Assembly (NCBI GenBank): GCA_028023455.1
Contig: JAQFVV010000010.1
Location: forward strand, 13,888,001 to 13,952,000
DNA length: 64,000 nucleotides
Origin: Epiperipatus broadwayi
Taxonomy: Eukaryota; Animalia; Onychophora
Reading direction: 5' to 3'
A model generated the notes under the pieces. The model had not been told where the DNA came from. It saw only the letters and a list, made by a program, of their open reading frames with translations, and made no database searches. Position 1 is the stretch's first letter. Each line of letters opens with the position of its first letter. Made by a program: the position numbers and the translations under genes. This document shows, piece after piece, positions 1 through 64,000 of the stretch.

Positions 1-1425
1 GATGAATTAGTGAACAAGGAGATAGAAGAAATTTTTTATATCGTTGTAATAAACTTACATTAACTGCCTAAAAATTTTTACAATACCTTGGCGAAAGTCC
101 CTAAATATTTTTAAATACTTCAAACACTAATATTTATAACTATTTTGACTCATTTGGAAATTGCAGGTGATAATGTTCTTATCGTGAGATTGGTTTTTAA
201 GCTTCATGCATATGTTTCATAGCATTATAGACAAATATGGTTTATGTTTATTTAGATAATATGAAACCAGATGAAAAAGTTTTTCGGAAAAAAAATCATG
301 ATATAGAAAAGATACAATGTATATTAAACAGATATTAATATGATTTTTAGAATCTCTGAGAAAAATATTAGACATTAAATATGCATCTTAAAAGAGTAGT
401 CGCTTTTGATTCACCCATAACCTTAGCAAGCTTTTATTTCATCTAGAGACATATAGTTGAGAGACATGCCAAATTATCTTGAGTAAATTATTGTGTGATT
501 AAACTTATTGTTTTTAATATACATTGGAAACATTAACAAAATTGTCTATTCTTATACTAAGTATTAACAAAAAAATTAAATCTTTAGATAGAGCTTTGGA
601 TAACATGGAATGTATGTGAAAGTTTACAATGATCTGTGGTTCTTTTATGTGTTCAGTTTAGATCTACACATGATATGAAATTTTTAAAAAATCATTTCAC
701 CGATTCTAATGGGATATAATGGCTAAATATTGTTTGACTCTTAATTTGGAAAAATAAAGCCGTGAAATATGCCTTTAAAGATCTAGTCTTTGTCTGAACA
801 CTGATAAACTTCCATTTTCCCAATATGGAGATAGGATCTTGAGATATGGAATATATTGAAAAGATTATAAAAAGAACCATTTCCAGCTCAGTATTGTTCA
901 AAAAAGCTCTAAAATCTTAGAGTTGATCTTGGCAGAGAGAAACTCAAGTGGCCTAGGAATAATAATCTCTGGTTGAGAAACTGGATAGATTATAAGTAGG
1001 AAAATTTGAAATCTAAATTTATTGACCATTCACAATAGACAAGCAAATATACATAAACTGTTTAGCTCATTTTTGATGAAATATTCCATATGAATATACG
1101 TCCAGAATAATTTACAAATATCGGAAACAAGAAGATAATCTATCCATGCAAACATAAATAGTAATTATAATAAATAATGAAATTAATGAACTCACAAATA
1201 CAGTTCCATGATAGTCTTATAGGATTAAAGGCCATCAGTACCCAGAAAAATCCTACAAGTTAGGAGCAAAAGTTATTTTCCTAAGACAGTAATGTATAAT
1301 AATAATTTACTTTTTTAAAAATTAGTTGGTTTATAAAACATTAATGATTGCATTTTACTTTCTTATTCAGAAGGATTGACAAGGTATTTCTGATTGTGCT
1401 TAGGAGAATATTGAGAGGTAATATA

Positions 1426-1774
1426 TATTTTTATATTGGACTATTTCCATCATCTAATATGTGTGTTGAATGTCTTTAGAAAAGTTTAATTTTATTTAAA
1501 TATTCCAAATGCATTCAACTGTTAGTAATATCACAGCAAACAGGTTAGTATATGCACTAACACCTGAAGAAGAGGGGAGAAAAATACCTCTCGAAACGTT
1601 GTGCATATACTAACCTGTTTGCTGTGATATTACTAACAGTTGGTGCATATACTAACCTGTTTGCTGTGATATTACTAACAGTTGAATGCATTTGGAATAT
1701 TTAAATAAAATTAAACTTTTCTAAAGACATTCAACACACATATTAGATGATGGAAATAGTCCAATATAAAAATA
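1426..1774. repeat. Fold-back: identical ~132-bp inverted arms (1426-1557 / 1643-1774), a 42-bp tandem duplication (1601-1642) and a 43-nt central spacer carrying a hammerhead motif
   Basis: Left arm tatttttatattggac...tatatgcac is the reverse complement of gtgcatatac...ccaatataaaaata; unit gtgcatatac...aacagttg is repeated at 1601 and 1643. Confidence 0.95.
1561..1603 (+). ncRNA. Minimal type I hammerhead ribozyme motif
   Basis: cac CTGAAGA a GAGGGG agaaaaata CCTCTC GAAAC GTT gtg: full core, 6-bp stem II, palindromic stem III (ACGT), 3-bp stem I. Confidence 0.7.
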
Positions 1775-4030
1775 CAGCTAGAACACCATCATCACAAACC
1801 TTCAGAAAAACACGAAATATATATTGTATATTTCTTTTAAATTTGTTTACAATATAACTGGTTAATTATATTTTATATTCTTGAAGTTGTTTTTGTTTTA
1901 TTTTATAACATGTATTGATTGATGTAAGCCATCAGATTCAAATTCTTGTCAGTGGAGCAAGCTGAAAAAATATTTCTCGGGCTGTTGAATTATCCATTGT
2001 GGAAGGCATAACTTTTAAAATGAAGTTCGATTTGAGTAAATTTATTTGTCTTAAAAGTAATAGTATTTACTATAGAACTATTTTAGATGTAGTAAAAATT
2101 ATTCTAGAAAATATTCATATTTGCCAATGAGTGAATTTAGTCCCATATGTTAAAATGAAATTAAATAGCATAAAATATATTAATCAGTCATTTCTTTTAG
2201 AAGCTAAGAATATGGTCATCTTTTGGGTAAACTATAGAGACCTTCAAAAAATTAGTCAAAGTTGAAGAAACTTTTGCACTGTTTATCTTTCATTTAACTA
2301 TTATGCTATCATTTTTAAAGTATTTATAAAAAATTTCTAAATATAGTTAATCTGGCAAAATTTTAAGGACCTTACAAATTTTCAAGTTGTCCGAACATTA
2401 CTCATTTTAGTATCACTTATGATTTATTTAATTTTGAATAGAGATAATTAAAAACATCATAATCACAGTTCAGTAAATAGCTGTAGGTGTAATCTAAAAC
2501 TTTTAGGTTACAGACCCTGGATTTTTCTTGCAAGTAATTAGGCTATAACCAATTGATATTCAGGAAGATTCTTTAATTCTCCCTAACTCATCAGTTGGTT
2601 AATGTAGTGAATAGTTTTTTTCTTTCACCTTCCATTTTGAAAGATTTTTGTCCTGCAATGAACTATTTAAAAGCTGTTTCCCTTCACCTATACTGTATAA
2701 CTAGTTATGACTTTTGTTTGGACTTTACATTTTATACAGAAATCTATATGAAGTTTCTATCTTTTATAAATAATATCTGCATCTTTTATTCTCTTTTTGC
2801 CTCCTATTTGTATTATATTTTCTTAACATCCCATTACTAATTTCTCTATAACTCAATGGTCATAAAAGATTGTGTTAGCAAGCTAAGCATCATTTCAAAT
2901 GGTCCAAAAGAAAGCAACCAAATTGTTTTTGTATACTATGTAGAAAGTTTATGAACATGTGGATATTATTCATGTAATCACTAACAGTCGATATCAAATT
3001 ACAACCTAATAATATCAGAATGCTAAATATAATTAAAAAGTGTATATGTTATGTATATATACACGAATCAAACTAAATAATAAATAACTTTTGTAAATTG
3101 TCACTCGATTAATTTTTTAAAATGGTACCTTCATTTGCGCATGAAAATCGATTTGATATAAAATAAATTGCATATAAACCAGTTGTCTGTTATTTAGACT
3201 TATGTGTAATTCGATTGATTAAATGTTTGTAAGTTTTTGATAATACTATGGTCATATAAGTTACTGGAAAATGGCTAAGAAACAATATAGTAAATCTATA
3301 TAAAACTAAACTTATAATGCAACCAAAGAATTATTAATGATTCAATATATTTATGAAATCAATATGATTAGTTCATTTCCCTTCCACCATCTCTGGATGA
3401 AGTCTGTATTGAGTAAAACTTTGAATTTTTTTTCCAGTTTGCAAGCAAGCTTTGGATTTTTTTCTTCTAAATAGTTGACCATCTAGCAATGAATAAAGCC
3501 ATCTTTATTTTAGATGACTATTGGAGAACTATTTGCCTTGCAGTTGAGATAGTCCACCATATTTTAAATTTATTAATTTTTATTTAGGTTGTTTATTATT
3601 TGTGGCTTGTTTATAGAGATTTAAGAATACATTGTCCATTTATTACTTTAGACATTAATAAGACATAAATTTATATTTTTTCAAAGCTAAAAGATCATCT
3701 CTGGGTATTGTGCAATCAAGCAATAAAATTTTTTTTTTATAGTGAATGATTGACGATCGTCAGAAATATCTCATTGTAAATTATTGCTTTACTGCAGTGG
3801 ATTCAAATAACAAGTTCATATTAATATATACTTTTTTGATCTTTAAATTGTAGTGATTACATATGTAAATTTATGATTTAAATCATAAATTTACATACTT
3901 TATTTAGTATATCATTCTATAATTTATATATTTAAGTCTATTTTGGGAATCTTACCTGTTTTATATTTCATTGACAAGTGATTTCAATAATAAAACAGTA
4001 GCTTATGAAAACTTTCTTAATTAGATGCAC

Positions 4031-4735
4031 TTATTAAAACAGGCAAAACTTTCCATACAGTAGTGCCACTCAGTGCAAGCCAGAGTAATCAATGGATGCC
4101 AGAAGGCTTGTGCATAAAATCCCTATCTAGTGCCTACTCATCTAATATCCCCAGACTAGTGTCTAGCTTGTGGCTTTTGTCAGTGAGGAACCTTGGATCT
4201 GTGAGCATTGCACTTAAATCTTAGGATCTGATGCAACCTTCCAGCAGCCACCTTTTATCTCAACTACAAAACTATGAAAATAAAATTGAAAACACAATAT
4301 TTTCAATCCAAACTCATTAGTTTATATAGTCATATAGGTCTGAACTCAGTTCAGTACCCATAAATTGTGGTGTCTTTGGTTCTTTAATAACCATAGCCAT
4401 CACTATCCTATTAGACAGGATTGGTGTTAAACCACTAAACATCTCACCATTTCTTATGCTTGCTCATAACTTATTAAAACAGGCAAAACTCTCCATACAG
4501 TAGTGCTAAAGGCTTGGGTCAATGCTCCTCACTGACGAAAGCCACAAGCTGGAAACTAGTCAGGATATTGGATGAGTAGGCACTAGATAGGGATTTTTTG
4601 CACAAGTCTTCTCGCATCCATTGATTACTCTGGCTTGCACTGAGTGGTATTACTCTATGGAGAGTTTTGCCTGTTTTAATAACAGTTATGAGCAAGCATA
4701 AGAAATGGTGATCATGTGATGTTTAGTGGTTTAAT
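4031..4735. mobile_element. Family A HHR-bearing non-coding repeat, head-to-head insertion (locus A1)
   Basis: Minus arm 4031-4510 exceeds one 440-bp unit (ttattaaaacaggc at 4031 and 4471); plus arm ~4521-4735; HHR motifs at 4148-4189 (-) and 4526-4566 (+); degenerate TSD 4018-4034 / 4732-4747. Confidence 0.85.
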
Positions 4736-5673
4736 AGATGTGCTTATGTTCAAAAATTTCTCATTTACGAATATTGGTGTATATATATATATGTGTGTAT
4801 AATACAAATAAAATGTTCACTAATTAAAAAACTTGTAATAGAATTAAGGAATTAACCAAAAGTACTTCTGCAGATTGAAAGACTATGCATACATAAAGTT
4901 TGTATAACTAATTTAATTTATGAATCCAGCAGCACTGACAGAAATCAATCATATCATCACTTCAGAATTCAGATCTTTGAGAACCTTATGCTATGTTGAG
5001 CACAATTCTTTCCTTAGATTAAGGAACCTTTAGCTCTTGAATCTGCTGCTCTCACTACTATGCCACAGGATAACGTGAAATGCAAAAGAAAATTATTGTT
5101 TTATGAGAAATATTGATTTGTAACACACATAGAAATTTTTTATTCACTTAATAGAAAATTTTATTTCAATTTATGAATATATATTTGCATCTTGGCATAT
5201 ATTAATTGATCACCTATTTTATATAAACATTGATTAACCTGAATACTTTCTTAAAGGAAAGAAGCCTGAATAATTTTATAATGAATGAACACCCATCTAA
5301 GTTTTTGTTTTCGCCTTTTTTTTTTTTTAACTTTTTATATCTGTGCATATAACACACATATATATAGTAGTTTACAATTTTTAATTAAGAGCTTGTTTGA
5401 GCTATTGGTACGCTCTCTGTATTGCATTTTTGTAATTACAAGCTTATTAAAAGTAATGTCAAGTTATATATGACTTGCTTTTTTATTATTATAATTTTTA
5501 ATCAAGTAAATAATTCAAAACATTTCATAAAAATTTAATTACAATAAATTCAATATACGTTAAATAATTTAATGAATTGATGTAACACATATGTAAGATT
5601 GAGGTATGTAAATTATTAAATATATGTAATTTTATAGTTTATCACACCGACTTTGCATAAAAAATGCTAATCA

Positions 5674-5755
5674 ACGTTGGTGGCCTAGCGGTTAGCGTAG
5701 CTGCCTTCCAAGCAGTCGGCCCGAGTTCACTTCCCGATCAACGCTTTGACATATA
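5674..5755 (+). mobile_element. tRNA-Gly(TCC)-derived pseudogene or very short SINE
   Basis: acgttggtggcctagcggttagcgtagctgccttccaagcagtcggcccgagttcacttcccgatcaacgc closely matches eukaryotic tRNA-Gly(TCC), with mismatches in the D and T arms; followed by the tail ttgacatat seen in the copies at 26055 and 49874. Confidence 0.75.
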
Positions 5756-6980
5756 TTTTTAAAAAAAATTTATATAATATTTAAATAACTGAAATACCCT
5801 ATATATTATAATATTTAAATGTAAAAAAATTTTTTTTTTAAATATGTACCTCGTCTTTATAAAATCAATCAATTCAAACACTACCCGTATGTTACACAAC
5901 CAAATGTTAATAAGATATATTAATAAAGATACTAAATATACTTTATTACCAAAATACACAAATATATTAAGACCATTGATGGTCATTGTTAATTTTAATG
6001 ATGTGTGTGCCAATGTTACTTATATGGAATATTATAAAGACACAACTAAAAGGACATTAATATGCATAACTTTTTCCACTTATTTTGAGGGAAAATTTGC
6101 AATGACTGTTGGTATTGCTGCAAACAAATTTATATAGCAGTCAGATGATCCTATGAATAATAGAATGTCTCCTGCCATTGCAATCTAATCTACAGCAACA
6201 AATGCCAGAGTAATTCAGTACTATTACAGAATAGTTCACACATTGTACTATGCTAATAAGTAATTTCTTTTAATGTAGTAGGCGGTATATTCAACTTTTG
6301 TAGTAAACTAAGTAATGCATATGCTAAGTAGAAGTGCAACACCATAAGATAATTTGTACTTATATTTATGGGTCTGGACTGTAGTTGAATTAGAACCAGA
6401 GTCTAATAAATATTGAAATAATTATCACTTCCTTATTGAGTTCAGCAAAAAATAAGTGGTGAAATTGATAGCGGCTGCCTCATTTGAAGAATTTTTGATA
6501 CCACATCCAGATAACTGGATAATATATATGGACTGATTCCATGGTCTTTCTAAATGTCACTTGCATTACTAAACCTGAAGTCAACATTAGTATGTGTGAC
6601 TTGATTAAGCACAAGATATTGTAGGCACAAAGTGTGTCTTTTTGTGCATCTTTTCAAGTTTGCCATGTGAAAAGACAATCAAAATTTTTACTTCTTTTGT
6701 CTAACCCATTAATTATATTACACCGTGATCAATTTATTCAAAAAAGTCAAGTCATATATAGGAAAAGTATAATTTCATGACAAATCAATCAAGCTACCTA
6801 ATACTGATGAATTTGATAGTTTCACTGCAGCATGTTCTATATATCAAGTTGTTTATTAATATTTGCTGAAACTTAAGCAAACTAAGCCACACCATTGGCA
6901 TATGGAAATTCAGAAATAAAAGCTGCAAGATTACAAAATAATTATAGAGATAGGCCTAAGATAATATAAAGACCAATCCA

Positions 6981-7858
6981 CATACTTTGGTATTATTCCT
7001 GCTATGACTTATTAGTCCAGTGATGTTTGCATCCAATAATATTTAATCAAAGTTTCTGTTTATGATGTCATGACAACCAAGAATCCTGACATGACTAATC
7101 TATGTCAAATAAACATCCTTTTTATTTTAGAGATTAAATGGTTCAGTCAGCCTCTCCATCCACACACACGCACACAATATAATACATTTCTCACATCATT
7201 TGTAAGTAATCTGGTTTTATATTTAAAAATACATTTACAGCTAAAACTTTATATATTTGTGTTTGTTTTTTGCTAAAACTTTAGATATATTTTTTTTTTT
7301 TTAGAAAAAAAAATTTAAAATATAATGTTAAACTTACTGTTAAAATTATGTTACTGTTCGCCATTTAAAAAATGTATCTGGATTCTTTTTCATATTTCTC
7401 CTTCCATAATGAATATATTTCTCCAGCGTTGGAAATAATTTTTTTTTTTTTAAGATTTGAAGTTTGGTATTACACATGCTATAGTTTTCCTGGAGGGAGA
7501 GGGATGGCTTTGATGATTCAAAGTGTTGTACTAAAAAGGCACAACTTCAAGTATCTGTTTTATTTAGTATCATAATGTCATTTTTCCTTTTTCCATAATG
7601 AATATATGTCTCCATTTTTTTTTTTTAGATTTGAACTTTCATATTACACATGGCATGACATTACCCCCAGTGATATATTATTCTAAGTTTGTGATGTGTT
7701 TAAAATAACATCTCCAATAATGCTTCCATGGGATCTGTGGACAAATTTTATCAATAGTTTGTCTGCAGATTCCTTGGAGGTGCTATTTTAAACATATCAA
7801 AAACTTAGAATAATACATCACTGGAATATGTTGTAGCAGGAATAATGCCAAAGTTCCC
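6981..7858 (+). mobile_element. Family D non-autonomous element with terminal inverted repeats (copy 1)
   Basis: Ends actttggtattattcctgctatga / tagcaggaataatgccaaagt; collinear in reverse orientation with 35971-37081; internal ~210-bp duplication and a hairpin at ~7665-7830. Confidence 0.65.
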
Positions 7859-8390
7859 CAATTCAGACAATTGCTGTAAGGCAAGTACTATCCAGGAAAA
7901 TAATATTTCATGAAATAAGCTTTCAGATATTGAAGTATTTAGACATAAAATATAGGCAAATAATGGAAAAATCAACAAAGCAAAATTTCTATTCTTTCAT
8001 TTATATGAAATGTAATTCAGAGTCAATGATTTCCAAAAAAACAGGAGGGAGGAAGAAATAACATTAAAGGCAGTTCAAAACTCAATAATTGAATTTCAGG
8101 ATAATATTGCTGCTAGATAATTCATAATAAACATACACAGGCAATTTTTTCTGAAGACCAACACAATCTAATAGGGGTTGTCCTGTGAGCAAATGTAACA
8201 AAGTCTGTCAATTGCTGGTGGAAATCACTTTTCACCAAGATCAAAAGATAAAATTATACTGCCATCTAGTCAAAAGTAGATGAATTGTACTGCCTCCTAC
8301 TGAATAGCATAATAAAAGTAGCTACCTATACAGAATGAGCCATGCCTGTTGGTTTCATTATTAAAGTAAATTGGGAGATTACAAATTCTT

Positions 8391-8956
8391 TTTTTTCTCA
8401 AAGCAACTTTATTAAGTCACTAAAGTATGATCCACCTGTGCAGGGACCACATTCTGTCACCTGCAGCAGTAGGCCATAGAGGCTACAATGTTACATTGAT
8501 GTTCTGCAACTGGGTGGTGGCTCAAAGCAACAGAACCACCTTATACAATAGATTAGGTATTACAGGTATATAAAAAAATACATTCCAAGTACGAACATCA
8601 AGAAAAAACACAAAAAGAGGGGGAAAAGGACATGAATTATCACAGATCAAATGTCAGTCAATCAAGGGGATGCTACGTCCATTTGAGGAGAGTTCATTTG
8701 GGACAATCAACTCTCAGCCCACCTGGCAAGTCTCCAAGCAGCTCCCCCAGACATATCCATGACCCATCAGACAACTCAGTTTAGTGAGAACCCAGACCCA
8801 CTCCTTGGACAAGGTTAAGCTGCTTCGGCCCCTGCTGTAATGGGTGTGACATAGGTTCAGCATGTCCGGAACACCAACCAAATCAGAGAGAGCCACGAGA
8901 ACTTTGCCAGATCTCTCTAAACTTGTGTGTGGTGATGATCGCTGATCAATCCTGCT
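8391..8956 (-). mobile_element. 5'-truncated non-LTR retrotransposon 3' end (L1/Tx1-like)
   Basis: GC-rich 566-bp insert flanked by a 14-bp TSD gattacaaattctt (8377-8390, 8957-8970); AATAAA followed by an A-tail on the minus strand; residual ORF 8714-8896. Clade call is tentative. Confidence 0.7.
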
Positions 8957-9014
8957 GATTACAAATTCTTATTAGTTGACAACTATTTTCTACTGTGTAT
9001 TAAATACTTAATAC

Positions 9015-9860
9015 ATGGAGTGAATCACTCTCCCTCCAGCTATGAATTAAAAGCATTCTAAATATCGATCCAAGGGCACCTATTCTTAGAGCTCTGATGT
9101 TTATAATCATACCCTTTGGCAACATTGTTCAGAATTTGGAATGAAATTAATTTATCAGCCAGATGGAATATGGCATTTAAGAGTTATTAAATTCATAATC
9201 TTTTATACAAGTTGGAAACAGAATCTATGATTGTGATAATTAGATAAGATTTAATTCATAAACTTTAAATTAAACATAGCTTAATTATATGTAAACAAAG
9301 GGAGTGAATCACTCCCACAGCCTGTGAATTAAAAACACTCTAGATGTTAAACAAAGGATCAAGAATAGAATGAATCCACCTATTTTTTGAGTTATGTTTA
9401 TAAGCATATCTTTGTCAACATTGTTGGTGATTCAGAGTGAAATTAATTTATCAATCAGATGGAATATGGCACTTAAGAATTATTACACTGCTAAGCAATT
9501 ATAACCTGGGGACATGTGATGCACTCCCTTTGTTTACATGTTCATCGAGTTATGTTTAATTTAAAGTTTGCGTATTAAATCTTACCTAATTTTAACAATC
9601 AAGGTGTTTAAAGAGATTCCGAGTTCAGCCCTGTTTAATTATGAGTTCAATAACTCTTAAGTGCAATATTCCATCTGACTGATAAATTAATTTAGGTATG
9701 AATTAGCACATTGTTAAGTAAAGATATGCTTATAAGCGTCAGAGCTCCATGAATTGATGGATTCATTCTATTCTTGATTTTTTGTTCAACATTTAGAGTG
9801 CTTTTAATTTGTAACCTGAGGAAGAGTGACTCACTCCCTTTATTTACGTATATATTGAGT
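9015..9860. repeat. Family C: ~284-bp tandem unit followed by an inverted copy
   Basis: ggagtgaatcactc at 9017 and 9301; reverse-complement segments at ~9520-9860 (cactccctttgtttacat, gagtgactcactccctt). Confidence 0.8.
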
Positions 9861-10013
9861 TATTAAATGCATAACCAGTGGGGCAACTTTTTTTACTAAA
9901 ATTGACATTTAAAATGCTTATCATCAAAATCCTGTAGATAATGAGTTGAGCAATAAATTATAACTCACAAGGAGTTATTCAAGATAGAAAGGTTAGTCTT
10001 TGGGAATAAGTGA

Positions 10014-10275
10014 CCAACTATATTTCAGTATTTCATGAATCAATTAGCAGAGAAGAGTAAATTTAAGGTAAGGAAAATTGAGTTCTTTTGTTTCAAGATA
10101 AATGTACCAATGATTCATCTTTCTAAAAATAATTTAGAACAGTATTCCCAACTATATTTCAGTATTTCATGAATCAATTAGCAGAAAAGAGTAAATTTAA
10201 GGTAAGGAAAATTGAGTTCTTTTGTTTCAAGATAAATGTACCAATGATTCACCTTTCTAAAAATAATTTAGAACA
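10014..10275 (+). repeat. Tandem duplication, 134-bp period, near-identical
   Basis: ccaactatatttcagtatttcatg at 10014 and 10148. Confidence 0.95.
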
Positions 10276-13200
10276 ATCTTAAAAGCTAAGATACCCATAA
10301 ATATAAACATCTGTAAATTTTCTTGAATTGGGTAAACTACTATGAGAGATTTGTCTGCAAAAGAACTGACATAGTGGATCCATTCTATGAGATACTACTT
10401 GAAGTAGTAAAATAAATATGGGGAGTAAAAACTATTATGTTGACAAAAATCTGATGTTTTGTGGTATCTTAGGGATGGAAGCAGTTTTCATAGCAAGCAA
10501 AACAGTTCAGGAAACCTGGTGGCATTTGCATCACATATCAAAGTCATGCATAATTATATTTAGATTAATAAAGAAGCTACAGCCATAGTATCAGTTACCA
10601 AAAAAATTTAACTAGGAATAAAAATTAAAAATAACTGTTACTGAGAACTTGTAACTGAAAGGGTATTACCATGGCAGCCATTGCCAATAATGATGTGTTT
10701 ATTTAATCTATTTCAAGTTGAAATATAGATAGTGTAAGAATGATTCTCACACAGATAATCTGAATTATGTGCCTATAAAGGGGAAAGAATAGGTTGGGGC
10801 AGAGAAATTAAATATGATAGCATTACTAGTCAGCCAAAAATTACCTATAAATAATAGGAGCATAGATTAATTTGAACCAAGAATATAAAAAAATTCTAAA
10901 GTGGATAAAATCCAGTTGGCCTAGCAATTAACTACAAAATATTCCAAGTCTGATGCAATTAACTTATTTTAGCAAACAATCACATCTCTTGAAGATTGTT
11001 TTATGTTATTCCCACCGAAATAGTAATCATATTTTAGATCTTCACTCCCACTCTGGAAAAATATGTTTGAAAATGTTGTCATATTTATTGATAATGCTAA
11101 ACATAGAACATACTGTCTAAAAATAGCAGTTAAAGAATCCTGGTATACAAGTTTTTGGAGGAGGAGGAAGAAGTTCCTAATAATAATGTATGGTGACTAT
11201 CTAATATTGTTAGAAATTGATAATCTAAGAGTATAGATTACTTGACATACAATCACATGTAATCATATCTGATAATGAAGTAATATTTATTTCTGCTCAA
11301 TTTAAAAATGTTTGCAACTCTAACAGCACGAAACATTCTGTCCCCATTTCATCCAGAAAGTAATAAACAAATGGAAGTGATATTCATTAATAGACAAATG
11401 AAAGCTGGAGCATTCTTATCACATGATAAATCTATAGATTGTTAAAGAAGTACAGTTTCAGAGTATATAAATCTTGTTCACCCTAAAGGGAAAACAGAGA
11501 AAATACTTATCCAAAAAAGCATAGTGGAAAATAGGAGATATGATCCTATACACAATGTGCCATAGAAAATCAAAATGACTTCCTACAATAATAAGATAAT
11601 ATATAACATACTTGTAGTAAAAACATCAAGGGGAAAGCTGCACAAAAACACATAAGCTAATTAAAGTCAAAGAGCAAAACAATGGAGAATAATAATTAGT
11701 TCTACGGGTAATCCAAAGAGTGATCAATAGATTCCAATGAATAGAATAATAAATTATCTAAAGAGCTGATCAGCAGGAAGCAGACCATTAAAGCTCTTAG
11801 GCACCAATAACACCTAGGAATGACACAGGAGAGCAAGGAGATATTGCAGAAGATGTAGAAGTACAAGCATCAGCAGTTATTACAACTATCATATAGAACT
11901 ATATGCATCATTTATACAGTACAGACCATACCCAATGAGAAATCTAAATGACTACCAGCCACAGTTAGAAAAAGTGAATATCATTTGTTGTAGAGATACC
12001 AAGAGCCAATTAAACCAGAGCAGATAGAATTCAACTAAATCAACAGACAACTTAAGTGTCCATAATTTAGAGCAACAGACAACCTTTGAGAACATATCAA
12101 AAGAGTCCAATAATCAGAAAAAAATACAACCTAGAACAAAAATTGAGTCTAGCAATCATTACATCAGTCTAGAAAGCTAATTAATAGAACTCTTACAAAT
12201 CAAAGTTAACAGAATACCAGGGAAAGAATAGCACAATTGAATAAAGATATATGGCAAAAAATGAAGACAGCCCAAATATCTGCAAGTTTATCATTTGTAT
12301 AGCTTCATCAGACTTGATAACTAAATGAAAAAGAATATAAATTATTTCTGCAAACAAATTCATGTTGAAGTCGGTGATGTGATTTAATGAATAAGAGTTT
12401 TCCACAATCATAGTCCAATCTTTTGTGGTTTATGCACTATTAGAATTCATTTACAAACTGGACATTGCAGATGATCTCTCGCTACTTTGATGAACAGGTG
12501 TTTATGCCCTATGCTAGTAGGGTGAACAATATTTTATTATAGTAGGCAATAAGCTCCATTTATATTCTTTAGAAGACTAAATAATGTAGAGTTAGATAAA
12601 AGTATAACTGCCATAGGAACTAGGTGAGTATTCCTCCGCTGCTGATGTTTTATCTTTATTATGAAGTTGTTGCCCTGCGTGGTTTAATAAAATAATAGAA
12701 TGACGGACTGCGGAGCTCAAGGTATCAGTCACTTCCGGCATCCAAACTGTTTATGAACTTCCGATCAATTATTAATATTATAAAGCTGTTGTTTATAAAA
12801 GTATACAGTCGGGTTTTTTTTTTAAAGCGTTTTAATAATACTTCAAATATAATGCAACAATTAATAATCCTTGTTTTATAATGGCGTTAACGTGAGATTT
12901 CCATGCGTGATTTTTTTTTTTGTTAGTTTGTATCTTAATTGGCTTTGGATTGTTTAGAAAAAGTTGTTTTTTTTTTAAAAAAAAAAAAGTTCATTCAAAG
13001 TGTTATAATTTTTCCCAAAATATAATTCTGCACGATTCTATTATAAGGCTAGGAATGCATCCCATTTGATTTTTAGGTTGTTAAAAATTTTTTGATAAAA
13101 TACAACGTGTACATGAAAAATAATACTGCATTTTTTTTTATTATTGTTTGTTTTGGCTTTATGTCACAAAGATAACATTTTTCATTTAAAAAAGAAAACT

Positions 13201-13574
13201 AGAATAAAAATAAATACAAACAATGCAGAATAAATGTCCTAAATTCTACAGGTAAAAATAAATTTAGGGCTCATCGTGCATAGCAATGTCACACATACAT
13301 CACCACTGAACAACACTTTGATTTTGTTTTTTCTTATTGCTTATCATTATAAAGCTGTTGTTGCAGAACTGTAGAATCGGCGTTTTTTTTTTATTTACAG
13401 AGCTTTAATAATACTTTGAATGTAGTTTTATTAGTAAGCCTGAAAATGCATAGGAAAGCGTCTATGTTTTCTGTTTTATTGTGTTTTTTGTCCCGTGAAG
13501 ATTACAGGGAGCTTTTAATGCAAATGGTACATTATATCATATTAATTTCTACATAAGTATGTAATTTGCTTATA

Positions 13575-13682
13575 AACATCACATGACCACCACTTCTTAT
13601 GCTTGTGTATAACTGTTGTTGAATCCATTGATTACTCTAGCTTGCTGTGTGTGGCAATACGTATAGTGAGTTTTGTCTGTTT
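13575..13682. mobile_element. Family A head-to-head mini insertion (locus A4)
   Basis: Minus fragment (aacatcacatgacc...) fused to plus fragment (...gttttgtctgtt); exact 13-bp TSD taatttgcttata at 13562-13574 and 13683-13695. Confidence 0.85.
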
Positions 13683-13705
13683 TAATTTGCTTATACTGAA
13701 TGTTT

Positions 13706-13996
13706 CCCATATATGTAAATAGAGGGATTTGAACCCCGGATTTTTTCAGTCTATTCATCCTCCATTATCTCGAGCAACCAATACACATGACCACACACAT
13801 GCGATAAAGATACATAAACCAAGCACTGATTGTATATATATATATGTGGGGGATTATGATCTGATCCAACTGATGAGTGCTGGTTATGTATGAAATACGT
13901 GTATTGGGGATAAAGTATCTTTTTCGCAAGTATGTGTGGTCATGTGTATCGATTGTTTGAGATAGAGTAGAGGATGAATAGACTTCTCTATTTACT
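13706..13996. mobile_element. Family B HHR-bearing repeat, head-to-head (locus B1)
   Basis: agtctattcatcctc...gataaagatac (13749-13813) is inverted relative to gtatc...gaggatgaatagact (13915-13985); HHR at 13866-13907. Confidence 0.75.
13866..13907 (+). ncRNA. Type I hammerhead ribozyme motif (family B)
   Basis: CCAA CTGATGA GTGC tggttat GTAT GAAA TACGTG TA TTGG: stem I CCAA/TTGG, full core, near-palindromic stem III, GUA triplet. Confidence 0.7.
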
Positions 13997-14648
13997 ATAT
14001 CTTATTAATAAATGTATGATAGATTTTATCTAAATCTGTGGGTTATTGTAATCACAGGACCTGAATAATTTTCATTGATTATAAACAAAATAATAAATCT
14101 AAAAATCAAAAATAATTTATTGAAAATGTAAATAAGCAGATTAATAATGAAAAAGTAAATATTATTAAGCTTGTAAGATATACCCCATGAGCATTTGCCG
14201 ATTGCTCAACAAGCTTTGTGATAAATGCTTAGCTGGAGAAAGCATTTAAAATCTCTATCAGGACCCCCCCCCCCAACCTCTGACCATGGTTTCATGCTTT
14301 GGTGCTCCTCAGAGAAGCGCTAGGGTAGCTTCAGACACTAGATCTAAAAATACCAACCCAAAGCCAGCATTTATCTAAAAGTTATCTATTGAGTGGAAAA
14401 TCTGAAAATTTTCAGACACTACATGTCTTCAAACCCAGCTATCCAACTCAAATAGCTATATGGGGCTGAGAGATCTTCAGCCATTCCATATATTAGTAGC
14501 CATAGCAATATAACATCACATAAGACTTAGGGCAGAGACTATAACTAGTCAAAATAAGAGTCATAGATCACATGACTCAATTATTAATTCAAACTTGTGA
14601 TTAATACCAAGGATTTTTTCTTACAATATTTTTCCTATATTTTGTTTT

Positions 14649-15302
14649 TAAAACAGACAAAACTCTCTATATGTATTGCCACTCCATGCAAGTCAGAGTA
14701 ATCAATTAATGCCAGAAGACTTGTGCATAAAATCCCCATCTAGTCCCTATTCATCCAATATCCCCAGACTAGTTTCTGGCTTGTGGCCTTTGTCAGTGAG
14801 GAGCCTTGGATCTGAGAGCACTGCACCTAGATCTTAGGATCCAATGCAACCCTCCAGCAGCCACCTTTTATCTATACTTAACTACAAAACCATGAGTCTT
14901 AAATTGAAAACTCTAATATTTTCAATTCAAGCTTATTAGCTTATATAGTCATATAGGTTTGAACTCAGTTCAGTACCATAACATTTTGGTGACTTTAGTT
15001 CTTTAATAATCATAGCCACCTAGGCAGGATTGGTTTTAAACCAATAAACATCACATGATCACCATTTCCTATGCTTTCTTATAACTTATTAAAACAGGCA
15101 AAACTCTCTATATGTATAGCCACAAGCCAGAAACTAGTCTGGGAATACTGGATGAATAGATACTAGATGGGGATTTTATGCACAAGTCTTCTGGCATTCA
15201 TTGATTATTCTGGCTTGCATGGAGTGGCAATACATATGGAGAGTTTTGCCTGTTTTAATAACAGTTATAAACAAGCATAAATAATGATGATCATGTGATG
15301 TT
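14649..15302. mobile_element. Family A head-to-head insertion (locus A2)
   Basis: Minus arm 14649-15116 (441-bp period; HHR 14761-14802), plus arm 15117-15302; exact 13-bp TSD tatattttgtttt at 14636-14648 and 15303-15315. Confidence 0.9.
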
Positions 15303-16120
15303 TATATTTTGTTTTCATTGCAATGAAGAGTGAAATTTTTTTCAAAAATTAACTTTAATATGGAACTATAGTATTTGGAATAATAATAGTGTACTCCAGA
15401 AGTAAAAATAAAAAGGCAGATTTTAAAAATACAAGTAAAAAACGTTATGGGGGTTTTGATTAAAATACGGAAATAAGATAGATTGTTTTATATGATAACA
15501 TTCATTAATTAAAATCTAAATCAAACATTCACTAATTAAAGTCTAAAATAAGGATTTACTAATTGAAGTAAAGTAACGATTTCTAATTAAAAACCAAAGT
15601 ACAATTAATTAATTAAAAGGACTGATAAGGATCAAGTGAAAGCAGAACAAAGGAGAAAAAGAAAGCGAAGCCGGGTAATTTTAAAAAACACATAATATTT
15701 TTTTTCCAGCTTGCTGTGTGACCGGAATGGGAATCTTTATATAGAGAAAGGGATATCCAAAAAAGGAGGTATAAGCCAGAACTAGCGGAGTCTGAAGGTT
15801 CCAAGATCTGTATAGGTAATTACAGATCTTCTCAATCTTATTATTATTTTTGTACACCTAAAATGGCTAATTTTAGAATACGGAATAATTAAAATATTAA
15901 TAGACTTTAAGAAGAGGTTTTGGCAAACCGGCCATCTTAGAATAGAACTGTTAGTGGGGAAATCGGACACGCGATTATGTATATAATTTCTTATATGTGT
16001 TATGAACTCAAAATTGTTATAAACTAAAATATAAATAAATTGCTGTATTCTGTTGTAGTAAAATTCTTTTTATTTATTTAATTTGTTACATGTGAATACA
16101 AAGCAAATTGGCGCAGTCGG

Positions 16121-16891
16121 TTGAACGAACTTGTAGATAAGAAAATGTCAATTGGACAGGGGGCAATATCTGAATTTAATGTAGAAAATCCAGGGGAAAG
16201 GCCATTATATAGAATTCAGTTGCAGAATTTTTTTAAGTTGAACAAAATTATGGACAATAGTAGAAAAGTGACAGCTTTATTATGTTTGTCAGGGACGAGA
16301 TTAATAGGAATAGTAAATAAGTTATTTGAGGGACCTATTTTGGACTCAGTCGAATATGAAGAAATAGTACAGAAAATAACAGATTATTTCCGCCCGCAAC
16401 CGTCTAAATTCATAGCAAGATTGGCATTGTGTAACAGAAGGCAAGAAAACAGTGAAAAAATAAAAGAGTATGACATAGCATTAAGGCAGTTGATAAAAGA
16501 CTGTCAATATGGAAATTATGGTGACCAAGCTTTATTAGATCAGTTGCTTTGGGGAATGGCAGATGAAAGGTTAAGACAAAACCTATTAACAGAATCAGAT
16601 TTGACTTATGAATTGGCGATCAAAAAGGGTAACACTTTTGAAGCAGTTTTAGAACAGGCTGCAGCATTTAGAAATAAGACCGAAGTAGAAAATAGAGCGA
16701 CTATATATAAAACGGAAAATAGTTTTACGCGTACAACATTGAAGGCAGACAGAGAAAAAAATGATGTATGGAAATGTTATTGTTGTGGAAAAACAGGGCA
16801 TGTAGCCAAGTACTGTCAATGGCGGAAGGAAAATTGTTATAACTGTGGGAATAAAGGTCACTTAGCGAAGGTTTGTAAGAAACCAAAATAA
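16121..16891 (+). CDS. gag: Gag-like protein with two CCHC zinc knuckles
   Basis: CYCCGKTGHVAKYC and CYNCGNKGHLAKVC; lies immediately after the PBS. True start is probably ATG 16145. Confidence 0.9.
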   Translation: MNELVDKKMSIGQGAISEFNVENPGERPLYRIQLQNFFKLNKIMDNSRKVTALLCLSGTRLIGIVNKLFEGPILDSVEYEEIVQKITDYFRPQPSKFIARLALCNRRQENSEKIKEYDIALRQLIKDCQYGNYGDQALLDQLLWGMADERLRQNLLTESDLTYELAIKKGNTFEAVLEQAAAFRNKTEVENRATIYKTENSFTRTTLKADREKNDVWKCYCCGKTGHVAKYCQWRKENCYNCGNKGHLAKVCKKPK

Positions 16892-16924
16892 AAAGAGAAA
16901 CTAGATACAGAAAACCGAAAAGAA

Positions 16925-17646
16925 GTGAAGTACAAGCAAGTTAATAGCACATCAGACAATACATGGCAAGACAAAAGCCAGTATGTACTAACAGTTATAA
17001 TAGGGAAGAAGGAAGTAGTAATGGAAGTCGACAGTGGATCTGGTATTTCTTTAATTTCAGAAAAAAATTGGAAAGAAATACATATAAAAGACCAGTCGCT
17101 AGAAATGTCTTAAGTCAACATGTTCAATTCATGGCCTGCCAGAAGTTATCATAATGGACAATGGAGCTGTTTTTTGCAAGCGATGAACTTAGACAGTTTT
17201 TTGATGCTGGGGGGATCCGTCACTTATACTCACCAGCATATCACCCGCAATCAAATGGATTGGCGGAGAATGCAATTCGGCAAGTGAAGATGTTTCTGAA
17301 GAAAATGAACACTACTAATATGGATTTACAGGAAAAATTACAGGGATTTATGTTAACCCAGCATACTACTCCATCGATGATTACGGGAAAAATGTCAGCA
17401 GAATTGATGCTTGGATGGAAATTACAAATACAATTAGCAGTTCTGAAACCAACTGAAATGAAATATACACGAGATGTGCAATCATATAAAAACTTTAAAA
17501 TGGGAGAACCAGTCTGGGTTCGAGATGTCATACAGAAAACATGGATTAAAGGAACAATTGGACAAAATATATCGACACAAATATATGTAGTGGAAGGGGA
17601 AAATGGTAACAAATATAGAAGGCACATCAACCACTTAAGAAAATGA
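16925..17646 (+). pseudogene. pol: Truncated pol: aspartic protease N-terminus fused to integrase core/C-terminus; RT and RNase H deleted
   Basis: EVDSGSGISLIS protease motif; from ~17130 SIHGLPEVIIMDNG followed by GIRHLYSPAYHPQSNGLAE (integrase second D and E); only ~700 bp in total. Confidence 0.9.
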
Positions 17647-19666
17647 GAATTAGATCAAGTCCCACTGGAGTTTTGGCAGAATTTGAACAGCAACAAGACA
17701 TAGGAAAATGAAAGAAATATAGAAAAGAAATCAGAAAAACAATATGCAGGGGAGGAACACAAAGATGTTATAATGGAAGAACTTCGACCAGAAGCACGGA
17801 AGAGCAAATCACCCAGGCCGCTTAGAATTAAAAGGAAATCAGAAAGGTTTAAAGATTATGTGTAAGTGACATTTATATTGCTGGAGTAAGGGGAGGAATT
17901 ATAGTATTTGGAATAATAATAATAATAATAGTGTACTCCAGAAGTAAAAATAAAAAGGCAGATTTTAAAAATACAAGTAAAAAACGTTATGGGGGTTTTG
18001 ATTAAAATACGGAAATAAGATAGATTGTTTTATATGATAACATTCATTAATTAAAATCTAAATCAAACAAACATTCACTAATTAAAGTCTAAAATAAGGA
18101 TTTACTAATTGAAGTAAAGTAACGATTTCTAATTAAAAACGAAAGTACAATTAATTAATTAAAAGGACTGATAAGGATCAAGCGAAAGCAGAACAAAGGA
18201 GAAAAAGAAAGCGAAGCCGGGTAATTTTAAAAAATACATATTTTTTTTCCAGCTTGCTGTGTGACTGGAGTGGGAATCTTTATATAGAGAAAGGGATATA
18301 CGAACAACGGAGGTATAATCCAGAACTAGCGGAGTCTGAAGGTTCCAAGATCCGTATAGGTAATTACAGATCTTCTCAATCTTATAATTATTTTTGTACG
18401 CCTAAAATGGCTAATTTTAGAATACAGAATAATTAAAATATTAATAGACTTTAAGAAGAGGTTTTGGCAAACCGGCCATCTTAGAATAGAACTGTTAGTG
18501 GGGAAATCGGACACGCGATTATGTATATAATTTCTTATATGTGTTATGAATTCAAAATTGTTATAAACTAAAATATAAATAAATTGCTGTATTCTATTTG
18601 TAGTAAAATTCTTTTTATTTATTTAATTTGTTACATGTGAATACAAAGCAGGAACTTGCAATTTTATCTATGAAACCTTAGAATTCTACAGAATTCAAGC
18701 TGGAAACCATGGATTTAATCCCTGTACAGTATATAGCAATATTAAATTAAGCTCAAGACATAACATTAATTACACTTTACTGACTGATTAGAGTACAATA
18801 GAACAACAACTTAAATAACCCTGAATTACTTCAGTTCTCGTCTCTATAGTAAGCTTTTGATCAGAAAACTGCATGTGTTACAATGTTTCAGCAATGCATT
18901 GCGTTGCATGTTCTTTTTTTCATCATAATTATTATAGCAATATAATAAGATAGGTGTGTAATAGATTATATGAAGTGCTGAATTTCAACTATTTTAATTT
19001 ATGTATAGGGATGTAAGCTAATCCTTTAGCATAAGTCGGGACTCTTACATATTTTGAACATAAATATTACCATTGTCATTATGAAAAAATTAATAGCTAT
19101 ATGACTGATTTGAAACTAAGATAAATATTAATCACTTTTTATATGAGAAACTGAAATTGTTTTTAAAATATTTTATTATCAAACATGATTTTGCTAATAT
19201 GTTTAATAAATGAAAAACTAATTGTTTTAACACATATAGCATGTAATAAAATCTGTAATTTATATTATGCACTACCATGTATCTAAAAGGTTTACTGATT
19301 TCCAACTTGACACTACATGTAATTTTCTCTGCAACTAAAGATATCGCAAATATCTTGGAGCCTAATGTCAGATAATCTAATAAATATATAAAAATGGAGA
19401 TATATGTATATTTAGAACAATGTAACAACACTGTGAAAACAATAAAATAGTTTATGACTAGATACAGGTCAGCAAAATTTAAAAGAGATAGAATTAAAAG
19501 TGTTAATATTATGTCATGGTTAAAAAGAAATTTAAAAAATTAAAATAAAAGATCAATTTAGATTATGTGCAAAATGCACCTTGTGTATATATGTTTTAGT
19601 GACAACATACAGATATGAATTGTTTCAGTAGATCATTACTCTATTTGGAATGTTTATTAAATCCTT

Positions 19667-19836
19667 AAGTAATATTTACTAAGGCATTAAACCTCGAGAA
19701 TGCGTGCTTGAAAATGTGATGGTAGGGACCTCTACAGGTCTTAACCACAAACTTACGCTATGGAAGAAAAGAGGTCCCTACCTCTGCATTTTCAAGTGCA
19801 CATTCTTGAGGTTTAATGCCTTAGTAAAAATTACTT
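19667..19836. repeat. Fold-back with ~65-bp imperfect arms (MITE-like)
   Basis: gtaatatttactaaggcattaaacctcgagaatg...ggtagggacctct / agaggtccctacc...cattcttgaggtttaatgccttagtaaaaattac. Confidence 0.85.
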
Positions 19837-20519
19837 ACATAATCAATGTGCGTTAAATAAATTTATAATTACAACTTTAAATTCTTAACTTGAAACAGGG
19901 TGGAGTTAGTTGCTGTGCTGATAAAAACAGTCATAGCTGTATAAAATGCAATGATAAAATATTTACATAATTTTATTATGTGTGCTTACATATACTGTTG
20001 AACCAGAAATTTTAACTGTCAGTGAATAAAAATAAGTTTGTTATACCATATAAAATTTAGCTTACATAATTATGTATTTTAAATATATGAATCAAAGGAT
20101 TTAAAGTGTAAATTGAAAATAATAAATTACTTATTAAGTATATTCATAAATACTGTCTTAAATGCGTGTGAAAAAATAAATACTTGAAAAATTATATTTT
20201 TGTAAAATTACTGCAGAATCTAAGAGTAAAATATTTTGTAAGATAGATAATTTAAGAAAATGAGATGATTAAGTTTTGGTAAGCATGGTCAAAGATTGGG
20301 AAGATGTGAAGACTGGTTTGTACACTTAAATATATATATATTTGATCAAAGAATAACTTATTTGCTAAAGAACAAAGGTGTTTTTTAACCTATAGTAGTT
20401 GAGCTGAAATGTAATGGTGTTTGAAAAGTAAAGTCAGAAATGATTAAAAATATTTACACGACTTAGCATTCTAGCAGATTTGTGAAACAACCTGCTTATT
20501 ATCTGAGAAATAAACAGCA

Positions 20520-21580
20520 TTAAGATTATGGTATTTGTTAATTGTGAAAAGACATTTGATTCTATAAACATTTCTTCAGTGATTAAAGCATTGGATCATC
20601 AAGGTATGACCCATATTCTGAATAAGGTTTATAAAAATGCAACAACAACAACAATTAGATTACATAAAAATACTAAAAAGATTAACATTGACAAAGGTAT
20701 ATGACAAGATGACTTCATATATATCTAAAACTTTTACAGTAGTTTTGCAACAAATATTTTGTAGATTAAAATGGAAAAATAATGAAATAAAATTAGATTA
20801 TTTAAGTCAACTAGATTTTGAAGAATATGTAGTTATTTTTGCAAATAATACTTTAGAGCTTCTTTAGATGTTGTCAGAGTTATTATATGAAAGTAACAAT
20901 TAGGATTAAAGATAAATATTAAAAAGACAAAAGTAACATTCACTGGATTTTTTCATAAAAAGAAAATGATTAATAATGATGAGTTAGAAAAGAAACTACA
21001 AACATCTTGGTCAGATTATTACTACAGATGTAAACATAATAGATAAAATTAATCTTAGAATTTGACTGGGTTGGAGTGCTTTTGATAGAAATAACTTAAT
21101 ATTAAAAGAAATATGTCTAAGCATTTGAAAAGGGAGATTTTTTTTAAATGTGTTGCAGTTCTTAGTTACAAATCTGAGACTTGGACACTTAACAAACGAA
21201 CAATATAGAAACTTCAGACTACTCAAAGAAGTATGGAGAGATGCATGCTGAGAGTAACAACAAAAAGAGATCAAAAATGAAAGCCACAAGTCAGATAACA
21301 AATAGGTGTTACTGATATCATTGAAAGAATTAAGATACTGAAATGAAGTTGATCTGGACATATTGCTAGAACAAATGATAAGAGACAATTGCAATCTTAA
21401 ACAGGGTTTCAAAAGATTGTAAAAGACCTTGAAAGAGACCATGTGTGAGATGAATGGATGAAATAAGGAAGTATGCTTGTGTGATGTGGAGAAGAAAGGC
21501 TAGAGATTGGAAGAAGATGGATTAAACTTGGTGACTTTCATTCTGCAGTGAATGGACAATGGTTGAAAATGATAATGCTG
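20520..21580 (+). pseudogene. Degenerate 5'-truncated RTE-family LINE (RT C-terminal half)
   Basis: Similar to the reverse complement of 60980-62050 (e.g. tttgattctataaacatttcttcagtgattaaagcattggatcatcaagg; cagactactcaaagaagtatggagagatgcatg); many stops. Confidence 0.85.
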
Positions 21581-23559
21581 ATTTTGGACAAAATAACCAT
21601 CTGTAAGTCAATTATGCAAATATGCTAATGACAGCATCAATTATAGGGCTTTACAAGGTATCTATGATTAGTATGTGCACAAAATACCAAATTACGTTTT
21701 TGATAAGAAAAATAAATTCACTTTTTTTTCTTTGATTCTATATGTATTAAAATATGTAGTCAAATTCATTTTTTTACCTCTTGCAAAGTCTTGGGAGATC
21801 ATACAAAGTATTTGCTTGTGTGAATGAGAAATGCTAAGTTTTTTTCTTCAGAAAATTCATTCATATTATCATATTATGTAGAGAATAGAACGCATTCAAC
21901 ATACATGTTGATATTTCTAGATTAATAGGTAATACTTTAAGTTATTGAATATTCAAAGATAAAGGATCTATTTGGTGAGTGTGAATATGTCTACTAATAT
22001 GTATTCTTTTTTTTTGTAACAAACATTTAACATGATGATATTAATAAAATTATTATTGTTATTAAGAAAGTGTATTTTCTTTATTCCCAATTATTTATCT
22101 TTATACATTTTGTCACCATAATATACATTTAATTAATAAAATAGATGTATTGATTAGTGTCATAAATGTTTAGCTTTTTGCTTAGCTAGAAAGCAGTACT
22201 AATAAGAAAGGAGAATGTTTAATAACCTAGAAGAGTTCAAATATACATCTATATGGATGACTTTTAAATCTTGGAAATATTACCCATTTTAAGTAGATTC
22301 TACCTATTTAAGAATAAATGAACTATCTTTGGTAAGTGACTTTTAGCCAACCAAAATAGAATTGAATTATAGGTAAATGATGAATCTGTAACCATTACCA
22401 TCAAGGTAATAAATTGAAATATACTTACAAATGTAATGGTATATGGACTGATCATAATAATTATTATGTAGCCATGGAATTAAAATAATGTCTTTAAACC
22501 CCATGACCAATACCTCTTAACATTAAGCAATTTAATATCATAACATAAAGACATGACTATAATAAATATATTTAACTAGGACTTATTTTGAGGCCTTTCT
22601 GTCTCCTGTAACATAATTTGGCACCTAATATAAAGTTCAATGTAAAGTGCATAAATATTAATGGAACATTGAACCATATAAAATCCTTAAGTTAAAGAAA
22701 TCATTATATATAAAATAAATGAAAAGAGAGTTGTATACAAACATTGAGTAAAATATGAAAAATAGGCAATAGTTGTATGTCAGAATAAATCATCAAAATA
22801 AAGTAGATTAAATAAAATAGTTATAAGACAAATTAATTAAAATAGAATAGGGTAAATTAAATAGGATAGAATAATATGGAAACAACTAGAATCAAATAAC
22901 GGTAATAGACATCCAATGTGAAAGATAGGACTGCATGGTAAAGACAATGAATAGCATTCAATGAAATGAAAGAATAAAAAATAAATGCAATTTAAAAATG
23001 CTGATCAACAAACAAATTACTATATTGATAAAAATGTTACAAAAAATAAATAAATGAGAAAGGAAATAAAAGCTAAAACAAATTATTTGTAAAAATTAAT
23101 GCATGTAATTAAAGAGTTTAAAGAAATGTGAAAAAAGATAACAAGACTGAAGTAAGCAAAAAAATGAAAAGACCAATTACACTTGATGTTACTACTGAAT
23201 GGAAAATAGATGTAAATAATGTAGATCACAGTTTATGAAGGTTGAAAGAAAGTCATCAAAGAAAATCACAAGATATTTAAAAAAAAACCATGAGGGTTAA
23301 AACTGTCACTCTGAGATTTAATTCAAACTCAAATTTAGGAGAAAAAAACATATTTCTAGACATCAATAATTTGATTTTTAAAAACAGACAACTCCAAAGA
23401 TGACAGAAACTTATCAGAATATAATGTTCACAGTGAATGTATTGTTCACTTAATAAAACATCTTAGAAGTGGAATACAGTTTGATGAAAATTAAGTTTTT
23501 AATTTTGCTGTTAGTCAAATACTTGAGTCTAATATTAATACTACATTTAGATGGTAAAA

Positions 23560-23950
23560 GCAAGAAAATACTGCAAACGTCCAAGTACTTACAAGTTTTA
23601 TGAAATCTAAATACAAATTTCAGATAGAGGAAAGGGAATGATTCCAATATTCACTTGATAAAACTTTTGTTATTTGGTCATCATACATAGGCAGACCACG
23701 TTTAAATTGAAGAACTACAATATATGTAATATATAACTTACTTTGTCAACATACTTAGACAATAGATTATGTGTTTGGATAATGGACTGAATTTGAAATA
23801 ATGTAATAATTCTGACTATTGTTTTAAATTAATAAAGCGGAAGATCGTAGAATAATAAGTTGGTGTTCCTCATAAATATATCTTGGAAAAATGAATGAAT
23901 AAATGTTAATAAGGGAAACCTTACTGCTAAAAGCAAGAAAAAAGAATATT
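23560..23950 (+). pseudogene. Highly degenerate Penelope-like GIY-YIG fragment
   Basis: Translations WSSYIGRPRLN*RT (~23675) and MLIRETLLLKARK (~23905) resemble the YIG and IKEAL segments of PLE endonucleases, in the expected order. Confidence 0.4.
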
Positions 23951-26054
23951 TCTATAAACATTTGTTTGAAAGATTATGGTTTGATTAAATATGTGTTAAC
24001 TTGAAGGATAATGCGATAGATTGTTTATTAATTAAAAATAGATATTTTCATTATGATAGTCATTTCAAACAGATTTGTTGTCCCAACTATCACCCATTGT
24101 CAGGGACAAAATTTATATGTTATACATTTACTTTGGTTTAAATTTAGTGTTAACCAGTATACTGTAAGCAAACAATAAAACCATCAACTGGATTCTGTAC
24201 ATTAGATAGTATTAAAATCATCTAACATTTTTTAATCGTTAAACTTTTTCCTCTTAATTTTTAATGTCTAATACGTTTTATCTGAAACATTTGTATTTAC
24301 TCCCTACAAAGCTTATAAGTGCTTGGGATTTGAATCCTTATTTCATTTTGGTCTTTTAATGTTCAATTAAACTAAATTTTATCTTATGAGCTGATAAACA
24401 TTAATGACATAAATGCTGTTCAATTTAAAGATATTAGATACAGGATAATAAAATTATCAGAGGATCCATTCGTAGACTTCTGATTTCTTTTATCCTACAT
24501 AGCTCAAAAAATGTTAAATAATCTCTGGAATAAAGAAAATATTTTAGCCTCATCTCAAATGAATCATTCTGAGCAGTATATTTTTAAGAAGTTCCAAAAT
24601 TTAAATGAGGTCTCCTAAAAAATTGTTGGACAGCAAGAAATTGATGTGTTCTTAGTAGATTATGGAAAGAAAGTCAAGAATCCATGTAACACTTATTTTC
24701 AGGTTTTTTGTTTTTTTTTTGGAGAGATTATGAAAAAAAGGTGATTAAAAATCTTGCTGAAAGTGTTTTGGAGGATTGTATATGCTGCACTTTTAAAGAT
24801 TGTTGGAGAAATATATTTCTGAGATGTTTGTTTATTAAAAGGCATTGACTTGTAGGTGTAATCTACATGTTATTTTTTCAAAAAATTATATTTCAAATAC
24901 CAAAAAAGCAATATATCCTTGAAATGTTCCTTCTGACAAGAAAGCTGTTGCCAAAATTCACTTTTTTAGATTGAAGTCATGATTTATGCAAGATTTCTTT
25001 CCTTATATTTTATCTGATGTTTCACCTTTAAATGATACTTAGTAAAAAATGCAAACCCATTGTAGTTTATTTACTATGAAGGTATGTATATACATATGTA
25101 ACTTTGTAGTATTTCATTCACAATTACATGATTCCAAAAGATTATCAGAGATGGATCATACCAACATTGTTTGGTATGAAATTAATCAATGATTGAAGAT
25201 GTGTATTCATCAAATTTTCTCTCATAAGGACTGGAGATATCTTTGATGATGAAATTTTCTCTTCTTTAATGGATAATCAAGAAGAAAATATGTCACTTTT
25301 AAGACAAGTTGAATTGTCAAATATTTGACAAGAAAAGCATTATAACTTTGACATATGGGATTGACCCAAAGGATAATATTAAAGAAAATACATACTTAGC
25401 TAATAAGACTAAAGCATATGTGTATGCGCGCATGCGTATGTCCAATAAAAACAAAATCATGTGAAATCAGGAAAGCTATAGAAACATAATCAATTTTTTT
25501 CCTTATTTACCAGGAGAAATGGGATATTATGATTATTAAGAAAAGTCTCAACAGCCTTAAGAGAAAATAGCTTATGGTTAAATGTAGATTACTAAGGTTT
25601 AAAAACATGTAGAAGTAGGCATGTTGTATTATTGGATAATATCTATTAAAAAAAAGGTTAATGAAGGAAAATAAATATTCAATCCATTTAAATTATATGC
25701 AGTATGTGTTATGCATAGATGTTATAGAGCTAATGTGTAGATATGAATTAATGCAATAACTCATAAATTTATCCAGAATGCTTATTAAATCTTTAATTTG
25801 AAATAGGAGAAGTGCTTGTTTTTGTTAAAACTTTTCAAGGTAAATGAAAGGCAAAAGTAATTTCAAGTGGATATTCACAAATACTGATAAAGTTCGAATA
25901 GGTGTGTGAAAACTGAGTAAAAATAAGCTTATTAAACAGTGTAAAAATTGATTTATATAATACATATTCTAACTACATAAATCAAAAGGTTACAGTGTAG
26001 GTGGAAAATAATGAATTGCACTTTGAATTGTTTATAAAATGCATAAATGGTCAG

Positions 26055-26164
26055 GCATTGTTAGCCGAGAGGTCAGCACAGCTTTCTGACAAGCAAGCAG
26101 TTGCTTGCAGACAGTTGTTGCAGGTTCGCCTACCGGCCGATGCTATGACATATGAAAAAAAAAA
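26055..26164 (+). mobile_element. Degenerate tRNA-Gly-derived short repeat
   Basis: gcattgttagccgagaggtcagcacagct...caggttcgcctaccggccgatgc, then ctatgacatatg and an A-run, as at 49874. Confidence 0.55.
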
Positions 26165-26239
26165 GTATAAATAAATAAATATTGTCTTAAAGACACCATC
26201 ATTTCAAACATTATTAATAAAAATGAATGTTTTATTCAA

Positions 26240-26750
26240 TTTTTCCAATTTATAGCTTTCCTTAACTTCTTACTAATACTTATTTTAACCATCCATTTCT
26301 CATGTGTTCATTTTTTAGATCTTTTACAATCTATTAGAAATCAATTCATCTACTGTAATCTATTATCATCTCTTCTAGAAATATGTCCAGGACAGCTCCA
26401 TTTAGTCTCTTAATTATTTTAATGATATCACTAATATCTGTTTGTTCCTCTCACTCATATATTTTACTTAAAATTCATTCATATTATTCTCAACATATAT
26501 ATTCAAATTTCATTGAGTGATCTGAATTCTTTGTTTTTCTGCTAAATGACCAAATCTCAGTTCTATATGGCAAACCTTTCCTTTTCAAACACAGGTGCAT
26601 GTCCTTTTTCATTATTTCTACCAAAAGCACTTGATCTAAATTTTATCACATTCATTTGATATCTCTGTCAATTCTTCCCGAGACTCTGAAACAGTATTTG
26701 CAAAAACAACTACATTATCTGAAAAATCTAAATGACTTATTTTTAGTTCA
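26240..26750 (-). pseudogene. Degenerate 3' fragment of the RTE-family LINE
   Basis: gcaaaaacaactacattatctgaaaaatctaaatgactta and aatatgtccagg match the 61000-61760 region. Confidence 0.75.
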
Positions 26751-27159
26751 CAAATAGTTCTCGTCTAGTAAGACATCAAATATGCAGTTGATATGTCCAT
26801 CCCTATGATTCCCACAGAGTACTCTGGATACCAACATGGCAAGGCTTCTGTATTTCAAAATGTCATTGCATTAATCATAGAACTCTTATTCATAGACCAA
26901 GAATCTGGAATCATGATGTGAATATTTCTTAGTTTTACATTTAACCTACATTTGATTTGATTTTTAAAGCCCTATCACATTCTAATTCTAATAGGGACTA
27001 TCTACACTTTTTTAATTGCAGTTTTTGTAATAATAACTATCTTCACTGAATTGGTAGCACTTTGTCTGACAATACGTTTTACAACTGAATTTTACTTACT
27101 TTCAAATTCCTTATTTTTTCCATCAGTGACACCACTTTTCTGTTTTATTCTCTTGGGTC

Positions 27160-27350
27160 TTTAATATCTCTGTTTTTCTGTTTTATTGTCTTTAGTATTT
27201 CTAAATTGACTTCTTTATTTATCACAGTACTTTTTCCATAGCAGAAATTCACTTTAATATCTCTGTTTTTCTGTTTTATTGTTTTTAGTATTTCTAAATT
27301 GACTTCTTTATTTATCATAGTACTTTTTTCCATAGCAGAAATTCACTTCT
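27160..27350 (+). repeat. Tandem duplication, ~93-bp period
   Basis: ctttaatatctctgtttttctgttttattg occurs twice. Confidence 0.9.
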
Positions 27351-29586
27351 ATATCCAAAATAGGCTGGATTTCATTAAGTTTATAAAAGTTTTTCCAATA
27401 TCTTCTCATATATTCTGGCTTAGTTGGGTTTTTTTTTCAAATACTTGCTGCAGTCCTGTCAAAAACCATTTTGTGACAAATTTATAGTAGGTCTCTTTAT
27501 TTTGAACTTATGATCCAATTTAGTTCATTTTCTTGGTTTAAACATTTTTTAGTAAAACATCCATTGTAGGAATAAATTTATAATGATATAGCTTCATCAC
27601 CTTCTGAAAATTCATTTTATTTTTTATTTTATTTTGTAGCCGTAACATTTTTTTAAAAATTCATTCAGATCCATCTTTCCAGTAATACTTCCAGATATCT
27701 TACAAAAAAAGTAAAAAAAAAAATTAACCTAATTATCTTTCAACATAAGGATTGATTTTCTAAAGTTTGCATTTTCCAAATTTTCAACTAAAACACGTGG
27801 AGATGTATTACCTCTCTTAAGATAAAAATGGGAGGCAGTGTCCTTCTATACATTAAATCTATGTATTGTAATGGTTGCATGATGGTTTTGCATGTATAAT
27901 AATTTTTATGTACAATGTATGTTAACTTCTATTTTAACCCTCTATGCATATTTCTCTTTCAAAATTTGGATTAACTATTTAAAATTCAAGACATATATTT
28001 TAATTATGTTAGATTTGATATAATGTGATCACTGTATGATTCAATAAATCAAATATCTGACTTAATTTAATTTTCTTTAAATATTCCAATGTACTTATTT
28101 TATTTATCCCATAAACACAGTGAACTTTCAATCTACAATTATGCATGCATCCACGATCTAATTTCTTTGGATCATAAATACCATAAAGATGTTTTTTAAT
28201 CCATTATTTTCCAATTATTTTTTATGTTTATTGTTGATAAATCATAATCCCAATGCAAAATGTTTCGGCATGGATAAAAATGGATTAACACATATTTTAT
28301 AATTAGTTTGTTCAATATTGATTGGTATTACTACATATACATATGGAGACAGTAATGCCTCTTACATTTAATGCAGGAAATGAGTAACCTTGATTATGGT
28401 GTATGTGCTTAGACATTTAACATATTTTTTAAAAAAATAAGATATATATATACAGAAAAGTTCTGTATGTAAATGTTAAAATAAAGTCTAGATTGACTAA
28501 AATATTAATTGAACAAGTAATAATATTTTTGATATTTTAAAATAAATTATTTAAAAGTAAATAAAAAGTCTATTGATAAATAAATAAATTTATTTTTGAT
28601 TTTGGCAAAACTAAAACAGAATTATTAATTTTGTTGCAAACAATATTCTATGAAAAAGAAACTAAGAAAGCCATTTTAATGTAGATGTAAATTATAAAAG
28701 TTAATTATAGTGTATTCTGTAACAAAAGATAATTCAAAAAACAATTTTAATTAATAAATTATTGCTGTTCCAAATTAAAATAATGTAAACTTCTGTTGTT
28801 TTGATGAATATAAGAAAAAAAATTGTGTCAGAGGATTATGAAATATTTTTTATTAAATAAGAATTAAAAATACTTAACTTTATTCTTCTTGCTTATCCAT
28901 ATAAATAATCCTTACTAGTTTTAGAATGAATATGATGTACATATCAACTCAAAAGCTTGCAAAGTATAGTTCCTTTACTAGTGGGACTCCATACTAGCTG
29001 GGATATGTGGATGCACAAAATTCAGATTGATGGTAGTTTTATTGTTGACTATAAAGTCATTAAATTTAAACAATATAGCAGTTATATATGAGTTAAACAT
29101 CAACAATTGTTTTTTATTTAACCATCATATTTAAGATGTCTGTACTCTAAGCCAATCTACATATGAATACATACTTTTATTATAAAGGATGCCAATTTAT
29201 ATATGCACACAAGAAAATATGAAAGAAATAAAGGAGTGGCATATATATATATTGTGCATATAAAGATATTACATATATATATATATATATTGTGCATATA
29301 AAGATATTACATTATTTTTAATTTAAAGTTAATTCTTATAAGATGATTTTAGACATTTTCACAATTTCAATCAATCATAGGTTTTAACTCAAGCTAATGC
29401 ATAACTGGTAAGGATTATACATAGGTATATTATATCATTTTTTTCTTTATTTTAGCTTTCAAAAGATGTATGTACCTTTACAATAAAAAAATGGATTTAT
29501 TTTATTTATTTTTTCTAGAAAAATTTTAATTTTTATTTTTTAGCTTTCATGGAAACAAACCACTGTAAATTATTTTAAGCATTGAA

Positions 29587-29990
29587 ATGGATTCTGATTC
29601 CAATTGCACTTCAGATTTTGATTTCCCAATAGCCAATCCATTTGATTCAGAGATATTACTTTCTGGCAACTCATCTGATGAGTACTGTCCTAGTAATGAC
29701 TCAGAAAATGATGAAGTTACAATTCCTAAAAAGAAAAGACCAATGAAGGTACCTCTGTTTGCAAATGCTGCAGTAACTCCTGTGGTAAGACCATTTTCAT
29801 GACTGAACTTAGACCTGATTTTGACTGATAATGTTTACTAACCAAACATGCCAATTGCAAACTTTACCAAGTCTCCAGGCCTAAAGTTTTCTACCATTCA
29901 TGAGTATTCAATATTAGACTTATTGTTACTCTTTTTTTGCTAAAAAATTATATGACAAAATAAATTTAGAAAGTAGTAAGTATGCTATAG
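29587..29990 (+). pseudogene. Probable piggyBac-type transposase N-terminal remnant
   Basis: Acidic Ser/Asp-rich N-terminus (MDSDSN...SDSENDE), then interrupted PIANFTKSPG and ILDLLLLFFAKKLYDKINLESSKYA resembling the piggyBac F..pG and F.lFf...I..eTN.YA motifs; no TIR found. Confidence 0.5.
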
Positions 29991-31519
29991 AAGACAAATA
30001 TCTTTATTTTCATCATGCCATTTTGTATTCATTGCATATTAATTTTTTAAAAGGAATGTCTTTACTTTCATCAAACTACTTTTTATATATCATACATTAA
30101 TCTTTCAAGAGGAATGTCTTCACTTTTATCATGCCACCATGCTACTTTTTATCTTTAATCTTTATTACATTGCATACTATTTTTTTGCCATTGTTATTAA
30201 TAATTTGTTTGTTTTTATTTTGTAATAATAACAGATATGTAAACTTCCCTTGAATGAACAGTAATATATCTATATGTGCTGATATGCAATTAAAGGTGAT
30301 GCTTCTCATTTTAATTTCACCTTTAACTGTGTGTCGTACAAATAGATGTTTTATTTTATTTATGTGATTTATTTAGTTTTTATTCACTTTATCTTAAGAA
30401 TAATTTTTATTTGTTTGATATTTAATTTCCTGAATATACTTTTTTACCTGGATAGAATATTTTTTTAGTTACCCATTCCGCTCTTAATTTTTTCAATAAT
30501 ATAATAATGAATTATTTTTATTTATAGATAAATTATAATTTATTAAAAGTTCTCATTACATAATATTTGATATACGATACTTACTGGTAAATATTCTTTT
30601 TTTATAAATATTAGAAACATATATTTCAAGCAGATGCCCATATGCAATGAAAAATGATGGGTCAGCTAGTAAAAACAAAAGACAGTAGCATATATACTTT
30701 TCAATGCTTTACAGTTAAGAATTATATTAGATAAGTCATGTTATATATCATTTTATTAAAAATTTCAAGAAAAATGTTATGAAGCTGTTTATAAAGGTGT
30801 ACGTTTAAAATTTAATAATTTGTGAACTTATATAAAAATAAGAATTTTTAACAATGTTAAAATCTTACTTTTAAAAAAATGTTTTAAAAGTAATGATTAT
30901 ATTTTCTCAGATTTATTACATTCCTTGGTATTTTCTCTTTCTAAAAACATGTATCATAATAATATTAAAGTGTTCTAGTTGAAGATATTGTACAAATCAT
31001 ATCTGACCTTTTTTAAAAAAAAATTAATATGGTGGCTAGTGGAATTCTTCATGTTATTAAAGAAATGCTACATGAAATTATTATGATGGAAAAAATACCT
31101 TAGTCACATTTAAATTGCTTTAAAGAAAGAAAACCCATTTTCAATACTTATTTTAAGAGAGTGTTTACTTGAAAAGAATATTTTTAAATTTAAATAACAA
31201 AAAAAAAAAAAGTCAATTGATCATTTATTATTGTCATCATAATTTGCCAAGTCAGGAAAATAATTTTGAATAAATGAATTATTAATTAAAATAAACATTA
31301 GCTGACTAGTGTTAAGTAGATTTACTGTTTAAAACTAAATTGCAAGAATTCCAAAAAAGAATTTGAATTCATTGAAAAGACAAATTATTATTGTCATTAG
31401 AATCTATATGATTGTTGTCCAGTTAAAGAAATAGTAAGATTAATGTATATAAAAAGTTTTTCAAAATCAGTTTTATTTATAAAAGATTATTGTAATATTC
31501 AAATATTTGCCTATACTAA

Positions 31520-32875
31520 ACTTAATGTAATTAGAAGGAACATGAACTCACTTTCACGTTCACTACAACTATGCCCTCCATCTTATATAATTGATACACA
31601 TCAGCACATAGATATGACAAAGATAAGTGATGTTCAATACAAGTATTTTATGCTAAACCAGCATTCATCAGATCAGTGCTCAGTTTATATTAAAATAGCA
31701 AATCATCAAACTTTAATAGACAAGCTTCAATTTTCTCCATCCCCCAATTCTTCAGCCATCCATATTATTGAAAATCTGATGATAGAACACTTAAAGCCCT
31801 TGTTGATGCCAATATTATTGTCATACCCATGTTGATGTTAGTCACTCTGACCCCTCACATAAAGGAATTTAATATATCTATTTAAATACACAAAAGAGGG
31901 ATGGGCAGAATACAGGCTGCATATGTAATATTCAAATCTATTATCTATATTAAAGTTAATGGAATTAGACTTTCAAGCTCGCTACATTTATGCACTACAT
32001 CTTATACAGCTAATACACATGGCCAAATACATGTGAAAAAGATAAATGACCTTCAATATTCATATGTTGTGCTGAAGCAGCACATCAATTGGTCCAGATC
32101 ACAATTTCCCACACATATATGTAATCAGTGTTCAGTTTATACTAAGACAGAAAATCACCAAACTTTAATGGACAAGTTTAAATCTTCTCTACCCTCCACT
32201 CTTCAGCCATCCATATCATTGTAAAGTCTATAAAGGAATACTCAAATCCCTTGATGATGCCAGTATTATTGCCATATCCATGTTGACTTTAAGGCCCTCT
32301 GGCCCATAAGACCTTAATATGTCCATTTAAATATACAGAGAAGGGATACTCCCTTCTAATTACATTAAGTTTAGTATAGACAATATACTTATATTTTTAA
32401 ATTACATTGCCCATCCCTCTTGTGTATTTAAATGGACATATTAAATACCTATATGTGAGGGGTCAGAGTGACTTAAAGTCAACATGGGTATGACAATAAT
32501 ATTGGCATCAAGTACTATCAAAAGATTTACAAAATAATTTCTCATTTAAAATTTATCTTTAAATTTATTACCACATAAATACTTCAGAACTTATTTAATT
32601 GAATTATTATAGCATTCAATAAAAGAATAGCCTGTCCATTAAAGTATGAAGATTGGCTATCTTAATATAAGCAGGAACATTGATTGTATATATGCGTGGT
32701 GATGATAATCTGGACCAACTGATGAGTGCTGGTTTAGCATGAAATATGTATATTGGTGATTATTTATCTTTTCAACATGTGTGTGATCAAGTATATCAGC
32801 AGTACGAGATAGCATGGATAGTTGAGGTCATGTGAAAGTCTGAGTTCAAACCCCCTATATATTACCTATTGGAGT
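31520..32875. mobile_element. Family B cluster (locus B2): two minus-strand tandem units (~450-bp period), then plus-strand arms
   Basis: aaactttaat(a/g)gacaag at 31708 and 32160; inverted copies at 32405-32520 and 32630-32875; HHR at 32714-32757. Confidence 0.75.
32714..32757 (+). ncRNA. Type I hammerhead ribozyme motif (family B, best preserved)
   Basis: ACCAA CTGATGA GTGCT ggttt AGCAT GAAA TA tg TA TA TTGGT: 5-bp stem I, full core, 5-bp stem II, stem III, AUA triplet. Confidence 0.75.
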
Positions 32876-33052
32876 TCAGGTATGAAAAAGCCTGTACTGA
32901 AGACAAATTCATATATTAAAATATTGGTTTTTGTAAAATCTCTAGATTTTTCTTAATTAGTTTTCTTAGTGGCTTAGTCTGGGTTTTTTTCTTTTATTTC
33001 AACAAGAGGAAAATTTTCACCGATAGGATTAAAGAAAAATGATTGCTTAAAA

Positions 33053-35506
33053 CAATGGTTCTTATCTGAACAACCTTTCACAAGGTTTTTCCACAATCAG
33101 ATATGCCCACATAAAGTATCCAGTGTCATGTCATTATCTCACCAACTCCATTACATACATCCCATACAACTACAGTGTATGTGACAGGGTTAACACCATA
33201 AGGTACTTATACAGACCAGTCACATATATGTAGAGAGCAGCTATTGTGTTAAAAGCAGCTAATATGTTGAAGGCAGCAGTACTGAAAATAAAATGACACT
33301 TCATGAATTATAATTACTGGCTAAATTTAAAATCATCAACTACTGCAAAAAAATATCAGTAATATGGAATGCTGATCGTTTTTTTATATTCAGTTGTGGT
33401 TGATGTGAATACTGCCTCTTTATGATAGTAGTAGGTATGTAAAAAAAAACAGCACTGAGAATGGTAAATCATAGGATACTTTAATGAACTGTATTGACTG
33501 AACTATGCCATGTATCATCTTTTATATTATTAAAGTTATTGTTATATATTATTTTCATTAGCAAACCATCCCATGACAATGGATCATGTAAAGAAGAATG
33601 TTAAGAAAAGAATATAGTGAGGATTTTTTGCAGTATGGTTTTGCCTCAATAATTACAGCAGGAATTGAGAAATTGCAATGTGTTATTTGTTGTGAAGTTC
33701 TATCAGCCGAATCTATGAAGCTGAACAAACTAAAATACCATTTTGATAGCAAGCATCTGAGTTTTTCCGGCAGGGATACCAACTATTTTAGAAGCAAAGC
33801 TGATGGAATCGATGCTGGTGGCAAATACTACAAACAAAACATAGTAGCCATTGAAACTTCATATTTGGTGGCACTTAGAATTGCCAGAGCTATGAAACCT
33901 CACACCATTGCTGAGGATTTACTATTGTCAGCAGCCAAAGACATTGTTCGAGTTATGATCGGAAACAAATTTGTTATAAAATAGAGTGTAATTTCCTTAT
34001 CTAATGACACTGTTCACAGAAGAATAGATATGTCTGCTGATATTCTTGATCAGGTAATCAAGAAAATTAAATCTACACCACTTCCAATATTTAATATTTA
34101 GCTTGATGAATCTACAGATGTTGCAAATTGCTCACAGTTACTGGTTTATGTGAAGTATATTAATGATGGTGACTTTAAAGATGAGTTTCTTTTTTGCAAA
34201 CCTCTTGAAATAAAAACTACTGCACATGATGTATTTGACACAATTGGTTCATTTCTGAAAGAACATAAGATCTCATGGGAAGCAATGCTAGGTTGTTGAT
34301 CTGGATTTCAATGTTTTATACTGAATGAGTTACCAAAAGTCATTGGAATTTACTGTATGATTCATCACAAATATTAGCAACAAAGCTGCTTTCACAAGGG
34401 TTACACGAAGTAATGAAAAGCATCATAAGTTTGTGTCAATTTTATAAAAACGAGCCCTTTAAATAGTCAATTGTTTTTGCAACTGTGCAACAAGTTGGAT
34501 GCTCTGAACAATGCTCTGCTATTTCACACTGAAGTAAGATAGTTGTCAAGAGAAAAGGTTTTGAAATATGTTTTTGAGGTTCACAATGACAAAACGTTTT
34601 TTAATCAAAAGGCAAGACCACAGCTTGAAGCACATTTTGGTGACAAAAATGAACTGCAAAAAATAACTTACTTGGTTGACATCTTTGTCATCTTGAATGA
34701 GTTAAATTTATCACTACAATGACCAAATGCAACATGCCTCAATTTGTCTGAAAAGTTCTGATCATTCCAACACTTGCACATGCTTGCAGATGAAATTTCA
34801 TTGTATTTTCCAAATCTACCTGACATCCCATTTGCACTTGCCAGAGGCCCATTCACAGTCAAAGTTGAAGATGTTCCTGAGGAGTTTATTGAACTTATTA
34901 ATAAAAATGTGGTGAGAACTGATTTTTTTACAATGCCAGTTACAAAATTGTGGATCAAGTATTTCCAATTATATTCTGCCCTGTCTGAAAGTGTTCCGCC
35001 TTCTTCCATTTCCAACAATATATCTTTGTGAAACAAGTTTTTCCAGCTTATTGCTTATAAAGTCTAAATACAGAAGTAGAATTGTTGTGGAAGATGATCT
35101 GGGTTGTGCTCTTGCAAAGACTGACCAAGAATTTCTGATCTGATGAAAAAGAAGCAATCTCAACCTTCACACTGACCTTGGCTTTTTACGCATATTGTCA
35201 CAAAATGTAGCAATATAGTTTGCTGTCGTTATATTAAGACTTAAAAAAAATTTCATTTATTTAAAAAATAAATATTTCACAATATATAATTACATATTGT
35301 TTTTGTGATTAATCAGTATGCTTTAATTATGTTCAATTTGTAATAATGAAAATACATTCTACATATCAGATATTTGCATTACAATTCATAACCGTAGCAA
35401 AATTACAGTTATGAAATAGCAACAAAAATAATTTTAAGTTTGGGGTCAACACAACATAAGGAACTGTCTTAAAGGTTTGCAGCATTGGGAAGGTTGAGAA
35501 CCATTG
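33053..35506 (+). mobile_element. hAT (Buster/Charlie group) DNA transposon, decayed
   Basis: TIRs caatggttct...caacctt / aaggttgagaaccattg; 8-bp TSD gcttaaaa (33045-33052, 35507-35514). Confidence 0.92.
33598..35175 (+). pseudogene. hAT transposase pseudogene (ZBED5/ZBED8-like)
   Basis: BED finger CVICCEVL...KYHFDSKH; LDESTDV, YCMIH and EVR*LS motifs; multiple stops and frameshifts. Confidence 0.9.
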
Positions 35507-35970
35507 GCTTAAAACAAAGTCTTAACTTCATCAAAGATTAAAATAAAATAAAAACAAAACAAAAATGAACCTCTACTTAAAATTTCATTAATTTGAATTC
35601 CAATCAATTAAATAACAAAATACAAGAAAATTATTTAGATATATAAAAAAAATGTTTAAAAAAAAAACGGAAATTTTTGTTTTACATATATCACACACAT
35701 GCACATACATTAATTGTTCATGTGATATACTCCTATATTAACACATAACTATAATCTCTACTTAAATTTATGTATGTAATATAAAAATGACTATATTTAA
35801 TCTATTATAGCTATAGCATCTACAAATTGGTAGTTTTGAAAGAAGGTTTTGCTTTCTCCAGGAAGTCAATATATGTCAGCACATATAGTACATTTCATAT
35901 TCACTTCGCTCGACTACCAACAACAACAAAAAACACAATAAAAAAAAATTATACTTAGTCTATTACATTT

Positions 35971-37081
35971 TGGTACTTTGATATTATTCCTGCTATGATC
36001 TATTACTCTGGTAATGTATTATTCTAATTTCCCACTATGTTTAAAATAACACCCTAAGGAATGCGCAGACAAACTTAATCGATAAAATTTGTCCTTTTGT
36101 CCGCAGATCTTATGGAGGCATTATTTTAAACATATCACAATCTTAGAATAATATGGCACCATAAATAATACATATGTAATATGAAAGTTAAAATCTAAAA
36201 AAAATAATATAAACATATATTCATTATGGAAAAAAAAAAAAAAGATTATGATATTAAATAAAACAGGTACTTTTGAGTTGTGCCTTTTTATTACAACATT
36301 TTGTGTCATTGAGGCCATCCTTCTCCCTCCCGGCACAATATGGCATTTTGTGCCATCATATTCCACATATAATATGAAACTTCAAATCTAAAAAAATCCA
36401 ATACATATAATTTCCAATGACGGTAAGATATATTTATTATGGAAAAAGAGAGAAATATGAAAAAGAACCCTGAGACATTTTTTAAATGTCAAGTTATAAA
36501 AATTTTAGATTTCCATTAATTTTTTGATGTAAAAAAAATGGCAAACTGTAAGATAAAGTTGTACATTTATCTAAAATCAGTGAACTTTAACCTTGTATTT
36601 TAATTTATTTTTTTTTAAAAAAAAACATATATATAAAAAGTTTAACTTGTAAATGTATATAAATGTTTTGCATATGAAAAAAAGTCACAGTGATAGAACA
36701 AAATCTTGCAGGTCAGCATATTTTACAAATGGGTGATGTGTATATATGATAAAAAAAGACATGGATTGATTGTGCTAGGATTTGTTTGCCATGATATCAT
36801 TAATCATAAATTTTGAATAAATAGACATGGATTGGTCATGTCAGGATTTGTTTGCCATGACATCATGGATCATACATTTTAAATAAATAGACATGGATTG
36901 GTCATGTCAGGATTTGGTTGCCATGACATCATGGATCATACATTTTAAATAAATAGACATGGATTGGTCATGTCAGGATTTGGTTGCCATGACATCATGG
37001 ATCATAAATTTTAAATAAATATTATTGGATGAAAATGTCACCAGAGTAATACATCATAGCAGGAATAATATCAAAGTACCC
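35971..37081 (-). mobile_element. Family D TIR element (copy 2) with an internal 4 x 66-bp array
   Basis: Ends ggtactttgatattattcctgctatgatctattactctgg / ccagagtaatacatcatagcaggaataatatcaaagtacc; flanking direct repeat acattt (35965-35970, 37082-37087); 66-bp units start at 36758, 36824, 36890 and 36956. Confidence 0.7.
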
Positions 37082-38040
37082 ACATTTTAAGCTAGAAGAA
37101 AAATACAAAAAAAAGGCTTGATTTAAATTCAAAAAAAAAATAATTCACCTCTTTTTATTTTTTCCGTAAAGTCACCCTGGAAAATCTCACCATAAGGAAC
37201 ACTTTATTAAAGTTTCCCAATTTGTGCTTGAACTTTGCTGCTTTGCAAGAGTGCAATAGTTTATCTCTGCATGGTCAGTTTTAGCATATAGATGACTTCT
37301 TTGGTTATAACTCTATAACCTACTTTTTTCCTTCTTATTTTGTAATCCAATAGAATGTAATTTGCTATGAAGGAAAAATTTTAAACTTTTGACCTGGCAA
37401 ATCATATTCATGACACTAAATAAAACCAAATTCATGAGAGAGAGGAAGCAGAGAATGAATATATAAAAGGGTAATTGATATTTACATTGAATGGTTTACA
37501 TATTACACTTGTGTGATAAAGCAATTCATAAATCCTTTTTATTTATCCCATAGATGTTGTTGGCAATAAATCAATTGTTGTGTGCAGCACATTATTCCTC
37601 ATATTTTTCCTCCTGTCTGTTTTCCTGTTTTAAAGGTATGATGCCTTTATACTGGCAGTATAAGGTTTGGGTTGGTCAGCTCACATTTTATCTGGTGGTT
37701 TCTTTGGGATATCAAAGTCAATTGCAGTTTGTAACCCGACTTTCTTCAATGCTACATTTGTTGCTCAATCTTATTCCTAAGCTATACGACTGATCACTTA
37801 GTTCAATCAATTTTTTAATCTTATTTTATTTTAAGGCTACAGAGGTTTCAACTATCTTGGTATATAATCTCTTTTAGAGATGACCTTAATAACATCATTA
37901 TATAATTGTTAATTAGAGAAGATATTAATTAGTATTAAAGTTTATTGGCTTAACGTTTTCGAGGATCCATGCCTCATATTTATAGCCTTCATAAAATGTA
38001 TAATAAAATATGCAAATACAAATATTCAAATAAGCTAGTA

Positions 38041-40230
38041 TTACGTAGCCCATTTCTTCGAGATCTCGAAGCAAGTATCCTTTCTATTAATGGCATGGAT
38101 GTTTCCATTGATGTAAAATGCCTCCTTTATTTTTCTTTTGTGATCATTTGATTCTGAGCACAATATTATGGGATTGGCGGGTGTGAAGTTGTGTCCAGAT
38201 TGTTTAGCATGCTCCAAGAATACAGAGGATGTGTTGCTGTTTTTCTGAGCTCTGTTAAATGTGTAAATATGTTGACCCAGTCTAGTATTGATTGTAGCTT
38301 TCGTTTCACCATAATATATAGCATGGCATCCAGCCTGAGGGCAGGCAATAGAGTACACCACGTGTGGGGTGAACGATCGATCAATGCGGTCTTTAGAGTT
38401 GTTAAGCAATCTATTAGAATTAGGTGGAGTTCTAACTGCTATGTTAAATTTATCGTTTAATGCTTTCATTAGTTTGTTAGATATTTTAGGAATGTAGGGG
38501 ATTGTTATTCTAGGTAGTTTGGTGCGAGGTACATTATTGTTTATATTATTAAATTTTATGATTTTATTTTTAATAGCTTTGAATTTGAACCCTGCTGCTA
38601 ATAGATCTTTAATATAGTTGTTTATGTTTTCTTTCCTGTCTGCTTCATATTTACATAAATAAAAGTTTCTAAACAAAAATGCATTAAAGCCAGCAAATTT
38701 ATGCGATGCAGGTGAGTTAGAGTTAGGGTGGATACAGCTGCGAATTTCAAATGGTTTAACAATCATTTTGTAATCTATTAAGTGGCAATTTCTCGATAAA
38801 GAGAGGTCGAGATATTTAAGTTCTTTATTATTTTCATATGTGATGGTGAATGAAAGTTTGGTTAAGTTTTGTAAATCACGTAGTATATTTAAAGTATTAT
38901 CTTTAGAGGTTATGATAAAGATATCGTCTACATAACGAATATATGTAAAGTCTTGGTTGATATTGTGATATTTTGGAAGGATCGATAACTCGTATTTATT
39001 TAAATATATGCTAGATAAAACACCACTGATAGGAAGGCCCATGGACCATCCATCTTGCATTGTGTACCACTTGTTTTCAAAGAGTGTAAATATATGTGAA
39101 TCAAGCCATGACAGGAAAGCAATAATGAATTTAAATCTTTCACTAGGGCAATGTGCTCGCAGTAGCTCTTCGTGTACTATTTGGATAGATGCTTTTCGAT
39201 TAATTGATCCGTATAGTTCCTTCACATCCATTGTAGCCATAATTGAAGTCTGAGAGATTTGAGTATTTTTGATTTTGGAGATGAATTGGAGAGACGAGTT
39301 TATCGTGTATGAGCCAAAATTAAGGTAATCTATAAGTAATTGATTGATTAATTTGGCTGCTTCAAAATAATGCACACCACCGAAATCCATCATCAATCTA
39401 AGTGGTTCGCCTGTTTTATGTAGTTTTAAATTGGCAAACATTCGGGGGGGGGGGGGTCTAGTGGCAGAAGGGTAAATCCTGTAATATTCGGATTTAGTAA
39501 TCCCTTTATCCTTGAAAGTCCGAAGCACATTGTTAATAAATTTATCTCGATCTAGTTTAATATTAAAAGAGTTATCATGCACCAACTTTAATATTTTAAT
39601 TTGGTCGTGCATTTTATTTTTATAGTCTGTGTTATTTAGCACAACAAAACGATTGCCTTTGTCTTCTTTGAGACAAGTAATATTGTGTGTTTTGAAATAT
39701 TGTTTGGTATTTAATATACTTTTATTCCATGCTTTTCCTTCTTTATCAACCAAATTGTTATTTAATAGTTTAGATATATCGGTGATGGTAGCATCTCTTT
39801 GTATATTGTTAATGAGACTCGCTTCGATGTCTGCTATTAGTTCGAGTTTAGGAGATCTCCAACTTCCTCCTACATATTTCGGTCCGAAGGATAAAATTTT
39901 CTTGATTTCATATGGTGGTGTAATTGAAGTTTTGTTAACGAACGCGTCTGTATTAATCCTATGGCGATATTTGTTTTGCTTGATAAGCAAAAAATGTATT
40001 TTATTTTCAAATTTTGCTGTATGAAATCTCTCAATTTTATGCAGTTTATCTTGCATCCACTGGGGGATTAAGTAGTTCGCAGTCATTTTATTCCATCTGA
40101 TTGTTTGCTTTTTGAAAGCATCTCTACATCCATATGTTATATGCGCCAAAAGCTGTTTCTGCAATTCATTCTTAATTTTAAAATTATTGTATATTGTTCT
40201 ATTGATTTTAACCACACAACAATTGGGCAT
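38041..40230 (-). CDS. Penelope-like RT / GIY-YIG endonuclease polyprotein (~729 aa, uninterrupted)
   Basis: RT motifs TMDVKELYGSI, QDGWSMGLPIS, YIRYVDDIF; VVYSIACPQAGCHAIYYGET...H...EHAKQSGH GIY-YIG. The ORF-track start (40368) lies in the antisense of the other arm, so ATG 40230 (MPNCC) is the plausible start; 5' truncation is possible. Confidence 0.9.
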   Translation of the reverse strand: MPNCCVVKINRTIYNNFKIKNELQKQLLAHITYGCRDAFKKQTIRWNKMTANYLIPQWMQDKLHKIERFHTAKFENKIHFLLIKQNKYRHRINTDAFVNKTSITPPYEIKKILSFGPKYVGGSWRSPKLELIADIEASLINNIQRDATITDISKLLNNNLVDKEGKAWNKSILNTKQYFKTHNITCLKEDKGNRFVVLNNTDYKNKMHDQIKILKLVHDNSFNIKLDRDKFINNVLRTFKDKGITKSEYYRIYPSATRPPPPRMFANLKLHKTGEPLRLMMDFGGVHYFEAAKLINQLLIDYLNFGSYTINSSLQFISKIKNTQISQTSIMATMDVKELYGSINRKASIQIVHEELLRAHCPSERFKFIIAFLSWLDSHIFTLFENKWYTMQDGWSMGLPISGVLSSIYLNKYELSILPKYHNINQDFTYIRYVDDIFIITSKDNTLNILRDLQNLTKLSFTITYENNKELKYLDLSLSRNCHLIDYKMIVKPFEIRSCIHPNSNSPASHKFAGFNAFLFRNFYLCKYEADRKENINNYIKDLLAAGFKFKAIKNKIIKFNNINNNVPRTKLPRITIPYIPKISNKLMKALNDKFNIAVRTPPNSNRLLNNSKDRIDRSFTPHVVYSIACPQAGCHAIYYGETKATINTRLGQHIYTFNRAQKNSNTSSVFLEHAKQSGHNFTPANPIILCSESNDHKRKIKEAFYINGNIHAINRKDTCFEISKKWAT

Positions 40231-40250
40231 AATATTATAATCCTTGCATT

Positions 40251-42440
40251 TGCCCAATTGTTGTGTGGTTAAAATCAATAGAACAATATACAATAATTTT
40301 AAAATTAAGAATGAATTGCAGAAACAGCTTTTGGCGCATATAACATATGGATGTAGAGATGCTTTCAAAAAGCAAACAATCAGATGGAATAAAATGACTG
40401 CGAACTACTTAATCCCCCAGTGGATGCAAGATAAACTGCATAAAATTGAGAGATTTCATACAGCAAAATTTGAAAATAAAATACATTTTTTGCTTATCAA
40501 GCAAAACAAATATCGCCATAGGATTAATACAGACGCGTTCGTTAACAAAACTTCAATTACACCACCATATGAAATCAAGAAAATTTTATCCTTCGGACCG
40601 AAATATGTAGGAGGAAGTTGGAGATCTCCTAAACTCGAACTAATAGCAGACATCGAAGCGAGTCTCATTAACAATATACAAAGAGATGCTATCATCACCG
40701 ATATATCTAAACTATTAAATAACAATTTGGTTGATAAAGAAGGAGAAGCATGGAATAAAAGTATATTAAATACCAAACAATATTTCAAAACACACAATAT
40801 TACTTGTCTCAAAGAAGACAAAGGCAATCGTTTTGTTTTGCTAAATAACACAGACTATAAAAATAAAATGTACGACCAAATTAAAATATTAAAGTTGGTG
40901 CATGATAACTCTTTTAATATTAAACTAGATCGAGATAAATTTATTAACAATGTGCTTCGGACTTTCAAGGATAAAGGGATTACTAAATTCGAATATTACA
41001 GGATTTACCCTTCTGCCACTAGACCCCCCCCCCCCGAATGTTTGCCAATTTAAAACTACATAAAACAGGCGAACCACTTAGATTGATGATGGATTTCGGT
41101 GGTGTGCATTATTTTGAAGCAGCCAAATTAATCAATCAATTACTTATAGATTACCTTAATTTTGGCTCATACACGATAAACTCATCTCTCCAATTCATCT
41201 CCAAAATCAAAAATACTCAAATCTCTCAGACTTCAATTATGGCTACAATGGATGTGAAGGAACTATACGGATCAATTAATTGAAAAGCATCTATCCAAAT
41301 AGTACACGAAGAGCTACTGCGAGCACATTGCCCTAGTGAAAGAGTTAAAATCATTATTGCTTTCCTGTCATGGCTTGATTCACATATATTTACACTCTTT
41401 GAAAACAAGTGGTACACAATACAAGATGGATGGCCCATGGGCCTTCCTATCAGTGGTGTTTTATCTAGCATATATTTAAATAAATACGAGCTATCGATCC
41501 TTCCAAAATATCACAATATCAACCAAGACTTTACATATATTCGTTATGCAGACGATATCTTTATCATAACCTCTAAAGATAATACTTTAAATATACTACG
41601 TGATTTACAAACTTAACCAAACTTTCATTCACCATCACATATGAAAATAATAAAGAACTTAAATATCTCAACCTCTCTTTATCGAGAAATCGCCACTTAA
41701 TAGATTACAAAATGATTGTTAAACCATTTGAAATTCGCAGCTGTATCCACCCTAACTCTAACTCACCTGCATCGCATAAATTTGCTGGCCTTAATGCATT
41801 TTTGTTTAGAAACTTTTATTTATGTAAATATGAAGCAGACAGGAAAGAAAACATAAACAACTATATTAAAGATCTATTAGCAGCAGGGTTCAAATTCAAA
41901 GCTATTAAAAATAAAATCATAAAATTTAATAATACAATAAACAATAATGTACCTCGCACCAATCTACCTAGAATAACAATCCCCTACATTCCTAAAATAT
42001 CTAACAAACTAATGAAAGCATTAAACGATAAATTTAACATAGCAGTTAGAACTCCACCTAATTCTAATAGATTGCTTAACAACTCTAAAGACCACATTGA
42101 TCGATCGTTCACCCCACACGTGGTGTACTCTATTGCCTGCCCTCAGGCTGGATGCCATGCTATATATTATGGTGAAACGAAAGCTACAATCAATACTAGA
42201 CTGGGTCAACATATTTACACATTTAACAGAGCTCAGAAAAACAGCAACACGTCCTCTGTATTCTTGGAGCATGCTAAACAATCTGGACACAACTTCACAC
42301 CCGCCAATCCCATAATATTGTGCTCAGAATCAAATGATCACAAAAGAAAAATAAAGGAGGCATTTTACATCAATGGAAACATCCATGCCATTAATAGAAA
42401 GGATACTTGCTTCAAGATCTCGAAGAAATGGGCTACGTAA
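40251..42440 (+). pseudogene. Disrupted second copy of the PLE ORF
   Basis: Same protein broken by a C12 versus C13 homopolymer (~41030), a CGA>TGA stop at 41281 and a 1-bp deletion near 41610; YADD instead of YVDD. Confidence 0.9.
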
Positions 42441-42493
42441 TACTAGCTTATTTGAATATTTGTATTTGCATATTTTATTATACATTTTATGAA

Positions 42494-42534
42494 GGCTATG
42501 AATATGAGGCATGGATCCTCGAAAACGTTAAGCC
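42494..42534 (+). ncRNA. Hammerhead-like motif with A3-U8 core variant in the PLE 3' end
   Basis: GGCT ATGAATA t GAGG catggat CCTC GAAA ACGTT A AGCC; mirror copy at 37947-37987 (-) has G5>A. Confidence 0.65.
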
Positions 42535-44244
42535 AATAAACTTTAATACTAATTAATATCTTCTCTAAGTAACAATTATATATTTTACATATAGTGAGAA
42601 GTAAAGCTATATTTATCATTATATAATACATATTTTCTAAATGACTGGATGAAATGAGTCTCATAAGTTCATATAACTAATTGTTGTGCTTTGGCAGTTT
42701 CTATTGCAGTTACCATGAATGAAACTGCTGATGATAGTTTTGTTTCCAATGCAAAAAATATGGGATGAGACAAATTACTTTGTTACTCATTATGAATTCT
42801 TTGAATTATACATTCAATGTCACCTAATCTCTTTAAAATGTTGCTATCATCGTTAATTACATTAAATTCAGGAATATGATTTTAATTCTGTGTCTGTTAT
42901 GTAAGGCATGAAAATTGCTTGTCAAATTATCATCCTTCTTGCTATAGAAAGCAAATTCCTTTTGTACACAAAGAATTCCTCCAAAAATTAAATCAATAAA
43001 CAATGTCTTAATATCTGATAGTTTTTGTTACACCAATGTTCTATGTCAAGCTTTAAATCAGCATAAACACAATCCATGTGACAGTGAATTGTTTGTTGTC
43101 CCAAATTTTGCTATCTTCAGCTTTTTTTGTCTTGTGTCATATTCTATTACTTCTTTTTCAATCCCTATACTTTGATCTGAGTGTTTTATAATATGACCTC
43201 CTTCATCTTCCATCTTTTTCTCTGATTTTCTCCATTTTTTTGTTTGAATTTTTTCAATTAGATCTTTGATTTTTGTAAGGTCTACCAATTGTTTTCATTG
43301 ATACACTTTATTGCTGGTCCTACATTTCCTTAATTTGTTTTAACATCTGTTCATGCTTCTTGCTGGAATATTCCTTTACTTGTGTTTGGCTTTTTGCAAA
43401 TCTTCTTTTATTTGTCTTTGGTTGTGTGCCAAATCTTCTTTCATTTGTTTTATCATTTGTCTCATATTTTGTTCTCTATAAATATAGCAAACAGGTATGT
43501 TTGTTTTTATCTGACTCCTCCTTTTCTTTTTTAAACATTTCTATCAGGGCTGCCTGTTTGCCATACACTATTTTACTTGGCATTTTGAAAGTAATTATAG
43601 GACTTTGTTCTTCATCTGATTTGTCCACTGGCTCTGGACTTTCATTCTCATGAATCATCATGTCAAATTCTCTCCTTTCATCTTCAATACTATTATTCAT
43701 TTTATTTTTTAATTTTATTTTCAATTAATTAGCTGCCTTTCCAATAAACCATTCAGCAAATCAGTATCTATAGATTTCCTTTTAAAATGATCCATCTATC
43801 TTTAGTATTTACATTAAAACTGGCCAACAGCAACAAAACAAACTCTTACTTCTGTGCCAATATATAACAATGGAATTATTAAGAATATATATATATTGTA
43901 ATGGTAAGACTAGCATAGTCCACAATTTTACATTTTCTCTATTTACATAAATTACATGGGCACCACCTGGCTTTAAGCATGAGAAAATAAACAAACACAT
44001 GTGTATCTAAAACAATATTTTATTCAATATAATAATGTAACCATTACATGGTCCTATTTGTAATGCCAGGTTAAATCATGGTGAACATAAGTTACACCTG
44101 ATGAATGATGGTAGACCAAGCAATCTTACATAAACAAAGTAACAAATCATGCAATAATAATTTATTTACGAGTGTATTTATTAATTGAGGCACAATTTAT
44201 TTTCTTTAATAAAATTACCAAATCATATAATAATAATTTATTTG

Positions 44245-44474
44245 TTAAAACAGGCAAAACTCACTATATGTATTGCCACACACAGCAAGCTAGAGTAATC
44301 AATGGATGCCAGAAGGCTTGTGCATAAAATCCCCATCCATCCAATATCCCCAGACTAGTTTCTATCTTGTGGCCTTCATCGGTGTGTGTGGAAATACGTA
44401 TAGTGAGTTTTGCCTGTTTTAACAACAATTACACACAAGCATAAGAAATGGTGGTCATGTGATGTTTATTGGTT
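44245..44474. mobile_element. Family A head-to-head insertion (locus A3)
   Basis: Minus arm 44245-~44385 ends inside the HHR (44347-44386); plus arm runs to 44474; exact 14-bp TSD taataatttatttg at 44231-44244 and 44475-44488. Confidence 0.9.
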
Positions 44475-46844
44475 TAATAATTTATTTGCAAAGTATAATC
44501 ATTAATTGATATGCAATTTACTTATTTTAATAAAATCCTTTAATTTTTATACGTCATAGCATCAATATATTTATAGAAAATATCACATTCACCATTTTTT
44601 ATCCTGTCTTCAATAAACTTAAATATAATTCTATGCATGTGTGAATTCATAAATGTAACATTTCTTCGACTTGCATGCTCCCTAATATTTATATATACAT
44701 ATGATCTATATAGGATAGACATTAACACTACCTTTATTACAATAATCATAAGGAATGGCTTTTTTAGGTACTATTCCTAAACATAACCACTTATATAATA
44801 ACTATAAAGAGATGGTCTTTTATTCCGAACTCTAACCGAATAAACCTTCTATACCATAATTATAAATAGTGGCCTTTTTGGTCCTAAACCTAATTTAATA
44901 CAACTACAATTTATATAGGGATGATTCATTCTGAGATTGATCCCTAACTCATCAAACTGATAGGAATGTATTTTCCCCTACGGATGTGAACATAAGTAAA
45001 CTATTAAACATTGAACAAACAATTGCATATAAAATCCAATTTCAGTAATCAAATATGAGTTTAACTATGATTGAATGAGACTAATGGAGATAATTACATC
45101 GTTAATTATGGTTGTTTGTGACTTAAACAATTTATATGACTACATTAAATTTACATAATTATCATTATTTCTTTATCTTTTCCTTTTATTAATAACTTAC
45201 ATATAATTCATAAACTTAGCGTATGTGTGTGATATATAATAATTTTTTTTTCTTTTAAAAAAATAAATTTATCATGTGAAGAGAAGTTTTTAGAAATTCA
45301 TTTTTTATTTTTTTACTGATAGTTTCTTTTACATACATTTGAATAACAAGCATTATTTACAAATTCCAATTATTTAAAACAAAATAATTGTCATTTACTT
45401 CCATTTATGGTGAAATTTAATACAGTCTTGCAATTTCTGTCTTTTAAATAAGTTCCAATTCTTCATTTTAGCCGGAGTTATTCAAAATATGATTCAAAAG
45501 TGTTATTAGATTAGATTTATCTATCTGTTAATGATGTTCCTTTTTTATTCACAAGGCATATCTATCATGGGATTTAAATAAAGTAGTATTCCCTTCTGAT
45601 CCAAAAGAATAAAACTGATTCCTATCAAAACTTAGTTTTCTCTCCTGGATCTTGTTTTAGTTCTCTTTTTAATAAAATCAAATTTACATATCATATCATT
45701 TGTTAGGAGAAAAATTTTTTTTTTGTTATTGAAATGAATAATGGTTGTTCATTTCAATATATAATTTATAATCTTTGTAATCATGGATTTAACAATATCA
45801 AGTTATGTTTCAGAGTTTAAATGGTAATAAAAGAAAATTATTTAGTAGGTAAAATTAAATTATCTCATAGGTAGGTGGCTATTAATAGCACCTCACATTG
45901 GGTACCAAATTTTAAAAAAACTTACGTATTCGTCAAAATATACAGCCTGCAAATCTTACTTTCATGAATACCTTTCTCTGCTACAAATACAACTGTGTCC
46001 CTCGTTTTCTTTTTTTTATCACTTAGATCAGCATGATACACATGATTTTAATTAAATAACAAAACATAAATACTATAATTAGTTCAAAACAGATAAATAA
46101 AACTTATATGCAAATAAAACAATGGAGCTTTATTAGTGGGAAATTTATATACAAATTCACATAACAAGGGTATGTTGGAATTAATTTTTTTTTTTATCAA
46201 CTCTTAGATTAACAGTGAATGAATTAAGGATTTAAATATAACCTCTTGATGATTTGTTAGTTCATAGTCTTTTATGAACTCAACAATTGTTGATAGTTTA
46301 ATTAGGTTTAAATATAAAAGCTTGATCAATTTATTATCTATAATAACTCATTTAATGATTACAAAATAGACTAATTAATTATCAGCTCATAATTATTTGA
46401 TGAATATTTCAAGTTAATGTTTTATATATTTTTATTATTAGTTATAATATTAGACTGATATAGTTTATTGCCAATTATTGCTTCTTATCTTACATCATGC
46501 TTAAAGTTTAAAGGGAGATGACTATTGTAAGCAACATGTGACTCAAACAATAGACAAATATGATACGCTACTCTCATACCATATAATTATTCATGGATGA
46601 ATAATACAACTGCTAACTAGGAATAGCATTATAAAATAAACTTTAGATCTCAATACTAGCCAGTTTTAAATCACTTATATCATATAATCAACTTTACCTT
46701 CAAAACAAGCAAAAATACATCATCAATAGGTTTAAAATACTTTACACTAACATGTTATTTTAATATTGACACACTCTCTGAACAGTAATGCCATCTAGTG
46801 AAAGCCATAATAATCGATGAATGCAAGATTTGTCAAAATCTGTA

Positions 46845-47880
46845 TTTAGTGCCTACTTATCCAATATTCCGAGACAACTTTCTAGCATGTGGCTTTCATC
46901 AGTAAGGAGCTCTGGATCTAATGCAATCCTCCAGCAGCCATTGTTTATTTTTTTAATTATCTTTAAATATATGAGCTCAAATTGAAAACATGTTTTTAGT
47001 TCAAGCTCATTCACTCATATAGTCATATAATCTGAAACTAGTCCAGTATCTATACATTTCAATGTCTTTGGTTCTTTAATAATCATAGTCAAATGTGGCT
47101 GCTGGAGGTTTGCCTAAAACTTAAGATCTTGATGCAGTACTCTCAGATCCAAGGCTTCTCACTGATAAAAGTGACAAAGTAAAAACTAATCTGGGGATAT
47201 TGAATGAGTAAGCACTAGATAGGGATTTTATGCACAGATCTTGGATTCATTGATTATTATGTCTTGCACTGGGTGGCACTATTGTATAGAGGAGGGTGAA
47301 CATAGAAAATGGTAATCATGTGATGTTTTGTGGTATAATAACATTCCTGCCCATGAAATGATGGTAACTATGGTTATTAAAGAATCAAAGACACCAATTA
47401 TACAAATGAATAAGTTTAGATTGAAAACATTATCTGTTTTTATTTTGGATTCGTAGCTTTATAGTTAACTAAAAAAATAAAAAGTGGCGGCTGGAGGGTT
47501 GCATTAGATCTATGAATTATGTGCAATGCTCACATATTGAAAGCTTCTTGCTATTGAAAGTCTGGATGGGACTGCTGTATTATACAGTGATTATACAGAA
47601 AGTGGGTTATTGGTTTTTATGCTGGGTTTGGGAAAAGATAAGGTGTATTTAGATATAAAGACCATAGAGTTGATAAAGATTAGGTTGTGGAAATGGGATG
47701 GAGCAGATTATGGTTGGGAATGGAAAGGAATGGTAAAGTGGCTAACAGGTTTCTCTGGGCATAGTTGCTGAGAGATTCCCGACTCCGTATAAGGAGGTCA
47801 CAGTGCCTCACATCACATCACTGTTTTAACAACTTGTGCAAGCATGGGGAATGGTGATCATGTGATGTTTAGTGATTTTA
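46845..47880. mobile_element. Family A older head-to-head cluster (locus A5)
   Basis: Minus arm ~46845-47090 (HHR core CTGATGA...GAAA...GTC at 46867-46908); plus arm longer than one unit from ~47092; unrelated ~280-bp segment at ~47545-47825; no TSD seen. Confidence 0.75.
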
Positions 47881-49679
47881 TTTTAATATTCATAGGATAA
47901 CTTTTCATCAGGCAAATGAATTGAACTTCAATATGGTAAAGGATATAGTAAAAAAATATTTGGGATATTAGTATGATGTCGTAGAAGGAGGAGAATGAAT
48001 ACCAGATAATGATTATTACAAAAGCTGAGCATTATAATATATTAAAATAATAGTTGTATTCTAGTATCCAACTAGACATAAGGGAGAATGATATCTTCAA
48101 GTATATAATCTTATTTTATTGCAGGAAATGTCATCTGCTTTAACCATGATTATTTATATATTAAAAATGACAGCCTAGATCTAATATTACCGAAATCCGG
48201 TATACCATTTTAAAAAGTGCCTTAATTATACATGAAAAGCATTTCTCAGCACACACCAAATCAATGAAACTATTAGACATGAAAAACATTTCTCAGCACA
48301 GATCAAATCAATGATCATGTATATATAAAAGCATGAGTTAATTGAAAAATATTAAATTTTTTAGGAAATCTATTATTAAAACTTAAGGAGTAATTAATAA
48401 ACAAAAAAAAATTATATTTAGGGTAGTATTATACATCCAATAATAACGTCACTTACTCTCTCATTATAAACTTAAACTAGATTGTACCCGCACAGTAAGC
48501 ATTTCTATTGAGAAGTTAAAGCAGTCTTTTAAAAAAAATTAATAAGAAAAATTTATAATAATTTGTTTGGATACATGGTTATTTATTTTATAAAGATAAA
48601 TCACTTAGTATTTATTGTTTGTAACAATACAGATTTATTAGTAGGTAGACAATTTATACTTTAATCGTCAAATGACTAACATACTTATAATATAATGTGT
48701 TTTTGTATTTTCACAGACCCAAGCTATTAGTTATCTTTTTATCCCAATTAAAGAAAATTATATATATATAATCAAAGTAACAAGGTGGTATGAGGTATTT
48801 TAAAAAGAACAAAATAATTGTATAGTTAACATCTAGCCTGAGAAAATAATGTGCTAAATAATTTGAAGATTAAATAGTCAAGATTTCTCATACAACATCA
48901 CACTTTCTTTTAAGTAAAATTCTAAAACTAAAATATTCATATAGCATTAATGATAATAAATATAATGATAATAAAAAAATGAAAACAAAATATGTACTTT
49001 AATTTATAATCATTGTTAAGATAAGATAGAATGTTAAAGAGTCACATAAAATAGCCATTTAAAGTTCGATTGAAATATTCAGATCACCGAAAGTTTATGG
49101 TTTTAAAAGGTCAAATAAATCAACCACTTATGTATTTGTATAGGATCCAGAGTTTAAATAAGAAACAAACATAGCTATGTTTAAGTGTGGTGCTTCCTGT
49201 TTATTCATTTTGAGATATTAGCTTTATTCCTTGCGTTCCTTTATAAAGACAATTTAAGTATTGACATTTATTTGGTGACTTTTTTTTTTGTTAAACCTGT
49301 TCTTCCAGGCACAAAACTTAATTTCATGCATTTGGAAGATTAATACAGGAGTTATATTCGTATATGGCTGTATATATTCACTTTCGAATGATATTACTTT
49401 ATGGATTCAGACAGGCAGACTTTCTGTTGGCGAAATATTATATACAATCTCTCTTGTGAGGATTATAAACTATCATCGGAAGATCAGCTGACTGGGAAGG
49501 ACTGCTCTGTTCTAGACGATGGTTCTTCTGATATCTATGTTGTTAGCTCTATCAAGCAGAGCTTCCGGTAATAAAGTTTTTAGAGAAGAGTCTTAATAAT
49601 GGAATTTCATCAATATTTTTTTTAAAAATTTAGAAACTTTAAGATTATCAACAGACCTGCACAAGAATTTCCCATTAAA

Positions 49680-50490
49680 ATTTACCTTTAATTTGTTGTC
49701 ATATAAGGAAATACTTGAGAACTTATTTAATAGAATTATTATAGCATTTTATAAAAAAATATCTTAGACTTTGGTAAATATCTAGATTACTCTTAATTAG
49801 TTACATTTTTAATTAGTGATTCTTAGTGGCTTAGGTCCTTTTTTTTTCTTTTGTTACAACAAAAAGGGAATATGGTGGCCGAGTGTTTAGCACAGCTGCC
49901 TTACAAGCAGTTGACACCGGTTTCGCTTCCCGGCTGACGCTTTGATATATGAAAAAAAAAAGAGGGAATATTTTATCACAAGGACAAAAAAAAAAAAGAA
50001 ACTTTTTTTTTTTTGCTTAAAACTACTAGTTTTATCAAAGATAAAATTAAAAAAGACGAAAACGAACCCCTAATTGAAATTCCATTAAATTGAATTCCAA
50101 TCAATTAGATAATAAAATACAAGAAAATTCCTTACCTGATACTTTTTAGTCTTTACCAGTTAGATGATGAAATTAAATTCTTTAATTTAAATAAAAAACG
50201 TTTTAAGTCGAATAATGTTTTAGAAAATTGTTTAGATATATAAAAAAATGTTTTACAAAATTTTAAAAAATGATTTAAAAGGAAATTTTTATTTTACATA
50301 TACCACACATATGCTCGCATTAATTGCTCATGTAATGTATACCTGTATTAACACATAACTAATCTCTACTTGAGTCCATGTATGTAACTTATGAAAATGG
50401 CTATATTTAATCTACTAGATACCCATACCCTACAAATTGGTGGTTTTGAAAGGTTTTATTTTCTCCTTGAAGTCATTATATGCCAGTGCA
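49680..50490 (+). repeat. Family E dispersed repeat, paralogous to the sequence flanking the hAT element (~32930-33052 plus 35507-35880)
   Basis: Shared blocks ttcttagtggcttag, gaattccaatcaatt, attaacacataact, ctacaaattggt; single gcttaaaa at 50015-50022. Confidence 0.8.
49874..49963 (+). mobile_element. tRNA-Gly-derived short retroposon with A-tail and TSD
   Basis: ggtggccgagtgtttagcacagctgccttacaagcagttgacaccggtttcgcttcccggctgacgc, then tttgatatatg and an A-run; flanking direct repeat gggaatat (49866-49873, 49964-49971). Confidence 0.75.
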
Positions 50491-50671
50491 TATATATATA
50501 TTGAAATGATCATGTGGCATTGCTATTTCCACATCATCTAAAATATATATATAAAATTAATAATTTCAATTTCTAAAATGAGCTAACATATCATTAATTA
50601 AAACAGAAAAGAAAAACAGTGGTATTATCACAACTTTAACTCATATTATAAAAGTTGCATGGTTCTTACAG

Positions 50672-50869
50672 ATTAGATCTGCTGCCTGTGTTTGTGATGG
50701 CAAAATCCCATACCTTTCTCCAGTCGGGGTTGAGGGTGTTTTGCAATAGCAGAATGCCATATTAAAAAATCACAACTACAGCATTCTTCCGTCCCATCGC
50801 AAACACTCCCTCCCCCTCCACTGGAGAAAGATACAGCCTTTTACCATCGCAAATACAAGCAGATCTAAT
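50672..50869. repeat. Fold-back ~200 bp (MITE-like)
   Basis: attagatctgc...gtttgtgatggcaaaa...ctttctccagt / actggagaaag...ttttaccatcgcaaatac...gcagatctaat. Confidence 0.8.
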
Positions 50870-51344
50870 ACATATATACCCATACAATCAGTCAAAAAAG
50901 AAAATCATGCACAAATGTATTTTTTTGTGTGCGAGTTTTAAAGATAAAATCAACATCATTTAACACATTTTAGTAAAAGAAATTAAAAAAATAAAATAGT
51001 TTATTTTAAAAAATGAAAAATTATTTTAAATAAATCATAAATAGGATAGATACATTTGTAATTTAGTGTAATTATATAAGTACTAATTTAAGTTTAACTC
51101 AAGTGTGAATGCGTAAATTATAATTCTAGAATCTTTGTGTGAGATGTAAAAAATACAAGAATTAATTGACCAAACAATTCAAGCAGACTCGGGTTAGAGA
51201 AGATTATATCATATTAGGAGATCAGCAAATTAACGTATTATTACCAGATATTTAAAAATATAATTAAAGTTTGAGAATTCACAATTCAGCTACGCATAAG
51301 AGTATCATCTAGCATGGCATCTGGTAATCATTGATTACTTAAGC

Positions 51345-51834
51345 CAGGGGTGGGCAATTGTTTTGGCTCAAGGGCCACAGAGATTGGTGGAGGGCCGCAT
51401 CGGGGGCCACTTTGTAAAAGCGAAGGTTAGCGGAGGGCCGCACCTTTTTTATGATGCAATAAACACACTGCTTTATTCATTGTATTACCAAAGAAATATT
51501 TGTTTGTCCATTCTTCATTAAACACATGACATTCATCAGCGATTTTTTTGGAGGGTTCATGGTTTCACTAAAGTTGGAAATGTATATATTTGCTAATGCA
51601 AAGACAAAATTGAAATTAACTAGATCAACTGGAAAAGAAAGCCCTGCACATAGTATCTACACTGTGCATGTGCATTGATGTGGCCATCTTAGTGGAAAAT
51701 AATAGATGAATCTTCGGTCGTGCACAGGAAGGAAATCTCAGTTCAAGATGTATTTTTCTGATTGTCTTGGAAGGCCGCATAGAAACTCTTAGAGGGTCGC
51801 ATGTGACCCTTGGGCCGCTATTTGGCCACCCCTG
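51345..51834. mobile_element. hAT-type MITE (490 bp)
   Basis: TIR caggggtgggcaa / ttggccacccctg; 8-bp TSD acttaagc (51337-51344, 51835-51842); subterminal gggccgc repeats. Confidence 0.92.
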
Positions 51835-52603
51835 ACTTAAGCTGTTGATAGATGACACTGAAATGGGGAGCTTTGCTTTAGGATGGATATATCATTGAAT
51901 GTAACTGTCTGAATTTTTGTATATTATTTAAATTCATGTGATTTTTTTCAAATTCATAGATTGCTTTCAGTTCTCAAATGAAATAAACACTTTTATATTC
52001 GGGTGAATTTATTCTTAAGGTGGATTAACGGTAATAATATATAATGAAAATTTATAATACTATTTTACTCATAATGTTTTGGGGTAGTAACAAATAGAAT
52101 GTCTACTACATTTCTTCACTTATGTCTAATACTCAGAGTTCATTAATACTTGTACTTTGTTACAATTATCAGTAGTTTATTTTAAGCGATGTTTTCTATG
52201 TACTCTTTTCTCCACCTTTCCAAGAGAAGTCATTAACTATCAGCAGTCCTCTGTTTTTTTTTGACTGCCACTGCTGTGAAGACTCTCCTATCCTTTGAGA
52301 GAGATTTATTTTACAACTCATTTGCATAACAAATATTCATACTTTTAATATATTTTTCAAGAGTCTATTATTTCAAGGAGGAAAATGTCTTAACTGCCGG
52401 CACTAATTACACAATCAAAATAATACTTTATTTACAATATTTACAATAACATCAGTGCTGATCGGTGCATGATCATAGTCAGAAAATAACTTTATCACTG
52501 TTGCAGTTTTGATTTAGCAATCATTCTTTTAGCTATTCAATTGCTTCATTGCTTAAAAAGATTGCCATTCATTTTATTATTTGGTTAAATAGAGGGAGTG
52601 ATG

Positions 52604-52918
<315 letters not shown>

Positions 52919-53493
52919 AATCATAAATACATAATCATTATCAGAGAAACAATCAGAATTTTTCTTTTTTAGTAATTATAACAAAAGACAACTATTCACA
53001 GCATACTTCTTTAAAAAATTATCGTGCTTAATAAGTAATATGACCAGCTTAAAGGCAAAATCAGCGATTTTAACATTTAACAGCTAATAAAACTAGTGAG
53101 AATAGTAGTTGCATCTAAAAAAAATCAACATAAAATTTTCTATAAATATATTTGGAATAAAGCTTACCTTTTTAAAAAAATGCCAGTATCATTTTAACTA
53201 TGGAACATACTGAGCTATAATTTGGACCAAAATCAAACAGATCATCTACTTACATGAATTGATAAAAAAAGAGTAAACATATTAATCCTATTGTTGGTTG
53301 ATAAAAAAATGCAGCCAATTATTATATATGACAAAAACAGCATTGCAAACATTTTTTTTTCAAATAATCTTATTTTCTTATAGTTTCAACAGCAGTGGTC
53401 TTTCTAAGAGTTGCAAAATATTAAAATGTATATGACAGCATAGAAATGAAATATTTTCTACAATTATATCTAAATATATGATTTTTATTTTTA

Positions 53494-56490
53494 TTCATCA
53501 TCATCAACCATTATCAATCCACTGCAGGATGAAGGTCTCTCCAAGTTCAATCCATTTTTTTTTATCTTTAGCTTCTCTTCTCCACATTACCCCTGCACAC
53601 TTTTTTATTTCATCCATCCATCTCACATGTGGTCTCTTTCTGGGTCTTTTACAACCTTTGGAATCCAGTTTAAAATTTCAATTGACCATTTATTATCATC
53701 TCTTCCAACAATATGTCCAACCCAATTCCACTTTAGTCTTTTAATTTTTTCAATGAGGTCAGTAACACCTGTTTGTTCTCTTACCCATACATTGCGTTTT
53801 CGATCTCTTCTTGTTACTCCCAACATGTATCTCTCCATACTTCTTTGAGTGGTCTGAAGTCTCTGTATTGCTCTTCTATTAAGTGTCCAAGTCTCAGATC
53901 CATAAGTAAAAACTGGTAAAACACATTTATTAAAAACCTTCCTTTTCAAACACATAGGCATAGTTCCTTTTAGTATCAAGTTATTTCTACCAAAAGCACT
54001 CCAACCAAGTTTAATTCTATGATTAATTTCATCCATTATATTTCCATCTGTATTAATAATCTGACCAAGGTATTTGTAACTGCTAACTTTTTCCAACTCA
54101 TCATAATCAATCTTTATTTTCATATTTTGAGAAAATCTATTAAACATTATCTTAGACTTTTTAACATTTATCTGTAGTCCTACTTTCCTACTTTCATCTG
54201 ATAACTCCTGCAACATTTCCTGTAGCTCTAAAGCATTATTTGCAAAAAAAATAACTACATCATCTGAAAAATCTAAATGACTTAAATAATCTCCATTTAC
54301 TTTCATTCCTTTAGCTTCCCATTTTAATCCACAAAATACTTTTTGCAGCACTGCTGTAAAAAGTTTTGGAGATATGGAGTCACCCTGTTTTACACCCTTT
54401 TCAATGTTGATTTTCCTACTATCATTATGTAATCTAATTGTTGCTGTTGCATTTTTATAAATATTCTTTAAAATATGACAATATCCTAGATCTACACTTT
54501 GATGATCCAATGCTTTAATCACTGAAGAAATGTTTATAGAATCAAATGCCTTTTCATAATCTACAAATCCTAAGCATAATGGCAACTCAGATTCATTTGT
54601 CCTTTCTATAACTTCTCTCAATACCTGGATATGATCTACTGTACTAAAATCACTTTGGAAAACAGCTTGTTCTCTTGGTTGGTGGAAATCCAGTGTTTTC
54701 TGTAAACGAGTTGTAATTATCTTAGTAAAAATTTTATATAAAACTGATAAAAGACTGATAGGTCTGTAATTTCTAATATCTCCTTTATCACCTTTTTTAA
54801 ATATTAATATTATTACTGCATTCTTCCAATCATCCTGTACATCTTTATCATTTAGACATTTGGTATATAACTTTGCTAAAAAAAATTCTATTTCTTCACC
54901 TGCTTCTTTTAATATATCAATTATAGTTCCATCATTACCTGGAGCCTTCCCTTTCTTCATAAATTTAATTGCATGTCTCACTTCTTCATTCAAAATTCTG
55001 GGCAATTCGGAAGATATAATAGATATAGGAGGCACTTGTTTTTTGTTACTATATAATTCTTGATAAAAATCTTCTACACATTTCATGATGTCATCTCTCT
55101 TTTTAGTAATAATGCCATCTTTTTTTCTTATTGTAGATATAAATTTCATACCAATACCAAAATGTTGTTTTACATTCTTTAGACATTTATTCTCTTCTAC
55201 AGCTTTCCTTGCTAGTTCACAATTATACTTTCTTATATCATTTTCAACTCTTTTCTGCACCATTTTACAAAATTCGAGATATTCAATCTTTTTTAATGCA
55301 TCATTGTTGTATATCCTTATATTCCTTCTTTTCTTCGTAAATGCTCTAGTCTCAGTAGAAATTTTATTGGTCAATTGCTGCTTTCTTCTACCAGCTATTT
55401 TTGTTGCAGTTTTCAAAAGTGTATCAGTTATTTTCCTATTAATGTCGTTCAAATCTGAATCATGTTCAAAATCTACTAATACTTGAAACCGATTTGTAAG
55501 TTCTAATTTAAATTCATTAGAATGTTTCTGAAGATTAGGAATATCAACTGTAAATATTGTTTTTCTTAATAATTTTTGTCTCTCTAGTTTTGCATTAACA
55601 TGTATCTTACATCTTACTAATCGATGATCACTTCCTGTGTTAAATTTATTAAGAACATTACAATCTTGAAATATGTATTTTCTATTAGTCAAAATATAAT
55701 CCAATTTTGCTGTACCTTCATTTGGATGCTTCCATGTCCATTTCCTTTTAACATTTTTTTTCAAAAAAAGAATTCATAATATAAAGTTTTTCTTTTTCTG
55801 CAAACTCCACAAGTCTATGTCCTCTCTCATTTCTATTACCATAACCAAAATTATCTACAGCATTTTCATCTTTCATTTGATTACCAATTCTAGCATTAAA
55901 ATCTACCATAACAATTTTAAAATGTTGTTTACTCTGATCAAAAGTCTTTTGTACATCCATATAAAAATCTTCTACTACTTCATCACTATGAGAACTTGTT
56001 GGGGCATAAACTTGAATTATCTGCATTTGGTATCTGCTATTAAGTTGTAAAACTAATCTTGCCACTCTGTCTGATAAACCATCAATCTCCACAATGTTAT
56101 TCTTCCATTTTTTATTTATAATGAATCCTACTTCACTTGTATTTCCAATATTTATGCCTTTATAGTAGAGTATATAACCACTTTTTAAATCAATTGTTTT
56201 TTCACCTTTTCTTCTAACTTCACAAAGTCCAATAATGTCCCATTTAATATAAGACAGTTCTTCTTCTAACTCTTGCAATCTTCCTTCATATGAAAGTGAT
56301 TTGCAGTTGTAAGTACCTAAATAAAAAGTCATCATCAAATCGCAGCCTGAATCCATAATCAGGGGATTCTTAGCACCTCCACCTTCAGCCACCAACTGCT
56401 GCCTTGGTTGGTGACTTTACAGCCTCCTGGGAATAAGGGCCATGATTTTTTTTGTCTGTCATGATTATATATATTGGAAAAAAATATTAT
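53494..56490 (-). pseudogene. RTE-clade LINE, near full-length, frameshifted (APE plus RT)
   Basis: ORF pieces 55748-56395 (APE: GTYNCKSL, WDIIGLCEVRR) and 53623-55764 (GSDHRLV, KAPGNDG, YRPISLLS, LDFSDD); (TGA)n tail at ~53495; collinear with 60961-63960. Confidence 0.93.
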
Positions 56491-56786
56491 TAAACTTGGA
56501 GGCAAAAAGCCAATAAACTCACCACGCTGGCTAATGCATGTTGGTGAGCAGTCCATCCATGTTTGTATACTATATGAAGTAATAACAGCCGCAACAACAA
56601 TAATGTATGGAGTGGACATTAGGAATTTGCCCTGCTTGGTTCCTTTAACGCCTCCAAGAGTAATCAAAGGGTCTCCTTTCAGTTAATAGCAAACTCCTTT
56701 CTGCAGTCTTGATTTTTATTACATTTGTATAAATAATTATAGTAAAATATTTTGAATATTGCCTAATCCTATACTAATAATCTTAA

Positions 56787-57170
56787 ATAAAATAGAAATT
56801 TCATATAACATTACAATACTAGCCAAAAAACAAAATTTTACTAAAATTCTTTCACAATCATGATTTTATCTATTAACAAATAGATCTTTTCAAATGAAAT
56901 TCGACTAAACATATGACATATACACAAAACAAAATAGTCTTTCCATCATTGACCTCAAAAATCAATTTCCTTTAACATCAAGGGATGGCTTTATGAGATT
57001 TGATGTTAAAAGATGTTTTTTTTAAGTGAATGATGGGAAGGCTATTCTGTTTTGTATATATATATGGTATATTTAGTCAAATTTCACTTGAAAAGACAGT
57101 TGTGAAAGAATTTTAATAAAATTTTGTTTTTTGGCTAGTATTGTAATGTTATATGAATTTCTATTTTTTT
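56787..57170. repeat. Imperfect fold-back with ~190-bp arms
   Basis: aaaatagaaatttcatataacattacaatactagccaaaaaacaaaatttt / aaaattttgttttttggctagtattgtaatgttatatgaatttctatttt; centre aacatcaa...ttgatgtt. Confidence 0.85.
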
Positions 57171-57207
57171 TTCTATATAATAATAAATATTTTTCAATGC
57201 TTTGTAG

Positions 57208-57243
57208 CTCTGAGGAAGACTGCTGAGCAGTCGAAACTGTAAG
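57208..57243 (+). ncRNA. Isolated minimal hammerhead-like motif
   Basis: CTGAGGA a GACTGC tga GCAGTC GAAAC t GTA; stem I is only 2 bp. Confidence 0.5.
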
Positions 57244-57316
57244 AAAATAAAATTATTTGGAAAAAATATTGTTTGCATTGTATAAATGGAAAAGATATTA
57301 ATTGTAATTATATATA

Positions 57317-57367
57317 ATGATGATGATGATGATGATGACGATGACAATGATGATGATGATGATGATG

Positions 57368-57420
<53 letters not shown>
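57317..57420 (+). repeat. Compound microsatellite (ATG)n-(ATA)n
   Basis: Directly visible. Confidence 0.97.
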
Positions 57421-57421
<1 letters not shown>

Positions 57422-57892
57422 GAATAGAAAATATAAAAAATAAAGAATAAATATTCCTCATGTCGATGCTTTAGACCTTTGCTCATGCAAACTCAAGTGA
57501 AATGAATACTGGTAATCAAAGCTTTATCAATATAATAAACTTAAAAAGTAATGAAAACATTATATCCTAATCTAGAAATTCAGAAATAATTAAAGAGGCA
57601 ATGGTTTGGTCAAATAAAAAAAAAAACATAATGCAATCATCTTCCTGGACATATAGATTTGATTTATTAATAGAAAATGGTTATATTGTTTAAAAATATC
57701 AACAGCAAATCCATTGCTTGATGGATTAAAGTTAATCCAAGATTATATAAATTAAAAATAAACAAAATATTTTATCCAAATAAGAACACATTGAAATTAT
57801 TGAACATATGTAATTAATTTATCAATAATATCCATACTTCCTCTTTTTTTTTATTCTTCATATAACTAAGGATACAATAAAAGAGAAATGAC

Positions 57893-57960
57893 CTCCCCAA
57901 GGTGATTTTGTGCTGAACCAGCACTTATTAGTTGGCCCAGGTCACCAGCTCTCATATATA
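57893..57960 (-). repeat. Degenerate family B fragment
   Basis: Reverse complement reads ggccaactaataagtgctggttcagcacaaaat, homologous to ccaactgatgagtgctggtttagcatgaaat. Confidence 0.55.
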
Positions 57961-58672
57961 TCTTTATATTACATAAAGAATATTTATGTATGGTGAATTG
58001 TCACATCTTTATTTACAACCGCCAAACTTGCTCCACTCACAATCTCAGCTTCATATATTTTTGATAAACCTAACTATGTTTATCATTAATCATTTATTAA
58101 ATTATAGAAAATAATTATATTAGGAGATGATCATTTTTTGGAAAGCTATTCTCAGTATTCAACTTAATGAAATGTGGTCATGCAGTAATTGTGAGGCTAA
58201 TAATATTGCCTTAATCATATATATGTTGTCCAAAAATTTATACATAATCCAAAGTTCACAATTACCTTTAATGTAAGTTTACTGAATTCTAATCATAATA
58301 AGATCAGTCATTGGGCAAAAACAGATAGTCTCTTGCCAAGACTATATATTGATCATGCTTATTCTTGGGATGACAAACAATTTTAGTAGTAAGAGATTCA
58401 TTCTCTAAATAGAAGAAAGTAATTAATGTCCCATTAATCCATCCCATAATTCAAGCCTTATAAAGAATGTTTTTACAAACATGGTTTTTCATATACCTAT
58501 TCCCCAAATATTTGGTATCTAACTAAACTAGTTTAAAACATCATGCTTATGGAAAATCACAATGAGTTTTCATATCTTTCCTTTGCCTCGAATATAATAG
58601 GCAGAAAGAGAAAATGATCAATAGGTAAAAATACTATTAAGGAAAATCACAGTAAAACTAAACAACTATAAA

Positions 58673-58836
58673 TTGTTAACTGAACACATGAATGCAAGTT
58701 TGATTATGGGCAAGATTCCAGCTGAACTACTTGTGAATTGAACATTGAGGACTAGTTGTTAACTGAACACATGAATGCAAGTTTGATTATGGGCAAGATT
58801 CCAGCTGAACTACTTGTGAATTGAACATTGAGGACT
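58673..58836 (+). repeat. Tandem duplication, 83-bp period
   Basis: ttgttaactgaacacatg at 58673 and 58756. Confidence 0.95.
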
Positions 58837-59919
58837 TATTTTTGATCAACAATCCTGAATGCAGACATATATTTGAAATAAAACAGATTATAAACAAATT
58901 CTAATCTGGTATTAATATACTGAGTTTTATGTATTGAGATGCCGGGGACAAAGTAGATTTCTGCTTTTATCGTGTTTAAACATGTCTTCAAGTATTTGCT
59001 GTAAAACCATAAGTATTAAGTGTAAATAGTCATCAAATGAAAGAAATCTATCCAGAAGAATTTATTAAAGAAAATCAACAAAATAGTGATGTTGACACTG
59101 CCACAAAAAATATTCATCTTTCTAACGAGAAAATATCATAAAAAGAAATATATGAATTTGATGATACCCAAAATGCATTGCAAATGATATAACAATTGAA
59201 TAAATGTTTTCAAGTAGTGGCAAATATTGTAAACAAGTTTATCTAGCTTACCTTCAGCCTATGATAAATATCAAAACAAGCAAGCTATAAGTATCTGGGG
59301 GAAAAAAACTACAATTAATAAATATATCAACTGAAAGAGCAAAACTTTATATCCTACTTGATTTTAACTACTAAGAACACACCTGCCGAGTGTATTACTA
59401 TGGGTAACCTGAGGTTCATTTGGTTATTGGGAATCTACTAACTGTAGAACAGTCATACTAAACTAATACAACATCATAAGTTTTGCTGAAAATAAAGTAA
59501 AAATCTATTTATAAACTAATTTTCCAAATAGAACTAACTGCTAGCTTATTTCTATATTGGATAAACCAGGAATGGTATCTATATATTAGCCATTTGTAAC
59601 AGAGGCTTAGAAGTAACAATTGATATCAGTTATCAAACCAAATCTGTTTGAGCATGAAATTGTAAATAGTTTTTTTTAAAAAACTAATCTTTATGTCCAA
59701 ATATAACTCTATATATGTAGGGTATCTATAATTTGACAGGTTTAACTGGAACACACGACCAAAAAAAATTGTAAATTACTGTATATTTCAGTACAAAATG
59801 AAAAAAATCAAAAAACATATAATCAATTTACATTACTAACAATATACTTATTTCATAACATAAACAAAAGCAAAAGAAAATTGTTTGTATACATATATTA
59901 TCTATTAAAATGAATCCTG

Positions 59920-59990
59920 TGATGTTTGGCCTAGTTGGTACAGTGTCCAGTTTGGGATTGGAAGGTCCCAAGATTCGTGGTCTGGTGCTC
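59920..59990 (+). pseudogene. tRNA-like (Pro-TGG-like) degenerate sequence
   Basis: A-box-like tggcctagttgg; anticodon-like stem-loop tccag tttggga ttgga; B-box degraded. Confidence 0.35.
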
Positions 59991-60332
59991 AAACTTCTTA
60001 TGAATTCCTGAAAAATAAATTCATATGCCTTTTTTAAAAAATTAAAACAAAATCACAAATTGAAATCATGTATTACACCTATACCAAATTAACGGGGAGC
60101 CATTTCCATTTAAAGAAAATTACAGTTGATTAACTAATCAAAAAATTAATTATAAAATATTAAATGAATAAATATTTATAAAAAATAAAAATTAAATATA
60201 ATGTTAAAATTAAAGTAAAAATGAGAGGTTAAGAAAACTGGGACTTAACTGTCCTGAAAGTCTATGTCAGGATACCGGAATAAGAGGGCTAAAACTGGAA
60301 TGTATGTACACCCATTGTATATATATGAGTGC

Positions 60333-60445
60333 TAAACCAATAAACATCACATGATCACTATCTCTTATACTAGCACATTCTGGCATCCATTGATTACTCT
60401 GGTTGACACAGGGTGGCATTACTGTATGGAGAGTTTTGCCTTATT
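60333..60445. mobile_element. Family A head-to-head mini insertion (locus A6)
   Basis: taaaccaataaacatcacatgatcac (minus) joined to ctggcatccattgattactctgg...gagagttttgcc (plus); exact 13-bp TSD tatatatgagtgc at 60320-60332 and 60446-60458. Confidence 0.85.
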
Positions 60446-60960
60446 TATATATGAGTGCCCCAGTAACATATATTTTTATTATATTCTGTTCCCAATATGT
60501 ACAATATTAATCATAAATTGTCAATATACTGAGAGAGAGTGTAATGAACTGGCCTTTTTTCTATTTTTTAAACAATTTCCTGCTTAAATGAAGTACTTGT
60601 GATAGTCAATGTTTGAAGAATTCAATAATAACGTATCATTTGGGTTACAACCAATATTATTATTTTCAATAATTTTGGGTCATAATTGGTTCTACCGGTC
60701 CACATTTTAAATTCCTCTCTGAATTCTGTGAATTTGTTCTTAGAATTTAAGCACTGATAGATACCATTGCATAAAATAATTGTTAATATCACCACCTTTC
60801 ACTTAGTATATTTAAAAATTTCAGAAATATAAAGAGCCAAGATAGAGCTTAAAATAAATTTAATATCATACCATTTTGTTCCACATGTAATTGACTTATC
60901 GAAAAACAAACTTGTAGCTATCTTAAATAAACCTTCAAGCATCACATGATCACATCTCCA

Positions 60961-63900
60961 ATCATCATCATCATCATTATCAACCATTATCAATCCACTG
61001 CAGGATGAAGGTCTCTCCAAGTTTAATCCATTTTCTCCGATCTTTAACTTCTCTTCTCCACATCACCCCTACACATTTTCTTATTTCATCCATCCATCTT
61101 ACATGTGGTCTCCTTCTGGGTCTTTTACAATCTCTTGGAATCCAGTTTAAAATTTCAATTGTCCATCTATTATCATTTCTTCTAGCAATATGTCCAGCCC
61201 AACTCCACTTCAATCTTTTAATTTTTTCAATGAGGTCAGTAACACCTGTTTGTTCTCTTACCCATACATTGCGTTTTCGATCTCTTCTTGTTACTCCCAA
61301 CATACATCTCTCCATACTTCTTTGAGTGGTCTGAAGTCTCTGTATTGATCTTCTATTAAGTGTCCAAGTCTCAGATCCATAAGTAAAAACTGGTAAAACA
61401 CATTTGTTAAAAACCTTTCTTTTCAAACACATAGGCATATTTCCTTTTAATATCAAGTTATTTCTACCAAAGGCACTCCAACCAAGTTTAATTCTATGAT
61501 TAATTTCCTCTATTATGTTTCCATCTGTATTAATGATCTGACCAAGGTATTTGTAACTCTTAACTTCTTCTAATTCATCATAATCAATCTTTATTTTCAT
61601 ATTTGGAGCAAATCGATTAAACATTACTTTAGTCTTTTTAACATTTATCTTTAGTCCTACTTTCCTACTTTCATCTGATAACTCCTGCAACATTTCCTGC
61701 AGCTCGGAAGCATTATTTGCAAAAACAACTACATCATCTGCGAAATCTAAATGACTTAAATAATCTCCATTTACTTTCACTTCTTTAGTTTCCCATTTTA
61801 ATCCACAAAATACTTCTTGCAGCACTGCTGTAAAAAGTTTTGGAGATATGGAGTCACCTTGTCTTACACCTTTCTCAATGTTGACTTTCCCAGTATCATT
61901 ATGTAATCTAATTGTTGCTGTTGCATTTTTATAAATATTCTTTAAAATATGACAATATCCTGGATCTATACCTTGATGATCCAATGCTTTAATCATTGAA
62001 GAAATGTTTATAGAATCAAATGCCTTTTCATAATCTACAAATCCAAAACATAATGACAACTCATATTCATTTGTCCTTCCTATAACTTCTCTCAATACTT
62101 GAATATGATCTACTGAACTAAAACCACTTTTAAATCCAGCTTGTTCTCTTGGTTGGTGAAAATCCAAGGTTCTCTGTAGACGAGTTGTAATTATCTTGGT
62201 AAAATTTTTATATAAAACTGATAAAAGGCTGATAGGTCTGTAATTTCTAATATCTTCTTTATCACCTTTTTTAAATATTAATATTATTACTGCATTCTTC
62301 CAATCATCCGGTACATCTTTATCATTTAGACATTTGGTATATAACTTTGCTAATATTTTTTCTGTTTCTTCACCTGCTTCTTTTAATATATCAATTATAA
62401 TTCCATCATTACCTGGAGCCTTTCCTTTTTTCATACATTTAATTGCATTTCTCACTTCTTCATTTAAAATTCTGATCAATTCGGAAGATGTAATAGATAT
62501 AGGAGGTACTTGTTCTTTATTACTATATAATTCTTGATAAAAATCTTCTACCAATTTCATAATGTCATCCCTCTTTTTAGCAATAATTCCATCTTTTTTC
62601 CTTATTGCAGATATAAATTTCCTACCAATACCAACATGTTGTTTTACATTCTTAAAACTTTTATTTTCTTCTACAGCTTTTCTTGCTAGTTCACAGTTAT
62701 ACTTTCTTATATCATTTTCAACTCTTTTCCGCACCATTTTACAAAATTCGAGATATTCAATTCTTTTTAATGCATCATTCTTGCATATCTTCATATTCCT
62801 TCTTTTCTTCATAAGTTCTCTAGTCTCAGTAGAAATTTTATTAGTCAATTGCTGCTTTTTTCTACCAGCTATCTTTGTTGCAGTTTTTAAAAGTGTATCA
62901 GTTATTTTCATATTAATTTCATTCAAATCTGAATCATGTTCAAAATCTACTAATACTTGAAACCGATTTGTAAGTTCTAATTTAAATTCATTAGAATGTT
63001 TCTGAAGATTAGGAATATCAACTGTAAATATAGTTTTTCTTAATAATTTTTGTCTCTCTAGTTTTACATTAACATGTATCTTACCCCTTACTAATCGATG
63101 ATCACTTCCTGTGTTAAATTTATTAAGAACATTACAATCTTGAAATATGTATTTCCTGTTAGTCAAAATATAATCCAATTCTGCTGTACCTTCATTTGGA
63201 TGCTTCCATGTCCATTTCCTTCTAACATTTTTCTCAAAAAAAGAATTCATAATATAAAGTTTTTCCTTCTCTGCAAACTCCACAAGTCTATGTCCTCTCT
63301 CATTTCTATTACCATAACCAAAATTACCTACAACACTTTCATCTTTCATTTGTTTACCAATTCTAGCATTAAAATCTCCCATAACAATTTTAAAATGTTG
63401 TTTACTCTGATCAAAAGCCTTTTGTACATCCATATAAAAATCTTCTACTACTTCATCACTGTGAGAACTTGTTGGGGCATAAACCTGAATTATCTGCATT
63501 TGATATCTGCAATTAAGTTGTATAACTAATCTTGCCACTCTGTCTGATACACCATCAATCTCCACAATATTGTTCTTCCACTTTTTATTTATAATGAATC
63601 CTACTCCACTTGTATTTCCAATATTTGTGCCTTTATAATAGAGCATATGTCCACTTTTTAAATCAATTGTCTCTTCACCTTTTCTTCTAACTTCACAAAG
63701 TCCAATAATATCCCATTTAATATAAGAGAGTTCTTCTTCTAATTCTTGCAATCTTCCTTCACTTGAAAGTGATCTGCAGTTGTAAGTACCTAAATAAAAA
63801 GTCATCATCAAATGGCAGCCTGGGTCCGCCTCCAGGATATTCTTAGCACCCTCCGCCTTCGGCCACCAACCGCTGCCTTGGTTGGTGACTTTACAGCCTC

Positions 63901-64000
63901 CTGGGATTAAGGGCCATGCTTTATTTTTGTCTGTCATAATTGTATAATTGGGAAAAATCTTTATCATTTACACAAACATTCATTCTGCCTTATCAGGCAC
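60961..64000 (-). mobile_element. RTE-clade LINE, apparently intact; 5' end at or beyond the window edge
   Basis: Single long APE-RT ORF, very short 3' UTR, (TGA)n tail at 60961-60979. Confidence 0.92.
60980..63967 (-). CDS. APE endonuclease plus reverse transcriptase (995 aa)
   Basis: GTYNCRSL, GLCEVRR, QVYAPT, MGDFNAR, LDYIL, GSDHRLV (APE); KAPGNDG, YRPISLLS, FVDYEKAFDS, GVRQGDSISP, LDFADD, YKYLG (RT). Confidence 0.95.
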   Translation of the reverse strand: MIKIFPNYTIMTDKNKAWPLIPGGCKVTNQGSGWWPKAEGAKNILEADPGCHLMMTFYLGTYNCRSLSSEGRLQELEEELSYIKWDIIGLCEVRRKGEETIDLKSGHMLYYKGTNIGNTSGVGFIINKKWKNNIVEIDGVSDRVARLVIQLNCRYQMQIIQVYAPTSSHSDEVVEDFYMDVQKAFDQSKQHFKIVMGDFNARIGKQMKDESVVGNFGYGNRNERGHRLVEFAEKEKLYIMNSFFEKNVRRKWTWKHPNEGTAELDYILTNRKYIFQDCNVLNKFNTGSDHRLVRGKIHVNVKLERQKLLRKTIFTVDIPNLQKHSNEFKLELTNRFQVLVDFEHDSDLNEINMKITDTLLKTATKIAGRKKQQLTNKISTETRELMKKRRNMKICKNDALKRIEYLEFCKMVRKRVENDIRKYNCELARKAVEENKSFKNVKQHVGIGRKFISAIRKKDGIIAKKRDDIMKLVEDFYQELYSNKEQVPPISITSSELIRILNEEVRNAIKCMKKGKAPGNDGIIIDILKEAGEETEKILAKLYTKCLNDKDVPDDWKNAVIILIFKKGDKEDIRNYRPISLLSVLYKNFTKIITTRLQRTLDFHQPREQAGFKSGFSSVDHIQVLREVIGRTNEYELSLCFGFVDYEKAFDSINISSMIKALDHQGIDPGYCHILKNIYKNATATIRLHNDTGKVNIEKGVRQGDSISPKLFTAVLQEVFCGLKWETKEVKVNGDYLSHLDFADDVVVFANNASELQEMLQELSDESRKVGLKINVKKTKVMFNRFAPNMKIKIDYDELEEVKSYKYLGQIINTDGNIIEEINHRIKLGWSAFGRNNLILKGNMPMCLKRKVFNKCVLPVFTYGSETWTLNRRSIQRLQTTQRSMERCMLGVTRRDRKRNVWVREQTGVTDLIEKIKRLKWSWAGHIARRNDNRWTIEILNWIPRDCKRPRRRPHVRWMDEIRKCVGVMWRREVKDRRKWIKLGETFILQWIDNG

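Follow-up and report, generated by a model that had tools for sequence, protein, structure and literature searches.

Head-to-head insertions of a short repeat family in Epiperipatus broadwayi carry the footprint of Penelope-like elements, with start sites paired unlike

Introduction

A stretch of 64,000 nucleotides from the onychophoran Epiperipatus broadwayi (contig JAQFVV010000010.1, positions 13,888,001 to 13,952,000; hereafter the window) contains six insertions of a short repeat, Family A, in which two pieces of the same element lie head to head inside one target-site duplication (TSD). How could a single integration leave two copies that point in opposite directions? An initial annotation proposed that both nicked target strands prime reverse transcription at internal sites of the element RNA, and that the two resulting cDNAs are joined.

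Similar insertions are known from Penelope-like elements, whose signature combines a 5'-truncated copy in inverted orientation with a TSD that surrounds the insert and a tail of 30-40 bp at one end (PMC3846280, PMC8557442). The later steps of their integration are unsettled, and hairpin self-priming was the preferred view of an earlier genomic study. Work from 2024 revealed that two adjacent internal start sites define the tail and that both target strands are cleaved and extended in vitro, although the steps after initiation are, according to its authors, still to be validated (PMC11167929). In addition, animal retrozymes have been described as non-autonomous derivatives of Penelope-like elements (10.64898/2026.07.22.740005).

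Results

Each of the exact TSDs previously annotated at A2, A3, A4, and A6 occurs twice in the window, on the + strand, and directly flanks both arms; the degenerate TSD of A1 was recovered as well (Table 1). A sixth locus, A5, also has an exact TSD, which brings exact TSDs of 13-14 nt to five of the six loci. At all six (degenerately at A1), the duplication encloses the whole insert, inverted copy included. When pairs of 30-nt windows were drawn at random 100-700 nt apart, a shared 13-mer was found in at most 0.06% of them, an upper bound given that genuine repeats were included in the trials.

We mapped the outer ends along a read-through copy in which the last A of …CTGTTTTA serves as position 0. 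Ends at site 1 (…CTGTTTTA) fall at 0 to +2 in A1, A2, A3, A4, and A6, while A5 falls 8 nt short. The opposite ends lie at about +44 in A2 and A4 (sub-site 2a, …GTGATGTT) and at +48 to +54 in A1, A3, and A6 (sub-site 2b, …TGGTT, which A5 also uses). The initial annotation had described two fixed ends roughly 50 nt apart. The spacing holds, at 44-54 nt, but what was called site 2 is really two sub-sites separated by about 10 nt. All six loci have a one-sided tail of about 44-54 nt, and in all of them both 3' ends face outward with the arms head to head. The reported exchange of left and right with orientation was also evident, site 1 being on the left in A1-A3 and on the right in A4 and A6. Finally, microhomology at the junctions was confirmed, as 7 of 12 outer junctions have at least 3 nt in common with the read-through sequence. 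In four of four cases, the choice between 2a and 2b matches the last bases of the primer, with …ATA going with UAU and …TTA with UAA.

Table 1. Family A insertions, hammerhead motifs, and the Penelope-like pair in the window
Feature	Position	Strand	Description
A1	4018..4747	.	Degenerate TSD at 4018-4034 / 4732-4747, about 14/17 positions common
A1 antisense arm	4035-4506		Ends at site 1; 1.07 monomers
A1 filler			About 13 nt between arms
A1 sense arm	4520-4731		Ends at sub-site 2b
A4	13562..13695	.	TSD TAATTTGCTTATA at 13562-13574 / 13683-13695
A4 antisense arm	13575-13614		Tail alone; ends at sub-site 2a
A4 sense arm	13616-13682		Ends at site 1
A2	14636..15315	.	TSD TATATTTTGTTTT at 14636-14648 / 15303-15315
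A2 antisense arm	14649 to about 15118		Ends at site 1; 1.07 monomers
A2 sense arm	about 15119 to 15302		Ends at sub-site 2a
A3	44231..44488	.	TSD TAATAATTTATTTG at 44231-44244 / 44475-44488
A3 antisense arm	44245-44384		Ends at site 1
A3 sense arm	44385-44474		Ends at sub-site 2b
A5 (diverged subfamily)	46755..47890	.	Exact 13-nt TSD TTATTTTAATATT at 46755-46767 / 47878-47890
A5 antisense arm	46768-47091		Stops 8 nt before site 1
A5 sense arm	47091-47877		About 1.6 monomers plus about 260 nt unrelated DNA; ends at sub-site 2b
A6	60320..60458	.	TSD TATATATGAGTGC at 60320-60332 / 60446-60458
A6 antisense arm	60333 to about 60371		Tail alone; ends at sub-site 2b
A6 sense arm	about 60372 to 60445		Ends at site 1
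Best-kept minimal type-I hammerhead motif of Family A	4532..4561	+	Pattern search
Decayed hammerhead copies	4154-4183, 14767-14796, 44353-44382, 46873-46902	-	Pattern search
Decayed hammerhead copy	47162-47191	+	Pattern search
Head-to-head pair of 5'-truncated Penelope-like elements	37894..42627	.	4.7 kb; 13-nt TSD ATCATTATATAAT at 37894-37906 / 42615-42627
Penelope-like pair, antisense arm	37899-40233		14-nt spacer to sense arm; arms 98.8% identical
Penelope-like pair, sense arm	40248-42582		
Penelope-like pair, tail	42583-42614		32 nt, right side only

The geometry of the arms varies among loci. In A1, A2, A3, and A5 the arms overlap (by about 40 nt in A3). In A4 and A6 there is no overlap in element coordinates, and these insertions are inversions of adjacent segments, the parts abutting within about 2 nt in A4, exactly at site 1, and within about 10 nt in A6. 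The term fold-back, which had been applied to the family, is therefore wrong for A4 and A6. That each locus is a single insertion event is upheld by the one TSD around both arms and, in A1 and A2, by kinship: the nearest relative of each arm is its partner (92.1% in A1, 92.9% in A2), and locus-specific variants are common to both. The arms of A5 are 72% alike and are not mutual closest relatives; its tail is a detached segment that was recognised by nhmmer, and the exact TSD lies outside that segment.

The upstream, inner ends of the two arms are unequal: -471 versus -160 in A1, -474 versus -139 in A2, and -150 versus -37 in A3. Together with a 5-nt microhomology (GCCAC) at the inner joint of A2, this inequality suggests that two separate cDNAs were joined head to head. 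With lengths of 471-474 nt, the site-1 arms of A1 and A2 exceed the 440-nt monomer and run through the ribozyme and both start sites, so the template was an uncut multimeric or circular RNA. Inner junctions had been described as variable and, in several cases, in or near the hammerhead ribozyme. We found the same, with three at or in the ribozyme (-160, -150, and -139) and none at the cleavage site (-117). Apparent clusters of inner joints (three at -31 to -37, two at -62 to -69, three at -139 to -160) were not significant, the number of ends being eight to ten. In five of six loci it is the tailed arm that extends less far upstream; A5, where this arm is the longer, breaks any rule that the tailed arm is always shorter, and we keep this pattern as a hint.

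Six arms carry a hammerhead-like motif composed of CUGAnGA…GAAA, a palindrome, and UC. The best-kept copy combines CUGAnGA, a short helix II, GAAA, and a 6-nt palindrome as helix III. In every copy the core or helix I deviates at least once, and none within the window has both an intact core and intact helices. Searches of the whole window and of 3900-4800 returned no Rfam hammerhead match, either at gathering scores or at E up to 10, and miRNA-like Rfam matches on the palindromes were rejected as spurious. RNA folding between site 1 and site 2 gave z-scores of -0.6 to +1.4, which do not support a stem-loop at the start sites; a consensus fold there reached -2 kcal/mol with no compensatory changes, and no conserved structure was detected.

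The window also contains a head-to-head pair of 5'-truncated Penelope-like elements, with the same footprint as Family A, that is, a 13-nt TSD and a one-sided tail. Its ORF matches RVT_1 (E 6e-9) and has a YVDD box. A GIY-YIG-like motif is readable in the translation, and the C-terminal 249 residues gave no Pfam GIY-YIG match; atlas neighbours of the ORF include RVT_1, GIY-YIG, and HTH_animal. When this pair is counted with the six Family A loci, seven of seven insertions have unlike ends, an outcome for which independent choice gives a probability of at most (1/2)^7.

The Family A monomer is about 440 nt long. Non-coding, head-to-tail read-through is seen in the arms of A1 and A2, which extend over 1.07 units, and in A5, with about 1.6 units; no ORF of at least 130 aa lies inside the read-through arms. 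There is no poly(A) anywhere in the Family A insertions. The family is very abundant, with 206,085 contig pieces from one DNA run (X1). In the contigs of one DNA run there are other Family A copies with identical end positions, and loose contig ends with unrelated flanks (run X1) accumulate at sub-site 2b and site 1. The opposite-strand joints of A4 (13617/13685) are present in 10 contigs. Among the joints listed from the DNA-run contigs, none is an empty allele; 1148 joints lie outside those listed. Family A contigs also appear in three RNA-type libraries, for which DNA of so abundant a repeat could be the source. Compared by eye, the one Penelope-like element of the window (37899-42582) lacks a Family A-like 3' end, and in that comparison no autonomous partner sharing this end was found.

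Discussion

Our results reveal that Family A insertions are a clean new example of the published Penelope-like footprint. The mechanism put forward in the initial annotation is essentially right, but it is not new. What is new are three details: the start sites are always paired unlike, the start positions have about 3 nt of microhomology, and the geometry of the arms speaks against hairpin self-priming.

From the observed anatomy, along with in vitro work on another Penelope-like element, we infer the following sequence of steps. Judging from the TSDs, a nuclease would nick AT-rich DNA twice, 13-14 bp apart, to leave two 3' overhangs. Each overhang would then serve as primer for the reverse transcription of a multimeric or circular element RNA from a fixed internal place, which is site 1 for one overhang and, 44-54 nt downstream, sub-site 2a or 2b for its counterpart, with about 3 nt of pairing between primer end and RNA usually helping to set the start. 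Both cDNAs would extend upstream over variable lengths before their 3' ends are joined, sometimes via microhomology. The expected product is a pair of head-to-head arms whose 3' ends face outward, just one of them extended by the tail, with a single TSD around the whole. The one TSD, the outward 3' ends, the fixed internal starts, and the joined cDNAs are as both-strand target-primed reverse transcription predicts. Of the earlier proposal, fixed internal starts and the joining of two cDNAs are borne out, while the use of the target strands as primers is what the anatomy suggests. A multimeric or circular template, which is needed anyway by the arms of A1 and A2, can explain the arm overlap in A1-A3.

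Part of this scheme recalls twin priming in L1. As Ostertag and Kazazian reportedly described in 2001, each of the two 3' overhangs at a staggered break primes on the RNA, which is said to leave an inverted and a direct part in one TSD with microhomology at the inner joint. The initial annotation had set Family A apart from L1, where the two parts do not overlap and one end is poly(A). That contrast fails for A4 and A6, which have the exact non-overlapping geometry of twin priming. It survives in that Family A has no poly(A) end, both starts are at fixed internal sites, and the arms of A1, A2, A3, and A5 overlap. Furthermore, the inverted form is the rule in Family A (6/6) and a minority outcome in L1. 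A literature search found no paper that treats Penelope-like elements and twin priming together.

Other routes to inverted arms can be weighed against the same anatomy. A single cDNA could snap back and copy itself, as proposed for Penelope inverted repeats with palindromes at the turn (PMC3846280), and the Penelope-like pair at 37899-42582, a symmetric palindrome with a spacer of just 14 nt, is what such hairpin self-priming might leave. Yet the arm geometry in this window argues against it for Family A. There is no stem at all in A4 and A6, where arms do not overlap, and inner ends differ between arms in A1, A2, and A3. Moreover, a snapped-back strand cannot gain a tail that was missing from the first cDNA, yet the tailed arm is the shorter one upstream at all loci but A5. 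We consider hairpin self-priming improbable. Alternatively, a second copy could have inserted in opposite orientation beside or inside the end of an older one. Such self-targeting has some appeal given that the anole element nicks AT-rich DNA, its own repeat included (PMC11167929), and that the A5 arms are not each other's closest relatives at 72% likeness. But a single TSD surrounds both arms everywhere with no internal TSD, locus-specific variants are common to both arms in A1 and A2, and the exact abutment in A4 would need a coincidence, all of which makes two independent insertions very improbable.

Inverted arms within a TSD also give a superficial likeness to a fold-back or MITE-type DNA transposon with terminal inverted repeats, or to a palindrome that arose later at the DNA level. 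However, the 44-54-nt tail makes the two termini unlike, inner joints vary, and an inverted repeat is missing from A4 and A6. The arms instead follow a head-to-tail 440-nt unit collinearly, in some cases for more than one unit, and an RT-encoding Penelope-like element leaves the identical footprint. A DNA-level origin is extremely unlikely.

Within both-strand priming, the two starts may be coordinated. In such tandem twin priming, two primers held in one nuclease/RT complex would engage site 1 and the adjacent tail site on one RNA, such that the start sites are not independent. The tail-side cDNA would stop at the site-1 primer (A4, A6) or trail by strand displacement (A1-A3), and 2-3 bp with the primer end would set the start nucleotide. 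Coordination is favoured by the unlike ends in all seven insertions, the exact A4 abutment, and the shorter reach of the tailed arm in five of six loci. Against it counts A5, whose arms are only 72% alike despite an exact TSD and whose tailed arm is the longer, which suggests two different template RNAs at least sometimes. We offer coordination tentatively, as a possibility that is somewhat doubtful. If true, it would be a step undescribed by the in vitro work or earlier genomic surveys. With its abundance, very short insertions, clean 13-14-bp TSDs, and ends defined to the nucleotide, Family A is a large natural record of single integrations. A census of the family could tell coupled from independent start sites and one template RNA from two, and could show how much weight primer-template pairing carries and how cDNAs are joined.

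Family A resembles endonuclease-bearing Penelope-like elements in its head-to-head, inverted, 5'-truncated copy, partial tandem read-through, and enclosing TSD (PMC3846280, PMC8557442), as well as in its one-ended tail, the hammerhead motif upstream of the ends, and AT-rich targets. Unlike the published elements, it is a short, non-coding unit without an ORF; its tail is somewhat longer (44-54 nt versus 30-40 bp) and has two alternative end points; and some insertions are barely more than the tail plus 60-70 nt. Its TSDs are uniformly 13-14 bp, compared with 8-10 bp in rotifer examples (PMC3846280, PMC8557442). A functional parallel is the green anole Poseidon element PAc (PMC11167929). There, too, the start sites are spaced by the length of the genomic tail, cleavage and extension affect both target strands, ribozyme cleavage is dispensable, and about 90-120 nt separate the ribozyme from the start sites downstream of it. 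Family A differs in that about 3 nt of homology is common and no stable or conserved structure was detected around its start sites, where a stem-loop is reported in the anole element. The bulk in vitro assay of PAc is blind to how start sites are paired per event, while the genomic copies of Family A are always unlike-paired.

Family A is probably a non-coding, hammerhead-bearing retroelement of the non-LTR retrozyme type that relies in trans on a Penelope-like element with RT and GIY-YIG for its mobility. Similar to animal non-LTR retrozymes (PMC7229834; 10.64898/2026.07.22.740005), it is a low-GC, non-coding unit of a few hundred nucleotides with a type-I hammerhead-like motif and head-to-tail read-through; its TSDs exceed 4 bp, Penelope-like elements occur in the same genome, and copy number is very high. 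The retrozyme papers describe tandem arrays and circular RNAs but no head-to-head insertions, and the word "inverted" is nowhere in the text of PMC7229834. The ribozymes differ as well: that of Family A is a minimal dimer-type variant, whereas the canonical retrozyme type has loop-loop contacts.

Family A insertions and their ends

Family A, a noncoding repeat that bears a hammerhead ribozyme motif, is inserted six times (A1 to A6) in the AT-rich window (~24-33% G+C), each time as two head-to-head arms. Its unit, for which the long A1 arm (4031-4509, reverse strand) served as the ruler, measures 440-441 nt, since the first 38 nt of this arm recur after 440 nt. All BLAST and nhmmer matches to the family in the window fell within the six loci, and neither search revealed a simple, noninverted copy there.

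The initial annotation had described target site duplications (TSDs) enclosing both arms and two fixed outer ends, site 1 and site 2. The four TSDs that it gave as exact were each found exactly twice, directly outside the arms, and the one at A1 is indeed degenerate, a pair of 16-17 nt. By comparison, when 30-nt windows were paired at random at similar distances, they had a 13-mer in common in at most 0.06% of trials. Ends were placed by alignment to two read-through copies and by mapping on a tripled monomer, with position 0 as the last A of …CTGTTTTA (see the table). So placed, they bear out the earlier account, given three refinements. Site 2 consists of two sub-sites, 2a and 2b, ~10 nt apart. 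The arms of A4 and A6 do not overlap and hence are not fold-backs. Finally, A5, which was outside the original list of TSDs, has an exact 13-nt TSD at 46755 and 47878, with one end 8 nt short of site 1 and the other at sub-site 2b. At A4, the alignments of 10 contigs from continuous copies break off at 13617 and resume on the opposite strand from 13685; therefore, the two A4 segments adjoin in the element, and the break lies at site 1.

Features of the window, with Family A arms in unit positions. The site-1 arm ends at site 1, and the tailed arm ends at site 2, the tail being the stretch past site 1.
Feature	Coordinates (strand)	Site-1 arm	Tailed arm	Remarks
A1		-471 to 0	-160 to +48	
A2		-474 to 0	-139 to +44	
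A3		-150 to 0	-37 to +54	
A4		about -65 to 0	+1 to +44	
A6		-69 to 0	about +8 to +53	
Near-perfect palindrome, another family	1421-1779			Arms 136 nt, 99% complementary
tRNA-like sequence	5674-5745			Rfam 32.3 bits, just over gathering score 29
Nested inverted-repeat cluster	31566-32824			Hammerhead-like motifs 31719-31755, 32171-32206 (-)
Penelope-like pair	37899-40233 and 40248-42582			Arms 2.3 kb each, 98.8% identity
LINE-type ORFs	53623-56395 (-), 60980-63967 (-)			AP-endonuclease domain and RVT_1
Hammerhead-like motif	57195-57240			CUGAGGA, stem, GAAAC; just right of fold-back 56785-57172

Sequencing runs offer partial support for fixed ends genome-wide. In DNA run X1, 206,085 contig pieces aligned to 2.1 kb. 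Family A reached a summed depth, which is no copy number, in the millions, compared with a mean of ~70-115 in unique flank, where single contig depth was about 35. Among the loose ends listed, 364 contigs with loose ends at 13572 run on to sub-site 2b before losing agreement, and others stop at sub-site 2b (15034-15037) or at site 1 (15259-15261); past all three positions the continuations are unrelated and AT-rich. Contigs of Family A were also present in three RNA-type libraries from which unique-flank contigs were absent, a pattern that is no proof of transcription. Exact 31-mers of the family occur in 10 coded organisms, and it is therefore spread across related species. At 13400-15500, the differences that set this copy apart from others are mostly C>T and G>A, the pattern expected where a methylated genome loses CpG sites. 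The interval separating A4 from A2 (13700-14640) is made up of additional abundant repeat families, whose contigs in the DNA run sum to depths of 10^5 to 10^6. The one at 14247-14470 shows weak similarity to Family A but is a different repeat.

Junctions and templates

At 7 of the 12 outer junctions, at least the first three TSD bases also match the read-through sequence, whereas the base composition predicts such a match at roughly 4% per junction. Which of 2a and 2b is used agrees with the terminal bases of the priming strand in all four cases that permit pairing (…ATA with UAU at 2a; …TTA with UAA at 2b). At the inner joint of A2, where arm meets arm, the two cDNAs overlap at their 3' ends by 5 nt (GCCAC).

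In both A1 and A2, the site-1 arm is longer than one unit and takes in the ribozyme with its cleavage site (-117) as well as both start sites. Because these arms read through such positions, the template was an uncut multimeric or circular RNA, within which sites 1 and 2 are internal. Such a template agrees with the Penelope-like in vitro system, in which ribozyme cleavage is dispensable for insertion (PMC11167929). Over the 140 nt before site 1, paired arms are 92.1% identical in A1 and 92.9% in A2, compared with 86-90% between these arms and those of other loci, and each pair has locus-specific variants in common. A5 is the exception: despite an exact TSD, its two arms match at 72% and are not mutual nearest relatives. 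They probably differed already at insertion, a hint that one event can draw on two distinct template RNAs. In the right arm of A5, the ribozyme-to-site-1 segment is replaced by ~260 nt of G-rich sequence (47553-47815) with no relation to Family A; template switching may account for this, or the subfamily may be chimeric.

A shared footprint and its origin

Two 5'-truncated Penelope-like copies, arranged head to head, form the largest palindrome of the window. Their ORF contains RVT_1 with a YVDD box and, near the C terminus, a GIY-YIG-like motif; the atlas clusters closest to it have RVT_1, GIY-YIG, and HTH_animal, while a Pfam match to the GIY-YIG domain was lacking in the ORF itself. A 13-nt TSD (37894 and 42615) flanks the pair, 32 extra nt separate the inverted-repeat end from the TSD in the right arm only, and the tail-less end has 8 nt in common with the target. 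Together with the six Family A loci, the window therefore holds seven insertions of the same footprint, which is thus confirmed there for Family A and one Penelope-like pair. The two ends are unlike in all seven, an outcome with a probability of at most 1 in 128 if each end were chosen independently.

The anatomy of Family A fits dual target-primed reverse transcription, which would begin at a break leaving 3' overhangs of 13-14 nt. Priming from both target strands, with head-to-head joining of the cDNAs, had been proposed from the sequence alone; it is the published Penelope-like mechanism, independently arrived at. In a 2024 study, a purified Penelope-like protein was shown to cleave and extend both strands, with initiation at two neighboring internal sites that are one tail length apart (PMC11167929). 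The proposed contrast with L1 twin priming is partly valid: arms overlap in A1-A3, as it supposes, but not in A4 and A6. Hairpin self-priming, which has been put forward for Penelope inverted repeats (PMC3846280), fits poorly as the origin of the arms. There is no stem in A4 or A6, inner ends differ between arms in A1-A3, and in five of six loci the tail is on the arm extending less far upstream, an arrangement that cannot arise when a tail-less cDNA snaps back and copies itself. Two sequential insertions are ruled out by the single TSD enclosing both arms, and a DNA transposon by the unequal ends.

The Family A footprint is thus a real, well-described feature of known type. Ribozyme-bearing noncoding units, or retrozymes, have been tied to Penelope-like elements (PMC7229834; 10.64898/2026.07.22.740005), yet that literature does not describe the head-to-head footprint for them. 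The new content is modest: ends are always paired unlike, start positions are guided by microhomology, arm geometry provides an argument against self-priming, and A5 hints at two different template RNAs.

Neighboring features

At its center (~1563-1600), the palindrome at 1421-1779 resembles a complete hammerhead (CUGAAGA, GC-rich helix II, CGAAAC). The nested cluster at 31566-32824 is probably yet another ribozyme-bearing family. The fold-back at 56785-57172 has 73-nt arms and seems to be flanked by a TSD of ~13 nt with one indel (~56768-56781 and ~57171-57183). A6 lies ~500 nt to the left of the second LINE-type ORF.
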